Virus record (IMG/VR): IMGVR_UViG_2547132278_000006
Reading direction: 5' to 3' (one strand)
Source of the DNA: a virus
Taxonomy: Duplodnaviria; Heunggongvirae; Uroviricota; Caudoviricetes
DNA length: 24,771 nt
Part shown: in pieces, positions 1 to 24,771 of the stretch
How the letters are laid out: each line of letters begins with the position of its first letter
How positions within the stretch are numbered: position 1 is the first letter of the stretch
Notes under the pieces: generated by a model
The model's input: only the letters and a program-made list of their open reading frames with translations
What the model was told of the DNA's origin: nothing
The model's database searches: none
Program-made: the position numbers and the translations under genes

Positions 1-326
<326 letters not shown>

Positions 327-467
327 GTTAAAACGCATCTCCAGACTATCAATATGTCTCTGTGTCTCCAGTTCATAGCGGGTAATTGCGATTTCAATAA
401 TTTTATGACCAGCAAGGAAATCCAGTCCCGTAGACTCGATATCGATGCCTGCAACAATCGTTGTCAT
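327..467 (-). pseudogene. DEDD-family 3'-5' exonuclease (DnaQ/oligoribonuclease-like), N-terminal 47 codons only, truncated at the IS junction
   Basis: Hand translation from ATG at 467: MTTIVAGIDIESTGLDFLAGHKIIEIAITRYELETQRHIDSLEMRFN, then the frame enters the IS at 326 and stops after 2 codons. Exo I motif (D-I-E-S-T-G-L) and GHKIIEIA match DnaQ/Orn N-termini. Strong SD (AAGGAG) 5 nt upstream. Under 60 aa, so absent from the ORF track. Confidence 0.5.
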
Positions 468-476
468 CAGAACTCC

Positions 477-896
477 TTACAACTTCTTAGCGCCCTTAAG
501 TAGTGCGCTACGTACAAATTGAGCCGCTTTTTTCAAAGTTTCTTCACTGGTTTCACAGACAATCGGATCTTTCCACTTACCTGACACAGTGTTGAGAATA
601 TTGATTTGGTTGCTATCCAGACAAACAGAGATATAAAGCACCGTGCCACCAGCCAGCATCAAATGCATAGGAAACAGAGGCTTTTTACTGCCTTCACTGA
701 ACTGAGACATGGCGATGTTAATGGCTTCACCCACTTGTGTACCAACAAGCCCCTGCGCAGTTTCGAATATGGCACGAATAGCCAGACGAGCCTCTCGATC
801 GCTCATAAGCGACCGGGAATGTTCGTCCGCTACACGAATCAAAGCCTCTGTTGTTTTCCGATCCAGTTCATCTTCAAGCAACAGTTCACTAAACAT
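477..896 (-). CDS. hypothetical protein (139 aa)
   Basis: Intact minus-strand ORF in the co-oriented gene array; no motif recognised. Confidence 0.55.
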   Translation of the reverse strand: MFSELLLEDELDRKTTEALIRVADEHSRSLMSDREARLAIRAIFETAQGLVGTQVGEAINIAMSQFSEGSKKPLFPMHLMLAGGTVLYISVCLDSNQINILNTVSGKWKDPIVCETSEETLKKAAQFVRSALLKGAKKL

Positions 897-957
897 TTTT
901 TATCCTTAACCCATTTTGAGAGTTTTATTGTCGCAATGTCGAAGAGGCGAACAATTT

Positions 958-1602
958 CTAATGAACGGTTACTCGGCCACAGAAGCGGTTTTCTATCTTT
1001 TCTACCGCGTTATCGAGCATTCTCATTACTGATCTGGCTCTTGCTTCAACTGTGCGATACCGGTTGGAAACGACGAAGGTTTGCAGATCTCCCCTTTGCG
1101 GATGCAGGTGAATTTTTGTCAGTTCCCCGCACATCAACGCATCAATACGAGCGACATACAGACGGTCTAATGATGCTCGTTGTGACCGCAAGTAATCTCG
1201 CTCTGAGAGAGCGACCCCCGGGCGTAGGCCAGCAATGGCGTTAAAATTTGAAATAGCAGTTTTGTGGCAAAACTTTTCGATATCGAGGGCTAACTCAATA
1301 CATCGATCTTCATTGGTATGGCCGACCAAATCCAACGTGTAGGCCATAACATCAGCAGGTGTGCGATCGATAACAAAGCCTTCAACACCACGCGTAAGTA
1401 GCTCTATATGCTTTGCTATTTCCATTTGAATCTGAAGCCGCTCATATAGAGGCATAGACTCACCTACTCGAACACCGAGTCGGCTCATCAAACTTCCGAC
1501 CCCAGCATCCACGTAAGGGATTCCGTAATGTTTGTCGATATATTTTGCCAGGGTTGTTTTCCCACTGCCCTGAGCACCAGTGATCCCAATCCGGTAATCC
1601 AT
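958..1602 (-). CDS. P-loop nucleoside/nucleotide kinase-like protein (thymidylate-kinase/dNMP-kinase-like)
   Basis: Walker A ITGAQGSGKTTLAKY at the N-terminus; downstream VIDRTPADVMAYT resembles the Tmk DR(H/Y) region; sits in the nucleotide-metabolism cluster; start ATG overlaps the DHFR stop (TAATG). Confidence 0.55.
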   Translation of the reverse strand: MDYRIGITGAQGSGKTTLAKYIDKHYGIPYVDAGVGSLMSRLGVRVGESMPLYERLQIQMEIAKHIELLTRGVEGFVIDRTPADVMAYTLDLVGHTNEDRCIELALDIEKFCHKTAISNFNAIAGLRPGVALSERDYLRSQRASLDRLYVARIDALMCGELTKIHLHPQRGDLQTFVVSNRYRTVEARARSVMRMLDNAVEKIENRFCGRVTVH

Positions 1603-2078
1603 TACGACCTTCTGTATACGATCTGCGAAAAGCCAGGCTCTTCCTCGCTGGCTCGTTGGGTAAAAACTGTTTCAACAGGCACAAAGCCTAAGTTACGCAT
1701 CATGCTTGTCGGGAAGAATGCATCGGCGTTTGGTACATCAACGCCGATGTGAGAGAGCCAAATCTCTTCAACATGCGGCATGAATAGCGAGTAAATTTGT
1801 TCCCCGCCAATCACCCACACAGGCTCTGGTAATCGTAGCACATCATCCACACCAGCAGGGTAGAATCCATTTGGTACAAAGCCATGCGAGCGCGTCAAAA
1901 CGAGGTTATGACGCTCTGGAAGAGGGCGTTTGAGACTTTCCATCGTTTTACGCCCCATAACGACAGTGGCGTTTTTGGTGAGTCTCTTAAATAGCTTCAG
2001 ATCGGTAGAACAACGCCAGGGCAGTTCGTTCGCTATGCCGATCTCATAGTTACGGCCAACAGCAGCTATCATCTTCAT
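1602..2078 (-). CDS. folA: dihydrofolate reductase
   Basis: MIAAVGRNYEIGIANELPW...DLKLFKRLT...VVMGRKTMESLKRPLPERHNLVLTR...VIGGEQIY aligns by eye with the E. coli FolA motif pattern (LPW, FK, VMGRxTxES, RPLPxR, IGG); SD GAGGTGA upstream; ATGA overlap with the upstream gene. Confidence 0.85.
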   Translation of the reverse strand: MKMIAAVGRNYEIGIANELPWRCSTDLKLFKRLTKNATVVMGRKTMESLKRPLPERHNLVLTRSHGFVPNGFYPAGVDDVLRLPEPVWVIGGEQIYSLFMPHVEEIWLSHIGVDVPNADAFFPTSMMRNLGFVPVETVFTQRASEEEPGFSQIVYRRS

Positions 2079-2488
2079 ATGCTCACCTCATAGATGACCG
2101 GTCTATGATGAGAGTCAGCTAAAGCGGCACGGAGTCGAGGATCGTGCACCAGCGCAGCGATAAGCAGATCGCCTTTATGCTCCGCTAATGTGCGCTTAAT
2201 ATGCTTCTCATAACTAGTGCTATTCGGTACGAGATGAAGCCAGTCGTAATCAACACCAAAATCTTTCAGCCATCGTTTAGTGGGCGCTTCAAGAGTTTCA
2301 GAGCGGCTACTGATAAGCACCACTTCAGCCCCTGAGCGAGCAAAACCACGCAACATACGGCTGGTGGGGAAAATGAGTTCATCACCGGCAATGAATTGGC
2401 CTGCATCCGAGTCAGATACAGATTTACGATGGCTGGTATTTGCCAGCACACCTTCAATTTCGCATAAGACATACATACCTCTTGCCAT
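2075..2488 (-). CDS. hypothetical protein, possibly HAD-like hydrolase fold (putative nucleotidase) with non-canonical motif I
   Basis: Likely start is the ATG at 2488 (MARGMYVLCEIEGVL...), 2 nt after the thyA stop; the ORF track extends to 2584 but overlaps thyA. hhhhCEIEGVL resembles HAD motif I (hhhhDxDGT/V) with Glu replacing both Asp; later LISSRS and VHDP could be motifs II and IV. Function is tentative. Confidence 0.45.
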   Translation of the reverse strand: MARGMYVLCEIEGVLANTSHRKSVSDSDAGQFIAGDELIFPTSRMLRGFARSGAEVVLISSRSETLEAPTKRWLKDFGVDYDWLHLVPNSTSYEKHIKRTLAEHKGDLLIAALVHDPRLRAALADSHHRPVIYEVSI

Positions 2489-2489
2489 A

Positions 2490-3593
2490 TCACACCGCCA
2501 CTGGAACCTTGATCCACGGTAGAGGGGCATAGCCAAGAATAAGAATCTCGTCCCATTTGAAATCATCCAGCTCAGACCATTCATTAGGGAATATAACGAC
2601 CGGATCTGAATGCTCTGGAGCCTGTCGTTGCATTAGCTCACACACACCTTCCATGTGGTTGTTGTACAAATGCACGTCAAAGCCAAAATGCACAAATGCA
2701 CCGGCCATGTGACCCGTAATCTTCGCGAGAAAATGAGTGAGAATGCCATAGCCAGCAATATTGAATGGCATACCAACAAAAGTGTCTACGCTACGCTGTA
2801 CGAGGCAGGAGTTGAGGATGCGTTTGGGGATTCCAAGTTCATCCAGTTCAGTTTCAGTAACACTGCCGTCCATCTCCAGATCGTATAGCATCTTGGTGTA
2901 GATAGACTCATAACCGAGGCGACTGTGTTGAAGACCAATGTCAGTTGCCATCGTTAAACGGGTTTCAAAATCAAGCTCACGACTCCACAAAGAGAAGACA
3001 AAGTGGCAAGGTGGCAGTTTCATATCCTCAAGCTCGCCTACGTTCCATGCGTTAAGCATGATGCGACGATCGGTAGGGTTCGTGCGCAGTGTATCGACAA
3101 TACGCTGTAGCTGATCGATTTCACGGGACAGCACTACGCGATCTTCACTGATACCCAGGTATCCCTCGACTTTGTACCCGCGTAAACGGAAAGTATCGAT
3201 CTTGCTCAGATATTCACTATGGCTCACGATGCGGGTATCTTCCCATCGACGCCACTGCTTACCGTAAACCGGCCCCAAATCGCCATTCTCATCGGCCCAT
3301 GCATCCCAAATCTTAACGCCGTTATCCTTGAGAAATTGGATGTTGCCCGTGCCTTTCAGATACCACTCAAGTTCGACAAGTAGTGGCTTAAGATTTACCG
3401 CCTTTCCAGAAATAAGCGGCACAGTCCCACCAGTAAGCATGTAGTAAGAGGGAACGTAGCAGGTGCTTAAAGTACCAGTGCCTGTGCGATCATCAACCTG
3501 CACGCCGCTTTTAAGCACCGTCTCAATAACTTTTGCATACGATGCGTTTGTTACCTGACCGTTCGTATGCTCACGATTCAAAAGGAGTGACAC
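2490..3593 (-). CDS. thyA: thymidylate synthase (ThyA family), long form with insertions
   Basis: DDRTGTGT, DLGPVYGKQWRRW, RRIMLNAWNVGEL, LPPCH, QRSVDTFVGMPFNIAGY, DVHLYNNH and C-terminal IKVPVAV match ThyA catalytic motifs. The ORF track starts at a GTG at 3620; GTG at 3593 has a GAGG SD 5 nt upstream and is the more likely start. Confidence 0.85.
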   Translation of the reverse strand: MSLLLNREHTNGQVTNASYAKVIETVLKSGVQVDDRTGTGTLSTCYVPSYYMLTGGTVPLISGKAVNLKPLLVELEWYLKGTGNIQFLKDNGVKIWDAWADENGDLGPVYGKQWRRWEDTRIVSHSEYLSKIDTFRLRGYKVEGYLGISEDRVVLSREIDQLQRIVDTLRTNPTDRRIMLNAWNVGELEDMKLPPCHFVFSLWSRELDFETRLTMATDIGLQHSRLGYESIYTKMLYDLEMDGSVTETELDELGIPKRILNSCLVQRSVDTFVGMPFNIAGYGILTHFLAKITGHMAGAFVHFGFDVHLYNNHMEGVCELMQRQAPEHSDPVVIFPNEWSELDDFKWDEILILGYAPLPWIKVPVAV

Positions 3594-3670
3594 AAAAACC
3601 TCACAAAGATAAGTAATCACTTATTCATTGTGTGAGTTTACATTTATTGAGAGAACAAGACCAGATAGAT

Positions 3671-3702
3671 AAAAAAATGGTGGCCACAGGCCACCAAAAA
3701 CG
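3671..3702 (-). terminator. rho-independent terminator (bidirectional hairpin flanked by A/T runs)
   Basis: AAAAAAA-TGGTGGCC-ACAG-GGCCACCA-AAAAA; on the minus strand the 8-bp GC stem is followed by T7, 60 nt downstream of the stop of CDS 3765..4634. Confidence 0.6.
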
Positions 3703-3764
3703 AATAGTTGTTTCAGAAATTTAACGCGCCAACGCAATATACACAGATAGATAACTACCTACAA

Positions 3765-4634
3765 TTATTTTTTGATCATTCCGTACATTGCTGAGGCTTT
3801 AGCTTGCTCAACAAAGGAGGATAAATCGACATCACTATAGGTTGGAGACTTCAGAATCTTTCCATCGGAAATTCGAAAACCGATCATCTTATCGGTGCCA
3901 TCAGCATGGCGAAATCCCAGGTCAGAAGAGTCGTATTTGCAGTTGGCCACAGCATGGCGACGCTCTTTGGCATCTGCAGGCCATAATTTTGTCATGTTGG
4001 ACCGATGAATTTCGCCAACCAGCTCGACGACATTGATACCGAGGAAATCAGCCAGTCGATAGGTCATCATGCACGCCACATAGATTTTGTTCATTACACG
4101 GCGCAGTTCCTGAATCAGCTCAGAATCCTTAACAGTCTTGTTCTCAAGTTTATCTGCCAGCTCTTCGAGCATACATGACGCCTCACGAGCTTCCTGAAAT
4201 GGCATTGCCATATCATCGAAAACAGTGTTACCAGGCACAAAAATTGTCTGCATAAAGCGATCAATGCTCTGTTCCTGCGTGTAATAAGTCATGCCGGTAG
4301 AAATACCACCTTTGATGGCGACCATCGTACCAACACCAACGTATAAAAAGTCGGCCATTGCATCCAGCAGTTGCTCAATATCCCCATTCATTGCGGCTGG
4401 AATACCTTCCACTACAGCTTCTTCATGAATCAGGCTTGCACGGAGACGAAGCAGCTCTGGTGTCGGCATAACGCGTCTCGGATGCTGGAAGAGTTCATGA
4501 AACTGATCGACCATCTTGTAAATACTTTCAGTGGCTACACCATGGCCTTCATGCAACTCATATGGTTCTGGCTTAAATCCAATGAGTCGATCGGTGGCAA
4601 GTTTCAGGTGGTCAGTCAGTTTGGTAAAGTTCAT
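3765..4634 (-). CDS. hypothetical protein, possibly all-alpha NTP pyrophosphohydrolase (MazG/dimeric dUTPase-like)
   Basis: 289-aa ORF between thyA and nrdB; LIHEEAVVEG...DIEQLLDAMAD loosely resembles the MazG EExxE...ExxD motif and a second helical half suggests a tandem arrangement. Function by weak motif recall only. Confidence 0.5.
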   Translation of the reverse strand: MNFTKLTDHLKLATDRLIGFKPEPYELHEGHGVATESIYKMVDQFHELFQHPRRVMPTPELLRLRASLIHEEAVVEGIPAAMNGDIEQLLDAMADFLYVGVGTMVAIKGGISTGMTYYTQEQSIDRFMQTIFVPGNTVFDDMAMPFQEAREASCMLEELADKLENKTVKDSELIQELRRVMNKIYVACMMTYRLADFLGINVVELVGEIHRSNMTKLWPADAKERRHAVANCKYDSSDLGFRHADGTDKMIGFRISDGKILKSPTYSDVDLSSFVEQAKASAMYGMIKK

Positions 4635-4711
4635 GCTAGTTTTGTTCCTTCTTAATTCTTGTGATCCATTGTGGCCCAGCGTTGCCAGGCCACATAATGC
4701 TTTGTATCGGT

Positions 4712-5854
4712 TTACAGGTCTGCAAACTGGCTTAGAGAAGCCTTATCCACGGTAGAATCGATCTGACCTACCAGATATGTGCTTTGCTCTGCCTCTTGTG
4801 GTGCAATTTGCAGTGTGTCGGTTAACAACCACTTGTTCATCCAGACCAGCGGATCAGTGGTAACTTCTGGAAATAAAGCCTTCAGGCCAAGACGATTCAT
4901 AGCCAGATTGGTGCGGTATTTTACATACGTTTTGAGAATATCCGCGTTTAAACCAATCATCGAACCATCTTTGAAGAGATAGTCTGCCCAGTTCATTTCT
5001 TGTTCGGCGACTGATTTCATGGTGTCGTAAATGACGTTTTCTTCATCAGCAGCAATCTCTTTCCACAATAAACCTTCGCGACCGGTACGCATGAAGCGGA
5101 TCATGCGTTCAGTTCCTTCGCAATGCAGAGCTTCATCACGGGCAATAAAGCGCATAATTTTGGTGTTACCCTCAAGCAACTTCCGTTCGCCAAAGGCAAA
5201 AGTACATGCAAAACTTACATAGAAACGGATCGCCTCAAGCGCATTAATGGACACCAATGTGCGGAAAAGCTGACGGTGCAAAGGGTATGGCTCCCAGCCA
5301 TATTCATTTACGTACAGACGCTCAAATTCCTTCTCACCTAACGACTGGCGCTCGCAGGTCATCCCATAAAGCCTGTCATATTCAGCAGAGATACTGATCG
5401 CTCGGTTGATGATTTCTTCATCCGTAACAATACCGTCAAAAACAATGCTCGGATCGTCCACCATGCCACGAATAATGTGGGTGTAGCTGCGGCTATGGAT
5501 AGTCTCAGAGAAAGACCACGTTTCAACCCACGTTTCCAGTTCAGGAATAGAGATAAGCGGCAGCAGCGTTGCATTTGGGCTACGTCCCTGAACTGAATCG
5601 AGTAACGTTTGATAACGGAGATTGCTCAGAAAAATGTGACGTTCGTGGTCCCGCAGCTTCGTGTTGAAGTCGATACGATCGCTCGAAATATCAACTTCTT
5701 CCGGCCGCCAGAAGAAAGACAATTGACGTTCAATCAACTTTTCAAAATCACGGTATTTTTGCTGATCGTAACGTGCCACGTTGACAGATTGTCCGAGGAA
5801 CATAGGCTCTTTGGTTGCATTATTAGCACCCAAACGGAACGTTGAATATGACAT
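4712..5854 (-). CDS. nrdB: ribonucleotide reductase class Ia small (beta) subunit
   Basis: Near-colinear with recalled E. coli NrdB ([88 protein letters not shown]). Confidence 0.95.
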
Positions 5855-5877
5855 GTGTTTTTCCTTTTTCTTTTTTG

Positions 5878-5955
5878 GTGCGTTTAAACAAGTTGTTATC
5901 TTATGTGTTTAAACAAGGCTTACAAATCAAAGAGAAGGTGGGGATATCCCCCACC
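5878..5955 (-). promoter_or_regulatory. nrdA-nrdB intercistronic element: two 14-bp direct repeats with a palindromic core, plus a GC-rich palindrome just after the nrdA stop
   Basis: TGCGTTTAAACAAG (5879-5892) and TGTGTTTAAACAAG (5904-5917), both containing the palindrome GTTTAAAC; GGTGGGGATATCCCCCACC at 5937-5955 lies 6 nt downstream of the nrdA stop. Confidence 0.35.
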
Positions 5956-5960
5956 ATATG

Positions 5961-8276
5961 TCAGATTTTGCAGGCTCCGTCGCACTCATCTTCTGGCTCG
6001 ACGGCTACAGCTTGCGCCAGTGGATTCTGCGGTTCGTCGTCATCACGCTTTCCTGCACCATCTCTGGTGTTGTGGTAGTAAAGCGTTTTAACTCCCATCT
6101 TGTAGGCGAGAAGCAAATCTGACAGTAGCGTCATCATTGGGACTTTATCGCCTTCAAAGCGAGAAGGGTCATAGTTGGTATTGGCCGAAATAGCCTGGTC
6201 AAAGAACTTCTGGATGATCGCCACCTTTGTCAGATAGCCGCGGTTGTCCGGCATATCCCACAGGTATTCATACTGTTCCTTCAGTTTTTCAAACTCAGGC
6301 ACGACCATCTTGACGATGCCGTCCTTAGAAGATTTCACTGACACCGGGCCACGAGGCGGTTCGATGCCGTTGGTGGAATTAGTGATCTGGCTGGAAGTCT
6401 CGCATGGCATTTGTGCCGTCAGTGTGGAGTTGCGAAGGCCGTATTTTGCAATACGTTCACGCAGTTCTTCCCACGGCATCTTTAACTCAAAGTTTGTTTC
6501 GCCACTTTCGTCTAATGAAGAACGGTAATGGTCGATCGGCAACTGACCAATTGCGTATTTGGTCTGCTCAAACCAGTCACACTCACCTTTTGCTTCGGCA
6601 AGTCGGCAGCTGGCATCAAGAAGGTAATACTGGATAGCTTCGAACGTTTCATGCACCAGTTTATTGCCAGCGGTATCAGAATAACGAACGCCATTCTTTG
6701 CCAGGTAATAAGCAAAGTTGGTTACACCAATTCCCAAGCTACGACGAGCTTTGGCAGGCACTTCGGCTGCCTCCATCGGATAGTCTTGATAATCCAGTAA
6801 CGAATCCAGTGCAGCAACGGCATAGAACGCCACCTCTTTAAGAGACTCCAGTGAACGGATGGCTCCGAGGTTAAAAGCGGATAAAGTGCATAGCGCGATC
6901 TCACCGTTCGGGTCGTCGGTAAATGCCAGTGGACGGGTGGGTAGGGTGATCTCCATACACAGGTTTGACTGGCGGACAGGTGCAAGAGCAGGAATGAAAG
7001 CGCCATGCTCATTAATATGATCGACGTTCGCAATATAAATTCGGCCCGTGGACGCTCGTTCCTGCATCAGAGATGAGAACAGCTCAATGGCAGGTACTGA
7101 CTTCTTGCGAATTGAATCATCGGCTTCGTATTTATGGTACAGCTTTTCAAACAGCTCCTGGTCTGTGAAGAAGGCTTCGTACATATCAGGCACATCATGC
7201 GGGCTGAACAGAGTGATGTTCTCGCTTCTGACGAGTCGACGGTACATTAGACGGTTACTCATGACGCCGTAATCAAGATGGCGAACGCGGTTTTCATCAA
7301 TACCACGGTTATTTTTCACCACCAGCAGACTTTCAACTTCAAGATGCCAGATCGGGTAAAACGCTGTTGCTGCGCCACCACGAACACCACCTTGCGAACA
7401 AGATTTAACAGCCGTCTGGAAATGCTTCAGGAATGGAATAACTCCGGTATGGGTGGCTTCACCATTGCGGATCTCGCTGCCCAGCGCACGGATACGGCCA
7501 AAACCAATACCAATTCCAGCACGACGTGAAACGTAGTCGATAATTGCGGCTGAAGCTGCACTAATCCCTTTCAGACTATCGCCAGACTCAATCAGCACAC
7601 AACTGGAGAACTGACGGGTTGGAGTACGGACGCCGGCCATGATTGGTGTGGGCAGAGACAGTTTGAACGTACTTGTAACGTCATAGAAACCTTTGACCAT
7701 CTCCATACGTGTTTTGCCAGCGCAGTCGTCTTCCCAATTCTGGAACAGACACATGCCTACCAGCATATAGATATGTTGCGGCCCCTCATGAATCTCACCA
7801 GTAACACGGTTTTGAACGAGGTATTTGCTTTGCAACTGCACCGTAGCTGCATAGCCAAAAAGATCGTCACGTTTCGGCTTAATGTAATTGCCGAGTTCTT
7901 CGATCTCTTCAAACGAATAATGTGTCAGCAAATCCTTGTCATAAACGCCCTTGTTAACGTTCTTGACAATGTGTTGGTAGAAGTTCGGATAGTCGTAACG
8001 ACCGAAGGCATCTTTGCGGATTTTAAAAATGTTCAGGCGGGCAGCCACCTGTGAGTAATTTGGTGCTTCTGGTGAGATCAAATCAGCGGCAGATTTAACC
8101 AAAGCCTCATGCAACTGGCTGGTGGTAATCCCATCAAAAATGCTGGCCGCAGCTCCCATTGCTACAGCGGATGCGCTTACACCACGAATGCCTTCTACGC
8201 CATACATTACGACGCGGTTGTATTTTTCTTCGGATAACGGCTCTGTTTGGCCGTTACGTTTTACGATGCTTATCAT
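5961..8276 (-). CDS. nrdA: ribonucleotide reductase class Ia large (alpha) subunit
   Basis: 771 aa; long stretches match recalled E. coli NrdA (YLVQNRVTGEI, LPTPIMAGVRTPTRQFSSCVLIE, CSQGGVRGGAAT, NRVRHLDYG, RQSNLCMEI, C-terminal ...CDGACKI). Confidence 0.95.
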   Translation of the reverse strand: MISIVKRNGQTEPLSEEKYNRVVMYGVEGIRGVSASAVAMGAAASIFDGITTSQLHEALVKSAADLISPEAPNYSQVAARLNIFKIRKDAFGRYDYPNFYQHIVKNVNKGVYDKDLLTHYSFEEIEELGNYIKPKRDDLFGYAATVQLQSKYLVQNRVTGEIHEGPQHIYMLVGMCLFQNWEDDCAGKTRMEMVKGFYDVTSTFKLSLPTPIMAGVRTPTRQFSSCVLIESGDSLKGISAASAAIIDYVSRRAGIGIGFGRIRALGSEIRNGEATHTGVIPFLKHFQTAVKSCSQGGVRGGAATAFYPIWHLEVESLLVVKNNRGIDENRVRHLDYGVMSNRLMYRRLVRSENITLFSPHDVPDMYEAFFTDQELFEKLYHKYEADDSIRKKSVPAIELFSSLMQERASTGRIYIANVDHINEHGAFIPALAPVRQSNLCMEITLPTRPLAFTDDPNGEIALCTLSAFNLGAIRSLESLKEVAFYAVAALDSLLDYQDYPMEAAEVPAKARRSLGIGVTNFAYYLAKNGVRYSDTAGNKLVHETFEAIQYYLLDASCRLAEAKGECDWFEQTKYAIGQLPIDHYRSSLDESGETNFELKMPWEELRERIAKYGLRNSTLTAQMPCETSSQITNSTNGIEPPRGPVSVKSSKDGIVKMVVPEFEKLKEQYEYLWDMPDNRGYLTKVAIIQKFFDQAISANTNYDPSRFEGDKVPMMTLLSDLLLAYKMGVKTLYYHNTRDGAGKRDDDEPQNPLAQAVAVEPEDECDGACKI

Positions 8277-8349
8277 GTATCACCAAATAAAGAGGGCCAC
8301 TAAATATAGTGGCCCATGTTAATAGATAAGCACTTACCTATCAATGAAA

Positions 8350-8919
8350 TCAAATGAGAGACTTAAGAACATCGCGCACCTGGCGGAACTGATCTGTTTG
8401 CATACCGGTATGGATGGCAGCCACCGCATCAGCCAAATGTTCGTTTTTGTTCACGAGAACATCCTGTCCAGATTGCTTACGACGCAGCCACGGTGCTTTA
8501 GGGTGTTTTTTCGTAGCCCACTGGATAATCTCTTCTTTCGATGTAGTAAGTTTATTGCCGACAAAATGCTTGATTTCGTTTGGAGTAACCTGGATCAATG
8601 GCTTATCCACACACGCAAGTACACCGATACAAATACCGTAAGACGTCTGCGAACGAGAGTTTTGGCTCCCAACCGGTAGCTCACAAAAAACCATATTTGC
8701 CTTATCAATGATTGGCTTCGCAACACGCCATATTTCACTGGCTCGGCGCAGATCGTCACTGTTCACACGAACGGTCTTTTTGTTACTCCCCGCTTTAGTC
8801 TCAACAAGAGTAAGGCCGTGAATCTCAAGTTCGTCCGTCTCAAGGTCTAAAGTGCCCACAGCAAGCCCAAAGTTGCTCATTGAGGGATCAACACCAACTA
8901 CGCTGATTTTTTTACTCAT
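8350..8919 (-). CDS. RuvC-like Holliday junction resolvase
   Basis: N-terminal ISVVGVDPSMSNFGLAV (RuvC ILGIDPG...GYGV pattern), mid FCELP (catalytic Glu region), C-terminal LADAVAAIHTG (RuvC DAADALAIAITH pattern). Confidence 0.6.
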   Translation of the reverse strand: MSKKISVVGVDPSMSNFGLAVGTLDLETDELEIHGLTLVETKAGSNKKTVRVNSDDLRRASEIWRVAKPIIDKANMVFCELPVGSQNSRSQTSYGICIGVLACVDKPLIQVTPNEIKHFVGNKLTTSKEEIIQWATKKHPKAPWLRRKQSGQDVLVNKNEHLADAVAAIHTGMQTDQFRQVRDVLKSLI

Positions 8920-8928
8920 ATAGTCTCC

Positions 8929-9672
8929 TTACCATGTTCCCCATATAGGGTTTTCCAATAATCTCGCCTCCAACGAATTGGCTACTATTGCCGTTTGCAA
9001 CGTTGGTTGGGGATAGTTTGCAAAGTCTGAATACTCATTTTCCTGCGTGACACGTTTATCTGCGGCATGTTTAACACCACTTGCTATGAAATGACGCATG
9101 ATGCCCAACAGCCTCCGACTGTCTGCACTATCGTTTGCTAAAACATGAGGGAGCTGAAGTTCGATTTCTACCATTTCTCCATACTTACCAACAAACTGTA
9201 GTTTGTCCGCACTGTACTTTTTATCCCTCCTTTGGATAAGGAAACCAGTAAAAGCATCACCTGGCGATGCCAAACTATCCACCCGCTTATTGGCAAGTCG
9301 AATAAGGTTCGTGAAAGCCATACAGTGATGCGCACCCATTCCCCCAAAGAACCCTTCGCTATTAATGTTAAGATCTTCAGTTTCATGGGATGCAATAAAC
9401 CCAGGCCCGACGTTGGGAAGATATCCCCCCTCAACAAAAGGATTAATCAGGATCGGCGCAATACATCCAGGTGGTAGTGATTTCAAACTTTGCATCAATG
9501 GCGTCTCGGATATTAGACCAAGCAACGCGGCGAATTGTACTCCGTCAATATTGTTGCTGCCCCACAGAATACGTGGAGCCGCACCATTGGAAGTATGCCC
9601 ATTGATCAGTTTTATCGACTGCATCACTGCAAATACCTGCAAAAACTGCGAGCGACTTAATTTAAACGACAT
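8929..9672 (-). CDS. hypothetical protein (247 aa)
   Basis: Intact ORF between the resolvase and Rad50-like genes; its start overlaps the rad50-like stop by 11 nt; no confident motif. Confidence 0.55.
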   Translation of the reverse strand: MSFKLSRSQFLQVFAVMQSIKLINGHTSNGAAPRILWGSNNIDGVQFAALLGLISETPLMQSLKSLPPGCIAPILINPFVEGGYLPNVGPGFIASHETEDLNINSEGFFGGMGAHHCMAFTNLIRLANKRVDSLASPGDAFTGFLIQRRDKKYSADKLQFVGKYGEMVEIELQLPHVLANDSADSRRLLGIMRHFIASGVKHAADKRVTQENEYSDFANYPQPTLQTAIVANSLEARLLENPIWGTW

Positions 9673-11578
9673 AGCTGCGCCCCTCTTTAACTTCCAGCGT
9701 AATAGTTTCCCGGAACCATGACTTCATCTCTTTATGGGAGATAATCAGCACAGTACCTCGCTCGCGAGCTTTGGACTCCAGAATACCCATGAGGCGTTCA
9801 AGACCGGCTGTATCGAGTGCATCGTCAATTTCGTCGCCGATAAACAAATCGATGTTTTTACTCGCCCGGTTGCTAACCAGATCCTGCAATGCCAAAGAAC
9901 ACGCAATGCGAACCTTCCGCTTCTCACCACCAGAGAGGGTCTGGAACGACTTACTTGAACCTTTCTTCTGCACACTAATGTTGAATTTGTCGCGATACTC
10001 ACCTTTTTTAGTGACATCCATCGTCGACCACTCAGCAGTAATATTCCCGTCAGACAACGTATTGAGATACTCGGCAGTGCGTGTATTCAGGAAAGGCGTA
10101 ACAGACGTCAAAATATGAGAACGCACCCCGGCAGGAGAGTAGACCTGACGAGCTTTTTCCAATAGCAACGTTTGTTCCTGAATAGCCTTCAACTCATCTT
10201 TTAAGGACTTGAAGGTAGACTTACTGGATACCAGGTTATCTTCGTGTCTGGCGATAAGAGCAATAAACGGATTAATCTCTTTTGATATACGATCGACCTC
10301 AGTACGAGCACGAGTCACAAGAGACTCAATAGCAACAACCTCCTTCTCACGATGACGCAAAGATGAGAGTTGTTTCGTAAGCTCTTCAATCCGGGCAATG
10401 ATAGCCGTTACATCAGGTGTCGTTTTAACAAGGGCAGACTCAATGCTTAACGCTTTCTCAAGATTCGTTTTGTGTTTAGCCATTGCCTCTGCAAGTGTCT
10501 TCGCCTGACCAATTTCCTGACGTGCTTGTTCAATGAAATTCTCCTTCACCGTTGATAGATCTTCTTCGCAGTAGGCTTTGCCACAAGTAGGGCATGGTGA
10601 TCCCACTTTAGTACCAACCTCTTCTGCTTTGGTCTTAAAATTACGCGCGCGGTTCATTGCATCAGCCTGACTATTTTCTGTAGCTTTGATGCTTGCCCGA
10701 ATATCAGTTATCGCACCACGAACTTTGAGCAACTTGGCGTCATGTTCTTCTTTTGAGGCTAACTTTTTGCGCTCACTTTCGATTGCCTTCTCGGTATCAC
10801 GGATCTGTTCGGGAAGAGTGCGGATCTCAAGTTCAACTTCCGTTAACTCAACTTCGGCACTGGCCAGCCCAGCCAGGGCATCGTCATAACGTTTAGAACG
10901 CTCTTGCTCCCATGATTCAGAGGAGGCTTTCGCTGACTCAATTTCTGACTGTGTTGCCTCAATGGTCGAGATTGTCGACTCCAATTTGGTTTTAACCACA
11001 TCCATACGTGCGGCAGCTGCATTAGCTCGCTCACGAGCAATAGCGTAGGCGCGTGTCAGTCTGTCAACGCCAGCGGCTTCTTCTACGATGGTTTTGAGGT
11101 TTTTGTCGGACATTCCAGGTAAATCTGGCATAGCTTCTTGGCTCGCATAGATGGAAGCCATGAAAACCTCTTTAGATGCACCGATCAGACGCTCGACGAA
11201 CTCTTGCGTCAGCGCATCTTTGCCTTTCGTCATATCGCCGTCTTCACCACGAACGATAAGCCGATTTTTGAACTCTTTGTGTTTACGGTGACGAATGATC
11301 GCATATCTCTTGCCTTCATCCTCGATGGTTACTGCAACACGACAGTTCTTTTCATGGTCGGTAGACAACACATCGTCACCCTTCACACCATGAGCTGTTT
11401 CGCCATAAAGACACCACATCAGGCTATTCATTAGCGTTGACTTTCCAGAGCCATTACTTGATGCGGAACTATCATCACTATTAACACCCTGAATGAGCAC
11501 TAAACCACGCTGATCTAACTCGACCTCCGCGCTGGCGATAGCCATAAAATTCTCAACCTGGAGCTTTAAAAACTTCAT
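9662..11578 (-). CDS. Rad50/SbcC-like recombination ATPase (T4 gp46-like)
   Basis: Walker A NGSGKSTLMNSL, long coiled-coil region, zinc-hook CPTCG, ABC signature LSGGEKRKV, Walker B/D-loop LFIGDEIDDALD. Confidence 0.85.
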   Translation of the reverse strand: MKFLKLQVENFMAIASAEVELDQRGLVLIQGVNSDDSSASSNGSGKSTLMNSLMWCLYGETAHGVKGDDVLSTDHEKNCRVAVTIEDEGKRYAIIRHRKHKEFKNRLIVRGEDGDMTKGKDALTQEFVERLIGASKEVFMASIYASQEAMPDLPGMSDKNLKTIVEEAAGVDRLTRAYAIARERANAAAARMDVVKTKLESTISTIEATQSEIESAKASSESWEQERSKRYDDALAGLASAEVELTEVELEIRTLPEQIRDTEKAIESERKKLASKEEHDAKLLKVRGAITDIRASIKATENSQADAMNRARNFKTKAEEVGTKVGSPCPTCGKAYCEEDLSTVKENFIEQARQEIGQAKTLAEAMAKHKTNLEKALSIESALVKTTPDVTAIIARIEELTKQLSSLRHREKEVVAIESLVTRARTEVDRISKEINPFIALIARHEDNLVSSKSTFKSLKDELKAIQEQTLLLEKARQVYSPAGVRSHILTSVTPFLNTRTAEYLNTLSDGNITAEWSTMDVTKKGEYRDKFNISVQKKGSSKSFQTLSGGEKRKVRIACSLALQDLVSNRASKNIDLFIGDEIDDALDTAGLERLMGILESKARERGTVLIISHKEMKSWFRETITLEVKEGRSYVV

Positions 11579-11807
11579 ATAACACCTTTGATACCGTGTG
11601 TTAGCTTTTGACCTTCTTTCAATCTGAACTCCGTATGCGCCGGGAAGGATCTGCGCCTCAATACGCCTTTTCTGGTTAACCTTCCAAGATAAAACGCTAC
11701 GGGATTTCCTTGTGGCGGGTAGGGCTTGTGAAACATCACCGTCTGGCCTCGTTCAAGTCTTTTCATCGTGATGGCAAAGTCTCGAAAGCTCCCATAACGA
11801 CTTTGCC

Positions 11808-12893
11808 TCACACAGCCTCCGAACTCTCCGCTTCGGTGAGGATTTCCTGACACAAAATATCCAACTTGCTTAGATCAAATCCGCCGTCAGTATCGTGGAC
11901 AATCTTGCAATAAGCAGATACCGACTCTCCCAGGCTATCGATTTTGCTGGTTTCCGTTGTGCTTGCTGTCCCTTCCATCATTGATGACTTACGGATGAAG
12001 TTGCACACGACACCTTTTGCACCCATTGTTTTGAGGATGTTCTGGTACTTAATGCCTTCTTCATCGTTCTCAATTACGGCGCGGAAACGCACGTAGTTGC
12101 CGCGAATTTGGTCATCGGCAACATAATCTTCCAGGTTAATGAATTTAGGCGCACTGGTTTCGTAGTGACTGAAACTGCCGTCCGGGTTTACGATCATGTA
12201 ACCAGCCAGAGATCCAACATCTCCCCAATTTTGATGGGTCAGCGCACCGACACTGATAACTCCAGGAATGACCTCTTTATGGTTGTGGTAATGCCCACTA
12301 AGCACGAGACGAAAGCCGATATCCTTTAACTCCTGCGCATCGATACCGACGTCAGGCATTGTTGGAATGGCTTTGTTAATGGATGTATGGATAACAACGT
12401 CATGATTATCACCTTCTACGCTCTTACGTAATGCTTTCAGATCGCAGATAAGCTCTGCATGATTGTTACGCCAGCTAATCAGGTGGACAGTCACATCACC
12501 AATTTTTATTGAGTGTGGGCGTTTGCCACATACGATTACCACGCCGATAGAACTCAGCGATGCTGCTGCGTTGGCGCTATATACTGAATCGTTGGTTTCA
12601 AGATCGTGATTACCGGCCAGCATTACTACTGTCAGATCAAGCTCGTTGATAATCCACTTGTACGTTTCAGTTACGTAATGCAAAACAGAAGGGGACACAG
12701 TTCCTCGGACGTGAAATGTATCACCGGCAACCAACATGTACTTACAACCGGCCTTCTTCATGGCGATGGCTGCTTCTTTCGTTGCTTCCAACTGTATTTC
12801 AAGTCTGGAGTTAAGCCCCTCTGCGTTCGTCGTGGAGAACGCATCCCATTTGTGGTAGTGGCAGTCAGAAATGACGCCGTATGGCAAAGTCAT
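11808..12893 (-). CDS. Mre11/SbcD-like nuclease (calcineurin-like phosphoesterase; T4 gp47-like)
   Basis: Phosphoesterase motifs ISDCHYH, AGDTFH, GNHD, GHYH in canonical order; immediately upstream of the Rad50-like gene. Confidence 0.85.
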   Translation of the reverse strand: MTLPYGVISDCHYHKWDAFSTTNAEGLNSRLEIQLEATKEAAIAMKKAGCKYMLVAGDTFHVRGTVSPSVLHYVTETYKWIINELDLTVVMLAGNHDLETNDSVYSANAAASLSSIGVVIVCGKRPHSIKIGDVTVHLISWRNNHAELICDLKALRKSVEGDNHDVVIHTSINKAIPTMPDVGIDAQELKDIGFRLVLSGHYHNHKEVIPGVISVGALTHQNWGDVGSLAGYMIVNPDGSFSHYETSAPKFINLEDYVADDQIRGNYVRFRAVIENDEEGIKYQNILKTMGAKGVVCNFIRKSSMMEGTASTTETSKIDSLGESVSAYCKIVHDTDGGFDLSKLDILCQEILTEAESSEAV

Positions 12894-13147
12894 GTGTTTT
12901 TCCTTTGTGGTTATTTTGATACAAATTTTAAGAGCAATGAGGAGGTAAACAACTATGCATAACGGTATGTTAGGAATGAAACGAGCGTCTTAATATACAA
13001 AATTTATAAGTAAGTATATACCTATTTATTGTGGCGCAACTTTGCTTGTCTGTATGACTAAAAATAAGACAGGATCACTGTAGAACGCTATGAGAGCTAT
13101 TTTGAGGAGGCGTAGATTCTATCTACGCCAATATACGATCTGGAGGG

Positions 13148-13792
13148 TTACAGCGCGTCAGTGGGCTTTTTACGCGCTGCGTTTATGCTTATGACGCCAG
13201 CTTTTGGACGTGGGTCAACAAGGTTAAGCTCTTCTTCGCTGTGGTATTCGAGGTCGAACTCACGTTTTACATGTCTGATGTAGATTGCGGTGAGCAGGCT
13301 ATCTTTGGTCAGAAAGTGTCCGTAGGATTTGCGGATCACTTCTTCTACCTTCTCGATTTTCTCACCACCCATACAGAGATGATTAAACCGGCTGTGTTTC
13401 CGCAACATTTCGTATACTGGGCCTGAGTAAACCTTGTCTACTTTCCCAAAACGGATGATTTTCCCTGTGTCTGCGGATACGAGGCAAATCAGCTTGTCTG
13501 GTGATAAACGATCTCGCCACGTCACACCTGAACGGAGTGTGTTGAAGTAGGGAGCATCCAATCCGATGATCGGTTTACGAAATGCGAGTAATGGAACGTA
13601 CCTGATGCAACTGTTTAAATGAAAATTCACACCAGCCTTATCAAGTTTAATTCTGGTTTCGTAGATCGGGCACTTCGCCGCTATACCGCAGATGTCACAA
13701 AGCAACTTCTGCTTATTCAGGTTGGAATTTGATTCGATAGTGTAGGAGCCGTCTTCAAGACGACGAACCCAGCGCGTGCGTTTTAGATCCAT
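13148..13792 (-). CDS. hypothetical Cys-containing protein, divergent from repA and adjacent to the origin
   Basis: 214-aa ORF with clustered cysteines (LLCDICGIAAKCPIY...NSC); function unknown. Confidence 0.5.
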   Translation of the reverse strand: MDLKRTRWVRRLEDGSYTIESNSNLNKQKLLCDICGIAAKCPIYETRIKLDKAGVNFHLNSCIRYVPLLAFRKPIIGLDAPYFNTLRSGVTWRDRLSPDKLICLVSADTGKIIRFGKVDKVYSGPVYEMLRKHSRFNHLCMGGEKIEKVEEVIRKSYGHFLTKDSLLTAIYIRHVKREFDLEYHSEEELNLVDPRPKAGVISINAARKKPTDAL

Positions 13793-13870
13793 ATGTCATT
13801 TTTCTGTGATTGTTAGCCGAGGCAACGATAACCCACCAGGTGCGCCGAAGGTAGTAAATGCCTGTTTTAA

Positions 13871-13951
13871 TTATTCACATATCCACAGGATAGATCCTAA
13901 TAAAGAGATCCATAGATAGATCCTTATATAGATCAAATAAGATCCCCGATC
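13871..13951. promoter_or_regulatory. oriR-like origin element: tandem DnaA boxes followed by a cluster of six GATC (Dam) sites
   Basis: TTATTCACA (13871-13879) and ATATCCACA (13879-13887) are each 1 mismatch from the DnaA box TTATCCACA. GATC at 13893, 13907, 13919, 13931, 13941 and 13948, i.e. 6 sites in 59 bp within AGATCC-type repeats. Confidence 0.6.
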
Positions 13952-13991
13952 GCTGTAAGCCGCGCCACGCCTGGTCTAAAGTCATGTTCAT

Positions 13992-14093
13992 GTATGCTGT
14001 CAGCGGTAATTGATAGTCTGTCAGCGGTTCACCGTATGCTGCCAACTGTTTTTGGTATTCTGTCAGCGGCAAATCAAGTATGCTGTCAGCGGT
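13992..14093 (+). repeat. origin iterons: 5 direct repeats of a 16-bp unit (GTATGCTGTCAGCGGT) at 21-23 bp spacing
   Basis: Units start at 13992 (perfect), 14013, 14034 (degenerate), 14055 and 14078 (perfect); phased at about 2 helical turns; they end 20 bp before the repA ATG, so they overlap the repA promoter region. Confidence 0.8.
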
Positions 14094-14113
14094 TGAATGA
14101 CAAAGGTGTCCAC

Positions 14114-15208
14114 ATGTCCACAAAAAATAAAAAAGGTAAAAATAACAAAGAAGTAGAAGATAACATCGACAACTTTGAAGAAGGTTCCCTTGAATTGTAC
14201 ACAGGGGAACTTGTCCCTAATAGCAACAATACAGTCCAACCAATTGCGTTGATGCGACTGGGGTTGTTCGTCCCCACGCTTAAGGGAACAAAATACAGTA
14301 AACGTAACAAGCCAAATGAGATCGATGCTTCAAAGGAGCTTGTCCAGCTCGAAGTAGCCCGTTCTGAAGGCTATTCCGATATCAAGATAACCGGTCCTCG
14401 TCTCGACATGGATCATGATTTCAAAACGTGGGTGGGCGTTGTGCGTTCGCTGGCAGAATACGGCGAACCTAACGGTCGTGTCGAGTTAAGCATCACGAAA
14501 TTTGCTAAGTTTTGTGGCTATCCATCGTCACAGATCCGCAAAACACTCCGCGACCGGCTTACAAACAGTCTTTTGAAGATCATGCGTACAACTCTGTCTT
14601 TCCAGAGAACGTATGAAGAAAAGAACGTCGACGGCTCTAACAAGATCTCGCTTCTGATGGTGCACCTCATCAATAGCGTGGACTACAACGAGCAGAAAGA
14701 TACGGTGGTGTTCTATGCAGAACCGAAGCTGGCCGAACTATATCGCTTTGACCATAAGGTTCTTTTGCAGTTAAAGGTTATCAATAAGCTACCACGCAAA
14801 GAAACAGCACAGGCTCTGTACACCTTCATCGAAAGTCTTCCAACCAAGCCTGCGCCGGTATCGCTTGCTCGATTGCGTGCGCGACTCAATTTGAGTAGCA
14901 GGAATGTAAGCTCGCAGAATCAGACTATACGTAACGGCTTAAAAGCTCTCCAAGATTTGGGCTATCTCGAATACAGCGAGATTAAGCGAGGGCGGTCGAT
15001 CTATATCCAGATTCACAGCCGTAATCCAAAACTTAAAGTCGCACCGCCAAAACCTGAAGACATCGAACCCAAAAAACCAGATGAGAAAGCCGGGGAAATT
15101 GATGCTAAACAGAACATTATCAACAAGATAACTGAACTTTCGCAGAATTTGACGCCTGAAAATATCAAGATGATTGAGATCCTTTCCAATAGTCTCAAAC
15201 TGCTTTGA
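14114..15208 (+). CDS. repA: iteron-binding replication initiator (RepA-like), 365 aa
   Basis: The only substantial plus-strand gene; flanked upstream by 5 iterons and downstream by 12. Start taken at ATG 14114 (MSTKNKKGK...); the ORF track's 5' extension to 13994 runs through the iterons. Assignment is mainly contextual (P1/F-type organisation). Confidence 0.7.
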   Translation: MSTKNKKGKNNKEVEDNIDNFEEGSLELYTGELVPNSNNTVQPIALMRLGLFVPTLKGTKYSKRNKPNEIDASKELVQLEVARSEGYSDIKITGPRLDMDHDFKTWVGVVRSLAEYGEPNGRVELSITKFAKFCGYPSSQIRKTLRDRLTNSLLKIMRTTLSFQRTYEEKNVDGSNKISLLMVHLINSVDYNEQKDTVVFYAEPKLAELYRFDHKVLLQLKVINKLPRKETAQALYTFIESLPTKPAPVSLARLRARLNLSSRNVSSQNQTIRNGLKALQDLGYLEYSEIKRGRSIYIQIHSRNPKLKVAPPKPEDIEPKKPDEKAGEIDAKQNIINKITELSQNLTPENIKMIEILSNSLKLL

Positions 15209-15740
15209 TATGCTGTCAGCGGTGAAATGTATGCTATCAGCGGCTATTTTTCTGAAATGTATGCTGTGAACGGTTAAAGATATGCTACCAGCGGTATAGT
15301 GAGATGAACGTATGCTGTGAGCGGTAAATCATCTATCACCACTCAATGCTCTGTCATACCTCCCCAGTGGTTACTAACCTCGAAGAGTGCATTCCATATA
15401 GGTTTGCGCTCACTAACATTCTATTGCTATTGCGCTGATTGCTTGTAGTGAAAGGCATTTATTGCCTGCTGCTCCCTGATAGAACGTATGCTGTCAGCGG
15501 TGTTTTATTGAGGAATTTTTGTTTGGATATGCTATCAGCGGTAATTAATGGTATATGTCAGACCTTCGTATGCTGCCAGCGGTAATTTTGTTCTGGTTAT
15601 ACCCATACCGGTACACATTATTCATGCAATGTCTTAAGTATGCTGCCAGCGGTAAAAAATCGAGTAAAGTATGCTGTGAGCGGTGATATAGACTCTCGAT
15701 ATGCTATCAGCGGTAGTTGATTGTGTATGCTGTCAGCGGT
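15209..15740 (+). repeat. incA-like copy-control array: 12 direct iterons of the same 16-bp unit
   Basis: Units start at 15209, 15230, 15260, 15281, 15311, 15486, 15527, 15568, 15638, 15669, 15699 and 15725, all same orientation; most spacings are about 21, 30-31 or 41 bp (roughly 2, 3 and 4 helical turns), with 26 and 70 bp as exceptions; 0-3 mismatches to consensus; a 160-bp iteron-free spacer at 15327-15485. Confidence 0.8.
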
Positions 15741-15757
15741 GACGACTATGAAATATG

Positions 15758-15780
15758 ACTGCGGAACGAGCCGCAGTCAG
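15758..15780. terminator. stem-loop (GACTGCGG-AACGAG-CCGCAGTC) at the end of the iteron array
   Basis: 8-bp perfect inverted repeat followed on the plus strand by TTTGCATTT; lies between the iterons and the convergent CDS 15788..16000. Confidence 0.35.
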
Positions 15781-15787
15781 TTTGCAT

Positions 15788-16000
15788 TTAGTGTATTTTC
15801 TTTAACAGACCCCAAAGTGTTCCGGCTTTTGTAGTCAGTTTTCCTGTTTCTGGATCGTACATACGCCATTCACGCCGCTGGTGGACGATATACCCATCTT
15901 CACGTTCCAGACGCTCAAGAATGCCAGGCTGCTTGAAACCCTTAGCACGCCAGTAGCCGCTTGTTTTCTCGATTTCCAGACCTGCCAGTGTTAATGCCAT
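15788..16000 (-). CDS. hypothetical small protein (70 aa)
   Basis: ORF whose start overlaps the upstream gene's stop (ATGA at 16000); no motif. Confidence 0.5.
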   Translation of the reverse strand: MALTLAGLEIEKTSGYWRAKGFKQPGILERLEREDGYIVHQRREWRMYDPETGKLTTKAGTLWGLLKKIH

Positions 16001-16335
16001 TACCCAACCTCCTTGCAGTCATCGAAAAGGTAGCTTTGCTGAGAAGCGTGAACGCCATAAAAGCCCTTGTATTTGTTGTATACGAAGTGGTCTTCTCCGA
16101 CGCCGGTTAATTTGCCATTACGATTTGTGAGATATGGGGATGACAACACTCGATCGTCACGCACAATATAGAACTGGTCGCCGCTGTCTACGACCATCGC
16201 TCCATATGGTGCTTTTATGACGTCGGTAAGAGCGCCATTCTTAACGTCGGCTACAGACATTTCACACTGATAAACAGTGGTGTCGGCCACAACGATCGAA
16301 GAAAGAAACAACAGCGCGAATGGGATGGTCTTCAT
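16000..16335 (-). CDS. small secreted protein with N-terminal signal peptide (111 aa)
   Basis: MKTIPFALLFLSSIVVADTT has n/h/c-region character; two Cys (mature N-terminus and C-terminus) could form a disulfide. Confidence 0.6.
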   Translation of the reverse strand: MKTIPFALLFLSSIVVADTTVYQCEMSVADVKNGALTDVIKAPYGAMVVDSGDQFYIVRDDRVLSSPYLTNRNGKLTGVGEDHFVYNKYKGFYGVHASQQSYLFDDCKEVG

Positions 16336-16511
16336 GCTGCCACCTCTTTGATTACATCAAATGCTGAATTAAATACGAGCACGATAGCCAAAGCGTTTAT
16401 GACTACGTCGTGCACCGGGGAAAAGACTTTACGAATGACACCAGTGAAAATGCAGTCGATGACAAAAGCTATTGAAACGATGAGTAACAAGTATTCAATA
16501 AAAATCTTCAT
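16332..16511 (-). CDS. small hydrophobic membrane protein (59 aa), not in the supplied ORF track
   Basis: Hand translation: MKIFIEYLLLIVSIAFVIDCIFTGVIRKVFSPVHDVVINALAIVLVFNSAFDVIKEVAA; two hydrophobic segments; its stop overlaps the next gene's ATG (ATGA at 16332-16335). No obvious SD. Confidence 0.4.
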   Translation of the reverse strand: MKIFIEYLLLIVSIAFVIDCIFTGVIRKVFSPVHDVVINALAIVLVFNSAFDVIKEVAA

Positions 16512-16550
16512 GATAGGTAGATACTAACTTATATAAACTTTACTGTAAAC

Positions 16551-16826
16551 TCACTCAAAAGTGCTGATGCTTAAAATACGCTCAAGATGTTCAGCATCTT
16601 CATTACTGATTTGTTGAGTCTCTTCTACGTACCAACAGTTGCCGTTATGCCAACAAACACCATCATCATCAACCATCACTGAATCAGCGTCATGACCTGT
16701 ATATTCAACAAGAGTACGCTGGATCAGCGTGTCAGTTTCTTCATCGTTAAGGCCATCGACTTTGACCATAAAAAGCGGAAACACGTCATAGACAGTGCTG
16801 GTAACGATTCGAACTAAAACTCTCAT
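16551..16826 (-). CDS. small strongly acidic protein (91 aa)
   Basis: About 18 Asp/Glu against about 5 basic residues; preceded by the conserved ACCACAAAAGGAAAAACAC-ATG initiation cassette. Confidence 0.6.
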   Translation of the reverse strand: MRVLVRIVTSTVYDVFPLFMVKVDGLNDEETDTLIQRTLVEYTGHDADSVMVDDDGVCWHNGNCWYVEETQQISNEDAEHLERILSISTFE

Positions 16827-16881
16827 GTGTTTTTCCTTTTGTGGTTAGTGTTTACTTATTTTGTTAGTTATGAATAGGCGA

Positions 16882-17307
16882 TCAATCTTCTTGGTTAGGG
16901 AAAAACTGTTCAATAACTCTGTCAACGGCTGTGTCTATATGGAGTAGATGCCACACAACCATATCTTTGCTTCCCATGCCTTGTGTGAATATCACGTCAT
17001 ACTTACGCCATGCGCAGTGGAACCAATATGCTGAGTCATCAATTGGTAAATCCTCTCCCGCCTCTTTGAAGTATTTCAGCAGCATTGCCTGCTCTGCCGT
17101 TGGCGTTGGACCTATTTCCTGAGCGTACATACGGATGAATCGCTGCCAGTCTGTCTCGTCGGGGGTTGGATCTGGTGGGGTCATTTCTGCGATAGCGTTT
17201 CGTAGCTGATGCGCCCAATCAGGTTCAGGAAAGCCTTTTGCTACTTCATCATCAATAACATCCAGAGCCACGTTTGCGGCATCGTAGAGTTTCTTAATAA
17301 CTGTCAT
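16882..17307 (-). CDS. hypothetical acidic protein (141 aa)
   Basis: Intact ORF rich in Asp/Glu and Pro; no motif recognised. Confidence 0.55.
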   Translation of the reverse strand: MTVIKKLYDAANVALDVIDDEVAKGFPEPDWAHQLRNAIAEMTPPDPTPDETDWQRFIRMYAQEIGPTPTAEQAMLLKYFKEAGEDLPIDDSAYWFHCAWRKYDVIFTQGMGSKDMVVWHLLHIDTAVDRVIEQFFPNQED

Positions 17308-17356
17308 GTTTTCTTAGCCTTTTAAACAAATTGTTTTCTTAATAAGATAATTGCGA

Positions 17357-17384
17357 TAAAAAAGGCGTCCAACTGGACGCCTGA
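17357..17384 (-). terminator. rho-independent terminator
   Basis: Minus strand: AGGCGTCC-AGTT-GGACGCCT followed by TTTTTTATC; 15 nt downstream of the SPFH gene stop. Confidence 0.6.
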
Positions 17385-17398
17385 ACTTTTAAGGGGAG

Positions 17399-18229
17399 TT
17401 ATTTCACTGTAATGAAAGGAGTGTTAGCCCCTTGAGTCATGTACTGCGGTAACTGGCCATTCCATTTATTGATGGCTTCCAGCTCCATAACGTTCGGGTT
17501 TTGACGCAGAGCTTCACCGCGCAGACGAATGGCGTCTGCTTCTGCTTGCGCACGAGCACGGATAGCATCAGCTTCACCATTAGCCTGTTCACGTAGCATA
17601 TTCGCCTCAGCTTTACGCTGTTCAACTTCCTGCTGGCGTTGCAGAGTACGCTGGTTAGCCGTTACTTTGGCGTTGATAGATTCAATGACGGTTTTTGGGT
17701 AATCAGGCTTTCCAACCCATGACAGGCTCAGTACCTCAATACCAACCGGAGACATCTCTTTCTGAATGTCTTTCAGTGCGTTGTCCAGCAATTGCGCCTT
17801 ACCACCGTCGATAAATGAGTCAGTGGTCATACGGCTGGCCAAACGGTTTAGAGAGTCGGCAATTTTCTGACGCAGATCTGATTCGGTGATATCGTCTACG
17901 CCTTTGCGATAGGTCTGGAACACCGTCGTTACCTTGTCACGATTAACCAGATACGCAACGCCAATTTTGTGACCAATAGCAGTACCGTCACTCATCTGGA
18001 ATGTGAACGGCTCGTCGTAGGTCTTCATTTGTTTGAAGGTCGGGAATACGTAAAGTTCGGTGTTAAGACCTGTCCATTGGCGACCAACGCCAACCACTTC
18101 ACCGATCCCTTTGTCTTCACCTAATTTGTTTACTTTGATGCCAACGTATCCAGGCTCCACGCGATCACAGCCAGTAAGACCCATTGTGCAAATAGCCGCC
18201 AGAGCAACTGCAAGTAAACCTTTCTTCAT
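17399..18229 (-). CDS. SPFH/band-7 (prohibitin/HflC-like) lipoprotein
   Basis: Signal peptide with lipobox MKKGLLAVALAAICTMGLTGC; SPFH-like core and an Ala/Glu/Arg/Gln-rich coiled-coil tail (QRQQEVEQRKAEANMLREQANGEADAIRARAQAEADAIRLRGEAL) typical of HflK/C-type proteins. Confidence 0.75.
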   Translation of the reverse strand: MKKGLLAVALAAICTMGLTGCDRVEPGYVGIKVNKLGEDKGIGEVVGVGRQWTGLNTELYVFPTFKQMKTYDEPFTFQMSDGTAIGHKIGVAYLVNRDKVTTVFQTYRKGVDDITESDLRQKIADSLNRLASRMTTDSFIDGGKAQLLDNALKDIQKEMSPVGIEVLSLSWVGKPDYPKTVIESINAKVTANQRTLQRQQEVEQRKAEANMLREQANGEADAIRARAQAEADAIRLRGEALRQNPNVMELEAINKWNGQLPQYMTQGANTPFITVK

Positions 18230-18232
18230 TAC

Positions 18233-18433
18233 TTATTTCCCCTTTGCTTTGATTAATGAGTTGATAAACTTACGACCAGCAATAAGACCGATTACAGGAG
18301 CACCAAAACCAACGATAACTCCAAACATGACGGCTAAATCACTCTTGGTAGAAATCAGCGACGGAACCAGTAAACCGTAGATGAGAGCCACTGAAACGCC
18401 TGTGGCTACTGCCAATAGATAGATTTTGATCAT
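18233..18433 (-). CDS. small two-TM membrane protein (66 aa), cotranscribed upstream partner of the SPFH lipoprotein
   Basis: Two hydrophobic helices; stop 3 nt before the SPFH start; conserved initiation cassette (CCACATAGGAAAACAC-ATG) upstream. Confidence 0.6.
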   Translation of the reverse strand: MIKIYLLAVATGVSVALIYGLLVPSLISTKSDLAVMFGVIVGFGAPVIGLIAGRKFINSLIKAKGK

Positions 18434-18462
18434 GTGTTTTCCTATGTGGTTGTTATGCGAAA

Positions 18463-18491
18463 ATAATAAGTAAGTACTTATATATTTTCAA
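18463..18491 (-). promoter_or_regulatory. sigma70-like promoter for the small-TM/SPFH operon
   Basis: Minus strand TTGAAA-N17-TATTAT (5/6 and 5/6 to consensus), about 30 nt upstream of the ATG at 18433; the spacer holds the near-palindrome ATATATAAGTACTTACT. Confidence 0.45.
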
Positions 18492-18492
18492 G

Positions 18493-18522
18493 AGATAAAA
18501 AAGGCGTCCTGTGGACGCCTTG
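18493..18522 (-). terminator. rho-independent terminator
   Basis: Minus strand: AGGCGTCC-ACA-GGACGCCT followed by TTTTTTATC; 4 nt downstream of the recA-like stop; same stem sequence as the terminator at 17357. Confidence 0.6.
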
Positions 18523-18525
18523 TGT

Positions 18526-19599
18526 TTACTCTTCTACTGACTCGGTGGGGTTGTCTTTTGCTCTTCGGTCGTCGATTGCCTGCAAAGCCGCAATGATTTC
18601 AGCCAGTGGCTTCTCCCGATACATCTCGACGATCTGCGATTTGGTGTATTTCTTGTCACCAATTTCAACTCGCCCGCTGGCGTTCTTTGGCAGGTATCCT
18701 TCTTCCAGCATGTACTCGACGAGCGATTCGATAACGTCGAGGCCACGAGTAGGATCGAAGTAGAATTTCCAGGTGCATTTGCCATACGGTGGTGCAACTT
18801 TGTTTTTGATGCATTCTGCGCCTACGTCCTGGCCGATCTTCTCTTTACCATCCTTCATCACCGATGCACCAAGACGGATACGTACAGAAGCGTAGAACTT
18901 CGGTGAATCTCCACCTGGCGACGTAGTAGGGTCGCCAAACATTACACCGATTTTTGTGCGAACCTGATTCAAGAAGATGATGCAGGCGTTGTATTTGCGT
19001 GCCCACAAAGCCAGAGTAGGGAAGTTCGCACTTGTCGCACGAGCCAGTGCCGTATTGTCGTTCATGTTTAGCTGATCTTTGTCTTTGGCAGTGCCTTCAG
19101 CCATCTTTTCGAACTTCTCGGCTTTGGAGTTCGGAACCATAGACGCAAGTGAGTCAGCCACGATACAGATAGGTGCTGATTCAGGGATAAGCTCTTCATC
19201 ACGTACCAATTTAAGTATTGTGCCGATCAACTCTACAGAGTCTTCGAAGGTGTCAGGCTGCTTGTATACCCACTGACCGTCATCCTCATCTGCGTTCAGG
19301 CCATTGGCTACAGCCAGGCCAACGTCAAAACTGTTTTCATGATCGAGGAATACCGCCAGACCATCTTGTTTTTGAGCGGAGATCATCGCTGCTGTTGCAA
19401 GGAACGTTTTCCCTGCACTTGGAGGACCGAATACTTCGACGATACGACCACATGGGAAGCCGCCATCGTAACGACCAGAAATAGCTTTGTTTAACGGTGG
19501 AAAGCCTGTATCAATCCAATGAGTTACTTTCTGAATTTCGTCGTTGCTACCGATTTTCTTTTTCAGAGCAAGTGCCAGTGCGGATTTTCCTTTTGCCAT
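18526..19599 (-). CDS. recA: RecA-family recombinase
   Basis: Walker A GRIVEVFGPPSAGKTFLA; FLNQVRTKIGVMFGDPTTSPGGDSPKFYASVRIRLG is near-identical in pattern to recalled E. coli RecA ([36 protein letters not shown]). Confidence 0.9.
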   Translation of the reverse strand: MAKGKSALALALKKKIGSNDEIQKVTHWIDTGFPPLNKAISGRYDGGFPCGRIVEVFGPPSAGKTFLATAAMISAQKQDGLAVFLDHENSFDVGLAVANGLNADEDDGQWVYKQPDTFEDSVELIGTILKLVRDEELIPESAPICIVADSLASMVPNSKAEKFEKMAEGTAKDKDQLNMNDNTALARATSANFPTLALWARKYNACIIFLNQVRTKIGVMFGDPTTSPGGDSPKFYASVRIRLGASVMKDGKEKIGQDVGAECIKNKVAPPYGKCTWKFYFDPTRGLDVIESLVEYMLEEGYLPKNASGRVEIGDKKYTKSQIVEMYREKPLAEIIAALQAIDDRRAKDNPTESVEE

Positions 19600-19601
19600 G
19601 A

Positions 19602-19874
19602 TCAGGCTCCTTTTGTTTCGTTGATTCGTTTTAAAGCGGCGGATTCATCGAATACAATCGCATCGTGGTTAAGGAGTCTGGATACACGAGCGAGGATTTT
19701 TACGACCTGCTCGCTGACTAATCCAAACTCGCGATCTGTCGCTTTCATTCCGGCAGCGCCTAGAATTGACGGCAGTGCGATGACAGCGTACTCACCGTGA
19801 TAAAAGACAATCTCTTTTGCCAGTTGGGCAGGGGTGGTTGTAGCGCCATTGATAATCGATTTAAGCATTAGCAA
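19602..19874 (-). CDS. hypothetical protein (90 aa)
   Basis: ORF between the FEN and recA-like genes, overlapping the FEN 3' end by 7 nt; no motif. Confidence 0.45.
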   Translation of the reverse strand: MLMLKSIINGATTTPAQLAKEIVFYHGEYAVIALPSILGAAGMKATDREFGLVSEQVVKILARVSRLLNHDAIVFDESAALKRINETKGA

Positions 19875-20812
19875 TACCTTTCGAATGGAAGAACAAACAC
19901 TTCAAGGTCTTCAAGGAACGAACGGAAATTCAGCTCGTAGCACAGTTGCTCGAATGCTTTCACGTCACGATTGCCTTTGATTGTTTCGATTTCGGTAGGC
20001 GGAAACTTCGTCTCAATCAGGTTCATTAGCGTGATGTTTCTCTTGAACGCTTCGAGCATTCGACAGCCTGTTTTCTCGTTGAAGGCATTCTTCGCTAGTT
20101 TGTTGAAGGCGGTCTTATGGCGTCCTTTGTCAACCACGATTGAGCCGTCGTTGATGCCGCGTACCATCGTTGCGACACTTCCCCATTCATGCAGCAGCTC
20201 TTTCGCACCGCCAGCACCAATGCCACCAACACCGCTAATATTGTCCGATTTATCGCCTTGTAATGCTTTTGCTTCCAAAAATGCGCGAGGAGTAGCGAAT
20301 CCTGTCAGCTCCGCAAATTGCTCAAAATTAACCTGCTTGTTTTTGGCGTCTTCGCGCAGGCTTACCCAGCTTACGTTTTCGCGAACTAACTGAAGCCAGT
20401 CGCTATCGCCTGTTAACAGATAGATGTGTTCAACGATTGGCTGCGGTGCAATGCTGGCTACCAGCAGCCCGGCCAGATCATCCGCTTCTGCATCTTTTGC
20501 AATGAGTTGGGTAACTCCAAGCGCGGTCATCATTTTGAGGATGTATGGCTTCTGGATAGCAAAGCCTTCCTTCATCTTTTTCATATCAGGATCGTCGTCG
20601 CGATTTGCTTTGTAGTCCGGGTAAAAGTCGCGACGCTTGTCACTAAATCCATCCCAAAGAATCATAGGTCGGGCATGGAGGATGGAGGCATAACGACGGA
20701 CGTTCTTAACAAAGCCGAAAGCAGCCTGTACTTCCATTTCGCCGTTGTGCAATTTGTCAGATTGTTGGTGGTAATAACCCAGGCTATTGCCATCTACGAA
20801 GAGATAATTCAC
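19868..20812 (-). CDS. flap endonuclease / 5'-3' exonuclease (T5 D15 / T4 RNase H family)
   Basis: YLFVDGNSLGY, AKDAEADDLAGLL, TGDSDWLQLV and H3TH-like GDKSDNISGVGGIGAGGAKELL. Start is uncertain: the ORF track starts at GTG 20863, but that places a strong terminator hairpin inside codons 2-9; GTG at 20812 follows the hairpin and has GGAAGGAA upstream, so it is preferred here. Confidence 0.85.
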   Translation of the reverse strand: MNYLFVDGNSLGYYHQQSDKLHNGEMEVQAAFGFVKNVRRYASILHARPMILWDGFSDKRRDFYPDYKANRDDDPDMKKMKEGFAIQKPYILKMMTALGVTQLIAKDAEADDLAGLLVASIAPQPIVEHIYLLTGDSDWLQLVRENVSWVSLREDAKNKQVNFEQFAELTGFATPRAFLEAKALQGDKSDNISGVGGIGAGGAKELLHEWGSVATMVRGINDGSIVVDKGRHKTAFNKLAKNAFNEKTGCRMLEAFKRNITLMNLIETKFPPTEIETIKGNRDVKAFEQLCYELNFRSFLEDLEVFVLPFERYC

Positions 20813-20825
20813 CGGTACATTCCTT

Positions 20826-20858
20826 CCAAAAAGTAAGGCGTCCGTAGACGCCTTACTG
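20826..20858 (-). terminator. rho-independent terminator downstream of the SSB gene
   Basis: Minus strand: GTAAGGCGTC-TACG-GACGCCTTAC followed by TTTTTGG; 15 nt after the SSB stop; shares the AAGGCGTC/GACGCCTT stem core with the terminators at 17357 and 18493. Confidence 0.55.
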
Positions 20859-20872
20859 GTCACGTAATGGGA

Positions 20873-21901
20873 TTACAGAGAGTCCAGCTCTCTCAGTAGG
20901 TCATCCAGACCTTCATCTTCCGTCGCAGATGCGGCTGCTACAGATGTCGCTGCGACTGCTTCAGACTCTTTGACTGATACTGCAACGGCAGCGGGACTTG
21001 CTTCTGGTTTAAATTCAGTTTCAACGGCACGGAGGATTTCTTCATCAACCAGACTGGTTGGTTCAGAAGCTGGGGTATGAGCGGTAGCTACAGCAGTCGC
21101 ACCCTCCGTATGACCAGTGACAGAGCCAAATCCAGGTAGTGCCGCAGCCGATGTTTTCGCGGTTGAGGAAATTGCTGGTGCAGATGCTGCGGCAGTTGGT
21201 GCAGCGATGCCAATCAGACGACCCATAGTGCGAACTGTCGACAGAAGACGAGTTTCATCAGCTTGATTTGCGTATGCGATCAGATCATGCTGGGTATTCC
21301 AGAATTTATCTTCGATATCGCCTTTGTAGACTTTACGCTTAGGCGAGACGTCATATTTGGTATCGCGACCAGAGCCAGTACGTTTAATCAGGAATGCGTA
21401 GCCTTCCTCTTTGCTCAGTGGATTGCCGATATCATCAGCGATGTCTTCGGTGATTGCTTTGCAGATATCATCGAATACAGTAGACGGCAGCTCGATTAAC
21501 TGGCATTTCTCAGCATCTGCGAAATCCTCACGAGCAGAAAGAATGCCGTTGACCAGGTAGCGAGGAGTGGCACGCATTTGACCGATGCGTTCTTCCATTG
21601 CTTTGTTACCCTTGTGACGAGCGCGACCTTCCATCACCATTTCGCATAGCTGACAAGCGCGACCGTGAGTATGTTGCTCACAAATATAAGCGTTGGTTGC
21701 TTCTTTACCTTCCTCGTTCTGATACTTAACGTAGTGCATACCGAAAGTCTGGAAGAACTTACCGTTTGGGTCGTCTTTATTCGGGAAGATGCGGATATAG
21801 TTGACGCCGTCTTTTAAGCGAGTCAGATCAACGTTGTTACCACGTTTGGCGGCAATGTCTTCACGAGTTTTGTTAAGCAAATCAAGTAATGTCTTAGACA
21901 T
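20873..21901 (-). CDS. gp32-like single-stranded DNA-binding protein
   Basis: IRIFPNKDD matches T4 gp32 IRFLPSKND; Zn-ligand pattern H...C...C-x2-C (CEQHTHGRACQLCEM); Ala/Thr/Ser-rich low-complexity linker; acidic C-terminal tail (EDEGLDDLLRELDSL, compare gp32 DDIDNLLNEI). Confidence 0.75.
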   Translation of the reverse strand: MSKTLLDLLNKTREDIAAKRGNNVDLTRLKDGVNYIRIFPNKDDPNGKFFQTFGMHYVKYQNEEGKEATNAYICEQHTHGRACQLCEMVMEGRARHKGNKAMEERIGQMRATPRYLVNGILSAREDFADAEKCQLIELPSTVFDDICKAITEDIADDIGNPLSKEEGYAFLIKRTGSGRDTKYDVSPKRKVYKGDIEDKFWNTQHDLIAYANQADETRLLSTVRTMGRLIGIAAPTAAASAPAISSTAKTSAAALPGFGSVTGHTEGATAVATAHTPASEPTSLVDEEILRAVETEFKPEASPAAVAVSVKESEAVAATSVAAASATEDEGLDDLLRELDSL

Positions 21902-22018
21902 GTGTTTCTCCTTGTTGTGATTTGGCCGATGGCGCTATGCGCGTTGGGCTTTCGTTCATTCGTGGCTCTTTCGAGCTGTTAAATGATAGATCAGTACTTA
22001 CTTATTATCTATCAAAAA

Positions 22019-22450
22019 TCAACGGGGAGTAATAAAGCGTTCAGAGCCTAATCGCTCTAATTCAACGATGGCCATCTTTGACGCCTGAACGATCATGTCT
22101 CGGCGATGCGAAAAGGCGGCGACAGCATGTTTGTATATGTCTGCGATGTGCCGTGCTTCATCCAACTTCTGCCTTTTAGACAGATACTGTGGGTTTGTTT
22201 TAACCTTAGCGTCCAGTACAGATTCGTTGAACTTAATGCCGTTCATACTCAAGTTCTTACGCTCTGTGTCGTATAGCTTTGCTTCAACAGCTTCAAGGTT
22301 AAGTTTTGCCTCTGCGACACTTCTTTCTGCATGAGCGAGTTTTGAGCCATACTCCATTAAAAGGCGGGGTTGTCTACGCCAGACTTCCTCCAGATTGTCT
22401 CGGTCAAACTCGAGATCAGACATTATTTTCTCGTAAATATCGGTGATCAT
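22019..22450 (-). CDS. hypothetical protein, possibly UvsY-like recombination mediator
   Basis: 143 aa (T4 UvsY is 137 aa); LLMEYGSKLA...AEAKLNLEAVEAKLYD loosely parallels recalled UvsY LYSKWL...AQKKVALKARLDYY; sits next to the gp32-like gene in a RecA/Mre11/Rad50 context. Functional call is weak. Confidence 0.45.
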   Translation of the reverse strand: MITDIYEKIMSDLEFDRDNLEEVWRRQPRLLMEYGSKLAHAERSVAEAKLNLEAVEAKLYDTERKNLSMNGIKFNESVLDAKVKTNPQYLSKRQKLDEARHIADIYKHAVAAFSHRRDMIVQASKMAIVELERLGSERFITPR

Positions 22451-22482
22451 GTGCTTTCCTTTTTACTTATCATCTTATATTG

Positions 22483-22520
22483 ATTATATCATTGTGATGA
22501 TAAGGCAAGGAGTTCGAGGA
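22483..22520 (-). promoter_or_regulatory. candidate promoter with extended -10 (TGATATAAT) upstream of the UvsY-like gene
   Basis: Minus strand TTGCCT-N14-TATAAT with TG at -15/-14; -10 hexamer at 22483-22488, about 30 nt upstream of the ATG at 22450. Confidence 0.4.
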
Positions 22521-22544
22521 TAGGGGATATGAGGGGATAAGAGA

Positions 22545-22569
22545 AAACATGGCCATAGAGGCCATGTTT
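22545..22569 (-). terminator. stem-loop downstream of the polymerase gene
   Basis: AAACATGGCC-ATAGA-GGCCATGTTT, a 10-bp perfect stem 7 nt after the polymerase stop; the 3' tract is only moderately T-rich. Confidence 0.4.
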
Positions 22570-22575
22570 ATGGGA

Positions 22576-24485
22576 TCACGACTTAATAGTTTCTGCTACG
22601 TCGGCTAATATCGCTTCTAGTCGTTCTCCCTCTTCAGGTCTGAAGTAAAGAATGTTGGGGTTAAACCCGTAAAAGACAGTAACGTCAAGGTCTGGAAGAT
22701 ACTCCTTCCTGCCGACCAAATCGGATGGCTTGTTTTTGTTGTTAAACAATGCCGTTGCCCGGCTGCCACACGTCAGCACATAGGTCGGACGCACCAGATT
22801 GATCTCTTCACGTATAAAGTCGGTGAACTGGCCGATCTCGTCTTTGGTGTAGTCTTTTTCTTTGTCTTTAACCTTCTTGCAAACGCCTGTGACATAGAGA
22901 TCGCCCATGCGTAAATCTCCAGCCGTCAATAGCTTGGCCTTAAAGTCGTCGTATCCGTTCTCCATAAAGTAACCGGTTCGAGCATCATTGCCGTTCGCAT
23001 TGTCCAGAATGATCATGATTTTCGGCTTAATACCAATGCTGGGGCGGATTAGTTCATCACCTAAGCCCATTTCAGCCGCCATCCGCGTCATGAGTACGTT
23101 AATTTCAGCCGAACGTTTGGGGTTCATCTCAAACGGACGTGAGGCTTTAACTGCGTCTATGACAAGGTTTCCCATCAATTCAGCCTGGTCGCGTAGGCGC
23201 TCTGGATCAGTTGCTGGCAGACTGCCTGGCTCGATGGATGCAAACGCCCCTACTTTTTGCAGCGATTCGCGCACTCGACTATTACAGGCACGTTTCTCGA
23301 CAGCTTCTTCGAATTGCGCCAGTGACTCGAATTTGCCGCCAACTTTTTCTCGCGCTCTCATGATGGCTTGGCAGCCATTCTCAGAACACCCCTTCACAGC
23401 AGAGAAGGGCGCATACAGCACCTGGCTGCCATCTTCAAGCGTGCGGATCTCGATTCGGTTAGATGACACGTTAACGTCTGGTGGCAATACGCGAATGCCA
23501 TAGGTCAGCGCATCTTTAACCAGCCCCTGGTGTTTATCTTCGCCAAGAATAGTGAGAGCAGCAGCGAAAAACTCTGCGGGATAATGAGTTTTCAACCACA
23601 TAGATTGATAACTGATTAAGGAGTAAGCAACAGAGTGTGATTTGTTGAACTGGTAGGCACCATTCTTTTCGAATGCGGTCCAGATCTCCTTCGCTTTCAT
23701 CTCTGATAGCCCTGGATGTGACGCTGTAACGCGTACTGCGTTTATAGGTAGTTTTGCGCCGTACTCAAGTGCCTCTTCGACAGTTTTCAGAGTTCCGTCT
23801 TCGCATTTAAAATGTTCCGCACGGTGAATGCGCTGTGTAGTGCCATCTTCCAGCTCAACGTCTATCCAGCCAGCTTGAGCCTGAACGATGAACTTCTCGC
23901 CCATGCTCTTCATTTTTTCCATGTCTTTTTTGCCGATCGCTTTACGAACGCCGTCAGCTTCAGCCATTGTGAAGCCAGCAAGCAATCGAGTCGCGTTCAT
24001 CGTCTGTTCCTGATAGAGAATCACGCCATTTGTTTCTGCGGTAAGTTCATCAAGAACGGGGTGTAATGATTCCGGCGTCATAAAGCCTTTGGCTACAGAA
24101 ACATAGTCATCCAACATGCCTGACTGAATTGGCCCCGGCCGGAAGAGCGCAGTCGTAGCAACAACCGTTTTAAAGCTCATTGGCTCAATTCCACCACCTA
24201 AATCTTTAAGCAGCTTGCGCATTGGGCCTGATTCAAGCTGGAAAACACCTTGAGTGTACCCAGCAGCAAAACCATCCAGCACCTTGCGATCTTCAAGAGA
24301 AATGGCATCAAGATTGATATCTTCACCTGTGTTCTCTTTTATGTAGCGTTTTGCACTATCGAGCAAATCGAGAGTTGCCAGGCCAAGCACGTCCAGCTTA
24401 ATTAGGCCCATAGCCTCGCAGTAACGCTTGTCAAATGCGATACAACGCGCGTCACCACGGCGCTCAACCGGTGTACGTTCTGTCA
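22576..24485 (-). CDS. dnaE: DnaE-type (Pol III alpha-like, family C) DNA polymerase, 5'-truncated at the IS junction; C-terminal uracil-DNA-glycosylase-family-4-like domain
   Basis: IAFDKRYCEAMGLIKLDVLGL, GVFQLESGPM, ALFRPGPIQSGM, GVILYQEQ and FNKSHSVAYSLISYQSMWLKTHYPAEFFAAALT match the E. coli DnaE palm/fingers from about residue 530 onward; the first ~500 residues are missing. The ORF-track 'start' at 24513 lies inside the IS terminal repeat (IS end at 24486), so the first 9 codons are IS-derived. Confidence 0.75.

Positions 24486-24771
<286 letters not shown>

Follow-up and report, generated by a model that had tools for sequence, protein, structure and literature searches.

Gene X, a small gene that sits between thyA and a dihydrofolate reductase gene in an SSU5-type E. 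coli phage-plasmid, probably encodes a pseudo-phosphatase that derives from PNKP-type HAD domains and is retained by the phage thymidylate module as an accessory for binding a ligand or a partner, a reading to which we give a probability of about 0.55. Because the catalytic aspartates are replaced by glutamates and the metal site is eroding, most likely the protein is no longer catalytic and is conserved as a relic, not as a nucleotidase. The window, that is the whole stretch of 24,771 nucleotides that was analysed, carries gene X within the following group of genes:

3765..4634, minus strand: MazG-like nucleotide pyrophosphohydrolase, upstream member of the nucleotide module (Pfam PRA-PH, phrog_671)
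2490..3593, minus strand: thyA, thymidylate synthase, 367 aa (Pfam PF00303, 4.5e-78; stop codon 2490-2492)
2075..2488, minus strand: gene X, predicted capless HAD-fold protein of 137 aa, a degenerate PNKP-type phosphatase domain (ORF, phrog_5387, AF2, Foldseek, hhalign)
1602..2078, minus strand: dfrA51, trimethoprim-resistant DHFR (NCBIfam NF047324, 332 bits against a cut-off of 322)
958..1602, minus strand: P-loop protein (AAA_28) with a predicted thymidylate-kinase / deoxynucleoside-kinase-like fold (Pfam, AF2, Foldseek)

The gene X reading frame starts with an ATG at 2488-2486 and ends with a TGA at 2077-2075 on the minus strand, and its 137-aa product begins MARGMYVLCEIEGVL. A longer alternative in the mechanical ORF list (to 2584) runs into thyA, and the shorter start is preferred because it is supported by the homologues and by a full-length match to phrog_5387, a PHROG of unknown function (residues 1-136 on positions 1-136 of the 137-position profile, E 7e-89). 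The placement between thyA and DHFR given in the first-pass annotation is borne out by the junctions: a single nucleotide separates the thyA stop from the gene X start (TGAtATG), the gene X stop overlaps the ATG of dfrA51 (ATGA), and the Shine-Dalgarno sequence of dfrA51, GAGGTG, is contained in the final codons of gene X. Such tight start and stop junctions, read from the DNA, suggest translational coupling of gene X with both neighbours. Further downstream, the start of the P-loop gene overlaps the dfrA51 stop, and the modelled P-loop protein (AF2 pLDDT 87) resembles thymidylate and deoxynucleoside kinases (Foldseek E 4e-5). The order thyA-gene X is identical in all orthologous loci, where the MazG-like gene is also conserved upstream of thyA, and the conserved module can be written as MazG-like / ThyA / X / (DHFR) / thymidylate-kinase-like. 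Of 5426 complete E. coli genomes, 201 (~4%) have gene X on a plasmid; its carriers, SSU5-type phage-plasmids, are found in Salmonella, Klebsiella, Citrobacter and their relatives as well. The RefSeq label of the product is "HAD family hydrolase", and in the record of phage Cyrano the homologue is annotated as "T4 Pnkp homolog". A role in defence or anti-defence was considered and dropped, PADLOC giving no match for gene X.

By sequence comparison and structure prediction, the gene X protein is a capless (C0) HAD fold of the PNKP 3'-phosphatase type. The AF2 model (pLDDT 91, pTM 0.87) contains strands at residues 5-10, 55-63, 83-87, 108-114 and 131-134 (DSSP), alternating with helices in Rossmannoid order, and it predicts both the core and the motif placement of the HAD superfamily: E10 ends strand 1, K98 lies in a helix and H115-D116 come right after strand 4. 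In Foldseek searches of the PDB, Pnkp1 is matched with E 1e-8 at TMq 0.8, and 5uj0, the phosphatase domain of T4 Pnkp, at TMq 0.80 and TMt 0.77. By their names, the 43 matches at E<=1e-3 are phosphatase domains of Pnkp, acid phosphatases of class C and further proteins of HAD type. The Nir2/PITPNM LNS2 domain (9jzp/9jtz/9jz1) and a plant vegetative storage protein (4fyp) also occur among the structural neighbours; in BFVD the best matches are phage PNKP phosphatase domains. At the sequence level, hhalign against canonical relatives gives 99.8% probability (E 2e-29, 134 columns), and phmmer aligns VLCEIEGVLA over VICDLDGTLS of Pnkp1 4xrp (E 4e-6). The score against Pfam PF25109 HAD_PNKP, 23.2 bits (E 8.2e-5), falls under the gathering threshold of 27.6 bits, but by profile-profile comparison the homology is secure; moreover, an orthologue that bears DxD (P0045) has precomputed Pfam matches to HAD_PNKP and Acid_phosphat_B. 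The HAD-like fold proposed in the first-pass annotation is thus upheld by the structure prediction and profile comparison that it had named as a check, the confident match being to PNKP-type HADs and not to an unrelated family.

The same annotation had suggested a deoxynucleotidase on metabolic grounds, and here the data point elsewhere. The protein is most closely related to polynucleotide 3'-phosphatase domains of the capless PNKP type (Pnkp1, T4 Pnkp), no 5'(3')-deoxynucleotidase family is present among the six Pfam matches of gene X at E<=1, and NCBIfam returned nothing relevant. Besides a family sequence match, the protein lacks the C1 cap domain of NT5C-type nucleotidases, for which there is no space in 137 aa, with about 25 residues from strand 1 to the next core helix in the AF2 model. 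The neighbouring genes (MazG-like, ThyA, DfrA51, thymidylate-kinase-like) make and phosphorylate dTMP, so that a dNMP phosphatase would be counterproductive among them. An NT5C-type identity was therefore rejected for want of Pfam and NCBIfam support.

The equivalents of the HAD catalytic motifs, and one clade-specific helix, were located as follows:

2444..2464, minus strand: C9-E10-I11-E12-G13-V14-L15, motif I equivalent at the end of strand 1 (alignments and DSSP)
2342..2368, minus strand: P41-T-S-R44-M-L-R-G48-F49, conserved, clade-specific helix
2303..2317, minus strand: L58-I-S60-S-R62, motif II equivalent, with S60 corresponding to T4 S211 and R62 to T4 R213 (MAFFT, hmmalign)
2195..2197, minus strand: K98, equivalent of the motif III Lys, T4 K258 (HMMER against Pnkp1, hmmalign)
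2141..2146, minus strand: H115-D116, motif IV remnant (T4 D277-D278), directly after strand 4

T4 Pnkp requires D165, D167, S211, K258 and D278 together with Mg2+ (PMC3592404). In gene X, E10 (2459-2461, GAA) occupies the nucleophile slot of D165, E12 (2453-2455, GAA) the acid/base slot of D167, and V14 the last position of DxDx(T/V); motif I thus reads E10-I-E12-G-V14 and departs from the catalytic consensus at both aspartates. This Glu-x-Glu in place of Asp-x-Asp, already pointed out from the sequence, is recovered in four independent alignments (phmmer, MAFFT, hmmalign with the canonical HMM in T4 numbering, and hhalign). The Ser proposed for motif II holds as well, S60 aligning with T4 S211, with A, E, D or C in its place in divergent orthologues. 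A motif III Lys is present as K98 according to HMMER and hmmalign (MAFFT is one residue off), and its equivalent is gone in orthologues at 55% identity and under. The "HD" proposed as motif IV does follow strand 4 directly, but its register is ambiguous by one residue (D116 falls on T4 D278 with HMMER, H115 with MAFFT and hhalign). The family does not conserve this pair, since 72%-identical orthologues from Klebsiella have SS in its place and more distant ones AS, CS, RT or TT. The auxiliary essential residues of PNKP, R176, D187 and R213 in T4, correspond to R21, D36 and R62, which are nearly invariant across the syntenic clade, while R44 and G48 of the clade-specific helix are invariant down to the most divergent orthologues, but canonical PNKP-type HADs do not conserve them. 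Overall, nearly all of the sites essential in T4 are occupied in the window protein by a residue of similar chemistry (E10, E12, R21, D36, S60, R62, E94 or H96, K98 and D116), and therefore the close E. coli/Salmonella subclade could still be active.

The comparative data favour the other alternative of the first-pass annotation, an inactivated HAD scaffold. Among 133 more distant PNKP-type HAD matches, D/D is found in 131, the two exceptions being fragments, and the full D-D-S/T-K-D pentad in 120. In the syntenic clade, by contrast, the nucleophile slot holds E (window, P0039, P0040), A (P0043), T (P0044), G (P0047) or D (P0045), in genes that all occupy the same ThyA-X-(DHFR)-AAA_28 slot in other phage-plasmids, and motif IV is already SS in the Klebsiella orthologues. 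For the non-Glu orthologues the unbiased evidence is the HMMER representative search, since the locus scan that used the clade alignment A1 was biased towards Glu, one of its two search patterns containing CEI[ED]. Despite this erosion the gene is under purifying selection, judged from substitution rates, and is not a decaying gene: pN is 0.10-0.18, pS 0.44-0.64 and dN/dS 0.07-0.21, comparable with the values for thyA, dfrA and the kinase-like gene. The ratios are approximate, as dS nears saturation in the comparisons among the window, SSU5 and pJN2-26. Orthologues measure 137-146 aa, and R44, G48, G53, W73, L74 and P130 are invariant down to 21-35% identity. All 58 distinct clade genes encode residue 10 by GAA or GAG, with Glu10 invariant through synonymous changes; Asp is one transversion away, yet Glu is fixed, whereas the neighbouring acid at position 12 alternates freely between E and D. 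At the codon level this pattern amounts to selection acting on Glu itself, for which a relic of purely structural role has no obvious need, and non-canonical activity keeps some plausibility because of this strict retention.

Taken as a pseudo-phosphatase, the HAD domain of gene X would descend from PNKP-type polynucleotide 3'-phosphatases, and in the SSU5 group it would have lost the classical Mg2+-dependent aspartyl-phosphate chemistry. Its non-catalytic job would probably use the residual pocket formed by E10, R21, D36 and R62, together with a clade-specific surface comprising R44, G48 and the C-terminal H-P-H-[KR]-P motif. Two forms of this job can be envisaged: a phosphorylated ligand, either a nucleotide or a 3'-phosphate end, may be held without turnover, or the protein may dock on a co-translated enzyme of the thymidylate pathway as an accessory or scaffold subunit. 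The pseudo-phosphatase reading has precedents in the literature: in Nem1, a DxDxT phosphatase, a D to E change at either motif I aspartate abolished activity (PMC13543951), and T4 Pnkp D167N sequesters the RNA 3'-phosphate product in its active site (PMC3592404); the Fcp1 paper contains no D to E data. More tentatively, gene X might encode an obligate accessory subunit, stabilising or regulating a complex of the phage-plasmid ThyA, DfrA50/51 and the kinase; when purified by itself, DfrA50 reportedly precipitates (PMC12217456). The A, T and G orthologues might differ in function from the E clade, which counts against the pseudo-phosphatase reading.

Alternatively, the protein may have remained catalytic, as a phosphatase or nucleotidase of a non-canonical kind in which Glu10 acts as nucleophile (via a glutamyl-phosphate) or as general base for water attack, with a backbone adjusted to the longer side chains. 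We consider this unlikely, though it is the likeliest of the alternatives. In its favour, the window protein, like its closest relatives, still has E10, E12, S60, R62, K98 and D116, purifying selection acts specifically on Glu10, the R21/D36/R62 network common to active PNKP-type HADs is retained throughout, and 3'-dTMP is hydrolysed by T4 Pnkp itself (PMC3592404). Against it stand the Nem1 result, where engineered D to E at either motif I position kills the enzyme (PMC13543951), the loss of the Mg2+-binding motif IV Asp (SS) in orthologues only 28% diverged, the absence of the motif III Lys at about 50% identity, the A, T or G found at the nucleophile position in the same operon slot, and surrounding genes for dTMP synthesis and phosphorylation, whose work a dNMP phosphatase would undo. 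It is improbable, in particular, that Glu10 makes gene X a natural HAD hydrolase or transferase with a Glu nucleophile or base, without need of the motif IV Mg2+ site and with a substrate tied to thymidylate metabolism. No natural HAD with a Glu nucleophile is known to us, which also counts against an enzyme, and such chemistry is not known to have been described in the superfamily.

A split polynucleotide kinase-phosphatase, with gene X as the phosphatase half of an end-healing pair and the downstream P-loop protein as the kinase half in the manner of T4 Pnkp or Pnkp1, would agree with the nearest solved relatives, which are Pnkp phosphatase domains, with the Cyrano label, with the HAD_PNKP gene that precedes a P-loop gene in T1-like phages too, and with one divergent locus (L009), in which the HAD gene has a canonical DxD, is not followed by DHFR and has the AAA_28 P-loop gene as its immediate downstream neighbour. 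It has become a minor rival and is very improbable, because BLASTP found no similarity between the P-loop protein and those following canonical HAD_PNKP genes in T1-like phages, and because the P-loop model resembles thymidylate and deoxynucleoside kinases (E 4e-5), with no T4 Pnk kinase entry among its 50 best Foldseek PDB matches; furthermore, the neighbours are nucleotide-synthesis genes, with no ligase or RNA-repair genes, and the catalytic residues of gene X are degenerate. Least credible of all is a decaying, functionless remnant, kept for its translationally coupled position and for the ribosome-binding site of dfrA51. The eroding catalytic motifs and the GAGGTG and ATGA elements within the last codons would fit such a remnant, but the low dN/dS over the whole gene, the conserved length and invariant residues, the confidently predicted fold and the retention of the gene in L009, where DHFR does not follow, all speak against it.

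With the pseudo-phosphatase reading preferred, the labels "polynucleotide kinase", "HAD family hydrolase" and "hypothetical protein" would be better replaced by "probably inactive PNKP-type HAD domain". The clade would offer a natural enzyme-to-pseudoenzyme series in one operon slot, with the nucleophile passing from D to E to A/T/G, and it includes a strictly selected Glu in the nucleophile position. Gene X abuts the clinically relevant trimethoprim-resistance genes dfrA50/dfrA51 and looks translationally coupled to them; if it is an accessory subunit, it could influence the trimethoprim resistance conferred by phage-plasmids, and it would gain real interest if it proved to be part of a phage thymidylate "metabolon" as an accessory subunit, or to be a catalyst that works through Glu.

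Among known systems, gene X is closest to the phosphatase domains of PNKP (T4 Pnkp 148-301; Capnocytophaga Pnkp1, 4xrp/4xru; PF25109), with which it shares the capless HAD fold, an alignment over the full length (hhalign 99.8%), the equivalents of R176, D187, S211, R213 and K258 and the W-L...Y-D core. It differs from them in motif I (E-x-E-x-V instead of D-x-D-x-T), in motif IV (where [DE]-D-R gives way to HD, and among orthologues to SS or AS) and at the C-terminus, where a clade-specific H-P-H-[KR]-P-x-[IV]-Y-x-V stands in place of VVxMWRxxG...QV...GDF. Unlike polynucleotide kinase-phosphatases it has no fused kinase domain, and it lies in a thymidylate-synthesis operon, whereas PNKP domains accompany RNA/DNA repair genes. 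Stand-alone canonical HAD_PNKP proteins of phages (the T1-like "putative acid phosphatase", similar to P1 Pap, and the Henuseptimavirus "polynucleotide kinase") are single HAD domains of about 140-180 aa, similar in size to gene X and about 30% identical to it across the N-terminal 60%, but they have the complete D-D-S/T-K-D pentad, score above the Pfam threshold and are unlinked to thyA or dfr. The LNS2 domain of Nir2/PITPNM, whose PDB entries include a complex with phosphatidic acid, and the plant vegetative storage protein are what we take to be naturally degenerate HADs with the scaffold kept for ligand binding or storage; they are remote from gene X (11-17% identity), eukaryotic and provided with other caps and partners, and serve as analogy only. 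The nearest experimental parallel is given by Nem1 D257E and D259E, in which the same two substitutions at the same positions as in gene X abolish activity while the fold and Spo7 binding are kept (PMC13543951); these mutants are laboratory-made and belong to a different HAD subfamily, whereas in the natural gene X the rest of the site has co-evolved.

Gene X occupies a 137-codon frame on the minus strand, from an ATG at 2488-2486 to a TGA at 2077-2075, exactly the limits proposed in the first-pass annotation, and its product reads MARGMYVLCEIEGVLANTSHRK...VIYEVSI. A longer mechanical ORF (up to 2584) overruns thyA, and the 137-aa start is preferred because it is common to the homologues and to PHROG phrog_5387, to which the protein aligns along its entire length (E 7e-89). 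One base separates the thyA stop (TGA, 2492-2490) from the gene X ATG, the gene X TGA and the dfrA51 ATG overlap as ATGA, and the dfrA51 stop overlaps the start of the P-loop gene; given these abutting or overlapping starts and stops, thyA, gene X, dfrA51 and the P-loop gene look like a single translationally coupled operon. The features concerned, and others in the window, are:

1-326 (ORF 75-260, plus strand): terminal part of an IS21-family element, with the C-terminus of IstB (PF01695, E 7.8e-24)
318-467, minus strand: remnant ORF of a 3'-5' (RNase_T-type) exonuclease gene
958-1602, minus strand: P-loop protein (AAA_28)
1602-2078, minus strand: DHFR, assigned to DfrA51 by NCBIfam NF047324 (332 bits, cut-off 322)
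2075-2488, minus strand: gene X
2075-2095, minus strand: last codons of gene X, containing the dfrA51 Shine-Dalgarno sequence GAGGTG, with the conserved C-terminal Y-E-V encoded as TAT GAG GTG
2490-3593, minus strand: thymidylate synthase, 367 aa
13994-24513: replication and recombination block, including an SPFH/Band 7 protein, a RecA-like protein, a 5'-3' exonuclease and a gp32-like ssDNA-binding protein
13994-15208, plus strand: Rep3_N-type initiator
22576-24513: ORF with DNA polymerase III alpha finger and HHH domains

The window is an E. coli SSU5-type phage-plasmid that shares 98-99% identity with Escherichia phages CMS-2020a, Cyrano and PhiR41_1; its identity to Salmonella phage SSU5 is 79%. 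Of 5426 complete E. coli genomes, 201 carry gene X, and 202 of the 204 copies are plasmid-borne. The operon has a widespread and clinically relevant phage-plasmid setting. Homology to intact phage-plasmids starts at about position 327; the exonuclease gene, which comes after a small ORF in all related loci, has therefore been truncated by the IS21 insertion.

Upstream of thyA lie a MazG-like pyrophosphohydrolase and a class Ia ribonucleotide reductase. The DHFR, named dfrA51 by RefSeq on E. coli plasmids, is a trimethoprim-resistance determinant recently characterised from phage-plasmid SSU5 (PMC12217456). The P-loop protein, variously labelled "AAA family ATPase", "ABC transporter ATP-binding protein" (phage Cyrano) and "dephospho-CoA kinase" (one Citrobacter record), gives a good predicted model (pLDDT 87), which among PDB structures comes closest to thymidylate and deoxynucleoside kinases (E about 4e-5, TM 0.5-0.63); the protein bears a conserved D79-R80-T81-P motif and probably serves the module as its dTMP or dNMP kinase. 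From its gene content, therefore, the module produces dUMP, turns it into dTMP and regenerates folate, and probably goes on to phosphorylate the dTMP. The thymidylate synthase exceeds the Pfam model length by about 100 aa and its match to the model falls into two parts, residues 27-213 (model positions 2-154) and a second part beginning near residue 268; it therefore carries insertions, which are conserved in the synthases of orthologous loci (350-376 aa). A dNMP phosphatase would oppose the flow toward dTMP and phosphorylated dTMP, and the Pfam and NCBIfam evidence also speaks against the deoxynucleotidase that had been suggested for gene X; an NT5C-type identity is rejected.

The proposed HAD-like fold, by contrast with that activity, is borne out. 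The best Pfam family is HAD_PNKP (PF25109, E 8e-5), at 23.2 bits below its 27.6 cut-off, with weaker HAD families trailing behind it, and the sole phmmer match in the PDB is Pnkp1 (4xrp, E 4e-6), with VLCEIEGVLA paired to VICDLDGTLS. The AlphaFold2 model, built from 20 homologues (pLDDT 91, pTM 0.87), alternates strands and helices in the order of the HAD core; Foldseek places it next to Pnkp1 (E 1e-8, TMq about 0.8) and the T4 Pnkp 3'-phosphatase domain (5uj0, TMq 0.80, TMt 0.77), with class B/C acid phosphatases also matched in the PDB and phage PNKP phosphatase domains in BFVD. When the family is compared profile to profile with 24 canonical relatives, the probability is 99.8% (E 2e-29, 134 columns). 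Gene X encodes a PNKP-type HAD domain that lacks a cap and whose two motif I acids are both Glu. Transfer of T4 numbering through a canonical HMM gives these counterparts:

Counterparts of T4 Pnkp residues in the gene X protein
D165 (motif I nucleophile): E10
D167 (motif I acid/base): E12
T169: V14
R176: R21
D187: D36
S211: S60
R213: R62
D254: E94 (or H96)
K258: K98
D277/D278: H115/D116, register uncertain by one residue (D278 pairs with D116 by HMMER, with H115 by hhalign and MAFFT)

The reported Glu-x-Glu thus falls on the catalytic Asp-x-Asp. The model has E10 at the end of strand 1, K98 within a helix and H115-D116 just after strand 4, in agreement with the HAD motif locations summarised in PMC13543951.

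Searching 1.84 billion representative proteins with a HMMER profile gave 285 matches at E<=1e-3, just 19 of them at E<=1e-10. Among the 133 listed distant relatives (P0049 onward), 131 retain both motif I aspartates, the remaining two being fragments, and 120 keep the full D-D-S/T-K-D pentad. In the close relatives, unlike the distant ones, motif I is eroded stepwise:

Motif I in gene X and close relatives
Window, SSU5, Klebsiella: CEIE[GD]
Several relatives at 42-55% identity: CEID
P0039, P0040: VELD
P0043: CALDG, Ala in the nucleophile slot
P0044: CTLDG, Thr in the nucleophile slot
P0045: CDIDN, the canonical pair
P0047: CGFTG, Gly in the nucleophile slot, second acid also gone

Contigs were fetched for P0040, P0043, P0044, P0045 and P0047, and all five have the same slot, with starts and stops abutting or overlapping, in the order [NrdA NrdB] MazG-like - ThyA - X - [DHFR] - AAA_28 P-loop - small ORF - RNase_T exonuclease. 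These relatives are therefore positional orthologues, and the nucleophile residue is not conserved among them. In the P0045 locus (L009, an ENA metagenome scaffold, 6001-7052), a divergent relative of the operon, ThyA, HAD and AAA_28 follow one another without DHFR, and the HAD has a canonical DxD and precomputed Pfam matches to HAD_PNKP and Acid_phosphat_B; this arrangement may be the ancestral state of the slot. Across 80 IMG/VR loci (32 distinct proteins), the H115-D116 pair is replaced by SS in the Klebsiella proteins (72% identity) and by AS in one group at 50%, and the motif III Lys and motif II Ser are gone in more distant clade members. Among same-slot orthologues the losses of the nucleophile, of the Mg2+-binding Asp and of the Lys combine in different ways. 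Conserved clade-wide are R21, D36, R62, T70, W73 and L74, common to active PNKP-type HADs, and the clade-specific R44, G48, P130 and C-terminal H-P-H-[KR]-P-x-[IV]-Y-x-V. Part of the C-terminal conservation may reflect the overlapping dfrA51 signal, since the Y-E-V codons serve both.

Compared with its counterparts in SSU5 and Klebsiella phage pJN2-26, gene X has pN 0.10-0.18 and pS 0.44-0.64. The resulting dN/dS of 0.07-0.21, approximate because dS nears saturation, is comparable to the values for thyA, dfr and the P-loop gene, and indicates a still living gene under purifying selection. That it should be a functionless spacer bearing the dfrA51 ribosome-binding site is most improbable, given this dN/dS, its deep conservation and its retention where DHFR is absent.

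In any HAD phosphatase, the nucleophile-slot residue must form the acyl-phosphate. T4 Pnkp requires D165 as nucleophile, D167 as acid/base, S211, K258 and D278 with Mg2+ (PMC3592404), and in Nem1, a DxDxT phosphatase, Asp to Glu at either motif I position abolishes activity while folding and partner binding are kept (PMC13543951). We infer that the gene X protein no longer performs classical aspartyl-phosphate chemistry and would be kept as a pseudo-phosphatase, either holding a phosphorylated ligand, for which T4 D167N, which sequesters its own 3'-phosphate product (PMC3592404), is a precedent, or docking on a co-translated enzyme of the thymidylate module; we give this reading a probability of roughly 55%. 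A genuinely non-canonical Glu-based enzyme is a good deal less likely, but would suit a window protein in which conservative replacements fill nearly every essential position, and also the strictness with which Glu10 is kept: all 58 distinct clade genes have Glu at codon 10 (GAA 51, GAG 7) whereas codon 12 drifts among GAA, GAG, GAT and GAC. Glu10 is therefore selected as Glu, beyond mere tolerance, and is the residual puzzle. Of the first-pass annotation, the observation holds and the interpretation survives in part, the deoxynucleotidase having fallen away. It is quite unlikely that gene X and the P-loop protein form a split Pnkp pair, as the latter has a TMPK-like fold and no similarity to other phage P-loop partners. 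T1-like phages (L096, the Escherichia phage vB_ecoS_OzMSK locus, 3501-4528) carry a metallophosphatase gene, a canonical stand-alone HAD_PNKP phosphatase and directly then a P-loop NTPase, sequence-unrelated to that of the window; the three are possibly a split end-healing set.

Existing labels fit poorly. In L001 (OV696614.1, Escherichia phage Cyrano, CYRAN_72-75), gene X is called "Polynucleotide kinase", yet it has no kinase domain, and the ThyA-type synthase (PF00303) is mislabelled "ThyX"; the newer RefSeq label, "HAD family hydrolase", is right about the fold and probably wrong about the activity. The protein is homologous to the PNKP phosphatase domain but fails its defining motif I DxD and scores below the Pfam HAD_PNKP threshold, so that neither "phosphatase" nor "polynucleotide kinase" is a suitable heading for it; it is a new degenerate variant within a known fold family. 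The Nir2 LNS2 domain and the plant vegetative storage protein, both among its Foldseek structural neighbours, are naturally degenerate HAD scaffolds and its best functional analogies, by likeness rather than by membership.

What the first reader, a model, noticed from the sequence alone, without database searches (positions are those of the whole stretch)
2490..3593. Thymidylate synthase homologue with an N-terminal extension and two internal insertions
Seen in sequence: all canonical ThyA motifs are present, including the Asn of PFNIAGY that selects dUMP. Compared with recalled E. coli ThyA there is an insertion of about 34 aa after GKQWRRW and about 51 aa between LPPCH and QRSVD, giving about 367 aa against 264. 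Established knowledge: ThyA-fold enzymes in phages also include dUMP and dCMP hydroxymethylases that build modified bases. Inference: probably a true ThyA, but the insertions near the active site leave open altered chemistry or partner binding.
Basis: partly seen in the sequence, partly recalled or inferred. Interest (0 to 1): 0.4.

Follow-up and report, generated by a model that had tools for sequence, protein, structure and literature searches.

The report
Phage-plasmid thymidylate synthase with conserved inserts
This is an ordinary, already annotated thymidylate synthase (ThyA) gene of an SSU5-like phage-plasmid; its two extra segments are conserved surface additions shared with many phage enzymes (one also with a solved Burkholderia enzyme), not signs of new chemistry.

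Summary
A 367-aa ThyA is encoded on the minus strand at 2490-3593. Against E. coli ThyA it has a 15-aa N-terminal extension, a 34-aa insert after residue ~105 and a 51-aa insert in the 153-159 hairpin.

The window is an SSU5-like phage-plasmid, 98-99% identical to Escherichia phages CMS-2020a, Cyrano and PhiR41_1. The gene is already annotated as thymidylate synthase there and on 724 PLSDB plasmids.

All residues that define a dUMP-methylating ThyA are present, including Trp80, Tyr94, Cys146/His147, Asn177 and the C-terminal tail. T4 dCMP hydroxymethylase and SPO1 dUMP hydroxymethylase lack most of them. The gene is translationally coupled to a DHFR 89% identical to the experimentally active DfrA51.

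The AlphaFold model (pLDDT 94.7) superposes on E. coli ThyA (TM 0.94). Both inserts fold confidently as add-on modules.
- Insert 1 has a same-length counterpart in the solved Burkholderia thailandensis ThyA (3V8H).
- Insert 2 has no solved counterpart, but recurs in jumbo-phage ThyAs and in 119 of the 150 best cluster representatives.
- Both are under purifying selection.

Verdict: a true ThyA. Altered chemistry is very unlikely, and the role of the inserts is untested. Low interest.

The parts
2490..3593 (-). thyA coding sequence: 367 aa plus a TGA stop at 2490-2492, with a GTG start at 3591-3593
   Evidence: ORF list. PF00303 E=4.5e-78. TIGR03284 is above its cut-off. The same start is annotated in PhiR41_1 and SSU5.
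3599..3602 (-). GAGG Shine-Dalgarno sequence, 5 nt upstream of the GTG start
   Evidence: Read directly from the sequence.
3678..3696 (-). Intrinsic-terminator-like hairpin plus T-run between the MazG-like gene and thyA
   Evidence: Consensus scan: 8-bp stem with 6 GC pairs, followed by TTTTTTT. It is a pattern match only.
3549..3593 (-). N-terminal extension (residues 1-15): variable and fast-evolving; residues 1-6 are predicted disordered, and helix A starts at residue 11
   Evidence: pN is 0.206 against 0.065 for the core.
3126..3239 (-). Insert 1 (residues 119-156; site B, after E. coli residue ~105): a small beta-meander with two short helices and a conserved RGY motif
2814..2984 (-). Insert 2 (residues 204-260; site C, in the Ec153-159 hairpin): a three-helix acidic module with the motifs S-R-E-L-x4-R(212) and L-D-x3-I-P(256)-x-R-x-L
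   Evidence: Model helices 209-225, 231-242 and 247-253. No counterpart in any solved TS. Shared with jumbo-phage TS.
3006..3008 (-). Codon of the catalytic Cys196 (= E. coli Cys146) in LPPCH
   Evidence: Invariant column in alignments A1 and A2.
2760..2762 (-). Codon of Asn278 (= E. coli Asn177), the dUMP-selecting residue
   Evidence: Invariant column. The role of position 177 is described in PMC8670742 and PMC6400193.
2493..2513 (-). C-terminal tail IKVPVAV (= E. coli I258-I264), which closes the folate site for hydride transfer
   Evidence: The role of the tail is described in PMC6400193.
2075..2488 (-). HAD/PNKP-phosphatase-like gene (137 aa). Its ATG lies 1 nt after the thyA stop (TGAtATG), so it is translationally coupled.
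   Evidence: The same gene is found in SSU5, PhiR41_1 and L010/L011.
1602..2078 (-). Dihydrofolate reductase (158 aa), 89% identical to SSU5 DfrA51. Its start overlaps the HAD-like gene's stop (ATGA).
   Evidence: PF00186 E=3e-34.. dfrA51 has been shown to confer trimethoprim resistance (PMC12217456).
958..1602 (-). P-loop nucleotide-kinase-like gene (AAA_28; weak matches to thymidylate and dCMP kinase families). Its start overlaps the DHFR stop.
3765..4634 (-). MazG/PRA-PH-like nucleotide pyrophosphohydrolase, upstream of thyA
   Evidence: PF01503 E=1.3e-8. phrog_671.
4712..8276 (-). Class Ia ribonucleotide reductase genes: nrdB (4712-5854) and nrdA (5961-8276)
   Evidence: PF00268. Annotation of the syntenic genes in PhiR41_1 and SSU5.

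Best explanation
The gene encodes a catalytically canonical, folate-dependent thymidylate synthase (ThyA). It converts dUMP and 5,10-methylene-THF to dTMP and dihydrofolate. It belongs to the nucleotide-supply module of an SSU5-like phage-plasmid, with the gene order NrdA, NrdB, MazG-like, ThyA, HAD-like, DHFR, kinase-like. ThyA is translationally coupled to a DHFR that regenerates tetrahydrofolate.

Shown here: family membership, a complete catalytic residue set, the ThyA fold and the operon context.

The two internal insertions are folded add-on modules at two recurrent insertion hot spots of the ThyA fold.
- Insert 1 is a small beta/alpha module in the Ec101-108 loop. A same-length counterpart exists in the solved Burkholderia thailandensis ThyA.
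- Insert 2 is an acidic three-helix module at the tip of the hairpin formed by the strand that follows the catalytic Cys.

Inferred, not shown: the inserts do not change the chemistry. Insert 2 emerges right after Trp203, the equivalent of human Tyr202, which lies on the perimeter of the dimer interface. It therefore most likely buttresses the obligate dimer and/or offers a docking surface for other phage nucleotide-metabolism proteins. The N-terminal extension is a variable, partly disordered lengthening of helix A with no evident role.
For: - Family: PF00303 scores E=4.5e-78. The TIGR03284 equivalog scores 218.5 bits against a cut-off of 108.35. phrog_160 'thymidylate synthase' scores E=2.5e-94 over residues 2-367.
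- Catalytic residues: alignments of 54 and 31 sequences have invariant columns at R36, E74, W96, W99, Y110, R176/R177, C196, H197, R267, S268, D270, N278, H308 and Y310. These correspond to E. coli R21, E58, W80, W83, Y94, R126/127, C146, H147, R166, S167, D169, N177, H207 and Y209. The C-terminal tail is IKVPVAV.
- Hydroxymethylases: T4 gp42 and SPO1 gp29 differ at the DRTGTGT, IWDEWAD, GDLGPVYG, PPCH and PFNIA motifs and lack the tail. They share 24.5% and 20.7% identity with the query, against 44.7% for E. coli ThyA.
- Literature: the tail seals the site for hydride transfer, dCH lacks it, Asp179 selects dCMP, and positions 147/177 separate modified from unmodified contigs (PMC6400193; PMC8670742).
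- DHFR coupling: the stop and start codons of thyA, the HAD-like gene, DHFR and the kinase-like gene are adjacent or overlapping. The DHFR is 89% identical to DfrA51, which is functional in E. coli.
- The inserts are ordinary for this clade. They are present in all SSU5-like homologues and in the ThyAs of jumbo phages of Erwinia, Salmonella and Cronobacter. BFVD models of the 201phi2-1 and Yoloswag TS match with TMq 0.79-0.87, against 0.68 for insert-less TS. Of the 150 best 50%-identity representatives, 95 have both inserts and 119 have insert 2, and all keep the catalytic residues. 3V8H carries insert 1.
- Selection: pN between the window and SSU5 is 0.046 for insert 1, 0.117 for insert 2 and 0.065 for the core, with pS between 0.57 and 0.86.
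- Position of insert 2: human Y202 is on the interface perimeter and packs on F59'/K47' of the partner subunit (PMC9831607).
Against: - No enzymatic or genetic test exists for this protein or any insert-2-bearing homologue that I could find.
- I had no model coordinates and no dimer model. The position of insert 2 relative to the partner subunit, and to the partner's dUMP site (fed by Arg176/177 from the same end of the sheet), is inferred from secondary structure and published descriptions, not measured.
- Insert 2 has an invariant Arg212 and a Pro256-x-Arg258 motif whose role is unexplained.
- The upstream MazG-like, the HAD-like and the kinase-like genes also occur in base-modification pathways, so context alone does not exclude a modified nucleotide pool.
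Confidence: 0.88

Rival explanations
1. Partner-docking ThyA. The enzyme is a normal ThyA, but the conserved inserts, especially the acidic three-helix insert 2, exist to bind other phage proteins. Candidates are DHFR, the HAD-like protein, the kinase-like protein and RNR. This would assemble a dNTP-synthesising complex or channel folates, as proposed long ago for the surface inserts of T4 thymidylate synthase. That T4 proposal is recalled from established knowledge and was not checked here.
For: - The inserts are under purifying selection.
- Arg212 and Pro256 are invariant within insert 2 across 31 divergent sequences.
- Insert 2 is mostly net acidic.
- The insert-bearing contigs whose context I examined are from phages or phage-plasmids that also encode other nucleotide-metabolism genes, such as DHFR or a PRA-PH-like protein.
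- There is tight translational coupling with the HAD-like, DHFR and kinase-like genes.
Against: - No interaction data exist.
- The sequence of the inserts is much less conserved than the core: 14-44% against 33-63% identity to the query in distant homologues. This fits a structural decoration as well as it fits a specific interface.
- Insert 1 also occurs in a cellular ThyA (3V8H) that has no phage partners.
- The two inserts occur independently of each other in many clusters.
Confidence: 0.25
2. Altered chemistry. The protein is a ThyA-fold pyrimidine hydroxymethylase or dCMP methylase that makes a modified base for the element's DNA.
For: ThyA-fold hydroxymethylases exist in phages. MazG-like, HAD-like and kinase-like neighbours are also typical of modification pathways.
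Against: - Asn278 and His197 are present, not Asp or another residue.
- Trp96, Trp99 and Tyr110 and the full C-terminal tail are retained. The tail is required for sealed hydride transfer (per PMC6400193; the Trp/Tyr roles are recalled from established knowledge), and T4 gp42 and SPO1 gp29 lack it and most of these motifs.
- Identity is 45% to E. coli ThyA but only 21-25% to the hydroxymethylases.
- An active DHFR is co-translated. It is needed only if dihydrofolate is produced.
Confidence: 0.03
3. Decayed or non-catalytic ThyA homologue kept for another role, such as RNA binding or a structural function. The inserts would disrupt the enzyme.
For: Two large insertions fall between catalytic motifs in the linear sequence.
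Against: - Every catalytic residue is invariant across the clade.
- Core pN is 0.065 against pS of about 0.77.
- The model keeps the ThyA core at TM 0.94.
- The gene is intact in 721 of 724 plasmid records.
Confidence: 0.02

Closest known systems
E. coli ThyA (264 aa; PDB 2TSC, 1TYS and others), the canonical bacterial thymidylate synthase
   Same: The fold matches (TM 0.94 normalised to E. coli). Identity over the 264 aligned residues is 44.7%. All catalytic and ligand-binding residues and the C-terminal tail are shared.
   Different: The query has a 15-aa N-terminal extension, a 34-aa insert after Ec105 and a 51-aa insert in the Ec153-159 hairpin.
SSU5_081 and the ThyA of SSU5-like phage-plasmids (Salmonella phage SSU5; Escherichia phages Cyrano, CMS-2020a and PhiR41_1; Klebsiella ST13-OXA48phi12.3)
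   Same: It is the same gene: 86-99% protein identity, the same length, the same inserts and the same gene order. 724 PLSDB plasmids carry it, annotated as thymidylate synthase.
   Different: Nothing of substance. The Cyrano record mislabels it 'ThyX'.
ThyA of jumbo phages: SPN3US gp037, Erwinia phages Machina, Wellington and Yoloswag, Cronobacter phage CR5 and Pseudomonas phage 201phi2-1
   Same: Insertions fall at the same two sites and share the motifs (S/T)-(R/E)-E-(L/M)-x4-R and L-D-x3-(I/V)-P-x-R-x-L. The predicted structures match over the inserts, with TMq 0.79-0.87. An insert-2-only HMM from the SSU5 clade recovers 11 of 16 distant insert-bearing homologues (mostly metagenomic; two checked sit on jumbo-phage-like contigs) above all 960 shuffled decoys.
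   Different: Overall identity is only 37-41%. Insert lengths differ. The SPN3US core is 76% identical to E. coli ThyA, against 45% for the query. Some, such as 201phi2-1 (457 aa), carry much larger inserts.
Burkholderia thailandensis ThyA (PDB 3V8H; NCBIfam NF010393/PRK13821 type, ~323 aa)
Lineage-specific inserts of other solved TS enzymes: human TS inserts at 117-128 and 146-153, the Lactobacillus casei 50-aa insert, and the T4 Td inserts (recalled from established knowledge)
   Same: The principle is the same: surface insertions in a conserved ThyA core. The human 8-aa insert lies at the same site as insert 1 (alignment, using a human sequence recalled from memory).
   Different: These inserts are shorter, or they lie at the Ec83-87 site (L. 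casei type, 'site A'). None occupies the Ec153-159 hairpin.
T4 gp42 dCMP hydroxymethylase and SPO1 gp29 dUMP hydroxymethylase
   Same: They share the ThyA superfamily fold, the catalytic Cys and the use of methylene-THF.
   Different: They lack the ThyA C-terminal tail, differ at the Trp80/Trp83 motif (gp42 keeps only the first Trp) and at PFNIA, and gp42 has Asp at position 177. They produce THF rather than DHF. Identity to the query is 21-25%.

Membership tests
Thymidylate synthase ThyA (EC 2.1.1.45; Pfam PF00303, TIGR03284) | The sequence matches the family models above their curated cut-offs. | tested here: met
   PF00303 scores 262.5 bits against 24.3. TIGR03284 scores 218.5 bits against 108.35.
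Thymidylate synthase ThyA (EC 2.1.1.45; Pfam PF00303, TIGR03284) | Catalytic nucleophile Cys in P-C-H, plus the dUMP-phosphate arginines (Ec R21, R166, R126', R127'). | tested here: met
   C196/H197, R36, R267 and R176/R177 are invariant columns.
Thymidylate synthase ThyA (EC 2.1.1.45; Pfam PF00303, TIGR03284) | Uracil selection by Asn177, with His147. | tested here: met
   N278 and H197 are present. Their significance is described in PMC8670742 and PMC6400193.
Thymidylate synthase ThyA (EC 2.1.1.45; Pfam PF00303, TIGR03284) | Hydride-transfer apparatus: Glu58, Trp80/Trp83, Tyr94, and the C-terminal tail that seals the folate site. | tested here: met
   E74, W96/W99, Y110 and the tail I361-V367 (IKVPVAV) are present. 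The role of the tail is described.
Thymidylate synthase ThyA (EC 2.1.1.45; Pfam PF00303, TIGR03284) | The ThyA fold. | tested here: met
Thymidylate synthase ThyA (EC 2.1.1.45; Pfam PF00303, TIGR03284) | Obligate homodimer with shared active sites. | not testable with these tools
   Only a monomer model without coordinates was available. The interface residues R176/R177 are conserved.
Thymidylate synthase ThyA (EC 2.1.1.45; Pfam PF00303, TIGR03284) | Catalysis of dUMP to dTMP with DHF as the by-product, or complementation of a thyA mutant. | not testable with these tools
   This needs an experiment. Indirect support comes from the co-translated DHFR, 89% identical to the functional DfrA51.
dCMP hydroxymethylase (T4 gp42 type) | Asp at the Asn177 position, and absence of the ThyA C-terminal tail. 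| tested here: not met
   The query has Asn278 and a full tail. Identity to gp42 is 24.5%.
dUMP hydroxymethylase (SPO1 gp29 type) | Close similarity to the gp29 lineage, loss of the ThyA folate-sealing motifs and tail, and no DHF produced. | tested here: not met
   Identity is 20.7%. gp29 lacks IWDEWAD, PFNIA and the IKxPVAV tail, all of which the query keeps. The defining residues of this family are less well established than those of dCH.
Burkholderia-type long ThyA (NCBIfam NF010393 / PRK13821; PDB 3V8H) | A score above the family cut-off. | tested here: not met
   The score is 135.4 bits against a cut-off of 576. Only insert 1 is shared.
Double-insert phage ThyA clade (informal: SSU5-like phage-plasmids plus jumbo phages) | Insertions at both Ec~101-108 and Ec~153-158, with insert-2 motifs S/T-R/E-E-L/M-x4-R and L-D-x3-I/V-P-x-R-x-L. 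| tested here: met
.

The most novel reading that the evidence does not exclude
Insert 2 is a three-helix, mostly acidic module with an invariant Arg and a Pro-x-Arg motif. It is grafted onto the hairpin tip that lies at the dimer-interface perimeter, at the same end of the sheet as the Arg176/Arg177 pair that reaches into the partner's dUMP site. On this reading it is a dedicated functional module of phage ThyAs. It would either be a docking platform that assembles a phage dNTP-synthesis complex (with DHFR, RNR or the kinase), or an allosteric lid acting on the partner subunit's active site. That would explain why it is retained in more than 100 divergent, apparently mostly phage-borne ThyA clusters while being absent from every solved ThyA.
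Probability: 0.2. Interest if true: 0.5.

Novelty: already known. Interest (0 to 1): 0.2.

Why it matters
Practically, it matters little. The gene is a routinely annotated thymidylate synthase, present on hundreds of SSU5-like phage-plasmids of Escherichia, Klebsiella, Salmonella and Enterobacter. There is no sign of modified-base chemistry.

Two modest points of interest remain.
- With its trimethoprim-insensitive DfrA51-like DHFR partner, it gives these widespread clinical phage-plasmids their own thymidylate cycle. That is relevant to antifolate susceptibility.
- The helical insert in the Ec153-159 hairpin marks a large family of ThyAs, found here in phages and phage-plasmids, with no solved structure and no tested function. 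A simple deletion and complementation study could show whether phage ThyAs use it for dimer stability or for assembling nucleotide-synthesis complexes.

Tried and rejected
- **AFDB search.** The afdb50 Foldseek library was not available.
- **Solved counterparts of the inserts by sequence.** Fragment queries of insert 2 with flanks, and of insert 1 alone, found nothing meaningful in PDB sequences. Only flank-anchored fragments recovered 3V8H.
- **GTDB genome scan.** The insert-2 fragment alignment (A3) was too variable to search with. It therefore says nothing firm about whether double-insert ThyAs occur in cellular chromosomes.
- **Shared MazG-like partner.** The window's protein shows no detectable similarity to the SPN3US MazG or to a candidate in L006. 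Rejected.
- **Inserts as recently acquired foreign DNA.** GC content is 0.50 for insert 1, 0.46 for insert 2 and 0.49 for the core, so there is no anomaly.
- **Very large site-A and site-B inserts in metagenomic phage ThyAs.** The 200-270-aa inserts have no Pfam domain.
- **Literature.** Searches for any description of these inserts in SSU5-like or jumbo-phage ThyA found none. Absence from this library is not proof that no description exists.
- **Other scans.** tRNA and Rfam scans of the window were empty.
- **Second structure job.** I did not run it on excised inserts. The tool returns no coordinates, and a 50-aa helical module would give only unspecific fold matches.
Full report
**1. Observation**

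The finding's coordinates hold an ORF on the minus strand. It starts with GTG at 3593, preceded by GAGG 5 nt upstream, and ends with TGA at 2490-2492, giving 367 aa. An alternative GTG at 3620 would give 376 aa, but it has no ribosome-binding site. The annotated start in close relatives is the 3593 one.

The protein matches Pfam PF00303 at E=4.5e-78. It passes the curated cut-off of the NCBIfam thymidylate synthase equivalog TIGR03284.

phmmer against PDB sequences breaks the match to E. coli ThyA into three blocks: q18-118/Ec3-102, q157-203/Ec107-153 and q261-367/Ec160-264. A multiple alignment gives 15 extra N-terminal residues, 34 after Ec105 and 51 after Ec158. Only the strand was left unstated.

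**2. What the element is**

The window is 99% identical over this gene to Escherichia phage CMS-2020a, 98% to Cyrano and PhiR41_1, and 77.5% to Salmonella phage SSU5. Across its full length it is collinear with these SSU5-like phage-plasmids.

All of the following genes are on the minus strand:
- nrdA and nrdB
- a MazG/PRA-PH-like pyrophosphohydrolase
- a terminator-like hairpin
- thyA
- a HAD/PNKP-phosphatase-like gene
- DHFR
- a P-loop kinase-like gene

The last four are translationally coupled. The thyA stop and the next start form TGAtATG, and the other junctions are overlapping ATGA-type junctions.

The DHFR is 89% identical to SSU5 DfrA51. DfrA51 has been expressed in E. coli and confers trimethoprim resistance, and the purified protein bound trimethoprim more weakly than E. 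coli DHFR (PMC12217456).

The same long ThyA is found on 724 PLSDB plasmids. Most are non-mobilizable, and those listed are mostly about 105-115 kb. They come from Klebsiella, Escherichia, Enterobacter, Salmonella, Citrobacter and Cronobacter, and the records inspected are annotated 'thymidylate synthase'.

**3. Is it a true ThyA?**

In alignments of 54 and 31 homologues, the invariant columns include every residue of the ThyA mechanism:

| Query residue | E. coli residue |
|---|---|
| R36 | R21 |
| E74 | E58 |
| W96 / W99 | W80 / W83 |
| Y110 | Y94 |
| R176 / R177 | R126 / R127 |
| C196 / H197 | C146 / H147 |
| R267, S268, D270 | R166, S167, D169 |
| N278 | N177 |
| H308 / Y310 | H207 / Y209 |

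The protein ends in IKVPVAV, the ThyA C-terminal tail.

I fetched T4 gp42 (dCMP hydroxymethylase) and SPO1 gp29 (dUMP hydroxymethylase) and aligned them. Both diverge at DRTGTGT, IWDEWAD, GDLGPVYG, PPCH and PFNIA, and both lack the tail. Their identity to the query is 24.5% and 20.7%, against 44.7% for E. coli ThyA.

The literature supports these discriminators:
- The tail seals the site for hydride transfer and is missing in dCH.
- Asp179 selects dCMP.
- ThyA yields DHF, whereas the hydroxymethylase yields THF (PMC6400193).
- Positions 147 and 177 separate modification-associated homologues from ordinary ones in metagenomes (PMC8670742).

A co-translated, active DHFR makes sense only for a DHF-producing enzyme.

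**4. What the inserts are**

Both fold with pLDDT above 90.

*Insert 1 (residues 119-156).* It extends the loop after Trp117 into a three-stranded meander with two short helices.
- Its site is the one where human TS carries an 8-residue insert. This rests on the alignment, which used a human sequence recalled from memory.
- The solved Burkholderia thailandensis ThyA (3V8H) has a same-length insertion there. It aligns continuously, with a single gap on each side, and shares RG(Y/F)(K/R)(V/I) and (R/K)V(V/L)L.
- Insert 1 therefore occurs in a solved cellular ThyA.

*Insert 2 (residues 204-260).* It consists of three helices on an elongated hairpin. The catalytic Cys196 precedes the 10-residue outgoing strand, and Arg267 closes the 13-residue return strand. 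The module is therefore about ten strand residues away from its own active site.
- It begins right after Trp203, the equivalent of human Tyr202. Published structures place that residue on the perimeter of the monomer-monomer interface, packing on F59'/K47' of the partner (PMC9831607).
- From the strand topology I infer that this end of the sheet is also where Arg176/177 leave to reach the partner's dUMP site. Insert 2 may therefore lie near the partner subunit. I could not measure this, because the tool returns no coordinates and models only one chain.
- No solved TS has anything at this site.

**5. Distribution of the inserts**

Both inserts are present in all full-length members of the SSU5-like clade, which spans Salmonella, Klebsiella, Raoultella, Enterobacter, Providencia, Morganella and Xenorhabdus, down to about 46% identity.

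The next relatives in the phage collection share 37-41% identity. They are ThyAs of jumbo phages of Erwinia, Salmonella, Cronobacter and Proteus, such as SPN3US, Machina, Wellington and CR5. They have inserts at the same two sites, with the shared motifs (S/T)(R/E)E(L/M)-x4-R and LD-x3-(I/V)P-x-R-x-L.

BFVD models of the 201phi2-1 and Yoloswag ThyAs match the query with TMq 0.79-0.87. Insert-less ThyAs reach only 0.68, so the inserts are structurally equivalent.

An HMM built only from the SSU5-clade insert 2 finds insert 2 of 11 of 16 distant insert-bearing proteins above all 960 shuffled decoys. For insert 1 the figure is 3 of 16.

A profile search of 1.84 billion cluster representatives gave 7222 hits at E<1e-30. 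Among the best 150:
- 95 have both inserts and 119 have insert 2.
- A third hot spot, Ec77-92, is also common.
- All keep E58, W80, Y94, C146, R166, D169, H207 and Y209, and 149 keep N177.

The contexts I inspected were two jumbo-phage-like contigs, one T4-like contig and another SSU5-like module.

Insertions at these loops are thus a common, conservative way in which ThyAs vary.

**6. Constraint on the inserts**

Between the window and SSU5, non-synonymous divergence (pN) is as follows, against synonymous divergence (pS) of 0.52-0.86:

| Region | pN |
|---|---|
| Insert 1 | 0.046 |
| Core | 0.065 |
| Insert 2 | 0.117 |
| N-terminal extension | 0.206 |

Both inserts are therefore under purifying selection and are functional parts of the protein. 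Over longer distances they diverge faster than the core, as surface modules do.

The N-terminal extension varies from 0 to 21 aa across the clade. It is partly disordered and evolves fastest, so I see no evidence of a role for it.

**7. Mechanism**

Shown: a complete, conserved ThyA catalytic machinery in a ThyA fold, encoded in an operon with an active DHFR inside a ribonucleotide reductase and nucleotide-metabolism module.

Inferred: the enzyme makes dTMP and DHF, and the DHFR recycles the folate. The module supplies dTTP for replication of the phage-plasmid.

Inferred with less confidence: the inserts are structural elaborations. Insert 2 would buttress the dimer or act as a docking surface. 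An insert-dependent partner interaction is a live alternative, which I put at about 0.25. It is compatible with the main explanation.

**8. Novelty and verdict**

The gene is already in GenBank under the correct name, and it is nearly identical in many records. ThyAs with lineage-specific surface inserts are well known, for example in human, L. casei, T4 and Burkholderia.

What is not described, as far as my limited searches show, is the helical insert in the Ec153-159 hairpin that marks a large family of ThyAs seen here in phages and phage-plasmids. That is a modest structural curiosity rather than a new kind of system. Interest is 0.2.

Noticed in passing
window 1602-2078 (-): The DHFR gene next to thyA is 89% identical to SSU5 DfrA51. 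DfrA51 is a phage-plasmid DHFR shown experimentally to confer trimethoprim resistance in E. coli (PMC12217456). This element therefore probably carries a dfrA51-type resistance determinant.
   Followed up: partly
window 958-3593 (-): thyA, the HAD-like gene, DHFR and the P-loop kinase-like gene are translationally coupled: TGAtATG at 2486-2492, and ATGA-type overlaps at 2075-2078 and at 1602. The 137-aa HAD/PNKP-phosphatase-like protein (phrog_5387) has no assigned function, but it is conserved at this position in SSU5, PhiR41_1 and a more distant module (L010/L011).
   Followed up: partly
window 13881-14093 and 13994-15208 (+): Two tandem-repeat arrays (a 26-nt unit x2, and a 42-nt unit x2.5 containing TGTCAGCGG) lie at and just upstream of the start of a Rep3_N-type replication initiator gene. 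They are probably the iterons and origin of the plasmid replicon.
   Followed up: partly
public record OV696614.1 (Escherichia phage Cyrano), gene matching window 2490-3593: The record annotates this gene as 'ThyX Thymidylate synthase'. The protein is a ThyA (PF00303), not the flavin-dependent ThyX.
   Followed up: yes
L003:5046-6062 (Salmonella phage SPN3US gp037): The core of the SPN3US ThyA is 76% identical to E. coli ThyA, yet it carries both inserts. The window's ThyA core is only 45% identical to E. coli and 42% to SPN3US. This suggests mosaic evolution, either by host-gene capture or conversion with retention of the inserts, or by very unequal rates. It is unexplained.
   Followed up: partly
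proteins P0125, P0136, P0156 (572-579 aa) and P0134 (549 aa); L012:6001-7740: Some metagenomic ThyAs carry insertions of 200-270 aa at the Ec83-87 or Ec99-108 sites. None has a Pfam match. The one whose context I looked up, P0125, sits on a T4-like 137-kb contig. These are whole uncharacterised domains nested inside ThyA.
   Followed up: partly
L011 (CP071326.1, 2.03-Mb record, 804763-817824): A 353-aa double-insert ThyA sits in the same NrdA-NrdB-PRA-PH-ThyA-HAD-DHFR-AAA_28 order inside a 2-Mb replicon of an NCBI genome. An SSU5-like nucleotide module therefore also exists integrated in, or as part of, a large replicon. The organism was not identified.
   Followed up: no
window 3765-4634 (-): The 289-aa MazG/PRA-PH-like protein upstream of thyA matches the Pfam domain only over residues 42-106. 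It shows no pairwise similarity to the MazG of SPN3US. Its substrate (dUTP, dCTP or other) is unknown.
   Followed up: partly

Follow-up and report, generated by a model that had tools for sequence, protein, structure and literature searches.

The window, by which we mean the whole 24,771-nucleotide stretch analysed, belongs to an SSU5-like phage-plasmid with 96.7% identity to Escherichia phage Cyrano. All of the gene starts named here are on its minus strand. Five of them, those of nrdB, sbcD (mre11-like), a 91-aa gene, a 66-aa membrane-protein gene and a gp32-like SSB gene, are preceded by nearly the same leader, as the first-pass annotation had reported. The 9-mer AAACACATG is present exactly five times, once at each of these start codons, against 0.32 expected (five was reached in 0 of 100 shuffles), and a scan of both strands found no copy elsewhere in the window. 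The longer AGGARAAACACATG has four exact matches (Table 1) against 0.40 expected, a count likewise reached in 0 of 100 shuffles. The annotation had also claimed identity over more than 14 nt in all five genes. Near-identity holds, but the identical 14-mer is common to only three; the gp32-like leader has one A-to-G change, and the membrane-protein leader has one A fewer. Similarly, sbcD, the 91-aa gene and the membrane-protein gene have the upstream (A)ACCACA(A/T)A part, but gp32 has ATCACAACA in this place and nrdB lacks it (AAGAAAAAGG). The weaker variant described at the UvsY-like gene (ATG at 22450) is there as AAAGGAAAGCAC-ATG.

Table 1. Leaders, putative promoters and neighbouring elements in the window.
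Feature	Sequence	Position	Strand	Remark
nrdB leader	AAGAAAAAGGAAAAACAC + ATG	5852..5872	-	core motif without the ACCACA part; AGGARAAACACATG match at 5852-5865; NrdB identity confirmed
Directional palindromic box	AAGATAACAACTTGTTTAAAC	5882..5902	-	upstream of nrdB leader
sbcD (mre11-like) leader	AACCACAAAGGAAAAACAC + ATG	12891..12912	-	fullest form of motif; AGGARAAACACATG match at 12891-12904
sbcD promoter, putative, sigma-70-type	TTGTTT-16 nt-TAAAAT	12925..12952	-	hexamers conserved, spacer diverged in relatives
91-aa gene leader	AACCACAAAAGGAAAAACAC + ATG	16824..16846	-	one inserted A relative to sbcD leader; AGGARAAACACATG match at 16824-16837
91-aa gene promoter, putative, weak	TTGATC-16 nt-CAAAAT	16858..16885	-	by inspection only
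DUF7238 gene (141 aa), degenerate copy	AAAAGGCTAAGAAAAC + ATG	17305..17323	-	resembles motif
Second box copy	AAGAAAACAATTTGTTTAAAAGG	17318..17340	-	upstream of DUF7238 gene
66-aa membrane-protein gene leader	AACCACATAGGAAAACAC + ATG	18431..18451	-	AAACACATG at 18431-18439
Membrane-protein gene promoter, sigma-70-type	TTGAAA-17 nt-TATTAT	18463..18491	-	
Palindrome	ATAAGTACTTACTTAT	18466-18481		within spacer and -10 element of membrane-protein gene promoter
Terminator-like hairpin		18521-18501		directly upstream of membrane-protein gene promoter
gp32-like SSB leader	AATCACAACAAGGAGAAACAC + ATG	21899..21922	-	motif match; AGGARAAACACATG match at 21899-21912
UvsY-like gene, weaker variant	GTAAAAAGGAAAGCAC + ATG	22448..22466	-	lineage-specific

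A genome-wide scan, named as a check in the annotation, finds the motif concentrated at starts. The 9-mer has 11 sense-strand copies across Cyrano against 0.6 expected and 0 antisense copies, and 10 of the 11 are at ORF starts, nine annotated and one an upstream ATG of the primase gene. The hexamer AAACAC directly abuts the ATG at nine annotated Cyrano starts and the one alternative primase start, and CAC occupies -3 to -1 in 12 of 123 genes (3.4 expected). The shuffles and genome-wide counts rule out a chance origin. The motif genes, whose identities in the window were confirmed with PHROGs, are first cistrons of nonstructural operons, mostly for replication or recombination, and include helicase, primase, Pol III alpha, SSB, SbcD, NrdB and UvsY. 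Each is preceded by an intergenic gap of at least 43 nt, and several by terminator-like hairpins or sigma-70-like promoters. None is in the structural or lysis module.

The leaders were compared among 80 related contigs. Over positions -25 to -1, conservation is 0.80–0.97 against 0.55–0.73 at codon third positions; for sbcD, mean pairwise identity is 0.97 versus 0.55 among 24 distinct relatives. Conservation above that of codon third positions shows the leaders to be functional. The 14-nt identity itself is specific to the E. coli lineage and is lost in the SSU5 and Klebsiella relatives. The pattern kept family-wide begins with a C/A-rich stretch that includes ACA; AAGGA follows, then a purine-rich spacer whose length varies, and finally CAC or TAC abutting the ATG. 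Over genes and lineages, the upstream ACA is 0–3 nt from AGGA and the A-run from GGA to CAC is 3–6 nt, with G or T tolerated. The Shine–Dalgarno sequence (SD) and CAC-ATG are retained despite this variation in spacer length and sequence, which fits position-flexible enhancer modules. Individual genes differ in how much they keep: AGGAAA(A)CACATG is invariant at the membrane-protein gene across 47 loci, most relatives have ...GGAGAAATAC-ATG at the gp32-like gene, the 91-aa gene outside the E. coli lineage has ACCAACAAGGAGAAGACAC and similar leaders, and some relatives have AAAGGAAAACAC-ATG where the window has the degenerate DUF7238 copy. The region upstream of UvsY is highly variable, with 45 distinct versions.

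The identity could instead come mainly from common descent or from intragenomic homogenisation, through gene conversion or through short-homology recombination where genes adjoin. The leader would then be an ordinary one and do no more than a normal ribosome-binding site does. The 91-aa gene leader differs from that of sbcD by one inserted A and from its own SSU5 orthologue by at least six changes, only the E. coli lineage has highly uniform leaders, and the element encodes its own recombination machinery. Related A-rich strings, CCACAnAAGAAAACA, also recur beside promoters elsewhere in the genome (24 sense versus 2 antisense). We nevertheless consider this account unlikely as the main one. 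Purifying selection on orthologous leaders is well above that at synonymous sites, the family-wide pattern is kept where the copies are not identical, and the similarity ends sharply about 20 nt upstream, with the promoters not shared.

Strand specificity, exact start-codon register, restriction to one gene class and purifying selection together point to the leader acting at the level of translation. This much of the annotation's proposal of a common translational-control or RNA-binding site stands; a dedicated control or binding site finds no support here. Its statement that the sharing exceeds what an SD requires agrees with our comparison to other first cistrons. The SD:anti-SD energy is -5.0 kcal/mol in motif genes and -4.5 kcal/mol in the others (p=0.8), so a stronger SD was rejected as the explanation. 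The 80-nt initiation regions of the motif genes are less structured (MFE -8.3 versus -13.4 kcal/mol, p=0.001) and more accessible (0.64 versus 0.51, p=0.0006), with more A+C (77% versus 51%) and more ACA per leader (2.2 versus 0.7, p=2e-5), comparisons that are partly circular because the class is defined by an A/C-rich motif. Composition and low structure account for the A/C-richness; they do not account for the choice of AAACAC, one of 64 A/C hexamers, abutting the ATG.

The most likely interpretation is that the leader is a reused, high-efficiency ribosome-binding site of known type and no new regulatory system. We give a probability of a little over one half (about 0.55) to the short 5'UTR being an ACA-type translational enhancer plus SD, homogenised partly within one lineage. 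From the position of its putative promoter, sbcD transcription would start about 24–27 nt upstream of the ATG, so the motif would occupy most of the 5'UTR. More generally, in several early operons driven by sigma-70, the motif may make up nearly the entire short 5'UTR of the leading gene, with predicted lengths of about 23–27 nt at three of the five genes and longer ones at gp32 and nrdB. These operons, with functions in replication, recombination and nucleotide metabolism, are probably repressor-controlled. Such a leader would consist of an ACA-containing C/A-rich stretch (ACCACAA), a moderate SD (AAGGA) at near-optimal spacing, and an A-rich spacer lacking G and U that ends in CAC right against the AUG. 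It could neither fold nor give rise to false starts. ACA modules raise translation initiation in enteric bacteria, probably as a landing site for the 30S subunit through protein S1, and the likely outcome would be uniformly efficient translation once repression of the promoters is lifted. Three to five copies in this genome are nearly identical, a trait of the E. coli lineage that probably reflects selection toward the same optimum, intragenomic homogenisation, or both.

The experimental precedent is in Salmonella, where ACA motifs near the SD of yifK and dppA enhance translation regardless of exact position (Yang, Figueroa-Bossi & Bossi 2014, PMC3879156). The leaders here share the features of that class: they are on the sense strand in the 5'UTR directly before the start codon, and they have ACA at flexible positions in an unstructured context poor in G and U. 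As at yifK, dppA and gltI, the ACA-containing, G-poor sequence is just upstream of the SD, its position is flexible relative to SD and AUG, and the hosts are Enterobacteriaceae (PMC3879156). Unlike those enhancers, the sequence is reused near-verbatim before many genes of one mobile element, AAACAC is fixed against the AUG, and no GcvB control is indicated; enhancer activity is suggested here by analogy.

Phage T7 offers a further parallel in its gene 10 leader (g10-L), a classical strong ribosome-binding site and a very strong initiation region in E. coli, whose layout is the same. It has ACCACAAC near the transcript 5' end, followed by AAGGAG + ATATACAT + ATG (sequence checked), and its A-rich spacer ends in ACAT where the motif leaders end in ACAC. 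It differs in being 63 nt long with a 5' hairpin and the UUAACUUUA 'epsilon' element, in its transcription by T7 RNA polymerase, and in its single occurrence. The likeness is of short, low-complexity sequence, and we claim no homology.

A rival reading, which we regard as doubtful, is a translational operator. A phage-encoded RNA-binding protein, functionally analogous to T4 RegA or else identical with the gp32-like SSB, would bind SD, spacer and AUG and so coordinately repress synthesis of the replisome and recombination proteins. The T4 RegA and gp32 targets resemble the set of helicase, primase, Pol III alpha, SSB, SbcD, NrdB and UvsY. The RegA regulon and gp32 autoregulation likewise involve a similar SD-spacer-AUG at many early replication or recombination genes, and the phage here has gp32-, UvsX-, UvsY- and gp46/47-like genes. 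The motif overlaps SD and AUG in several early mRNAs, is strand- and register-specific and conserved, and its AAACAC goes beyond what composition demands. The primase copy retains ACCACAAAAGAAAAACACATG and is conserved despite having no GGA, which hints that the entire string is constrained, and not just its SD and composition. The gp32-like gene carries the motif itself, 3' of a conserved small hairpin. However, the shared sequence is C/A-rich and not A/U-rich as for RegA, no RegA homologue was found among the proteins scanned, and repression here is hypothetical. Scanned against Pfam, 20 proteins of small size or unknown function from the window and Cyrano gave only DUF7238, DUF2971, Phage_gp49_66 and a weak HTH, with no RegA-like or RNA-binding domain; about 40 other hypothetical Cyrano proteins lie outside that scan, and no RegA-like name occurs among the PHROGs of the window genes. 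At gathering score, Rfam has no match in the window or at any leader; its hits are confined to tRNAs and one cspA element in other parts of Cyrano. The variable GGA-to-CAC spacing, with G or T in relatives' spacers, also argues against an operator, as does the lack of lineage-wide co-variation of paralogous leaders, which would be the signature of a co-evolving binding factor. The broader version, in which a factor of phage-plasmid or host origin with C/A-rich specificity reads ACCACA..AGGA..AAACAC-AUG across a regulon, is similarly improbable. Such a factor would set in what proportions or when the replisome and recombination proteins are made as plasmid maintenance gives way to lytic growth, and would make this a RegA-like regulon outside the T4 family. 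T4-type phages also have repeated promoter-early stem-loops (PeSL) as regulatory cassettes. Those are alike in being short regulatory sequences repeated before many early genes of one genome, possibly with homogenisation by recombination. Unlike PeSL, the leaders here share only about 20 nt, with differing promoters and no stem-loop, and they precede core genes and not ORFs of hyperplastic regions.

Host post-transcriptional regulators were also considered as acting on the leaders: CsrA, GcvB or a similar Hfq-dependent sRNA, or MazF cleaving at ACA. We think this very unlikely. Nothing ties these factors to the phage. CsrA has a consensus core of ACARGGA and sites of the ACA..GGA type, and ACAAGGA in the leaders of gp32 and several relatives matches that core. 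CsrA sites contain at least two GGA motifs, of which one typically lies in the loop of a hairpin, but each short leader (23–27 nt) has a single GGA, no second site and no hairpin, and is predicted to be unstructured. GcvB is a G/U-rich sRNA whose R1 region is predicted to form a contiguous duplex with CACAACA of the gp32 leader (-19.2 kcal/mol). Known GcvB targets are indeed C/A-rich elements with ACA (PMC3879156). However, predicted duplexes with E. coli GcvB R1 have -15.2 kcal/mol for motif leaders and -13.4 kcal/mol for other first-cistron leaders, a difference that is not significant (p=0.06). A phage-encoded antisense RNA was rejected as well, with no antisense copy at 11 or more of 14 matches on either Cyrano strand, though short seeds are possible.

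Finally, the motif might act on DNA, as a half-site of the dispersed box AAGAAAACAAnTTGTTT, a palindrome that is probably a repressor operator and has a left arm resembling the motif. At 14 of 16 positions, CCACATAGGAAAACAC of the leader agrees with CCACATAAGAAAACAA, which comprises the flank and left arm of a box (Cyrano ~93150-93170). At many early genes, a box follows the -10 hexamer by about 10 nt, and a box is also present at four of the motif genes. We rate this as highly improbable. The leader motif lacks dyad symmetry, and the sequence after the ATG is not conserved and supplies no second half-site; the motif is never antisense, its offset from the ATG is always 0, and relatives lose GAAAACA but keep SD and CAC-ATG. 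Upstream of nrdB, the box and AAACACATG form two distinct islands of conservation: the box is kept in SSU5 while the sequence between them has diverged, and the box is probably an operator separate from the leader motif. Other DNA-level candidates were rejected. The repA iterons, GTATGCTGTCAGCGGT, are unrelated to the motif, which is not a tandem repeat around rep. By inspection, no -10-like hexamer is at the right distance for a leaderless-mRNA promoter within the motif. A palindrome spanning the ATG reduces to ACATGT in 5 of 12 copies, the second codons being different.

On this evidence, the leader clearly illustrates a principle that is already known and does not amount to a new mechanism. 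Full-text literature searches found no paper on promoters, operators, leaders or regulatory motifs of SSU5, Cyrano or pHCM2-type elements, and gene regulation in SSU5-like phage-plasmids is essentially undescribed. These phage-plasmids occur frequently in clinical Enterobacteriaceae and are capable of carrying resistance genes. Our comparison suggests an early-gene grammar of a sigma-70 promoter, a C/A-rich transcript start, an optional palindromic box, AAGGA, an A-rich spacer and CAC-ATG. It could serve to correct start-codon annotations (e.g., of the primase gene), to predict operon heads and to provide compact strong ribosome-binding sites. In the syntenic Pseudomonas phage nickie, the first-cistron leaders are also C/A-rich (TCAAACAG..GAG), with a different sequence before the ATG.

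A C/A-rich ribosome-binding sequence ending in AAACAC against the ATG precedes several early genes, and it is a genuine, non-random, functional translation-level element at operon heads. The longer form AGGARAAACACATG is found exactly at four starts in the window (0.40 expected), and the 9-mer AAACACATG at five (0.32 expected). Scanning the whole window found no AAACACATG away from those five starts or on the opposite strand. The first-pass annotation had described a near-identical leader before these same five genes, and that is borne out, although its estimate of more than 14 identical nt has to be shortened: the 9-mer is shared by all five, while the identical 14-mer is limited to three genes, and nrdB is without the upstream ACCACA part. 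The weaker variant that it saw before the UvsY-like gene is present as AAAGGAAAGCAC-ATG.

Coordinates of the leader motif and of other features in the window and its relatives
Feature	Sequence	Position	Strand
nrdB start	AGGARAAACACATG, AAACACATG	window 5854	minus
sbcD (mre11-like) start	AGGARAAACACATG, AAACACATG	window 12893	minus
91-aa gene start	AGGARAAACACATG, AAACACATG	window 16826	minus
66-aa membrane gene start	AAACACATG	window 18433	minus
gp32-like SSB gene start	AGGARAAACACATG, AAACACATG	window 21901	minus
Primase motif copy	ACCACAAAAGAAAAACACATG	Cyrano 33534; SSU5 35837	
Hairpin upstream of gp32-like leader	GCGC-N3-GCGC	window 21924-21949	minus
Palindromic box	AAGAAAACAAnTTGTTT	window 5882-5902, 17318-17340; ~19 copies in Cyrano	minus
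Second palindrome	ATAAGTAnnTACTTAT	window 18466-18481, 8322-8342, 13006-13029; many Cyrano sites	
repA iterons	GTATGCTGTCAGCGGT	window 13992-14101, 15208-15748	
Long repA ORF		window 13994-15208	plus
Insertion sequence end		window 1-326	
UvsX/RecA-like gene		window 18526-19599; Cyrano 55065-57404	
cspA thermoregulator match		Cyrano 50542-50960	minus

The window is a portion of an SSU5-like phage-plasmid. Positions 327-24485 align to the Escherichia phages Cyrano (pLF82) and CMS-2020a at 96.7% and 99.3% identity, respectively, and to Salmonella phage SSU5 at 77.7%. The segment to the left of base 327, where phage-plasmid homology begins, matches the IstB end of an IS100/IS21-family insertion sequence at 98-99% identity. 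Except for repA, on the plus strand, the annotated genes are on the minus strand. They encode DNA polymerase III alpha (partial), UvsY-like, gp32-like SSB, exonuclease and UvsX/RecA-like recombinase proteins; the 66-aa membrane protein, an SPFH lipoprotein and several small unknown proteins; and SbcD, SbcC, RuvC, NrdA, NrdB, MazG, ThyX, DHFR and others. The complete Cyrano and SSU5 genomes and 80 SSU5-like contigs from IMG/VR served for comparison.

Cyrano has 11 copies of AAACACATG in the gene-sense orientation, against 0.6 expected, and none in antisense. Annotated starts account for nine of them, and a tenth abuts an ATG located 66 nt ahead of where primase is annotated to begin. Near variants precede helicase, cobS, Pol III alpha, TciA-like, Ead, Eae and a 189-aa gene, and CAC occupies -3 to -1 in 12 of 123 genes (3.4 expected from single-position frequencies). 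Every motif gene has an intergenic gap of at least 43 nt ahead of it, and the structural and lysis modules contain none. No motif gene is among the Cyrano genes published as expressed in the LF82 lysogen (PMC9928086). In the window, terminator-like hairpins lie ahead of the nrdB, membrane-protein, DUF7238 and UvsY leaders, and the membrane-protein gene is preceded by a sigma-70 promoter matching the consensus at 10 of 12 positions. The primase copy, ACCACAAAAGAAAAACACATG, lacks GGA and is also found in SSU5, at the same distance from the annotated GTG. The ATG following it shares the primase reading frame in Cyrano; the one in SSU5 starts a 23-codon ORF whose stop overlaps the primase GTG (GTGA). 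Either the start is mis-annotated or there is a coupled leader peptide. Directly upstream of the gp32-like leader is a small conserved GC hairpin with GCC/GGC flanks, its stem kept and its loop variable among relatives; this recalls T4 gene 32, with a structured element followed by an unstructured leader.

Orthologous upstream regions in the 80 contigs keep the -35 and -10 hexamers, have diverged in the spacers, and then show a conserved leader. Mean pairwise identity over -25 to -1 is above that of codon third positions in the same genes (sbcD, 0.97 and 0.55; gp32, 0.94 and 0.73; the 91-aa gene, 0.80 and 0.63; the membrane gene, 0.80 and 0.58), so the leaders are under purifying selection. 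Judging from the conserved hexamers, transcription would start 23-27 nt before the ATG of sbcD, the 91-aa gene and the membrane gene, so that the motif would be approximately the whole 5'UTR of those three. The 14-nt identity is confined to the E. coli lineage. The SSU5 orthologues of the motif genes read GGAAAAGACAC, GGAGAAAACAC, GGGAAACAC, GGAGAAATAC and GGAAAAAACAC before the ATG, and in other lineages the leader of the 91-aa gene is GGAGGAGCAC, GGATGAGCAC or GGATAAGCAG; between GG and CAC there are 3 to 6 A. What is kept is, in order, ACA within a C/A-rich stretch, then AAGGA, 5-8 nt of purine-rich spacer, and CAC (sometimes TAC) against the ATG. In the window lineage, the leader of the 91-aa gene is that of sbcD with one A inserted, and is at least six changes away from its own SSU5 orthologue, a pattern that suggests homogenisation or convergence within the lineage.

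The sharing of leaders had led to the initial proposal of a common translational-control or RNA-binding site. The comparisons lend that proposal no support: paralogous leaders, tabulated genome by genome, do not co-vary; the leaders match no Rfam family; Pfam detected no RNA-binding domain, RegA-like or otherwise, among the 20 small or unknown proteins scanned; and the motif has no antisense copy in Cyrano and no dyad symmetry. Predicted pairing of E. coli GcvB R1 is not significantly better for motif leaders than for other leaders (p = 0.06). Nothing in this analysis points to a dedicated translational repressor site at the leaders, and we consider one unlikely.

The Shine-Dalgarno (SD) pairing of motif genes is ordinary, at -5.0 kcal/mol against -4.5 for other genes heading operons (p = 0.8). 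Their 80-nt initiation regions are less structured (MFE -8.3 against -13.4 kcal/mol, p = 0.001) and more accessible (0.64 against 0.51, p = 0.0006), and their leaders have more A+C (77% against 51%) and more ACA (2.2 against 0.7 per leader), with 95% A+C at -7 to -1 where every other gene class has about 50%; these structure, composition and ACA comparisons are partly circular with the motif definition, although 40 nt of the MFE window are coding. By eye, several late-gene sites in the Cyrano structural module (1-28000) have AAGGA and then a T-rich spacer, e.g., aaaggaatttttATG and acaaggattttttgaacATG, whereas early motif genes have a spacer of A and C only; averaged over all late genes, the spacers do not differ from those of other non-motif genes (27% and 29% T).

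In Salmonella (yifK, dppA, gltI), experiments have established both ACA motifs and C/A-rich elements near the SD as enhancers of translation, flexible in position and possibly working through S1 (PMC3879156). The layout of the motif leaders recurs in the T7 gene 10 leader, where ACCACAAC close to the 5' end is followed by AAGGAG and then by ATATACAT ahead of the ATG. The virulent Pseudomonas phage nickie is syntenic with the SSU5-like elements from helicase to dnaQ, but the gp32-like SSBs of nickie and the window share only about 30% identity. Its first-cistron leaders are C/A-rich and share TCAAACAG..GAG, but without AAACAC-ATG. Comparison with these systems indicates that the leader design is old and host-independent and that the exact string is peculiar to the enterobacterial group. 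In the nickie stretch 35001-85000, the -10 hexamers are located inside GCGC-rich palindromes. The best-supported reading, to which we give a probability of roughly 0.55, is that the motif is a short unstructured 5'UTR in which ACA-type enhancer modules would act with a moderate, well-spaced SD, the added uniformity in this lineage probably coming from homogenisation or convergence. The enhancer reading does not account for one hexamer, AAACAC, being fixed directly against the ATG.

A directional palindrome, the box AAGAAAACAAnTTGTTT, also precedes many early genes. It follows a GATAAT-like -10 by about 10 nt, lies 11-40 nt ahead of the ATG, and is found before terS and parA as well. A few reversed copies are placed further upstream, where the TTGTTT arm may be a -35 hexamer. 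Given these positions and the reversed copies, the box looks like a prophage repressor's dispersed DNA operator, on a logic similar to that of P1 C1; our literature searches turned up no account of it. The leader motif CCACATAGGAAAACAC resembles the left arm and flank of the box, CCACATAAGAAAACAA, and ARGA(R)AAAACA occurs 24 times in sense and 2 times in antisense. At nrdB, the box and AAACACATG are conserved as distinct islands separated by diverged sequence, and the offset of the leader motif from the ATG is always 0. We therefore treat box and leader as separate modules with a common A/C-rich early-transcript style.

In the membrane-protein promoter, the spacer and -10 overlap a second recurrent palindrome, ATAAGTAnnTACTTAT, which is also found ahead of nrdA, portal, ThyX, Dam, ParB and other genes. 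It is probably a second operator family. At least 14 iterons, unrelated in sequence to the leader motif, lie to either side of repA, an arrangement like that of a P1-type plasmid replicon. Because the left iterons and the long ORF overlap, the true start of repA probably lies further downstream. The UvsX/RecA-like product is 357 aa in the window and 779 aa in Cyrano, whose gene seems to contain a large insertion missing from the window gene; an intein or homing element is one possibility. Cyrano has a strong Rfam cspA thermoregulator match (187.6 bits) between Pol III alpha and hicB, where no gene is annotated, which suggests an unannotated cspA-like gene.

Follow-up and report, generated by a model that had tools for sequence, protein, structure and literature searches.

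The nrdA-nrdB spacer of an SSU5-type phage-plasmid: a terminator-like hairpin, a predicted internal promoter and one copy of a candidate element-wide operator

In the stretch of viral DNA analyzed here (24,771 nucleotides, hereafter "the window"), two ribonucleotide-reductase genes lie in tandem on the minus strand: nrdA, which occupies positions 8276..5961 and ends in a TGA stop codon at 5961..5963, and nrdB, which occupies positions 5854..4712. The two genes are separated by a spacer of 106 nt (5855-5960) in which, reading along the minus strand from the nrdA stop, a GC-rich hairpin (5955..5937) is followed by two boxes of the form CTTGTTTAAAC(A/G)CA and by the nrdB ribosome-binding site. 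The window shares 99% identity with the E. coli phage-plasmid Cyrano/pLF82 and 77% with Salmonella phage SSU5; over the nrd region itself, identity amounts to 99.1-99.4% with phage Cyrano (pLF82) and CMS-2020a, and to 77% with SSU5. The window belongs to an E. coli phage-plasmid of the SSU5/pHCM2 type. Phage-plasmids of the SSU5/pHCM2/pMT type are common in clinical Enterobacterales, and the nrdA-nrdB junction was matched in 735 plasmid records from Klebsiella, Escherichia, Enterobacter, Salmonella, Yersinia and other genera; S. Typhi pHCM2 and Y. pestis pMT are among the relatives. Spacers were compared across 10 lineages, namely the window, Enterobacter pEH4236, pHCM2, Y. pestis pMT, two Klebsiella groups, pFF979_1, LR890700, Cronobacter pCS1, and Moellerella.

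Several features of the wider window concern the state of the element itself. A perfect 286-nt inverted repeat is present at both window ends (41-326 and 24486-24771) and corresponds to the IstB end of an IS21-family element (PF01695, E = 4e-36), giving the 24-kb segment a composite-transposon-like bracketing. One copy cuts an epsilon-exonuclease-like gene after approximately 45 codons, while the other truncates a DNA polymerase III alpha-like gene, of which a 645-aa C-terminal part is left (24513..22576); since both genes are interrupted, the phage-plasmid copy in the window may be replication- or lysis-defective. At least seven copies of an iteron-like repeat, TATGCTGTCAGCGGT, surround a repA-like gene at 13994..15208 (at 13991-14022 and 15207-15729), and this region is probably the plasmid replication origin; many GGATCTAT repeats are also found in the spacer at 13793-13993.

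The first feature of the nrdA-nrdB spacer is a palindrome, GGTGGGGGATATCCCCACC, with a T-rich tail, TTCTCTTTGA, identified by a terminator scan at 5927..5955 on the minus strand (hairpin 5955..5937, tail 5936..5927). It begins 5 nt past the nrdA TGA, or 6 nt if its 17-nt core is counted, which agrees with the initial annotation of this DNA, where a GC-rich palindrome had been placed 6 nt after the stop. The hairpin involves eight pairs, six of them G-C, a loop of 3, and a tail with 5 T in 8, and in the window it folds at -14.5 kcal/mol. In all 10 lineages, a hairpin with an energy of -14 to -20 kcal/mol is located right after the nrdA stop, with a closing pair that varies by lineage (G-C, A-T, or C-G) and with GAAA loops being common. 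The combination of a GC-rich stem, a short loop and a T-rich tail, the last of these interrupted (TTCTCTTTGA), is as expected of an intrinsic (Rho-independent) terminator, and transcription is predicted to terminate at this point.

Between the hairpin and nrdB lies a putative sigma70-type promoter, TTGTAA-16-TAAGAT, which had previously been overlooked. It consists of a -35-like hexamer, TTGTAA (5920..5925, minus strand), followed by GCC (5919..5917), and of a -10-like hexamer, TAAGAT (5898..5903, minus strand), 16 nt past the -35 hexamer; the 13 nt between GCC and TAAGAT are box 1. With 8/12 matches to the sigma70 consensus (criterion, at least 9/12 with a spacer of 16-18 nt), and with A2 and T6 of the -10 hexamer present, this promoter scores too low for the threshold of the scan, whose list does not contain it, and the case for it therefore rests on conservation and on a common architecture. 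The TTG of the -35 hexamer is invariant in two spacer alignments and TAAGAT is invariant in the six alignable lineages, its position being taken by TATCAT, TACCAT, CAAAAT or TAAAAT in the four divergent ones. The form TTGnnn-16-(T/C)AnnAT follows the hairpin in 10 of 10 lineages, even where the remaining spacer is unalignable, starting 38-40 nt past the stop codon in nine lineages and 55 nt past it in Moellerella (in pEH4236 the promoter spacer has ACT, not ACC, and the match, missed by the pattern, was read by eye). The most conserved spacer block in the six alignable lineages, AATAAGATAAyAAyTTGTTT, corresponds to the -10 hexamer together with the operator described below. In addition, the architecture TTnnn(n)[G/A]CC-N13-[T/G]AnnAT is common to approximately 11 other coding-strand sites of Cyrano, nearly all of them intergenic, and the pattern has 18 matches on the coding strand of that genome versus 5 on the other. 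The promoter is predicted to fire, with a transcription start near 5891. In pFF979_1 (Klebsiella), a hypothetical ORF of 134 aa (583-987) is inserted between the conserved nrdB promoter and nrdB, and the spacer thus tolerates gene insertion downstream of its promoter.

The nrdB ribosome-binding site and start context, AAGGAAAAACAC-ATG (5852..5866, minus strand), is common to other genes. The initial annotation had pointed to a conserved nrdB leader, AGGAAAAACACATG; this leader is indeed present, but it is not special to nrdB, since it is a translation-initiation context whose same 14-mer is also found at no fewer than three other window genes (12891, 16824, and 21899). Five genes of the window share a near-identical initiation region, ...AAAGGAAAAACAC-ATG (5852-5876, 12891-12915, 16824-16848, 21899-21923, and 22448-22472), which is unusually uniform for unrelated genes.

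The two boxes, CTTGTTTAAACACA (box 1, 5904..5917) and CTTGTTTAAACGCA (box 2, 5879..5892), both on the minus strand, lie exactly 25 bp apart, as had been described (5917..5904 and 5892..5879), within a 25-nt tandem duplication that is 76% identical. As a pair alone, they are not clearly beyond chance (2 matches versus 0.58 expected, a number reached in 11 of 100 shuffles), and they are significant solely as part of a 13-bp palindrome, AAACAAnTTGTTT, referred to here as Motif A and usually preceded by (T)AAGA, whose register emerged when occurrences of the box were sought across the complete genome of phage Cyrano, which is nearly identical. The register in which the boxes had first been drawn was shifted: the conserved unit is AAACAAnTTGTTT, that is, box 2 plus the AACAA on its left. 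Box 2 represents the right arm of Motif A and its 3' flank, while box 1 is a right half-site (TTGTTT) located within the promoter spacer. In the nrdB spacer the operator-like palindrome reads TAACAAcTTGTTT (5886..5898, minus strand) and differs by one mismatch from AAACAAnTTGTTT, which agrees with the Motif A regulon of SSU5-type phage-plasmids as defined within this analysis (core AAACAAnTTGTTT with at most one mismatch). It is intergenic and lies in a promoter-like region, its centre 38 nt before the nrdB ATG, overlapping the last base of the -10 hexamer TAAGAT and the predicted transcription start. Box 1 is conserved in pHCM2, pMT and Enterobacter, degenerate in Klebsiella and Cronobacter, and missing in the remaining lineages, and it may be a neutral remnant of a duplication. 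A second Motif A site in the window, AAACAAtTTGTTT (17324..17336, minus strand), is exact and lies in a terminator-to-gene spacer upstream of the DUF7238 gene at 17307..16882; it corresponds to the related TGTTTAAAAG that had been noticed upstream of that gene. The window thus holds two matches (5886-5898 and 17324-17336), versus 0.14 expected.

A search for the signal elsewhere in the element, which had been proposed earlier, revealed that it is element-wide, with approximately 20 sites per genome; the duplicated box is therefore a piece of an element-wide operator rather than an nrd-specific device. Cyrano carries nine exact copies of AAACAAnTTGTTT, every one of them within its intergenic DNA, which totals 14.2 kb, whereas its 94 kb of coding sequence contain none, the mean expectation from second-order Markov simulations being 0.005; with at most one mismatch, there are 15 intergenic sites versus 0.27 expected. 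In an unbiased count of all inverted repeats of 5-6 nt, AAACAAnTTGTTT ranks first among palindromes in each of four genomes, namely Cyrano, SSU5, Klebsiella KpPF25 p2, and Enterobacter pCP102, and SSU5 has 20 Motif A sites, 11 of which are exact. An extra GA on the left arm or TC on the right arm, on either side, extends the motif at 50 of the 62 sites of these four genomes, generating a symmetric site of 17-19 bp, GAAAACAAnTTGTTTTC (19-bp duplex form, AGAAAACAAnTTGTTTTCT). That the extension can sit on either arm is consistent with a DNA duplex being recognized symmetrically, while its bias toward the upstream, sense side (33 versus 13) is not predicted by a purely symmetric DNA site.

Motif A sites also adopt defined positions relative to promoter-like hexamers, and 13 of the 16 Cyrano sites lie 18-47 nt before a start codon. 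At five Cyrano promoters (93165, 95801, 96286, 97940, and 98425), of the form TTnnnG-15-GATAAT, Motif A is located 9-10 nt plus AAGA past a GATAAT/TATTAT -10 hexamer, with the palindrome centre approximately 20 nt past that hexamer, near +14; at three others (93114, 97190, and 85818), it abuts or overlaps the -35 hexamer, just past a terminator. Pairs of sites 24-25 bp apart are found upstream of terS (57/82 in Cyrano and 56/81 in SSU5), and also in the nrdB spacer of Klebsiella CP034055, Cronobacter, and LR890700. Upstream of terS (Cyrano OV696614 57-95; SSU5 56-94), the pair is followed by a terminator-like hairpin, GAGCGCATGGACGCGCTC, and a T-rich run, and the pair and hairpin together may be a control point for the late operon. 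The nrdB-spacer site itself is kept in pHCM2, SSU5, pMT, Enterobacter, Klebsiella CP034055 and Cronobacter, is replaced by a degenerate triple site in LR890700, and is missing in pfekpn2511-2, pFF979_1, and Moellerella. A scan of viral contigs for GAAAACAANTTGTTT yielded, among the matches listed, mostly single chance matches; most of the listed contigs with several matches are approximately 90-112 kb in size and presumably SSU5-like, such that no second phage family is seen among the matches listed. No description of Motif A, or of gene regulation in SSU5/pHCM2/pMT-type phage-plasmids, was found in the literature searched, and the Cyrano paper mentions no operator; the motif is thus apparently an undescribed element-wide operator. 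Motif A is not known to fit the consensus sequences of PhoP, KdgR, Zur, RcsB, parS, KorA, or sigma28.

A second element-wide palindrome, TAAGTnnnnACTTA (core TAAGTA-N2-TACTTA), occurs in promoter-like intergenic regions and ranks second in both Cyrano and SSU5; the window contains five matches (3610-3623, 13011-13024, 16845-16858, 18467-18480, and 21991-22004) versus 0.54 expected. A weaker variant lies near 8320-8340, upstream of nrdA, and with Motif A at nrdB, the two genes may be under different regulators. The apparent nrdA leader also harbors a terminator-like hairpin, GGGCCACTATATTTAGTGGCCC, with a T tail (8294-8315, minus strand), located between a promoter-like TTGATA-17-TAACAT sequence and the nrdA ATG.

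Published transcriptomes allow a comparison of transcript levels across the junction. In RNA-seq of LF82/Cyrano lysogens, reported as log2(FPKM+5) (Misson et al. 2023, PMC9928086, S1 table), values are 2.86-4.51 for nrdA and 3.47-5.91 for nrdB, and at the gene level nrdB is above nrdA in every one of the 10 samples, the difference being 0.6-2.2 log2 units, which speaks against uniform co-transcription, with the qualification that the nrd values lie near the floor of 2.32, come from repressed lysogens, and could differ through mRNA stability. The next gene downstream, mazG, is higher than nrdB in the same data (PMC9928086). Most Motif A-carrying genes are silent or low in the lysogen samples, with the exception of parA, which carries a perfect site yet is expressed in lysogens, an observation that counts against a repressor.

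These features could be brought together in a reading to which we assign a probability of approximately 0.6: the nrdB spacer would combine a hairpin resembling a terminator with an internal promoter and with the operator of a regulator that is probably encoded by the element and most likely a repressor. The spacer would represent one copy of a cassette that is used throughout SSU5/pHCM2/pMT-type phage-plasmids. In such a cassette, the hairpin and its T-rich tail would end or attenuate nrdA transcripts, or stabilize their 3' end, and the sigma70-type promoter TTGTAA-GCC-N13-TAAGAT would restart transcription for nrdB. The palindromic operator TAACAAcTTGTTT, a member of the family GAAAACAA-n-TTGTTTTC, would be the third component, overlapping the -10 hexamer and the predicted start, with box 1 as a half-site within the promoter spacer, 25 bp further upstream. 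The nrdB operator and approximately 20 others at promoters across the element, which would serve terS, parA, a helicase gene, cobT, tciA, and many small early genes, would be occupied by a dimeric regulator that binds DNA, and it is the global switch of the element that would determine nrdB output, in part independently of nrdA. That a protein binds Motif A, and that binding leads to repression, is suggested by the variable placement of the sites in the RNA polymerase footprint, their two-fold symmetry, and their occurrence in pairs, as would be expected of a dimeric DNA-binding repressor. The initial annotation's proposal that the junction holds element-specific regulatory DNA able to uncouple nrdB from nrdA is supported, while a role confined to the nrd genes is not, the motif being a signal of the element as a whole. 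With such a cassette, simple co-transcription of the two reductase subunits, as in the host, is not expected. In addition, a single conserved palindrome at approximately 20 promoters could serve as bait for the regulator and as a marker for predicting the regulon of the element, and would make it possible to examine how the choice between plasmid and lytic states is enforced.

Other readings of the same sequences have to be weighed against a repressor operator. Base pairing between the two boxes in the mRNA (stem of 9 bp, loop of 15 nt) could generate an attenuator, as had been suggested, or a translation-control hairpin; the arms, 5882-5890 and 5906-5914, complement each other perfectly and form a stem in the minimum-free-energy structure, but such complementarity is a trivial outcome of repeating a palindromic word. 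The fold, at -7 kcal/mol, is the same as that of shuffled sequences (z = 0.08), the RNAalifold consensus reaches -2.9 kcal/mol with a covariation term of -0.06, a search of positions 4600-8500 against Rfam matched no family (the best being a chance DapZ, E = 0.98), and box 1 would lie outside the nrdB transcript if this starts near 5891, all of which makes box pairing highly improbable. The z-score of -2.4 obtained for the fold of the whole spacer is driven by the terminator hairpin alone. Recognition of the boxes by the host NrdR protein, or by another host nrd regulator, is suggested by the fact that the host nrdAB genes are under NrdR control, and is hardly credible: the boxes had already been judged unlike the NrdR consensus, and no NrdR box (a 16-bp palindrome, acaCwAtATaTwGtgt, usually paired) is present in 5855-5960 at up to 3 mismatches. 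The sole match in the window, CCACTAAATATAGTGG at 8297-8312, is upstream of nrdA, carries 3 mismatches, and does not exceed chance (20 of 100 shuffles); this sequence is the core of the nrdA-leader hairpin GGGCCACTATATTTAGTGGCCC. A conserved nucleoid or architectural protein of the host, such as an IHF-like factor, would explain why Escherichia, Salmonella, Klebsiella, and Enterobacter elements all carry the same motif, and Motif A resembles the IHF consensus, WATCAANNNNTTR, as well as the H' site of lambda, TATCAATTTGTTG, with agreement at 10 of 13 positions, a resemblance that we take as a lead and not as a test. However, two IHF consensus positions are missed, IHF sites are asymmetric, the perfect two-fold symmetry of Motif A, which includes positions within the IHF "NNNN", is left unexplained, and among the matches listed most of the viral contigs with multiple matches are approximately 90-112 kb in size and presumably SSU5-like; a host factor is thus very unlikely. 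Finally, Motif A could be the DNA site of an activator or timing factor for a class of phage promoters (middle or delayed-early) and no repressor site at all. Its centre lies near -40, a class II activator position, at the three Cyrano promoters at 93114, 97190, and 85818, the associated -35 hexamers are weak, and SSU5 retains the motif though it is without the CYRAN_45 repressor region; on the other hand, the position of the motif varies from approximately -40 to approximately +14, and the nrdB site overlaps a -10 hexamer and start, which a bound activator would block. An activator site is, in our judgement, quite unlikely.

The question of which protein could bind Motif A leads to a further alternative, namely that the motif acts in RNA. 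When the small genes lying downstream of Motif A sites were scanned against Pfam, no DNA-binding domain was detected, and no autoregulatory Motif A site was found at any of the candidate regulator genes. Several of these candidates were set aside: CYRAN_45, an HTH "putative repressor" that is expressed in lysogens, belongs to a region that is missing from SSU5, which yet has 20 sites; the ParB-like CYRAN_119 and CYRAN_120 (ParB_N) are essentially silent in lysogens, which speaks against lysogenic repressors; and CYRAN_123 (88 aa), with no Pfam or PDB relative, is barely expressed there. CYRAN_114, located outside the window (Cyrano 100780-101301), is a full-length match to the FljA family (PF03614, E = 1e-80), its C-terminus being weakly Hfq-like; lysogens express it (log2 4.2-8.1), and no PDB relative was found for it. 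This "repressor of phase-1 flagellin" is a core gene of the SSU5-type phage-plasmid family, with FljA-like homologues in 830 plasmids, of which 341 come from Klebsiella and 62 from Yersinia; Klebsiella and Y. pestis being non-motile, a target other than fliC/flagellin is implied. Motif A could thus be located at the 5' end of short leaders and be bound there by CYRAN_114, leading to translation repression or mRNA destabilization. Such a role would be in line with the position of 13 of 16 Cyrano sites closely upstream of a start codon, with the preference of the GA extension for the sense 5' side, and with the block that FljA-type regulators impose on fliC mRNA translation (PMC2652032). The Salmonella fliC leader contains CATCAAGTTGTAA, centred 24 nt before the ATG, which has a CAAGTTG core in common with Motif A; this match, at 8/12, is non-significant. 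On the other side, Motif A as RNA would by our own estimate form no more than a marginal 5-bp A-U stem, while an exact palindrome with an extension on either arm points to a site in the DNA duplex. Several sites precede the -35 hexamer and directly follow terminators, and the FljA-like protein of KpPF25 p2 is only 36% identical whereas its motif is unchanged. Action in RNA is therefore considered unlikely, and the FljA-family protein as binder of Motif A is a speculative lead. Equally doubtful is the broader proposal in which a FljA-type protein (PF03614) would be the master regulator of the whole SSU5/pHCM2/pMT1 family, with AAACAAnTTGTTT as its operator; if true, a FljA-family protein would control approximately 20 promoters or leaders, including those of nrdB and the terminase operon, even in non-flagellated Klebsiella and Yersinia pestis, while to our knowledge FljA is known solely as a post-transcriptional repressor of flagellin.

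A repressor operator that is repeated across a phage-plasmid can be compared with several known systems. In phage P1, itself a plasmid-prophage, the sites of a single regulator, C1, are dispersed genome-wide at promoters of replication, nucleotide, and other lytic functions, and Motif A sites are likewise scattered over the whole element; P1 operators, however, are asymmetric 17-mers (ATTGCTCTAATAAATTT), while Motif A is a perfect palindrome of 13-19 bp, and ATTGCTCTAATAAATTT has no match in the window at up to 3 mismatches. KorB/KorA of the IncP plasmid RK2 offers a similar geometry, a 13-bp palindrome of 6-1-6 form present in approximately 12 copies at or near promoters of the plasmid backbone, with KorB being a global repressor of the ParB family. 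The SSU5-type element also encodes two ParB_N proteins, but the operator sequence is unrelated (the KorB operator OB, TTTAGCSGCTAAA, has no match in the window at up to 2 mismatches), and CYRAN_119/CYRAN_120 are those that are essentially silent in lysogens. In the lambdoid OR1-OR2-OR3 array, palindromes are placed over -35 and -10 hexamers at approximately 23-25 bp centre to centre, a spacing that permits cooperative dimer pairs. Motif A sites similarly overlap -35/-10 hexamers and are spaced 24-25 bp apart, but they are distributed over approximately 15 transcription units and not within a single immunity region, and the HTH repressor gene CYRAN_45 is missing from SSU5, which keeps all Motif A sites. 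The host nrdAB operon, whose two genes are co-transcribed, is controlled through NrdR boxes and DnaA/Fis sites upstream of nrdA; the element likewise places a class Ia ribonucleotide reductase operon under regulation, with the difference that its signal lies between nrdA and nrdB and shows no NrdR match. The FljA/fliC pair, finally, is called to mind by the PF03614 core gene of the element and by the fliC target, which lies in a short 5' leader approximately 24 nt before the AUG, but FljA acts on RNA, the symmetry of Motif A is of the DNA type, and the 8/12 similarity is non-significant. The feature in the nrdB spacer is ordinary in kind and the regulon motif seems undescribed; by analogy, the Motif A system resembles in function the operators of P1 C1, the KorB regulon of RK2, and the tandem operators of lambdoid phages.

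Follow-up and report, generated by a model that had tools for sequence, protein, structure and literature searches.

Judged by its sequence, the stretch of DNA that we have analysed (24,771 nucleotides, referred to here as "the window") belongs to a very common phage-plasmid of E. coli, from the SSU5/pHCM2 family, and makes up its block of genes for DNA replication, recombination and nucleotide supply. We consider it highly probable that this DNA-metabolism block combines two replication systems, most likely for the two lifestyles of the element; the combination of genes itself is a known hallmark of the family.

Family membership

In a PLSDB search, the E. coli plasmid NZ_CP024271 matches the window at 99.3% DNA identity, 100 records each span at least 80% of the window, and a near-identical plasmid is typed rep_cluster_488. 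Phage Cyrano (pLF82) matches at 96.7% DNA identity and Salmonella phage SSU5 at 77.7% over 85% of the window, and the same gene order is found in both of these related phage-plasmids, which are collinear with the window: most window proteins are 94-100% identical to those of Cyrano, and the collinear proteins are 73-95% identical to those of SSU5. The Cyrano record already labels the genes RuvC, SbcCD, RepA, RecA, gp32-like SSB, UvsY and Pol III alpha. A preliminary description of the window had regarded its gene content as an unusual mix; this has not been borne out, the exact module being typical of a well-described phage family, namely the SSU5/pHCM2 family.

Cyrano and SSU5 carry a partition system and the siphovirus genes for structure, packaging and lysis, while the window itself is bounded by IS100 on both sides; complete relatives also carry RNase H, as well as a DnaB-type helicase, a primase, a ligase and UvsW, these last four lying outside the window. 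An SSU5 supergroup with persistent recombination genes has been described (PMC7969092), and the SSU5 replication genes have been typed IncFIB in a preprint (10.1101/2025.09.12.675607). For Cyrano, a plasmid copy number of about 5.5 per cell and a 39-fold rise in virion production under ciprofloxacin have been published (PMC9928086).

Gene content of the window

Table 1. Features of the window, in order of position, with the evidence on which each assignment is based.
Feature	Position	Strand	Evidence or remark
3' end of IS100 (IS21 family), including istB end	1-326	+	Pfam IstB_IS21 7.8e-24; 98-99% to IS100 copies
DnaQ-like 3'-5' exonuclease, N-terminal remnant of ~47 codons, cut by IS100	327-467	-	homology to Cyrano and NZ_CP083502 from 327
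AAA_28 kinase-like	958-1602	-	Pfam; Cyrano and SSU5 annotations agree
DHFR	1602-2078	-	Pfam; Cyrano and SSU5 annotations agree
PNKP-phosphatase-like	2075-2584	-	Pfam; Cyrano and SSU5 annotations agree
Thymidylate synthase	2490-3620	-	Pfam; Cyrano and SSU5 annotations agree
MazG-like	3765-4634	-	Pfam; Cyrano and SSU5 annotations agree
NrdB	4712-5854	-	Pfam; Cyrano and SSU5 annotations agree
NrdA	5961-8276	-	Pfam; Cyrano and SSU5 annotations agree
RuvC-like Holliday-junction resolvase	8350-8919	-	phrog_159 3e-57
Conserved protein between sbcC and ruvC	8929-9672	-	phrog_2117
SbcC/Rad50-like ATPase, T4 gp46-like subunit	9662-11578	-	Pfam AAA_23, SMC_N, SbcC_Walker_B; phrog_77 4.5e-165
Small ORF between sbcD and sbcC	11575-11853	-	phrog_37951; kept in Cyrano, SSU5 and Klebsiella relative
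SbcD/Mre11-like nuclease, T4 gp47-like subunit	11808-12893	-	Pfam Metallophos 3e-9; phrog_100 2.1e-92
Conserved island gene phrog_2105	13148-13792	-	ASCH-domain protein in Cyrano annotation
Predicted host-factor part of origin: DnaA-box-like 9-mers and AT-rich GATC stretch	13871-13952	+	motif counts, conservation
Five iterons, spacing 21-23 bp; putative origin and repA promoter region	13993-14092	+	core TATGCTGYSAGCGG
repA, P1/RepFIB-type initiator (probable start)	14114-15208	+	Pfam Rep3_N 5.2e-9; phrog_775 6.9e-133
Twelve iterons 3' of repA, all in the same orientation	15209-15739	+	core TATGCTGYSAGCGG
P1 Cra-like	15788-16000	-	island accessory gene
phrog_2077	16000-16335	-	island accessory gene
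phrog_2209	16551-16826	-	island accessory gene
DUF7238	16882-17307	-	island accessory gene
SPFH/stomatin-like	17399-18229	-	island accessory gene
Small membrane protein	18233-18433	-	island accessory gene
RecA-family recombinase	18526-19599	-	Pfam RecA 2.2e-42; intein-free copy
Small conserved ORF between FEN and recA	19602-19874	-	phrog_2207
5'-3' exonuclease/flap endonuclease (FEN)	19868-20863	-	Pfam 5_3_exonuc_N 1e-23, 5_3_exonuc 5e-12
gp32-like single-stranded-DNA-binding protein	20873-21901	-	Pfam PF08804 1.7e-66; phrog_1192 6.9e-116
UvsY-like recombination mediator	22019-22450	-	AF2 and Foldseek, hhalign; phrog_231 1.1e-4
dnaE (Pol III alpha), C-terminal ~636 codons	22576-24485	-	Pfam DNA_pol3_finger 9.4e-45, HHH_6
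Second IS100 copy, 3' end, inverted relative to the first	24486-24771	-	Pfam IstB

The recombination genes named in the preliminary description (the gp32-like SSB, the UvsY-like protein, RecA, SbcCD, i.e. Mre11/Rad50, RuvC and the flap endonuclease) are all real, by Pfam, phrog, fold and profile matches. The UvsY-like candidate, in particular, is upheld by its fold and by its profile: its AF2 model has a pLDDT of 91.7, the 19 best PDB matches found by Foldseek are all T4 UvsY (TM 0.65-0.93, the next best having a TM of 0.51), and its enlarged family aligns by hhalign with eight bona fide UvsY proteins at a probability of 92.2% (E 5.8e-7). None of 18 UvsY-like homologues matches the Pfam family PF11056 (UvsY), and the protein is therefore a distant branch of the UvsY family; in a public assembly collection, 9134 blocks contain the exact protein. 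The gp32-like call also holds, with a PF08804 score of 224.7 bits against a cutoff of 26.8 bits; the protein bears a Cys/His motif (CEQHTHGRACQLC), which lines up with the zinc region of T4 gp32, and an acidic C-terminal tail, and its pairwise match to T4 gp32 is weak (E 0.07). FEN also matches the NCBIfam Pol I 5' domain and Xni.

The recombinase is nearer to bacterial RecA than to UvsX, as had been proposed: it scores 133 bits (31.8% identity) against E. coli RecA and 43.5 bits (22.1%) against T4 UvsX, its PDB matches are bacterial RecA at 1e-31 to 6e-35 and T4 UvsX at 1e-5, and its score on the NCBIfam RecA equivalog TIGR02012 (153.7 bits) is below the cutoff of 325.3 bits. Both nuclease subunits are closer to T4 than to the host: the SbcC-like protein scores 81 bits to T4 gp46 over its full length versus 33 bits to E. 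coli SbcC, and the SbcD-like protein scores 47 bits to T4 gp47 versus 25 bits to E. coli SbcD. For the RuvC-like protein (AF2 model with a pLDDT of 90.4), the top 11 Foldseek matches are all bacterial RuvC (E 6.6e-9 to 4.6e-7), the best of them from Deinococcus, Pseudomonas, Thermus and E. coli (E 6.6e-9 to 8e-8), and some of its homologues carry PF02075; across 24 homologues its residues D11, E80, H161 and D164 never vary, a set that corresponds to the D-E-H-D variant seen in Thermus RuvC.

The nucleotide-supply genes form one group on the minus strand (958-8276). The protein encoded between sbcC and ruvC has no match in Pfam, NCBIfam or PADLOC searches, and its identity to the versions in SSU5 and the Klebsiella relatives is only 42-47%, its neighbours being 81-87% identical.

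The repA replicon

The preliminary description had placed an iteron replicon beside the recombination genes and a family C polymerase, and this has been confirmed: a P1-type RepA gene is preceded by five iterons and followed by twelve. repA is the sole plus-strand gene among those of that description, the others being on the minus strand; its mechanical open reading frame opens at 13994, and the true start is probably at 14114, since the first 40 codons from 13994 translate iterons. RepA is 43.5% identical to P1/P7 RepA over 79% of its length (E 1e-64), 48-50% identical to RepA of Cyrano and SSU5, and 84-88% identical to that of Klebsiella phage-plasmids. The iteron core has 18 matches, versus 0.47 expected by chance, and we interpret the downstream copies as an incA-like copy-number control array.

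Within the predicted host-factor part of the origin, two tandem DnaA-box-like 9-mers (13871-13887) have one mismatch each, such near-matches not being enriched in the window (9 found versus 5.8 expected), and the AT-rich stretch at 13893-13951 has six GATC sites within its 59 bp; the window has no denser GATC cluster, and 0.35 sites would be expected per 64 bp. The DnaA-box-like sites and the GATC stretch are kept in four members of the family: the window, Cyrano, SSU5 and a Klebsiella phage-plasmid.

The variable island that separates recA from sbcD contains the iteron-repA-iteron cassette (13954-15770), which is swapped for a different type in a backbone that is otherwise 96-98% identical; among these genes, only this 1.8-kb cassette acts as a swappable plasmid module. 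The island accessory genes at 15788-18433 have no homologue in the corresponding loci of phages nickie and BUCTxx99, which are introduced below, and no match in PADLOC.

IS100 boundaries and the polymerase genes

The left IS100 end is the left limit of the phage-plasmid segment, with the boundary sequence ...CCGTCATTGACA stopping at 326, and the homology that starts at 327 falls inside a gene annotated as "3'-5' exonuclease" (CYRAN_77 / K9U09_RS24455). At the other limit, the reverse complement of 24486-24771 is 99.65% identical to window positions 41-326. The polymerase is DnaE, of family C and not of family B, as had been described, but it lies beyond the region 8350-22450 in which it had been counted, and it is a C-terminal fragment only: what remains in the window is the fingers, HhH and C-terminal part, without the N-terminal half that holds PHP and palm, whereas an intact relative has 1172 aa with all domains, and PDB entries of Pol III alpha match it at 1e-109 to 1e-121. 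With IS100 inserted in dnaE as well as in the dnaQ-like gene, both polymerase genes of the phage are disrupted at these junctions; repA and its iterons are intact in this copy. A search of 5,426 complete E. coli genomes and of PLSDB yielded neither IS100 junction, and the configuration is therefore rare.

Proposed replication scheme

In the plasmid state, as the homology to P1 suggests, RepA would bind the iterons of the origin and bring in the host replisome, giving theta replication at low copy number, and the downstream iteron array would limit the copy number. In the lytic state, the phage replisome would be composed of the DnaE alpha subunit, the DnaQ-like exonuclease, FEN and the gp32-like SSB, to which intact relatives would add the DnaB-type helicase, primase, ligase and UvsW. 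The UvsY-like mediator would put the RecA-family recombinase onto gp32-coated ssDNA, the gp46/47-like SbcCD nuclease would resect ends, RuvC would cleave branches ahead of packaging, and NrdAB, ThyA, DHFR and MazG would furnish dNTPs; with this lytic set, replication would be independent of an origin and primed by recombination, as it is in T4. Our literature search turned up no experiment on how any SSU5-type element replicates, and it is therefore from gene content that we infer recombination-dependent replication, and from homology that we infer the division of labour between the two systems, whereas the identities of the genes, the layout of the origin and the membership in the family are demonstrated by the analysis.

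Age of the module and alternative explanations

We regard it as very improbable that the block is a recent chimera, in which T4-like phage recombination genes, host DnaE and RecA and a plasmid RepA make up an unusual hybrid strategy. RecA and DnaE do belong to bacterial-type families, RepA is of plasmid/P1 type, and the repA cassette is demonstrably exchangeable; however, RecA falls under its equivalog cutoff, DnaE and RecA are only 30.2% and 31.8% identical to their E. coli counterparts, and both are 35-46% identical to proteins that stand in the same order in Pseudomonas phage nickie. Being far from the host, and nearer to and collinear with nickie, they are long-standing phage-lineage genes and not recent host captures, and the proposal of modular assembly from phage, host and plasmid sources holds for the plasmid part only, i.e. 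for the exchangeable cassette. The nickie order DnaE-UvsY-gp32-FEN-RecA-SbcDC-RuvC-Nrd is collinear with the window at 23-46% protein identity, Stenotrophomonas phage BUCTxx99 shares this order apart from UvsY, RuvC and Nrd, for which its locus gave no match, and over the whole genome 38 of 67 proteins of Cyrano are collinear with nickie. The combination thus has a long history and is characteristic of a phage lineage, and DnaE with the T4-like recombination set is, on the strength of these sequence comparisons, an old phage backbone. Nickievirus phages are reported to be without lysogeny genes (PMC8537276), and no RepA, ParA, integrase or repressor homologue has been found in nickie; since nickie carries the same set without RepA, DnaE and the recombination genes are enough for a phage that has no plasmid replicon.

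Almost an even chance is left to the explanation that the window is a defective remnant, an IS100-bounded 24-kb fragment with no working phage replication and, at most, plasmid replication and accessory or repair functions. The inverted IS100 ends, dnaE being down to 636 of 1172 codons, the short dnaQ-like remnant and the rarity of the junctions all argue for it, while the other 25 genes are all intact, most of them 96-100% identical to those of the virion-producing Cyrano; moreover, short-read contigs also break at identical repeats, so that the rest of the element may follow the IS copies, and host Pol III might replace the disrupted polymerase genes. It is unlikely, in our estimate, that the role of the recombination genes lies in repair, in handling plasmid multimers or in counter-defence and not in priming replication, with lytic replication starting from a dedicated origin with phage helicase, primase and DnaE. 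The DnaB-type helicase and primase of the relatives are typical of origin-dependent replisomes, many plasmids use recombinases for dimer resolution, and the RecA and resolvase genes are in the persistent genome of SSU5-type phage-plasmids (PMC7969092). Against this, the full presynaptic set of SSB, mediator, recombinase, resection nuclease, branch helicase UvsW and resolvase clusters tightly with the polymerase and is kept in nickie, which is reported to be lytic. T4 uses both origin-dependent and recombination-dependent modes, and this reading and the recombination-primed replication that we favour are therefore not exclusive.

Comparison with known systems

Phage-plasmids of the Cyrano/SSU5/pHCM2 type have the same gene order from the dnaQ-like gene to dnaE as the window. 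They differ in that the window is without the RecA intein and the HicAB pair and has its dnaE and dnaQ-like gene cut by IS100; relative to Cyrano and SSU5, its cassette is of another specificity type, and its dnaE is 82-83% identical to that of Cyrano at the DNA level, versus 96-98% elsewhere.

The P1 layout consists of DnaA boxes, a GATC-rich AT-rich segment, five iterons, repA and a second iteron array downstream, and the window replicon, besides its RepA homology, resembles this oriR/repA/incA arrangement in its GATC-rich AT-rich stretch, five iterons, repA and downstream array, its candidate DnaA boxes being near-matches; unlike in P1, however, the iteron sequence is TATGCTGYSAGCGG, the twelve downstream copies have a single orientation, and the replicon is located inside a phage replication/recombination operon, not beside parABS.

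Phages nickie and BUCTxx99 are siphoviruses of about 110 kb, with Nickievirus members reported as lytic; they have no RepA, iterons or recA-sbcD island genes, and in nickie a protein of 426 aa carries the UvsY-like domain as its C-terminal third.

The recombination proteins of the window are very distant from those of T4 (no pairwise BLAST match for UvsY, 25 bits for FEN), and no T4-type gp59 helicase loader, endonuclease VII, clamp or clamp loader has been identified. The recombinase resembles RecA more than UvsX, the resolvase has the RuvC fold and is not endonuclease VII (gp49), and the polymerase is of family C (DnaE with a DnaQ-like exonuclease), in contrast to the family B gp43. In common with T4, the window has homologues of gp32, UvsY and gp46/47, with UvsW present in the relatives, and the order of the 47-like gene, small ORF and 46-like gene mirrors the T4 order 47-46.2/46.1-46.

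Identity of the element and its boundaries

The window carries about 27 plausible genes, all but one of them on the minus strand, and bases 327-24485 share 99.3% DNA identity with the E. coli plasmid NZ_CP024271, 96.7% with the Escherichia phage Cyrano and 77.7% with the Salmonella phage SSU5; in PLSDB, 100 records span 80% or more of the window's length. It is part of a phage-plasmid of the SSU5/pHCM2 group, within the "SSU5 supergroup" described by Pfeifer et al., the persistent genome of which includes recombination genes, i.e. resolvases and RecA-like proteins (PMC7969092); Cyrano itself is plasmid pLF82 of E. coli LF82, present at ~5.5 copies per cell, with virions formed upon ciprofloxacin induction (PMC9928086). 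In a public assembly collection, 9134 blocks list the exact UvsY-like protein found here, so the element is very common, and its family ranks with the most frequent phage-plasmids of Enterobacteriaceae. When scanned with Rfam and for tRNA genes, the window gave no match.

Both ends of the window are istB ends of IS100 copies, which are inverted and 99.65% identical to each other: the left copy interrupts the gene of a DnaQ-like 3'-5' exonuclease, leaving ~47 codons, and the right copy interrupts dnaE, of whose 1172 codons the C-terminal ~636 remain. A search of PLSDB and of 5,426 complete genomes of E. coli turned up neither of the exact IS100 junctions, which may stem from two insertions, an inversion or a deletion. 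IS100 disrupts these two phage polymerase genes, so the window copy may be a phage that has become defective and is maintained as a plasmid; its repA is intact.

Features of the window and the evidence for their assignment
Feature	Coordinates	Evidence or description
istB end of left IS100	1-326	
RuvC candidate	8350-8919	phrog_159, 3e-57; no Pfam match
247-aa protein	8929-9672	phrog_2117; between sbcC and ruvC
DnaA-box/GATC segment	13871-13952	
RepA/iteron cassette	13954-15770	
Five iterons	13993-14092	spacing 21-23 bp
Twelve iterons	15209-15739	downstream of repA
SPFH/stomatin-like gene	17399-18229	
RecA	18526-19599	bacterial RecA structures in the PDB, 1e-31 to 6e-35; T4 UvsX, 1e-5
FEN	19868-20863	both Pfam 5'-3' exonuclease domains
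gp32-like SSB	20873-21901	Pfam PF08804, 1.7e-66
UvsY-like protein	22019-22450	AlphaFold fold match and profile-profile comparison
dnaE (remaining part)	22576-24485	
istB end of right IS100	24486-24771	

Replication and recombination genes

Sequence-only PDB searches returned zero matches for the UvsY-like, RuvC-like, gp32-like and RepA proteins, and Pfam and NCBIfam searches with the UvsY-like, RuvC-like and RepA proteins gave no UvsY or RuvC family match; predicted structures and comparisons of profile with profile had to be brought in. The UvsY-like protein was at first the weakest call, with a Pfam match in none of its 18 homologues and phrog_231 matched at merely 1.1e-4. Its AlphaFold model, for which the 18 homologues served as input, has a pLDDT of 91.7, and the best 19 PDB matches of the model are all T4 UvsY (TM 0.65-0.93), the next best match being at TM 0.51. 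The family comprises 3440 representatives of 50%-identity clusters at E <= 0.001, and when this enlarged family is compared with eight bona fide UvsY proteins, the profiles match with a probability of 92.2% (E 5.8e-7) over 104 collinear columns. In hhalign, significance was reached only with family profiles on both sides: against the single T4 UvsY sequence, the probability was 0.2% for the 18-sequence alignment and only 4% for the enlarged family. Judged by the predicted fold, together with the profile-profile comparison, the UvsY-like identification stands. The UvsY-like domain often forms the C-terminal part of proteins of 290-420 aa (representatives P0204-P0340); for example, nickie gp100 (locus L007, 13010-14290) is a 426-aa protein with a C-terminal UvsY-like domain and an N-terminal extension.

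The pairwise similarity of the gp32-like SSB to T4 gp32 is marginal; its Cys/His motif lines up with the zinc region of the T4 protein, and its C-terminal tail is acidic. The RuvC candidate, modelled with a pLDDT of 90.4, has bacterial RuvC proteins as its best structure matches (E 6.6e-9), and residues D11, E80, H161 and D164 are invariant. RecA shares 31.8% identity with its E. coli counterpart and 22.1% with UvsX, and it scores below the NCBIfam RecA equivalog cutoff. The SbcC-like and SbcD-like proteins resemble T4 gp46/gp47 more closely than E. coli SbcCD. DnaE in its full-length form, taken from a near-identical plasmid, hits structures of Pol III alpha at 1e-109 to 1e-121.

These results bear out the gene inventory of the preliminary description, including its gp32-like and UvsY-like calls and its statement that the recombinase is closer to bacterial RecA than to UvsX, with two corrections that concern DnaE: the polymerase is indeed a family-C Pol III alpha, but it lies outside the interval in which it had been placed, and it is incomplete here, cut by IS100. 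The view that this mix is unusual does not hold, as a well-described family typically has this combination and the public Cyrano record (OV696614) already labels the genes of the window alike. With family and gene labels known, the finding offers little that was not known before; its use lies in annotation, since the RefSeq label for the gp32-like, UvsY-like, RecA-like and RuvC-like genes is still "hypothetical" and support exists for naming each of them.

Several of these loci vary among relatives. Many of them, including Cyrano, have a 1.26-kb RecA intein with a LAGLIDADG endonuclease and a 779-aa product (locus L001, 22377-23641; also L008, L014 and L015); the RecA allele of the window is intein-free, the intein site being at ~19408-19410 (recA codon ~64). 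In some relatives, dnaE consists of two ORFs (787 and 389 aa), split by a 244-aa HNH_3/NUMOD3 homing-endonuclease gene (L013, 1-3875; L026, 3975-8287). In SSU5 and in Klebsiella relatives, identity to the phrog_2117 protein is only 42-47%, versus 81-87% for its neighbours, and the protein appears to be fast-evolving; Pfam, NCBIfam and PADLOC gave no match for it, and a nickie homologue is not detectable. A HicA/HicB pair is present between the uvsY-like gene and dnaE in Cyrano and absent from the window (22450-22610). The backbone is mosaic, because dnaE is far from Cyrano at the DNA level (82-83% identity over 22610-24485), yet its protein is 95% identical to that of SSU5.

The replicon and the variable island

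The iteron core TATGCTGYSAGCGG occurs 18 times, versus 0.47 occurrences expected by chance: beyond the two arrays that flank repA, one weak copy lies within the gene. Directly upstream of the iterons there are two DnaA-box-like 9-mers with one mismatch each, beside a GATC cluster (six sites in 59 bp) that is denser than any other in the window. RepA shares 43.5% identity with its P1 and P7 counterparts, and the layout of the replicon presumably resembles the oriR-repA-incA arrangement of P1. The RefSeq RepB-family protein is 404 aa long, starting from 13994; because the first 40 codons of this mechanical ORF translate the iterons (repeated LSAV/LSAA), the true start of repA is probably the ATG at 14114, giving a protein of 364 aa.

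When the window is compared with Cyrano, the backbone is 96-98% identical and one segment is without DNA similarity (compare L001, 16627-18735); it coincides exactly with repA plus its five upstream and twelve downstream iterons. Two iteron/RepA specificity types occur on the same backbone, TATGCTGTCAGCGG versus ATCCACTATAGAGAG: the iterons of Cyrano and SSU5 are of the ATCCACTATAGAGAG type and their RepA is ~48% identical to that of the window, the type of which is also that of Klebsiella phage-plasmids. The DnaA-box/GATC segment is kept in all four elements compared, i.e. the window, Cyrano, SSU5 and a Klebsiella phage-plasmid. For surveillance, this means that the cassette used for IncFIB-type typing swaps between otherwise near-identical backbones, and since the typed cassette is exchangeable, replicon typing alone can mis-group elements.

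In the phage-plasmids, the gap between recA and sbcD is a variable island that holds the replicon and changing cargo: in the window, SPFH and DUF7238 genes; in SSU5, an acetyltransferase and a DUF2591 protein; and in a Klebsiella element, a DUF4041 protein. The gap is a cargo hot spot, because in another E. coli relative (L026, 13057-18845) a type I restriction-modification system (HsdM, HsdS, DUF4268, HsdR) replaces the SPFH gene at the same position; PADLOC gave no match for the island genes. Over 17397-18173, the SPFH gene has ~76% DNA identity to genes of phiP27 and P88, which are unrelated phages, and the SPFH protein is 100% identical to that of Cyrano, with the adjoining 66-aa membrane protein merely 71% identical.

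Proposed modes of replication

In the plasmid state, by homology with P1, RepA would most likely act on the origin iterons with host factors to drive low-copy theta replication, and the downstream iterons would restrict copy number. In the lytic state, DnaE, the DnaQ-like exonuclease, FEN and the gp32-like SSB would form a phage replisome, to which relatives add helicase, primase, ligase and UvsW; by analogy with T4, the UvsY-like, RecA-like and gp46/47-like set would most likely act with this replisome in replication primed from recombination intermediates, with RuvC resolving junctions ahead of packaging. A literature search on the replication mechanism of SSU5/pHCM2, or on phages with DnaE, UvsY and gp32, found nothing relevant.

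Comparison with lytic-type siphoviruses

Two comparisons, one with lytic-type phages and one with Cyrano, tell the old backbone apart from the mobile module. In the Pseudomonas phage nickie, DnaE, the UvsY-like domain, the gp32-like protein, FEN, RecA, SbcD, SbcC, RuvC, NrdA and NrdB are ordered as in the window, at 23-46% identity, and genome-wide, 38 of the 67 Cyrano proteins tested have collinear homologues in nickie; RepA, ParA, the integrase and the repressor of Cyrano are among the unmatched. In Nickievirus relatives of nickie, lysogeny genes are reported absent (PMC8537276). The Stenotrophomonas phage BUCTxx99 has DnaE, the gp32-like protein, FEN, RecA, SbcD and SbcC in the same order as the window.

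The proposed modular assembly from phage, host and plasmid sources is upheld in part: the RepA/iteron cassette alone behaves like an exchangeable module of plasmid origin. A recent capture of RecA and DnaE from the host was rejected on their identity to the E. coli proteins and the synteny with nickie; as judged from sequence, both are phage genes that are old in the lineage. Nickie, reported as lytic, also has homologues, in the same order, of the Cyrano "ParB", a ParB-like nuclease, two ABC-type ATPases and UvsW (L018, 1624-6849, versus Cyrano 103502-108041); Cyrano ParA has no homologue there. In SSU5-type elements, the ParB-like genes may therefore serve the phage rather than plasmid partition.

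We tentatively propose two related readings, to which, taken jointly, we give somewhat less than an even chance: that SSU5-type elements are the plasmid-prophage branch, and Nickievirus the lytic branch, of a lineage of ~110-kb siphoviruses, with T4-style recombination-primed lytic replication that would employ a family-C polymerase, a RecA-type recombinase and a UvsY-family mediator; and that plasmid life was added via a P1-type replicon inserted in the recA-sbcD gap, where the initiator-specific part (iterons, repA and control iterons) is swapped as a 1.8-kb cassette and the DnaA-box/GATC part, presumed to depend on host factors, stays constant. In both nickie and BUCTxx99, the recA-sbcD gap holds just 1-2 small genes.

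Follow-up and report, generated by a model that had tools for sequence, protein, structure and literature searches.

What does an orphan gene lodged between the Rad50-like and RuvC-like genes of a phage recombination module contribute to that module? The question is raised by the window, a 24,771 nt stretch of viral DNA which is a close relative of the Escherichia coli phage-plasmid Cyrano (SSU5 group). On its minus strand, which carries all of the features described below, an open reading frame with an ATG start codes for a protein of 247 amino acids (gene X, 8929..9672), which is 100% identical to CYRAN_67 of Cyrano and has SSU5_076 as its counterpart in SSU5. The first gene of the operon, sbcD (11808..12893), codes for an Mre11-like nuclease of 361 amino acids (PF00149, Metallophos; phrog_100). 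Between sbcD and sbcC lies a small ORF (11575..11766; 63 amino acids from an internal ATG; phrog_37951), which is annotated in SSU5 as SSU5_074 and whose stop codon overlaps the start of sbcC. The latter gene (9662..11578) is located upstream of X and encodes the SbcC/Rad50-like ATPase (638 amino acids; PF13476 and PF02463, AAA_23/SMC_N; phrog_77, E 4.5e-165), and a RuvC-like Holliday-junction resolvase (8350..8919; 189 amino acids; phrog_159, E 3e-57) is encoded downstream of X. The original prediction had named these neighbours correctly, as PHROG matches for all three proteins and Pfam matches for SbcC and SbcD attest.

The 11 nt overlap with the rad50-like gene on which that prediction drew is present in both the ORF call and the sequence (ATGTCGTTTAA, 9662..9672), the ATG of X (9672-9670) lying within the final codons of the SbcC/Rad50-like ORF in a translationally coupled arrangement. 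A Shine-Dalgarno-like GAGGGG, read from the sequence, is found inside sbcC at 9680..9685, 7 nt upstream of this ATG. At the other end of the gene, the TAA stop codon (8931-8929) is followed by the predicted gap of 9 nt (GGAGACTAT) and the ruvC ATG, with the AAGGAG ribosome-binding site of ruvC spanning the X stop codon but lying outside the codons of the X tail. No convincing promoter or terminator was observed on the coding strand from sbcD to ruvC, and the unit sbcD-orf63-sbcC-X-ruvC ends at a strong hairpin terminator after ruvC (8294..8315; 9-bp stem with 6 GC pairs and a T-rich tail). Both the 11 nt overlap (in SSU5, L002 and L003) and the gene order sbcD-sbcC-X-ruvC-nrdA are retained in SSU5 and in homologues sharing 24-26% identity with X. 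Co-expression of X with the recombination genes, as had been proposed, is well supported by the conserved overlap, the Shine-Dalgarno-like sequence, the uninterrupted unit and the hairpin behind ruvC.

The ORF is a real gene rather than a chance reading frame, because its length, position and conserved columns are kept in homologues down to 24% identity and because it matches PHROG 2117 from end to end and yields a confident AlphaFold2 (AF2) core. The match to phrog_2117, a family of unknown function (E 2e-127), places residues 1-247 on profile positions 1-248 of 248 and is the only one among the PHROGs; the distant homologues P0059 and P0065 match the same family and their loci show the identical sbcC-X-ruvC context. 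An exhaustive profile search of 1.84 billion representative proteins gave 25 X-family hits, none of them outside SSU5-type elements, and did not extend the family to any annotated protein. Wherever the locus of a homologue was examined, the gene lies between sbcC and ruvC. PLSDB lists X on 759 plasmids, among them plasmids of Klebsiella, E. coli, Salmonella Typhi and Yersinia pestis. The SSU5-type phage-plasmids include relatives of S. Typhi pHCM2 and Y. pestis pMT1. One plasmid hit (H42) was set aside as uninformative, being a deletion in a degraded element that joins the N-terminus of SbcD to the C-terminal half of X. None of the papers searched discusses the gene. Between Cyrano and the Klebsiella, Yersinia and Salmonella lineages the identity of X is 42-47%, compared with 81-83% for SbcC, indicating that X evolves much faster than its neighbour, a pattern no less characteristic of proteins aimed at the host than of adaptors.

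Gene X codes for a protein in three parts. Residues 1-202 (9067..9672) form a conserved alpha/beta core, which is followed by a variable, mildly acidic linker (residues 203-232; 8977..9066) that is predicted to be disordered and shows indels in the alignment, and by a conserved C-terminal peptide (residues 233-247, SLEARLLENPIWGTW; 8932..8976), the proposed docking motif. The mean majority fraction is 0.81 in the N-terminal helix, 0.40 in the linker and 0.77 in the tail. The most conserved parts of the core are this helix (residues 7-27) and the block at residues 71-95 (APILINPF..GYLP..GPGF). Two Gly-rich strings had been singled out in the original prediction and both are present. PNVGPGF (residues 86-92) falls within the conserved block, with P86 and G91 at least 90% conserved, whereas NSEGFFGGMGAHHC (residues 103-116) is specific to the Cyrano lineage and is replaced by ENALFGAMEAHIS in the family consensus. 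Structure prediction, which had been suggested as a check, gave a poor AF2 model from 18 sequences (pLDDT 60), while a second model (m8755746e56f1) to which four distant homologues were added reached pLDDT 77, with a core of about 86 and a block of pLDDT 79-95 over residues 1-200. This model shows a beta-beta-beta-alpha element at residues 143-205, and since pLDDT falls below 50 at residues 203-234 and in the tail, the linker and tail are not packed on the core.

The view that X is an unknown protein with no placeable motif holds across all of the resources searched, and no known accessory protein of characterised phages was matched. Pfam returned no family for X at E up to 1 and, with the limit raised to 10, none common to 21 family members, NCBIfam gave no match, no PADLOC defence-system model was hit at E 0.1 or below, and PDB sequences were not matched by phmmer or by the family profile. 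Foldseek found no PDB match for the second model (best E 0.11, TM <0.2) and no PDB or BFVD match for the first. Asp, Glu, His, Lys and Cys are all absent from the conserved columns of the core, which thus carry no catalytic signature; judged from its sequence, the core has no recognisable enzyme site.

The C-terminal peptide follows the consensus P-x-W-[G/A]-[T/S]-W, with X itself ending in P-I-W-G-T-W. Even with homologues of 24% identity included, E240, W244 and W247 never vary and conservation at P242 and T246 reaches at least 90%; the ORF after sbcC ends in W[GA][TSM][WF] in all 73 of the IMG/VR loci. This invariant W-x-x-W tail behind a variable linker is the most informative feature of the protein and was missed in the original prediction. 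A proxy of the Cyrano proteome (28,775 residues) contains W[GA][ST]W at two sites, the very C-termini of X and of CYRAN_34, against an expectation of 3.5e-4 such tails per 126 genes. CYRAN_34 is a second orphan, encoded beside the primase gene, which retains the tail in 80 of 80 IMG/VR homologues and 30 of 30 cluster representatives, and its core is unrelated to that of X (hhalign probability 2.5%). The two are the only tail-bearing proteins in SSU5-type genomes and both are encoded in DNA-metabolism modules. Their G/A position agrees in 27 of 30 contigs, the other three being discordant mosaics; co-evolution of the two tails was rejected, the concordance being mostly shared ancestry.

Comparable tails occur in 11 genes of the Pseudomonas phage nickie (0.32 expected), mostly coding for small, unrelated orphans scattered over the early region, and the gene directly after sbcC bears the tail in three divergent lineages. 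A DNA-level cause of the GGWA tails of nickie, namely a Shine-Dalgarno sequence combined with an ATGA overlap, was considered and found insufficient: G-x-W-A/S occurs in six of 52 ATGA-overlapping ORF ends, others of these ends read SDWA (one) or GAFA (two), and tails also occur without the overlap and are conserved across the CNR34_00075 family. X falls into a proposed Phi-G-x-W class, defined by a C-terminal [WFILMY]-[GA/x]-[GST]-W with an optional A or S, a variable segment before the tail and conservation within the own protein family. On this sequence evidence the tail of X looks like a docking tag common to phage replication and recombination proteins.

The element carries a T4-like toolkit comprising a UvsY-like mediator, a gp32-like SSB, a UvsX-like recombinase, UvsW and SbcCD, and X is tentatively proposed, at somewhat less than an even chance, to be a non-catalytic adaptor or regulator of this module which docks through its tail. 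The Mre11-like SbcD, the 63 amino acid ORF product, the Rad50-like SbcC, X and the RuvC-like resolvase are expressed from one transcription unit, with X translated in step with SbcC by way of the stop/start overlap. The core would bind or modulate the machinery encoded next to it, with the SbcCD nuclease as the likeliest target, and the tethered tail would insert into a hydrophobic pocket on a partner protein which the other tail-bearing phage proteins also use. X may in this way link the processing of ends by SbcCD with the subsequent step in recombination-dependent replication, or it may gate the nuclease; the docking function of the tail, the partner proposed for it and the consequence for nuclease activity are what we infer from these features. 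The hub need not be SbcCD, since the second tail protein adjoins the primase gene and the nickie tails belong mostly to small orphans. A broader reading, which appears rather doubtful, is that an undescribed Phi-G-x-W motif plugs unrelated, fast-evolving accessory proteins into one replication/recombination hub, with the post-sbcC protein as the constant member; it would cover the SSU5-type phage-plasmids, the nickie-like phages of Pseudomonas and the phage-plasmids of Acinetobacter.

Anti-host genes are also placed in recombination modules, as with gam in lambda and abc1/abc2 in P22, and X may instead be an inhibitor or decoy acting against a host nuclease or defence (RecBCD, host SbcCD) and shielding linear replication and recombination intermediates. 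The rapid divergence of X (about 45% identity against about 82% for SbcC), the acidity of most family members (pI 4.4-6.2), the missing catalytic signature and the restriction of the family to one lineage (25 representatives in 1.84 billion proteins) are consistent with such a function, and TelN is a documented phage inhibitor of bacterial Mre11-Rad50 (PMC12624138). A DNA mimic is disfavoured, however, by a charge that varies across the family (net -1 to -18) and by the pI of 8.6 of the Cyrano X core; no conserved, strongly acidic surface of this kind was found in the family. Among the Pfam and PHROG families with an assigned function, including such Gam or Abc2 models as they contain, none matches X, nor does any PADLOC model, and the anti-RecBCD types (lambda Gam, P22 Abc2 and T7 gp5.9) were not matched in Pfam, PHROG or PDB sequences. 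The strictly conserved coupling to the phage's own SbcC and a tail common to a protein of the replication module speak rather for an internal role, making an anti-host function unlikely. The tail could alternatively be a degradation or localisation signal. Were it such a generic tag (protease degron, membrane-interface anchor or localisation signal), the sbcC neighbourhood would be uninformative, and the 11 mostly small, unrelated tail-bearing orphans across the early region of nickie, the stomatin-like protein and small membrane protein encoded beside the recombinase, and the tolerance of 0-1 extra residues after the Trp (WGTW versus GGWA) point in this direction. Because of this tolerance the free carboxylate is not precisely positioned. 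The limitation of the tail in SSU5-type genomes to two proteins of DNA-metabolism modules, its recurrence in the post-sbcC gene of three lineages, and the polar or charged, rather than amphipathic, segments preceding the nickie tails argue against a generic tag, which is considered distinctly improbable.

Two further explanations keep X within the recombination machinery but assign it to other steps. X may be the partner of the RuvC-like resolvase rather than of SbcCD, targeting or loading it at junctions as RuvA does for RuvC/RuvB; the genes are separated by the 9 nt gap, the ribosome-binding site of ruvC spans the X stop codon, and X and ruvC occur together in every SSU5-type locus examined. 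The conserved overlap is, however, with sbcC and not with ruvC, and homing or HNH endonuclease genes can separate the X slot from ruvC, as they do in nickie, several IMG/VR contigs and one degraded plasmid. Together with the acidic character of the family and the lack of the RuvA OB and helix-hairpin-helix domains in the Pfam and Foldseek PDB searches, in which no Pfam family of any kind was hit, this makes a resolvase partner very unlikely. A DNA-binding mediator or single-strand annealing protein (ERF/Rad52-like), acting on the ssDNA produced by SbcCD, is suggested by several weak ERF hits of the first model in BFVD (E 0.07-0.3) and by the beta-beta-beta-alpha element. Structures of Rad52, Red-beta and RuvA are contained in the PDB. 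The ERF hits stem from the model with pLDDT 60 and have TM values of about 0.17 or less, while the better model (pLDDT 77) has no PDB match, and X as an ERF was rejected on these grounds. The ERF, RecT/Red-beta and Rad52/Sak profiles of Pfam and PHROG likewise did not hit X, the proteins are acidic and have no conserved basic surface, and the element already encodes UvsX, UvsY and gp32 homologues, so that an annealing function is extremely improbable.

The adaptor reading of X is next compared with what occupies the same slot in other elements. In nickie, CNR34_00074 and CNR34_00075 lie between sbcC and ruvC, as does WP_000192217 in the Acinetobacter plasmid p2008C02-166-1; all three are syntenic with X and uncharacterised, although nickie has two genes in the slot. 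These proteins are of a size near that of X (231-292 amino acids) and end in a Phi-G/x-x-W(A) tail, which reads ...DFGGWA and ...DIGGWA in nickie and ...GIESW in Acinetobacter, compared with WGTW in X. The nickie and Acinetobacter cores show no detectable homology to each other, and hhalign of X against the post-sbcC proteins of nickie, phage K and Acinetobacter gave probabilities below 1% throughout. A local resemblance between CNR34_00075 and X (N-terminal QFL...MQS; middle ...IP..FA...) was lost in a profile-profile comparison that used an eight-sequence alignment. In Staphylococcus phage K the gene directly after sbcC, with a stop/start overlap as in X, codes for an anti-sigma factor (phrog_1070), which we take to be of the G1 ORF67 type and which is not homologous to X (hhalign probability 0.3%). 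The slot can thus hold proteins unrelated to recombination, and because the post-sbcC gene of the Herelleviridae is an anti-sigma factor, position alone is weak evidence.

Short C-terminal peptides of hydrophobic or aromatic character, set behind a flexible linker and common to several DNA-metabolism proteins that are otherwise unrelated, are also known from the beta-clamp-binding motif, the C-terminal tip of E. coli SSB and the acidic tail of T4 gp32. The tail of X is not acidic, unlike those of SSB and gp32; an acidic tail of the T4 kind is found on the gp32-like SSB that the phage encodes. Clamp-binding motifs have been reviewed, and Trp at their hydrophobic positions weakens clamp binding (PMC11139829). 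The X tail does not match the consensus Q-phi-x-[L/M]-[F/L] or Q-phi-x-[L/M]-x-[F/L], and the beta-clamp was rejected as its hub at the motif level, the tail having no Gln and Thr, Ser or Gly where Leu or Met is required. The overall toolkit of the element resembles that of T4, in which gp46/gp47 act with UvsX, UvsY and gp32 (review PMC3016280), and X is encoded in the counterpart of the gp46/gp47 unit. In the T4 literature consulted, gp46/gp47 are described together with UvsY and gp32, and a dedicated third subunit is not mentioned. T4-type phages appear to be without X, because no homologue was found outside SSU5-type elements. The SbcC encoded here is closer to those of nickie and the Herelleviridae than to T4-type SbcC.

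Mre11-Rad50 of bacteria and phages is generally seen as a two-subunit complex, to which eukaryotes add a third subunit, Nbs1/Xrs2, and short peptide motifs. X is a conserved unknown of a clinically widespread plasmid group, and a co-translated, non-catalytic partner with a docking peptide, if this reading is true, would offer a simple and testable prokaryotic model of Mre11-Rad50 control. The tail motif could moreover aid the annotation of further orphan genes in these elements, and a synthetic tail peptide could serve as a bait for the hub protein. Nbs1/Xrs2 is restricted to eukaryotes according to PMC12343972, and it binds the Mre11 dimer directly by a conserved region at its C-terminal end. 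It differs from X in size and shares neither sequence nor fold similarity with it, and of its N-terminal FHA and BRCT domains, which bind phosphopeptides, neither was found by Pfam in X and 21 family members. Like X, it is non-catalytic and combines a folded part with a flexible region and docking motifs near the C-terminus, the link between X and SbcCD being hypothetical. The RAD50-binding peptide motifs iDDR (TRF2), MIN (Taz1) and BAT (Rif2) regulate eukaryotic MRN/MRX, and their unrelated carrier proteins use one common RAD50 surface (PMC12624138). These motifs are eukaryotic and act at telomeres, unlike the phage tail, and the likeness is one of logic rather than of compared sequence, in that unrelated proteins may likewise carry one motif beside a Rad50 homologue. 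Taken furthest, the broader Phi-G-x-W reading would make the phage Rad50/Mre11 complex itself the hub; X would then be the first example of a dedicated third subunit, or of a regulator acting by a peptide motif, for the Mre11-Rad50 nuclease of a bacterial virus, in a role analogous to that of Nbs1 or of the MIN, BAT and iDDR motifs of eukaryotes.

The 247-aa ORF X (8929..9672, minus strand; ATG start, TAA stop) is 100% identical to CYRAN_67 of the SSU5-like phage-plasmid Escherichia phage Cyrano (E. coli LF82), and the window is a close relative of Cyrano, not Cyrano itself. X is flanked by an SbcC-like ORF (9662..11578, minus strand; 638 aa; AAA_23/SMC_N and phrog_77) and a RuvC-like resolvase ORF (8350..8919, minus strand; 189 aa; phrog_159), with an SbcD-like ORF (11808..12893, minus strand; 361 aa; Metallophos and phrog_100) further upstream; these domain matches bear out the Rad50-like, Mre11 and RuvC-like labels of the original prediction. 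The gap between sbcD and sbcC is filled by orf63 (11575-11766, minus strand; 63 aa; phrog_37951, SSU5_074 in SSU5), the stop of which overlaps the sbcC start. A small gene (125 aa) likewise occurs between the sbcD and sbcC homologues of Staphylococcus phage K. The ATG of X lies inside the final sbcC codons, giving the 11-nt overlap previously noted (ATGTCGTTTAA), with a GAGGGG Shine-Dalgarno sequence within sbcC 7 nt 5' of this ATG, and GGAGACTAT separates the TAA of X from the ATG of the ruvC-like ORF. No convincing promoter or terminator was found on the coding strand from sbcD to ruvC, and a terminator consisting of a 9-bp GC-rich hairpin and a T-rich tail is located 3' of ruvC (8315..8294, minus strand), just 5' of nrdA. 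The transcription unit is sbcD-orf63-sbcC-X-ruvC, in which X is translationally coupled to sbcC; the overlap, the GAGGGG sequence and the lack of convincing internal signals uphold the proposed co-expression with the recombination genes. This strong hairpin terminator divides the recombination unit from nucleotide-metabolism genes, and a promoter-like site (8344-8316, minus strand) lies beside it in the ruvC-nrdA interval. In all SSU5-type loci seen, a gene coding for a 214-aa phrog_2105 protein is conserved upstream of sbcD (13148-13792, minus strand, in the window), from which it is separated by ~250 nt; its product is annotated in Cyrano as an ASCH RNA-binding domain protein.

X matches phrog_2117, a family of unknown function, from end to end (E 2e-127), but has no match in Pfam, NCBIfam, PADLOC or the PDB sequences, whether the query was X alone, a profile of the family or each member in turn. 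The absence of a recognisable motif in the original prediction thus stands, as does its overall reading of X, with no characterised accessory protein matched in these four databases. Both of the Gly-rich strings it had singled out are present, but only PNVGPGF falls in a conserved block, NSEGFFGGMGAHHC being specific to the Cyrano lineage. A literature search found no paper that addresses gene X. Homologues are encoded in 12 phage records and 759 plasmids of Klebsiella, Escherichia, Enterobacter, Yersinia, Salmonella and other Enterobacterales, including S. Typhi CT18 pHCM2 and Y. pestis plasmids, and no more than 25 matches came out of an exhaustive search of 1.84 billion representative proteins with a profile. 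The most distant full-length homologues, P0059, P0065 and P0066, share 24-26% identity with X, and the order sbcD-sbcC-X-ruvC-nrdA and the 11-nt overlap are kept in the P0059 and P0065 loci. Each of the 73 IMG/VR loci picked via SbcC (59-100% identity) has an ORF of 232-248 aa beginning at the sbcC stop. The end-to-end phrog_2117 match, the shared context of the distant homologues and these 73 loci show that X is a genuine gene restricted to its lineage and that its association with sbcC dates back as far as the family itself. Comparison of the Cyrano lineage with those of Klebsiella, Yersinia and Salmonella shows a sharp difference in rate within the overlapping pair: X is 42-47% identical and SbcC 81-83%. 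In the E. coli plasmid CP057440 (1784-2323 and 2299-3075), a degraded 52-kb derivative, a deletion joins the SbcD N-terminus to the C-terminal half of X. Here, and in some intact elements (e.g. the IMG/VR loci L049 and L055), the X-ruvC interval carries an inserted 258-aa ORF, taken to code for an HNH-type homing endonuclease, which overlaps the end of X.

The structure prediction called for originally was performed with AF2. A first run with 18 close homologues gave a mean pLDDT of 60 and pTM of 0.66, and a second with 21 sequences, to which P0050 and three distant homologues had been added, gave a mean pLDDT of 77 and pTM of 0.76. In the second model block pLDDT values of 79-95 span residues 1-200, with values below 50 for residues 203-234 and 241-247, and the core is predicted to be alpha/beta, with long helices at 7-27, 44-55, 114-134 and 183-205 and approximately nine strands. 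Foldseek comparison of this better model with the PDB returned no match (best E 0.11, all TM-scores <0.2), nor did that of the poorer model with the PDB and BFVD; no counterpart of the modelled fold was found in the PDB. Several ERF proteins were among the weak BFVD matches of the poorer model (TM ~0.17 or less), and an ERF/annealing protein was considered on that account, but the lack of any PDB match to the better model extends to the annealing-protein structures in that database. Across the 21 sequences the conserved core columns comprise hydrophobic residues, Pro/Gly, Gln, Asn, Tyr and one Arg, and no Asp, Glu, His, Lys or Cys is conserved, making an enzymatic role for X unlikely. X is shown to be a conserved orphan, transcribed with its neighbours and translationally coupled to sbcC, in which no catalytic signature was detected. 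Acidity in the family ranges from mild to strong (pI 4.4-6.6) and net charge from -1 to -18, and the Cyrano core alone has a pI of 8.6; this variation and the basic core speak against a conserved surface for DNA binding as well as against DNA mimicry.

Conservation along X, measured as the mean majority fraction, is high in the N-terminal helix (residues 1-27; 0.81) and a conserved block (residues 71-95; 0.78), falls to 0.40 in a linker (residues 203-232) and rises again to 0.77 in the tail peptide (residues 233-247). The protein ends in E-x-P-x-W-[G/A]-[T/S]-W, with E240, W244 and W247 invariant even in homologues of 24% identity, and in the AF2 model this tail is unpacked from the core. As modelled, X has the arrangement typical of tethered short linear motifs. 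The tail misfits the beta-clamp-binding consensus Q-phi-x-[L/M]-[F/L], and Trp at the hydrophobic positions lowers clamp binding (PMC11139829). Nor is it of the acidic SSB type; the gp32-like SSBs of the phage have T4-like acidic tails of their own (...DDLLRELDSL and ...LDELDDLLED).

This invariant, tethered aromatic tail is found again on proteins unrelated to X, in the same element as well as in related ones. W[GA][ST]W is present exactly twice in the 28,775 residues of the Cyrano proteome proxy, both times as the last four residues, in X (WGTW) and in CYRAN_34 (WGSW); 3.5e-4 such C-terminal tails are expected per 126 genes. CYRAN_34 (OV696614 34791-35573; 260 aa; phrog_4248) is an orphan encoded directly after the primase gene and its core is unrelated to that of X (hhalign probability 2.5%). 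Its family, 260-264 aa in length, ends in WATW, WG[ST]W or FGSW in 30/30 cluster representatives and 80/80 IMG/VR homologues, and SSU5 likewise has exactly two tail-bearing genes, SSU5_042 (NC_018843 38241-39035) of this family and SSU5_076. The G/A position of the two proteins is concordant in 27 of 30 contigs; the three discordant, mosaic contigs indicate that the agreement is mostly due to common ancestry and that the two variants are compatible.

Outside the enterobacterial phages, the closest SbcC in the phage collection (38% identity) is that of Pseudomonas phage nickie, which is syntenic with SSU5-type elements. Its sbcC-ruvC interval holds two genes with products ending in ...TDFGGWA and ...YDIGGWA, neither detectably related to X, and the second tail is kept across its family. 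Eleven nickie plus-strand ORFs end in [hydrophobic]-[G/A]-[GSTA]-[W/F]-(A/S), against 0.32 expected from the internal motif frequency and 1/427 on the largely non-coding strand, and one tail (AWGTW) is like that of X. These genes (MG018927, e.g. 66459-67154, 67151-68029, 82645-83136, 85755-86036, 86033-86317, 86314-86712, 88525-88716, 93121-93513, 93510-93926 and 99970-100236) are almost all small orphans. The nickie tails look like a genome-wide C-terminal tag. A DNA-level cause, namely a Shine-Dalgarno sequence combined with an ATGA overlap, is insufficient, as the G-x-W-A/S tail is present at just 6 of the 52 ORF ends that have an ATGA overlap (one more ends in SDWA and two in GAFA), and some tails occur without the overlap. 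In the SSU5-like Acinetobacter baumannii phage-plasmid NZ_CP131894 (SbcC 41% identical), tails occur around recA, sbcCD and ruvC (2702-3163, 7034-7870 and 8678-9058): the post-sbcC gene product ends in ...RGIESW, that of the recA-sbcD interval in ...VLGSW and that of the post-ruvC gene in ...NGIVEW. No relation was found between the post-sbcC protein core and X or the nickie post-sbcC protein CNR34_00075. In three divergent lineages the post-sbcC slot is therefore occupied by a non-homologous 230-290-aa protein ending in Phi-x-x-W.

The element encodes a T4-like set comprising a UvsY-like mediator, gp32-like SSB, 5'-3' exonuclease, UvsX-like recombinase, SbcD/SbcC, RuvC and UvsW, together with DnaE and epsilon, a DnaB-like helicase, primase and ligase. 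The UvsX/RecA-like recombinase of the window (18526-19599, minus strand) is 357 aa long, and the Cyrano RecA (OV696614 55065-57404) carries a 422-aa insertion directly after the Walker A motif GPPSAGK, of which the opening Cys and LAGLIDADG-like string suggest an intein; this insertion sets Cyrano apart from the window. The Acinetobacter plasmid recA product is also about 730 aa. Directly downstream of the recombinase gene lie the genes for a stomatin-like lipoprotein (phrog_200; 17399-18229, minus strand) and, in a short ORF next to it on its 5' side, for a small membrane protein, hinting that part of this module is membrane-associated.

X changes much faster than SbcC (~45% against ~82% identity between lineages), and this is equally compatible with X being a host-directed inhibitor. 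Furthermore, the post-sbcC slot of Herelleviridae holds an anti-sigma factor gene, so that position is not function. X is tentatively read as an adaptor or a regulator within the recombination module; its core would most plausibly act together with SbcCD, to judge from the conserved coupling and the constant slot, and its tail may dock on a shared hub. In our rough judgement, which is not a measurement, phage SbcC/SbcD is a tentative candidate for the receptor and another phage replication or recombination protein an equally tentative one, a host factor is improbable, and it is just as improbable that the tail is no docking motif at all. A motif-based hub network centred on the phage Mre11-Rad50 complex is rather doubtful; if true, it would be considerably more interesting than an adaptor. 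The defined architecture and recurrent C-terminal tryptophan motif are new for X and turn an unknown ORF into a testable adaptor hypothesis, and docking of this kind has a precedent in eukaryotes, where RAD50 is under peptide-motif control (iDDR, MIN and BAT; PMC12624138).

What the first reader, a model, noticed from the sequence alone, without database searches (positions are those of the whole stretch)
12981..22012. Recurrent near-palindromic AATAAGTAAGTACTTA motif in intergenic regions, in both orientations
Seen in sequence: AATAAGTAAGTACTTATAT at 18465-18483 forms the spacer and -10 of the SPFH-operon promoter; the same motif occurs inverted at about 21991-22010, upstream of the gp32-like gene; a close variant ATAAGTAAGTATATA is at about 12985-13000, upstream of mre11; partial TTACTTAT copies lie at about 16850 and 22468. 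The core TAAGTA-AGT-ACTTA is palindromic, so it could be an operator for a dimeric regulator as well as promoter sequence.
Basis: seen in the sequence. Interest (0 to 1): 0.4.

Follow-up and report, generated by a model that had tools for sequence, protein, structure and literature searches.

The report
Genome-wide operator of SSU5-like phage-plasmids
The recurring motif is one arm of a 20-base palindromic protein-binding site found about 20-30 times between the genes of SSU5-like phage-plasmids (a family that includes the plague plasmid pMT1); it is most likely the operator through which the element's own repressor keeps its lytic genes silent.

Summary
The window is an SSU5-like phage-plasmid, 98.5% identical to Escherichia phage PhiR41_1. 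It holds six copies, all intergenic: 3609, 8322, 13006, 16513, 18466 and 21986. There are also isolated half-sites.

Whole genomes carry 18-32 copies, almost all intergenic, ahead of replication, recombination, nucleotide-metabolism and virion genes. Orthologous sites are 86% conserved, against 53-55% for their flanks. The two arms have the same statistics and show no compensatory changes, so this is a DNA site for a dimer, not an RNA hairpin.

Two Acinetobacter lineages carry concerted variants: ATCAGTCAGT|ACTGACTGAT and ATTAGTAAGC|GCTTACTAAT. The binder is therefore encoded by the element and co-evolves with the site.

The best candidate is the XRE-family regulator next to the integrase, which lies outside the window. 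It is expressed in lysogens. Sites lie at or next to its gene in several lineages. Its recognition helix changes N to R where the site changes A to C. The lytic isolate SSU5 lacks it.

The closest analogues are the dispersed operators of the P1 C1 repressor and of the Cluster A mycobacteriophage repressors. No binding or transcription-start data exist. An activator role and an RHH (ribbon-helix-helix) protein as binder remain open.

The parts
18466..18485 (.). Dyad site W5, ATAAGTAAGT|ACTTATATAT (+ strand). It lies in the spacer and the start of the -10 of the promoter for the small membrane protein and SPFH/stomatin genes (18433-17399, minus strand).
   Evidence: Weight-matrix score 24.2. Sequence. 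Identical in SSU5 and in Y. pestis pMT1.
18463..18491 (-). Sigma-70-like promoter TTGAAA (18491-18486), 17-bp spacer, TATTAT (18468-18463). It is preceded by an intrinsic terminator at 18521-18501.
   Evidence: 10 of 12 matches; terminator-like hairpin. The orthologous gene in Cyrano is at the detection floor in the lysogen.
21986..22005 (.). Dyad site W6, ATAGATCAGT|ACTTACTTAT (+ strand). It lies between the UvsY-like gene (22450-22019) and the gp32-like SSB gene (21901-20873). The degenerate arm contains GATC and is conserved as such in SSU5 and pJN2-26.
   Evidence: Score 24.5. Alignment. Candidate minus-strand promoter TAGATA-17-TATCAT at 22011-21983.
13006..13025 (.). Dyad site W3, ATAAGTAAGT|ATATACCTAT. 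It lies about 120 nt upstream of the SbcD/Mre11-like gene (12893-11808, minus strand).
   Evidence: Score 25.6. Conserved in SSU5 and pJN2-26 while the flanks diverge.
8322..8341 (.). Dyad site W2, ATAGATAAGC|ACTTACCTAT (minus strand: ATAGGTAAGTGCTTATCTAT). It lies upstream of ribonucleotide reductase alpha (8276-5961, minus strand).
   Evidence: Score 26.7. 0 or 1 mismatch to the degenerate pattern. Alignment.
8285..8315 (-). Conserved hairpin GGGCCACTATATTTAGTGGCCC plus a T-tract. It starts 7 nt after site W2 and ends just before the reductase ribosome-binding site. This site-then-terminator arrangement is also found at two virion-gene junctions elsewhere in the genome.
16513..16532 (.). Dyad site W4, ATAGGTAGAT|ACTAACTTAT. 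It abuts the annotated start (16511) of a 59-aa ORF that heads the operon ending in the Cra-like gene.
   Evidence: Score 21.9. 95-100% identical in SSU5 and pJN2-26. In Cyrano, expression in macrophages rises exactly from this gene onward (+3.65 log2).
3609..3628 (.). Weaker dyad site W1, ATAAGTAATC|ACTTATTCAT. It lies 16 nt upstream of the probable ThyX start codon, and the ribosome-binding site follows directly.
   Evidence: Orthologues in PhiR41_1, SSU5 and pJN2-26.
16852..16859 (+). Isolated half-site TTACTTAT between two small minus-strand genes, just upstream of a ribosome-binding site.
   Evidence: score 10.3 as a full site.
22463..22470 (+). Isolated half-site TTACTTAT just upstream of the UvsY-like gene start (22450, minus strand), downstream of a TGATATAAT extended -10.

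Best explanation
The motif is the operator of a genome-wide regulon of SSU5-like phage-plasmids. It is a 20-bp dyad, ATA(A/G)GTAAGT|ACTTAC(C/T)TAT, bound by a dimer (or higher oligomer) of a DNA-binding protein encoded by the element.

About 20-30 copies lie in the short intergenic regions ahead of nearly every lytic transcription unit. These units cover recombination, replication, nucleotide metabolism, portal, capsid, tail and lysis genes. Six copies are in this window.

I think the binder is most likely the XRE-family helix-turn-helix regulator encoded next to the integrase. This is CYRAN_45 in phage Cyrano, or PhiR41_1 87738-88124, and it lies outside the window. In the plasmid-prophage state it would occupy the dyads and block RNA polymerase. 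At some copies the dyad fills the spacer and -10 of a good promoter, as at 18463-18491. At others it lies over the start or leader of the transcript. Loss or inactivation of the regulator would release all units at once.

Shown here:
- the dyad, its copy number and its intergenic placement;
- its conservation;
- recognition at the DNA level rather than as RNA;
- concerted change of the dyad between lineages.

Inferred:
- that the site is bound by a protein at all;
- which protein binds it;
- that binding represses.
For: 1. Real and non-random. ATAAGTAA occurs 16 times in intergenic DNA and once in coding DNA in PhiR41_1, where only 11% of the genome is intergenic. There are 29 matrix hits against 1.9 expected, and 26 of them are intergenic.

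2. Same site at orthologous positions in SSU5, Klebsiella pJN2-26, Cyrano and pMT1. It is also found in IMG/VR relatives with 60% G+C and only 40-60% protein identity. Across 27 orthologous pairs, identity is 86% in the site, 53-55% in the flanks and 77% in the downstream coding sequence.

3. A dimer site on DNA. The arms have identical statistics, and T2, A3 and T6 are invariant in both arms across the 57 sites. There is no covariation: position 4 pairs in 24 of 57 sites, close to the roughly 26 I calculate for independent arms. G-U (50) and A-C (41) combinations are about equal, and 56 pairs are other mismatches.

4. Encoded by the element and co-evolving. A. baumannii plasmid NZ_CP143349 has 32 copies of ATCAGTCAGT|ACTGACTGAT. 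A second A. baumannii lineage uses ATTAGTAAGC|GCTTACTAAT. Same host species with different sites means the binder is not a host factor.

5. Pointers to the XRE regulator.
- It is present in 960 plasmid records, most of those listed 100-115 kb and carrying an adjacent integrase, as in SSU5-like plasmids.
- It is expressed about 10-fold above background in the Cyrano lysogen (from PMC9928086).
- Sites lie at or next to its gene. There are three in the XRE/cro-like intergenic region of Acinetobacter plus one just beyond it. Two tandem sites lie just upstream of it in L061. Three flank it in L051 and L033. A conserved weaker core, GGTAAGTGCTTACC, lies between its promoter and start codon in E. coli, Klebsiella and pMT1.
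- Its recognition helix reads KN in all lineages with A at site position 7, and KR in the lineage with C there.
- The lytic isolate SSU5 lacks the whole integrase/XRE/cro-like block.

6. Repression. Genes just downstream of the dyads are at background in the lysogen. This includes the gene behind the TTGAAA-17-TATCAT promoter. In thyX, the methylase gene and CYRAN_31 the ribosome-binding site follows the dyad directly, so the dyad must lie in or at the start of the transcript.
Against: - No binding, footprint or transcription-start data exist for any member of the family.
- The helix/site covariation rests on a single N-to-R change in one lineage.
- SSU5 keeps 20 or more high-scoring sites although it lacks the XRE gene. 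That fits a recent deletion. It also fits a binder that SSU5 still has, such as the RHH-like protein encoded after the helicase gene.
- In E. coli-type elements the site at the XRE gene is only a weak variant (score 7.6).
- Most dyads have no recognisable or conserved -35. If they mark promoters, these would need help to fire, which would suit an activator.
- The lysogen data cannot tell 'repressed' from 'not activated'. There is no expression step at the sites.
Confidence: 0.55

Rival explanations
1. Activator box. The dyad is bound by a conserved lytic-cycle activator that stands in for the missing -35 at about 20 middle and late promoters. The -10 would be formed by the last TAT of the dyad plus yAT. 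This is the logic of phage P1 late promoters, which have a -10 plus an inverted repeat near -22 and are switched on by Lpa (from my own knowledge of P1).
For: - Most copies lack a -35, and no -35 is conserved.
- TAT-y-A-T follows the dyad in many copies.
- Three unrelated junctions have a hairpin starting 5-12 nt after the dyad. A transcript starting about 7 nt after that -10 would begin inside the hairpin arm and escape termination.
- The dyads precede virion and lysis genes as well as early genes.
- SSU5 grows lytically and keeps all sites without the XRE gene.
- In Cyrano in macrophages, expression rises from the genes directly behind some dyads: CYRAN_56 and CYRAN_60 by about 3.6 log2, and CYRAN_12 by 2.5.
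Against: - The yAT extension is as frequent on the upstream side as on the downstream side (A at +2: 33 against 24 of 57; T at +3: 38 against 35). It therefore looks like part of the symmetric site, not a directional -10.
- The distance from dyad to start codon ranges from 11 to 139 nt. In several copies it leaves no room for a leader.
- Dyads cluster at the XRE/cro-like switch region, which is typical of an immunity operator.
- Site specificity differs between lineages in the same host species, as immunity systems do.
- The obvious candidate activator, the small winged-helix protein encoded just upstream of the terminase genes, keeps its recognition helix (TKQSIQFSIR against TKQALQFSIR) in the lineage whose dyad has changed.
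Confidence: 0.2
2. Same operator, different binder. The dyad is recognised by the small ribbon-helix-helix-like protein encoded after the UvsW-like helicase gene (CYRAN_117; PhiR41_1 40460-40738). It would bind as a dimer of dimers on the two TA(A/G)GTA sub-sites, alone or together with the XRE protein.
For: - It is conserved in E. coli, Salmonella (including SSU5) and Klebsiella elements.
- A 92-aa ORF with the same strand-helix-helix pattern lies at the syntenic position in Acinetobacter.
- It is expressed about 12-fold above background in the Cyrano lysogen.
- Its operon starts at a divergent promoter region that holds a dyad.
- Each arm contains an internally symmetric TA..TA sub-site, and the two sub-sites lie about 12 bp apart. 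This suits ribbon-helix-helix tetramers such as Arc (inference from my own knowledge).
- It would explain why SSU5 retains intact sites.
Against: - The fold assignment rests only on the sequence pattern. Pfam, PHROGs, NCBIfam and PDB searches gave nothing. The AlphaFold model was poor, with pLDDT 56.
- No dyad cluster lies next to its gene beyond the single divergent-promoter site.
- No residue/base covariation could be read.
Confidence: 0.12
3. The sites are dispersed partition or nucleoid-organising sites, for example for the two ParB-like proteins or the ParA partner. This would resemble the dispersed centromere sites of phage-plasmid N15 or KorB sites on plasmid RK2. Effects on transcription would be secondary at most.
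For: - Palindromic sites dispersed over a plasmid-prophage.
- A dyad sits directly upstream of the ParB-like operon.
Against: - The ParB-like genes are silent in the lysogen, at 5-9 normalised counts.
- The partition operon that is expressed (parA and a ParG-like gene) has no dyad upstream.
- Placement is tied to gene starts, and sites cluster at the XRE/cro-like switch.
Confidence: 0.05
4. The palindrome acts as an RNA hairpin (a processing site, stabiliser or terminator), or it is simply the AT-rich sigma-70 promoter consensus of the element recurring by descent or by chance.
For: - The perfect consensus could fold into an 8-10-bp hairpin.
- The sites lie in transcribed intergenic regions.
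- The copy at 18466 overlaps a good promoter.
Against: - There are no compensatory changes. 147 of 570 arm pairs are non-Watson-Crick, with G-U (50) about equal to A-C (41), so there is no strand bias.
- Conservation is position-specific, not pairing-specific.
- The -35 region is not conserved.
- The motif differs between two element lineages in the same host species. A host-polymerase consensus would not.
- Chance is excluded by the shuffles.
Confidence: 0.04

Closest known systems
Cluster A mycobacteriophage (L5, Bxb1) immunity repressor with 20-30 operator and 'stoperator' sites
   Same: - Twenty to thirty repressor sites spread through the whole genome, in short intergenic regions of early and late operons.
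- Some sites lie in true promoters and most do not.
- A site sits at the repressor gene.
- The site motif and the repressor drift together between sub-lineages.
- Some members are extrachromosomal parABS prophages.
(All from PMC6550527.)
   Different: - L5-type sites are 13-14 bp, lack dyad symmetry, are bound by monomers and are oriented with transcription.
- Here the site is a 20-bp dyad with equivalent arms.
- The hosts are Gram-negative and the candidate repressor is unrelated.
- Blocking of elongation has not been shown here. The expression drops I saw are explained by terminators.
Phage-plasmid P1 C1 repressor and its dispersed operators
   Same: - A plasmid-prophage of about 100 kb.
- One repressor controls many operators scattered over the genome, rather than a single switch region.
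- Variable accessory immunity functions.
(From my own knowledge of P1; the P1 genome paper was not available.)
   Different: - P1 operators are 17-bp and asymmetric.
- C1 is a 283-aa protein unrelated to the 128-aa XRE protein.
- P1 late genes are controlled separately through Lpa, whereas here the same dyad also precedes virion genes.
Lambdoid CI/Cro-type (XRE family) repressors with palindromic operators (lambda, 434, P22)
   Same: - Helix-turn-helix dimers on dyad operators of 14-20 bp that overlap promoters.
- Operators lie between divergent repressor and cro-like genes, as seen in the Acinetobacter lineage.
   Different: - Lambdoid phages concentrate operators at two switch regions and drive the rest through antitermination cascades.
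- Here the operator is repeated ahead of nearly every operon.
- The candidate protein has no peptidase domain, so SOS induction (reported for Cyrano in PMC9928086) must work indirectly.
P1 late promoters activated by Lpa (-10 plus inverted repeat near -22)
   Same: In both, an inverted repeat occupies the spacer and -35 zone of promoters that lack a -35, in a phage-plasmid. The dyad centre would lie near -20 if TAT+yAT is the -10.
   Different: - The dyad is not restricted to late operons.
- It is also present at the XRE gene.
- The flanks are symmetric.
- The distance to genes is variable.
- No Lpa homologue was sought.

Membership tests
Palindromic operator of an XRE/CI-type prophage repressor | Dyad-symmetric site of about 14-20 bp with equivalent half-sites | tested here: met
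   20-bp dyad. Half-site base counts match in both arms over 57 sites, and T2, A3 and T6 are invariant in both arms.
Palindromic operator of an XRE/CI-type prophage repressor | Overlaps core promoter elements or the transcript start of lytic genes | tested here: inconclusive
   Clear at the SPFH operon (TTGAAA-17-TATTAT) and at the end of the portal gene (TTGAAA-17-TATGAT). At other copies no -35 is seen. No transcription starts have been mapped.
Palindromic operator of an XRE/CI-type prophage repressor | Cognate repressor encoded by the element and expressed in the lysogen | tested here: met
   The XRE gene is present in 960 plasmid records, most of those listed with an adjacent integrase as in SSU5-like plasmids. 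CYRAN_45 reads 96 against a background of 9.8 in the lysogen. That it is the cognate protein is inferred.
Palindromic operator of an XRE/CI-type prophage repressor | Operators in the repressor's own control region | tested here: met
   Acinetobacter has three sites in the XRE/cro-like intergenic region, two of them upstream of the XRE gene. L061 has two tandem sites upstream of the XRE ORF. L051 and L033 have three sites around it. E. coli, Klebsiella and pMT1 have only a weak conserved core.
Palindromic operator of an XRE/CI-type prophage repressor | Specific binding of the repressor to the site | not testable with these tools
   Needs EMSA, footprinting or ChIP. The only indirect support is the helix change N to R with the site change A to C.
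Dispersed-operator silencing regulons (P1 C1; Cluster A stoperators) | Roughly 15-30 sites spread over the genome, including late operons | tested here: met
   18-32 sites per genome in five elements, ahead of portal, capsid, tail and holin genes.
Dispersed-operator silencing regulons (P1 C1; Cluster A stoperators) | Asymmetric site with an orientation tied to the direction of transcription | tested here: not met
   The site is a dyad, and neither the arms nor the flanks show orientation bias.
Dispersed-operator silencing regulons (P1 C1; Cluster A stoperators) | Site motif and repressor diverge together between lineages | tested here: met
   Three motif types, each with its own XRE recognition-helix sequence. 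This is only one or two independent events.
Dispersed-operator silencing regulons (P1 C1; Cluster A stoperators) | Sites not linked to promoters block elongation | tested here: inconclusive
   Lysogen expression tends to drop across sites (mean step -0.94 log2 in one condition). However, the largest drop coincides with a 25-bp hairpin terminator.
P1 Lpa-type activator-dependent late promoters | Inverted repeat at a fixed position (about -22) upstream of a -10, restricted to late operons | tested here: not met
   The dyads also precede early and DNA-metabolism genes and the XRE gene. Distance to the start codon ranges from 11 to 139 nt. The flanks are symmetric. Position relative to real transcript starts is unknown.
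Structured RNA element (hairpin, processing site or terminator) | Base pairing maintained by compensatory or wobble changes on the transcribed strand | tested here: not met
   423 Watson-Crick, 50 G-U, 41 A-C and 56 other pairs. Position 4 pairs in 24 of 57 sites, against about 26 that I calculate for independent arms.

The most novel reading that the evidence does not exclude
The dyads form a stoperator-like, genome-wide silencing system in Gram-negative phage-plasmids. One small repressor would both occlude the few strong promoters and act as a roadblock or insulator at every operon boundary. Its specificity would evolve in concert with 20-30 sites to create immunity groups. The enterobacterial elements, including pMT1 of Y. 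pestis and the pHCM2-like Salmonella plasmids, would then form one homoimmune group. Alternatively, the same site is used in turn by a lysogenic repressor and a lytic activator.
Probability: 0.25. Interest if true: 0.6.

Novelty: new member of a known kind. Interest (0 to 1): 0.5.

Why it matters
SSU5-like phage-plasmids are very common 100-115 kb replicons in Escherichia, Klebsiella, Salmonella, Enterobacter, Citrobacter and Acinetobacter. Their backbone is shared with Y. pestis pMT1. The candidate regulator alone is found in 960 plasmid records.

How these elements keep about 100 lytic genes silent as plasmids has not been described. I found no paper in the searchable library that contains the core sequence.

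A defined operator, a short list of candidate binders and natural specificity variants make several things directly testable:
- the lysis/lysogeny switch;
- immunity groups among co-resident phage-plasmids;
- induction of elements that carry resistance genes.

The finding also gives a simple sequence signature for annotating transcription-unit boundaries in these genomes.

Tried and rejected
- RNA hairpin. Rejected on pair statistics.
- Host factor or plain promoter consensus. Rejected because the motif differs between two A. baumannii element lineages and the -35 region is not conserved.
- The protein annotated 'transcriptional repressor' in SSU5 (SSU5_121; PhiR41_1 37192-37710). It is an FljA-family protein, PF03614, E = 1e-68. 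FljA is known as a regulator of flagellin mRNA (my own knowledge), so I dropped it.
- Winged-helix protein upstream of the terminase genes (CYRAN_123). Disfavoured because its recognition helix is unchanged where the dyad changed, and diverged where the dyad is unchanged.
- Fold of the RHH-like candidate. The AlphaFold model was too poor to use, pLDDT 56. PDB, Pfam, PHROGs and NCBIfam searches gave no function for any small candidate.
- Test for promoter activity from lysogen and macrophage RNA-seq. There was no upward expression step at the sites. Downward steps looked like roadblocks, but the largest is explained by a large hairpin terminator.
- Scan of IMG/VR with the degenerate pattern. 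It returned many chance single hits. Only loci with several sites were useful.
- An unrelated low-G+C element with a similar palindrome next to its own XRE repressor (L014). This is a coincidental look-alike.
- The search for related loci with the winged-helix protein. It returned only close relatives.
- The P1 genome paper and a 2026 preprint on an SSU5-like element could not be read.

Full report
**What the window is.** Megablast places window 12000-23000 at 98.5% identity over 99% of its length on Escherichia phage PhiR41_1, at 96% on phage Cyrano (pLF82) and at 79% on Salmonella phage SSU5. It is therefore part of an SSU5-like phage-plasmid. Nearly all genes run on the minus strand. They include ThyX, ribonucleotide reductase, SbcCD-like nuclease, RepA, an SPFH/stomatin operon, a RecA-like recombinase, an exonuclease, a gp32-like SSB, a UvsY-like protein and DNA polymerase III alpha.

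**Checking the observation.**
- The 19-mer is at 18465-18483.
- The core in the other orientation is at 21986-22005.
- TACTTACTTAT with at most 1 mismatch gives 4 hits against 0.31 expected.
- TTACTTAT gives 7 hits against 0.64 expected, including the two 'partial' copies at 16852 and 22463.

The recurrence is real and not due to chance.

**What the unit really is.** I assembled the whole PhiR41_1 genome and counted k-mers.
- ATAAGTAA/TTACTTAT occurs 16 times in the 12 kb of intergenic DNA and once in the 96 kb of coding DNA.
- Iterating a weight matrix from the hits turned the 11-mer into a 20-bp imperfect palindrome, ATA(A/G)GTAAGT|ACTTAC(C/T)TAT.
- There are 29 hits against 1.9 expected. 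Twenty-six are intergenic. Eighteen score at least 20, and 17 of those are intergenic.

In the window the matrix finds five strong sites: 8322, 13006, 16513, 18466 and 21986. The expected number per shuffled window is 0.005. There is also a weaker site at 3609.

**Conservation.**
- The same dyad occurs 22-26 times in SSU5, 24 times in Klebsiella phage pJN2-26 and 19 times in Cyrano.
- It is also present in the SSU5-like part of Y. pestis pMT1.
- In these elements it precedes the same genes, including portal, capsid, tail and holin genes.
- Across 27 orthologous pairs the dyad is 86% identical. The adjacent 20 nt are 53-55% identical and the downstream coding sequence is 77% identical.
- The footprint extends about 4 nt beyond the dyad on each side. 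No second conserved block appears where a -35 would lie.
- IMG/VR relatives with 60% G+C and only 40-60% protein identity still carry ATAAGTAA-N4-TTACTTAT.

**DNA or RNA.** Over 57 sites the two arms have the same base counts, and T2, A3 and T6 are invariant in both arms. Arm-to-arm pairs are 423 Watson-Crick, 50 G-U, 41 A-C and 56 other. The variable position 4 pairs in 24 of 57 sites, close to the roughly 26 I calculate for independent arms. That is the signature of a symmetric protein recognising each arm independently, not of a selected hairpin.

**Relation to promoters.**
- At 18463-18491 (minus strand) the dyad fills the 17-bp spacer between TTGAAA and TATTAT, just after a terminator.
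- The same design, TTGAAA-17-TATGAT, recurs at the end of the portal gene.
- At the gp32-like gene the flanking hexamers are TAGATA and TATCAT.
- Elsewhere no -35 is visible.
- The -10-like TAT+yAT is equally common on both sides of the dyad.
- In thyX, the methylase gene and CYRAN_31 the ribosome-binding site follows the dyad immediately.
- At three junctions, one of them the reductase site in the window, a conserved hairpin plus T-tract begins 5-12 nt after the dyad.

The dyad is therefore not a promoter consensus. It sits on or next to promoters, or over transcript starts, at varying offsets.

**Expression.** The supplementary table of PMC9928086 gives RNA-seq values for every Cyrano gene.
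- Genes just downstream of dyads are at background in the lysogen, about 5-12 against a median of 9.8. This includes the gene behind the TTGAAA-17-TATCAT promoter.
- The genes that are expressed are repA, the partition operon, the toxin-antitoxin genes, the XRE regulator CYRAN_45 (96) and the small protein CYRAN_117 (114).
- Across all sites there is no upward step in expression.
- The downward steps I saw are at least partly explained by terminators.

**The decisive comparison.**
- A. baumannii plasmid NZ_CP143349 belongs to the same family. It carries 32 copies of ATCAGTCAGT|ACTGACTGAT, that is A3 to C and A7 to C in both arms at every site.
- A second A. baumannii lineage carries ATTAGTAAGC|GCTTACTAAT.

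Two specificities in one host species rule out a host factor. They show concerted evolution of a whole regulon with a binder encoded by the element.

**Which binder.**
- XRE protein next to the integrase.
  - It is present in 960 plasmid records.
  - Dyads lie at or next to its gene in several lineages.
  - A conserved weaker core lies at its promoter in E. coli, Klebsiella and pMT1.
  - Its recognition helix reads GYKN.N in all lineages with A at position 7, and GFKR.N in the lineage with C there. Asn with A and Arg with G:C is a plausible contact pattern, but that is my inference.
  - SSU5 was isolated as a lytic phage and lacks the whole integrase/XRE/cro-like block.
- Winged-helix protein upstream of the terminase genes. 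Disfavoured, because its helix is unchanged where the dyad changed.
- RHH-like protein encoded after the helicase gene. It cannot be excluded. It is expressed in the lysogen, conserved (including in SSU5) and syntenic in Acinetobacter. Its fold could not be confirmed.

**Conclusion.** The finding is a genome-wide operator.
- About 0.85: it is a dyad-symmetric binding site for a regulator encoded by the element.
- About 0.55: the full model, in which the XRE repressor silences lytic units in the plasmid state.
- About 0.2: an activator role.
- About 0.12: the RHH-like protein as the binder.

The closest known systems are the dispersed operators and stoperators of Cluster A mycobacteriophages (PMC6550527) and of P1 C1. 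The present site differs from both in being a symmetric 20-bp dyad. No paper in the searchable library contains the core sequence.

Noticed in passing
window 5886-5898 and 17324-17336; PhiR41_1 5682, 15900, 16629, 30229, 32940, 45677/45702, 73105: A second, unrelated intergenic palindrome, AGAAAACAA(C/G)TTGTTTTCT. It has about eight copies per genome, 20-45 nt upstream of start codons. One copy lies between the two ribonucleotide reductase genes, two lie upstream of the small terminase gene, and one lies upstream of parA, which is expressed in the lysogen. It is probably the operator of another regulator.
   Followed up: partly
window 21902-21985 (minus strand), the leader of the gp32-like gene: The roughly 85-nt leader between dyad W6 and the start codon is almost invariant between E. 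coli, Salmonella and Klebsiella elements (GAGCCACGAA..GCCCAACGCGCATAGCGCC..AATCACAACAAGGAGAAA). It is much better conserved than other leaders. It might be a translational operator like that of T4 gene 32. This was not tested.
   Followed up: no
window 8285-8341; PhiR41_1 51107 and 60231: At three unrelated junctions a strong hairpin plus T-tract begins 5-12 nt after the dyad and ends just before the next ribosome-binding site. This is conserved in three genomes. A transcript starting at the dyad would begin inside the hairpin arm, while upstream transcripts would terminate. Unexplained.
   Followed up: partly
window 18526-19599: The RecA-like gene here is 357 aa, as in SSU5 (358 aa). PhiR41_1 and Cyrano have a 779-aa version of 2.3 kb, presumably with an inserted intein or similar element.
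   Followed up: no
Cyrano (L131) 31158-31213; PhiR41_1 about 13431, 45582 and 75117 (outside the window): Three copies per genome of a long, near-perfect hairpin of about 25 bp, CCTGCTTCTGTATATA...TATATACAGAAGCAGG, followed by Ts. Its AT-rich tip resembles a dyad half-site. The fold has a z-score of -6.9. It sits where expression falls 100-fold between the partition operon and the next gene.
   Followed up: partly
SSU5 (L005) about 41773-42761, compared with Cyrano 38252-43137: SSU5 lacks the roughly 4-kb block that holds the integrase, the XRE regulator and the cro-like gene. Plasmid forms of the family have this block. SSU5 looks like a natural repressor-less derivative.
   Followed up: partly
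L218 (Y. pestis pMT1) 2121, 2448, 4490, 9971, 17017, 18497 and 20001-20387: The plague plasmid pMT1 keeps the dyads, including one identical to the window's 18466 copy. It also keeps the XRE gene with the same recognition helix, although part of the phage backbone is disrupted by IS elements.
   Followed up: partly
L217 (A. baumannii NZ_CP043456) 15101-15766 and its intergenic regions: This Acinetobacter member encodes a protein annotated as a sigma-70-family sigma factor. It also has a further abundant intergenic motif, AACGGTACAAAA: GGTACAAA occurs 12 times in intergenic and once in coding sequence. This may be the promoter type of that sigma factor. No such gene lies at the syntenic position, between the cobS-like and polymerase III alpha genes, in the enterobacterial elements.
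   Followed up: no
PhiR41_1 37192-37710 (outside the window): The gene annotated 'transcriptional regulator/repressor' is a full-length FljA homologue, the repressor of phase-1 flagellin (PF03614, E = 1e-68). This suggests the phage-plasmid may interfere with host flagellin expression.
   Followed up: no
window 18229-18236: One more TTACTTAT lies at the junction between the small membrane-protein gene and the SPFH gene, overlapping the stop and start codons. It has no partner arm and is probably coincidental.
   Followed up: no

Follow-up and report, generated by a model that had tools for sequence, protein, structure and literature searches.

Gene organization of the locus

We describe here an open reading frame (ORF) that lies beside a plasmid replication origin in viral DNA, within a window, the whole stretch analyzed, of 24,771 nucleotides (IMG/VR virus record IMGVR_UViG_2547132278_000006). 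Over the 2.4 kb around the ORF, identity is 99-99.8% to many plasmids of ~110 kb from E. coli and Shigella and 98.8% to Escherichia phage PhiR41_1, and the ORF part of the region also matches phages Cyrano (92%) and SSU5 (77%). Because of these matches we take the window to be part of an SSU5-like E. coli phage-plasmid. The genes that frame the ORF are as follows.

22576-24513, minus strand: Pol III alpha
20873-21901, minus strand: gp32-like SSB
19868-20863, minus strand: 5'-3' exonuclease
18526-19599, minus strand: RecA-like recombinase (Pfam RecA, 2e-42)
13148-13792, minus strand: Cys4-ASCH-like ORF, 214 aa
11808-12893, minus strand: SbcD/Mre11-like metallophosphoesterase, the next gene downstream of the ORF (Pfam Metallophos, phrog_100)
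9662-11578, minus strand: SbcC/Rad50-like ATPase (Pfam AAA_23 and SMC_N, phrog_77)

Beyond the SbcC-like gene the minus strand continues with a hypothetical gene and genes for a RuvC-like protein, the RNR alpha and beta subunits, a MazG-like protein and thymidylate synthase, and then with those for a HAD phosphatase, DHFR and a kinase-like protein. Between RecA and the ORF the window holds ~4.7 kb of plasmid and accessory DNA, in which an SPFH protein, a DUF7238 protein and several small ORFs are encoded on the minus strand between RecA and the origin and repA.

The ORF starts with ATG, and its product matches phrog_2105 end to end (E 5e-132), a group whose function PHROG lists as unknown; RefSeq labels the product (WP_000364573-like) a 'hypothetical protein'. 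The dN/dS ratio is 0.056 against SSU5 and 0.016 against Cyrano, and strong purifying selection acts on the ORF. A spurious overprint was considered and is ruled out by these values of 0.02-0.06. By tblastn, at least 837 sequenced enterobacterial plasmids carry the gene, annotated almost everywhere as 'hypothetical protein', and among the carriers are resistance-spreading phage-plasmids of the SSU5 and pHCM2 type as well as plasmids of Y. pestis. At 52-99% identity, the close homologues are without exception from phage-plasmids of enterobacteria. Homologues are present in 63 Yersinia records, and the Y. pestis plasmids H170-H172 (about 96-101 kb) have an intact copy at 85% identity.

A family with four invariant cysteines

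An earlier note on this DNA had drawn attention to a C-x2-C-x5-C motif in the 214-residue product and to further cysteines and histidines, and had suggested that the cluster could bind a metal. The motif is present and reads L-C32-D-I-C35-G-I-A-A-K-C41, with additional cysteines at positions 62, 103 and 140 and histidines at 58, 133, 138, 159, 174 and 184. An exhaustive profile search collected 312 representative clusters (50% identity) at E<=1e-3, mostly of 170-200 aa, with matches that span both the cysteine region and the C-terminal domain; a word-indexed homologue search with the family profile recovered few distant members. We aligned 135 homologues of this family, which has diverged to ~25% identity (mean column identity 23%). 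Six residues are invariant in all 135 (C32, C35, C41, C62, R87 and H138), and F71, G77, N84, T85, G89, W92, R95, V118, N137 and G158 are at least 90% conserved, giving a family signature of N84-T85-x-R87, H133-x3-N137-H138 and Y157-G158. The proteins are basic, with a median pI of 9.2 and a pI above 8 in 87% of members. Combining conservation with the structural comparisons below, we divide the ORF product into these parts.

13601-13792, minus strand: N-terminal basic Cys4 module, residues 1-64
13697-13699, minus strand: codon of putative metal ligand C32
13688-13690, minus strand: codon of putative metal ligand C35
13670-13672, minus strand: codon of putative metal ligand C41
13607-13609, minus strand: codon of putative metal ligand C62
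13262-13600, minus strand: ASCH/PUA-like beta-barrel core, residues 65-177 (from Foldseek and conservation)
13151-13261, minus strand: acidic C-terminal tail, residues 178-214 (pLDDT 54-72, low confidence)

The four cysteines of the N-terminal module follow the spacing C-x2-C-x(4-12, mostly 5)-C-x(7-26)-C across the family, whereas C103, C140 and H184 are conserved among close relatives only. That the four are retained in every aligned homologue despite such divergence argues that the motif is not a chance occurrence, and the four-cysteine metal site proposed in the earlier note is, at the level of sequence, well supported. The acidic tail is specific to the enterobacterial phage-plasmid clade; the majority of the distant members, at 170-200 aa, lack it and match only to about residue 175.

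The nature of the metal center can be framed by comparison with known clusters. The C-x2-C-x5-C spacing matches the core of the [4Fe-4S] motifs of endonuclease III/MutY and of WhiB-like proteins, but the fourth cysteine lies C-terminal to that core here (x7-26) and not N-terminal to it, and the Pfam models EndIII_4Fe-2S, WhiB and Fer4 match at noise level (at most two of the 135 members, E>=0.036). A CxxCG knuckle with a cysteine after it at a helix N-terminus would suit a structural zinc site as well as a [4Fe-4S] cluster. A classical two-knuckle zinc ribbon was ruled out, as a single CxxC is present.

A predicted ASCH/PUA-like fold with a distinctive pocket

Scans of the ORF protein returned no Pfam family at E<=1, no NCBIfam match and no PADLOC defense family at E<=10, and a sequence search of the PDB gave noise only; the family profile searched against the PDB gave a sub-threshold match to YqfB and nothing else. 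AlphaFold2 supplied with 20 close homologues modeled residues 65-177 and not residues 1-64, and it was rerun with the 135 diverse sequences, upon which the whole protein was modeled with a pLDDT of 88.9 and a pTM of 0.80. Local pLDDT is 93-98 over residues 65-170 and 89-96 in the Cys4 module, with a dip to 63 at residues 21-30.

The top Foldseek matches of the model in the PDB are the ASCH proteins EF3133, PH0355, ZmASCH and YqfB, each with probability 1.0, and the Foldseek alignment with YqfB extends over 110 columns with an rmsd of 2.4 Å and a TM-score of 0.79 (normalized to YqfB). Proteins named 'ASCH domain-containing' also head the matches among viral models (BFVD), and there are weaker matches to the McrB N-domain and to SRA domains (E 0.05-1). 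At the sequence level the Pfam ASCH model (PF04266) finds weak matches in six of the 135 homologues (best E 1.1e-4), the ORF protein itself scoring below the gathering threshold, and the orthologue in the Cyrano record already bears the name 'ASCH RNA-binding domain containing protein'. We conclude from the models that the protein is predicted to have an ASCH/PUA-like fold, and that its family, which is uncharacterized and has no Pfam model, is a new variant of that fold. Nothing on the family turned up in literature searches that combined ASCH with SSU5, SbcCD or phage recombination.

Comparison with the ASCH superfamily (YqfB, ZmASCH, PH0355 and EF3133) shows both what is shared and what has been replaced. 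Shared are the barrel and the small basic character of the protein and, by motif pattern and a weak alignment, a Thr-x-Arg like that of the YqfB-type octapeptide and a histidine like His70 of YqfB. In the ORF family, however, the glycine and lysine of the octapeptide would be lost and the acidic glutamate replaced by Asn-His, the Cys4 module has no counterpart in the matched ASCH structures, and the gene keeps a fixed place between RecA and SbcD. In the core the conserved residues are F71, G77, N84-T85-x-R87, G89, W92, R95, H133, N137-H138 and Y157-G158, and T85 and R87 are found in 134 and 135 of the 135 homologues respectively.

A reading that has to be weighed is that the protein is a stand-alone ASCH-type enzyme acting on a modified nucleoside or nucleotide or on an RNA or DNA base, with T85 as nucleophile, R87 forming the oxyanion hole and N137/H138 taking the place of the acid, and serving in salvage or host takeover; its slot between RecA and SbcD would then reflect inherited gene order only. 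The nearest structures include the ac4C amidohydrolase YqfB and the ribonuclease ZmASCH, and one study found removal of ac4C from tRNA by each of the 19 ASCH proteins that it tested. By motif pattern T85 and R87 are the counterparts of Thr24 and Arg26 of YqfB, whose essential residues are Lys21, Thr24 and Arg26, with Glu74 also important (PMC6972931), and H133 and N137 would correspond to His70 and Glu74; these equivalences come from a weak HMMER alignment (E 0.7) and from motif pattern, not from superposed coordinates. The same comparison also weighs against an enzyme of this kind. The octapeptide lysine, essential in YqfB and likewise in TthASCH, EOLA1 and TRIP4, falls at position 82, which in a register set by the motif pattern is lysine in nine of the 135 homologues, the glycine position being mostly a gap, and the position of Glu74 is asparagine in 134 of the 135, followed by the invariant histidine. 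Judged by the YqfB-type arrangement (a lysine, a Thr/Glu nucleophile plus acid, and an arginine oxyanion hole), the threonine and arginine are kept, the lysine is not conserved and the acid aligns with N137; we therefore regard the protein as a member of the fold superfamily that fails the test for a YqfB-type deacetylase. The strongly conserved pocket could catalyze a reaction of another chemistry, or it could serve to bind a ligand. With the genomic evidence considered below, we hold the enzymatic reading to be possible but unlikely; were it correct, ASCH chemistry would extend beyond lysine-dependent deacetylases.

Alternatively, the protein may be a reader of bases that carry a modification or damage, a function known from SRA, EVE, YTH and some ASCH domains, and so mark phage or host DNA, for example in anti-defense or in the degradation of host DNA. 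Binding of modified bases is common among PUA/ASCH-superfamily domains (PMC7641849), and the weaker structural matches include the modified-DNA-binding N-domain of S. marinus McrB in addition to SRA domains. Those matches are, however, weak, the PADLOC scan was without a match and no DNA-modification genes were seen in the window, and we find a reader of this type distinctly improbable. Under any of these readings the searches define an ASCH-like family with an invariant Cys4 site and a distinctive T-x-R/N-H pocket.

Conserved position between RecA and SbcD

The genomic context of the family was examined with two motif-defined sub-alignments in locus scans, two of IMG/VR and one of GTDB genomes, which contributed 44 more loci. 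The 52 loci tabulated comprise three from SSU5-like phage-plasmids and 49 others from phages and metagenomes. RecA lies upstream of the homologue on the same strand in all 49 loci outside the SSU5-like group, and in 44 of them that strand continues downstream with SbcD and then SbcC, the other five contigs ending within 3.5 kb. A RepA homologue stands beside the ORF homologue in the three SSU5-like loci and in none of the 49. Two distant metagenome members (25-31% identity) show the order in full, with Pol III alpha-UDG, gp32, 5'-3' exonuclease, RecA, homologue, SbcD and SbcC, and further downstream in distant loci there is either a RuvC-like gene (L005 and L006) or RNR (L004). The same order, again with no RepA homologue beside the gene, is seen in two cultured Nickievirus phages, hairong and Nican01, which have linear records of 112 kb.

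The spacing within this block varies with the form of the protein. Median gaps between RecA and the homologue range from 46 to 422 bp in distant loci, and in L005 and L021 the stop of the homologue touches or overlaps the start of SbcD. The Cys4 module is missing in about half of the distant homologues: among 40 distinct proteins, 20 carry it and 20 are core-only (114-133 aa). For the 20 Cys4-bearing homologues the median distance to SbcD is 97 bp, and they keep close to it also where 2.5-4 kb separate them from RecA; the core-only homologues follow RecA at a median of 46 bp and precede SbcD by a median of 1.2 kb. Seven Cys-less loci were searched for a Cys4 module encoded as its own ORF, and none turned up; the genes in between are cell-wall hydrolase-like, HNH-like or ORFs of unknown type.

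In the window the spacer between the ORF and sbcD is 254 bp, and no minus-strand terminator-like site is predicted within it; no sigma-70-like promoter was found upstream of the ORF. A perfect 8-bp hairpin (GGCGTAGA-TTCTA-TCTACGCC) lies at 13109-13130, just 3' of the ORF stop, and, lacking a U-run on either strand, it does not qualify as a canonical terminator. The corresponding spacer of SSU5 holds two extra unrelated genes, for a GNAT acetyltransferase and a hypothetical protein.

Three comparisons qualify what the synteny may mean. Rhizobium phage RHEph10, a related phage of ~115 kb, has in the RecA-SbcD slot a canonical ASCH protein, gp056 (L055 3918-4427), which matches the Pfam ASCH model above the gathering score. 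It shares the slot and the fold class with the ORF family, but it has the GxKxxExR motif, lacks the Cys4 module and has no detectable profile similarity to the family (hhalign probability 0.5%). An ASCH-fold protein thus recurs at this position, here by an unrelated member of the fold. Conversely, the SbcCD operons of Herelleviridae have no such gene. Third, gp15 of PhiJL001 is a distant relative of the core (hhalign probability 90.8%) and lies between RNR and a MazZ-like dATP/dGTP diphosphohydrolase (pyrophosphohydrolase; gp15-gp16, L053 10494-11507), with neither RecA nor SbcCD annotated in the 25 kb read. This context within a block of nucleotide-metabolism and DNA-modification genes is a point in favor of an enzymatic, nucleotide-related role, as is the continuation of the block in the window into genes for RNR, MazG-like protein, ThyA and DHFR. 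Genes close to PhiJL001 gp15 are also annotated as a glucosyltransferase, a thymidylate synthase like the SPO1 deoxyuridylate hydroxymethylase and a dCMP deaminase, and from these annotations the surroundings look like a DNA-modification module. Finally, all the loci that share this gene order come from one broad phage lineage in which the whole block is collinear, so the gene order could reflect descent rather than partnership.

The replicon is separable from the ORF

On the other side of the ORF lies the plasmid replicon, with these features.

13864-15250, plus strand: portable ori-repA cassette, ORF not included (borders by homology to IncF plasmids)
13871-13879: DnaA-box-like 9-mer TTATTCACA, one mismatch
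13879-13887: DnaA-box-like 9-mer ATATCCACA, one mismatch
~13889-13975: GATC-rich, AT-rich stretch
13996-14093: five TGCTGTCAGCGG iterons, just upstream of repA
14114-15208, plus strand: repA (Rep3 family), most likely extent

DnaA boxes with one mismatch are not enriched across the window (9 found, 5.8 expected), and the two listed here adjoin the GATC-rich stretch, which is followed by the iterons, in an arrangement that we take to resemble the P1 oriR. RefSeq gives RepA (as 'RepB family initiator') 404 residues from 13994, so that its coding sequence crosses all five iterons, and a 364-residue RepA from 14114 is annotated in PhiR41_1 and in an E. albertii plasmid; we consider the start at 14114 more plausible than the 404-residue form.

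The earlier note had the ORF ending about 80 bp from the DnaA boxes and reasoned, from its divergence from repA beside an iteron origin, that it might encode an accessory factor of replication or partition or a regulator that binds the origin. The distance is right (78 bp), but the high-coordinate end that faces the boxes is the start codon and not the stop. The proximity has some appeal, as SSU5, Cyrano and PhiR41_1 share the arrangement, the protein is basic and the divergent promoter region of the ORF must abut the origin. Several observations nonetheless argue against such a role. The lack of RepA at all 49 loci outside the phage-plasmids, where RecA is upstream instead, is one. Another is that the IncF-type plasmids pCFSAN004177P_01 and CP099079.1 carry the cassette at 80% identity (L061 4001-5401 and L062 4001-5407; MOB-suite rep_cluster_488), with homology that starts exactly at 13864 and ends near 15250, flanked in both by transposase or IS genes and with no homologue of the ORF beside it; both plasmids carry several replicons, so that this copy need not drive their replication. 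These sharp borders in plasmids lacking the ORF indicate that the replicon is a portable cassette that excludes it. Third, codon 8 of the ORF is interrupted in pSLy3 (NZ_CP015915.1) by an IS91-family element of ~1.7 kb (L060 2371-4053), with a 5-bp target duplication, GAACC, corresponding to window positions 13765-13769. The insertion separates the ORF from its native start codon and upstream region, and the plasmid (114 kb) persists with the same replicon. RefSeq still annotates a 214-residue coding sequence in pSLy3, with a non-ATG start and its first eight residues derived from the IS element.

The same gene also stands beside two types of iteron and RepA specificity. The DnaA-box/GATC block next to the ORF is conserved in the window, Cyrano and SSU5, whereas the iterons and RepA of Cyrano and SSU5 are of a different type from those of the window. 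The spacer between the ORF and repA is 743 bp long in both Cyrano (L001 6894-7636) and SSU5 (L002 6636-7379) and contains there, twice in succession, a set made up of DnaA box, GATC-rich repeats and CCACTATAGAGAG-type iterons, while the window has one set with different iterons. Lastly, the predicted ASCH/PUA-like fold is unlike those of known origin binders, and no HTH, RHH or ParB-like fold is matched in the ORF protein by Pfam, NCBIfam or PHROG. The profile and structure searches that the earlier note had proposed turned up no family or fold of a known origin factor. From these comparisons of sequence and context the origin-accessory reading appears largely refuted, and we consider it very unlikely indeed.

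Comparison with the non-plasmid phages suggests how the present arrangement arose. The ori-repA cassette of the SSU5-like phage-plasmids, together with some accessory genes, would have entered between RecA and the ORF, the inserted ~4.7 kb comprising the SPFH gene, the DUF7238 gene, small ORFs, repA and the origin, and this insertion would be the only reason for the place of the ORF beside the origin. Its placement in a recombination module corrects a tempting guilt-by-association error at iteron origins, and the delimitation of the true portable replicon should be useful for replicon typing and for building mini-replicons.

A proposed role in phage recombination

We favor the view that the ORF encodes a nucleic-acid-binding, possibly hydrolytic, accessory protein of the phage recombination and replication module that acts with RecA and SbcCD in the lytic cycle, and put the probability of this at about one half. 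Nucleic-acid binding, cooperation with RecA and SbcCD and a lytic-cycle role are what we infer from the fold and from gene order in one broad phage lineage. The gene belongs to a replication and recombination block of a lineage of ~100-120 kb tailed phages, in the order Pol III alpha, gp32, 5'-3' exonuclease, RecA, ORF, SbcD, SbcC, RuvC-like and RNR, its adjacency to the origin being secondary. In this model the protein is small and basic and has two parts. The N-terminal module would hold one metal center through its four invariant cysteines and stabilize an extra surface for binding nucleic acid or a partner, and the C-terminal barrel would present a pocket lined by T85, R87, H133, N137, H138 and Y157. 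The barrel may bind nucleic acid that is single-stranded or structured or, at a DNA end, a base that is flipped or modified, and could thereby assist or direct RecA and the Mre11-Rad50-like SbcCD in recombination-dependent replication during the lytic cycle.

In favor of this proposal we count the fold, the metal site, the basic pI, the RecA-SbcD synteny, the occupancy of the slot in RHEph10, the lack of a predicted terminator before SbcD and the independence from the replicon. Against it we count the collinearity of a single lineage, the Herelleviridae without the gene, the context of PhiJL001 gp15, the two genes that separate the ORF from SbcD in SSU5 and the lack of a sigma-70-like promoter upstream. 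CYRAN_64 is absent from the lysogeny-expressed genes listed for LF82, which is compatible with a lytic-cycle role and is no proof of one.

There are parallels in other systems. Like Nbs1, CtIP/Sae2, T4 UvsY and RecO/RecR, this is a small protein encoded with a recombinase and a Mre11-Rad50-like nuclease, an analogy in which the functional link comes from gene order, as no sequence or fold similarity to these proteins was found. RecR and RecO carry Cys4 zinc fingers, a further parallel by analogy to the putative metal site of the ORF protein. A bolder form of the proposal, which we consider speculative and on balance unlikely, is that the Cys4-ASCH protein is a previously unrecognized, dedicated cofactor of the viral Mre11-Rad50-like SbcCD and of RecA, a counterpart of Nbs1/CtIP or of a mediator, whose PUA-like base-flipping pocket, perhaps with a redox-active [4Fe-4S] cluster, recognizes DNA ends or lesions and licenses resection for recombination-dependent replication. 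If the protein does work with the SbcCD-like nuclease, the universally conserved machinery for processing DNA ends would gain an accessory factor of a new kind.

Other features of the gene block

Several neighboring genes have unusual architectures in this lineage. The window RecA is 357 residues long and matches the Pfam RecA model only; in several relatives RecA contains an intein with a LAGLIDADG homing endonuclease (L005 5138-7468), and the Cyrano RecA (L001 11921-13063+) is annotated as 780 residues. Pol III alpha of the lineage carries a uracil-DNA glycosylase-like domain (PF03167; L004 1030-4410 and L005 1-2577). The thymidylate synthase ORF of the window (2490-3620) encodes 376 residues, of which two separate stretches match the Pfam model, and this sequence suggests either an insertion in the enzyme or an over-extended start.
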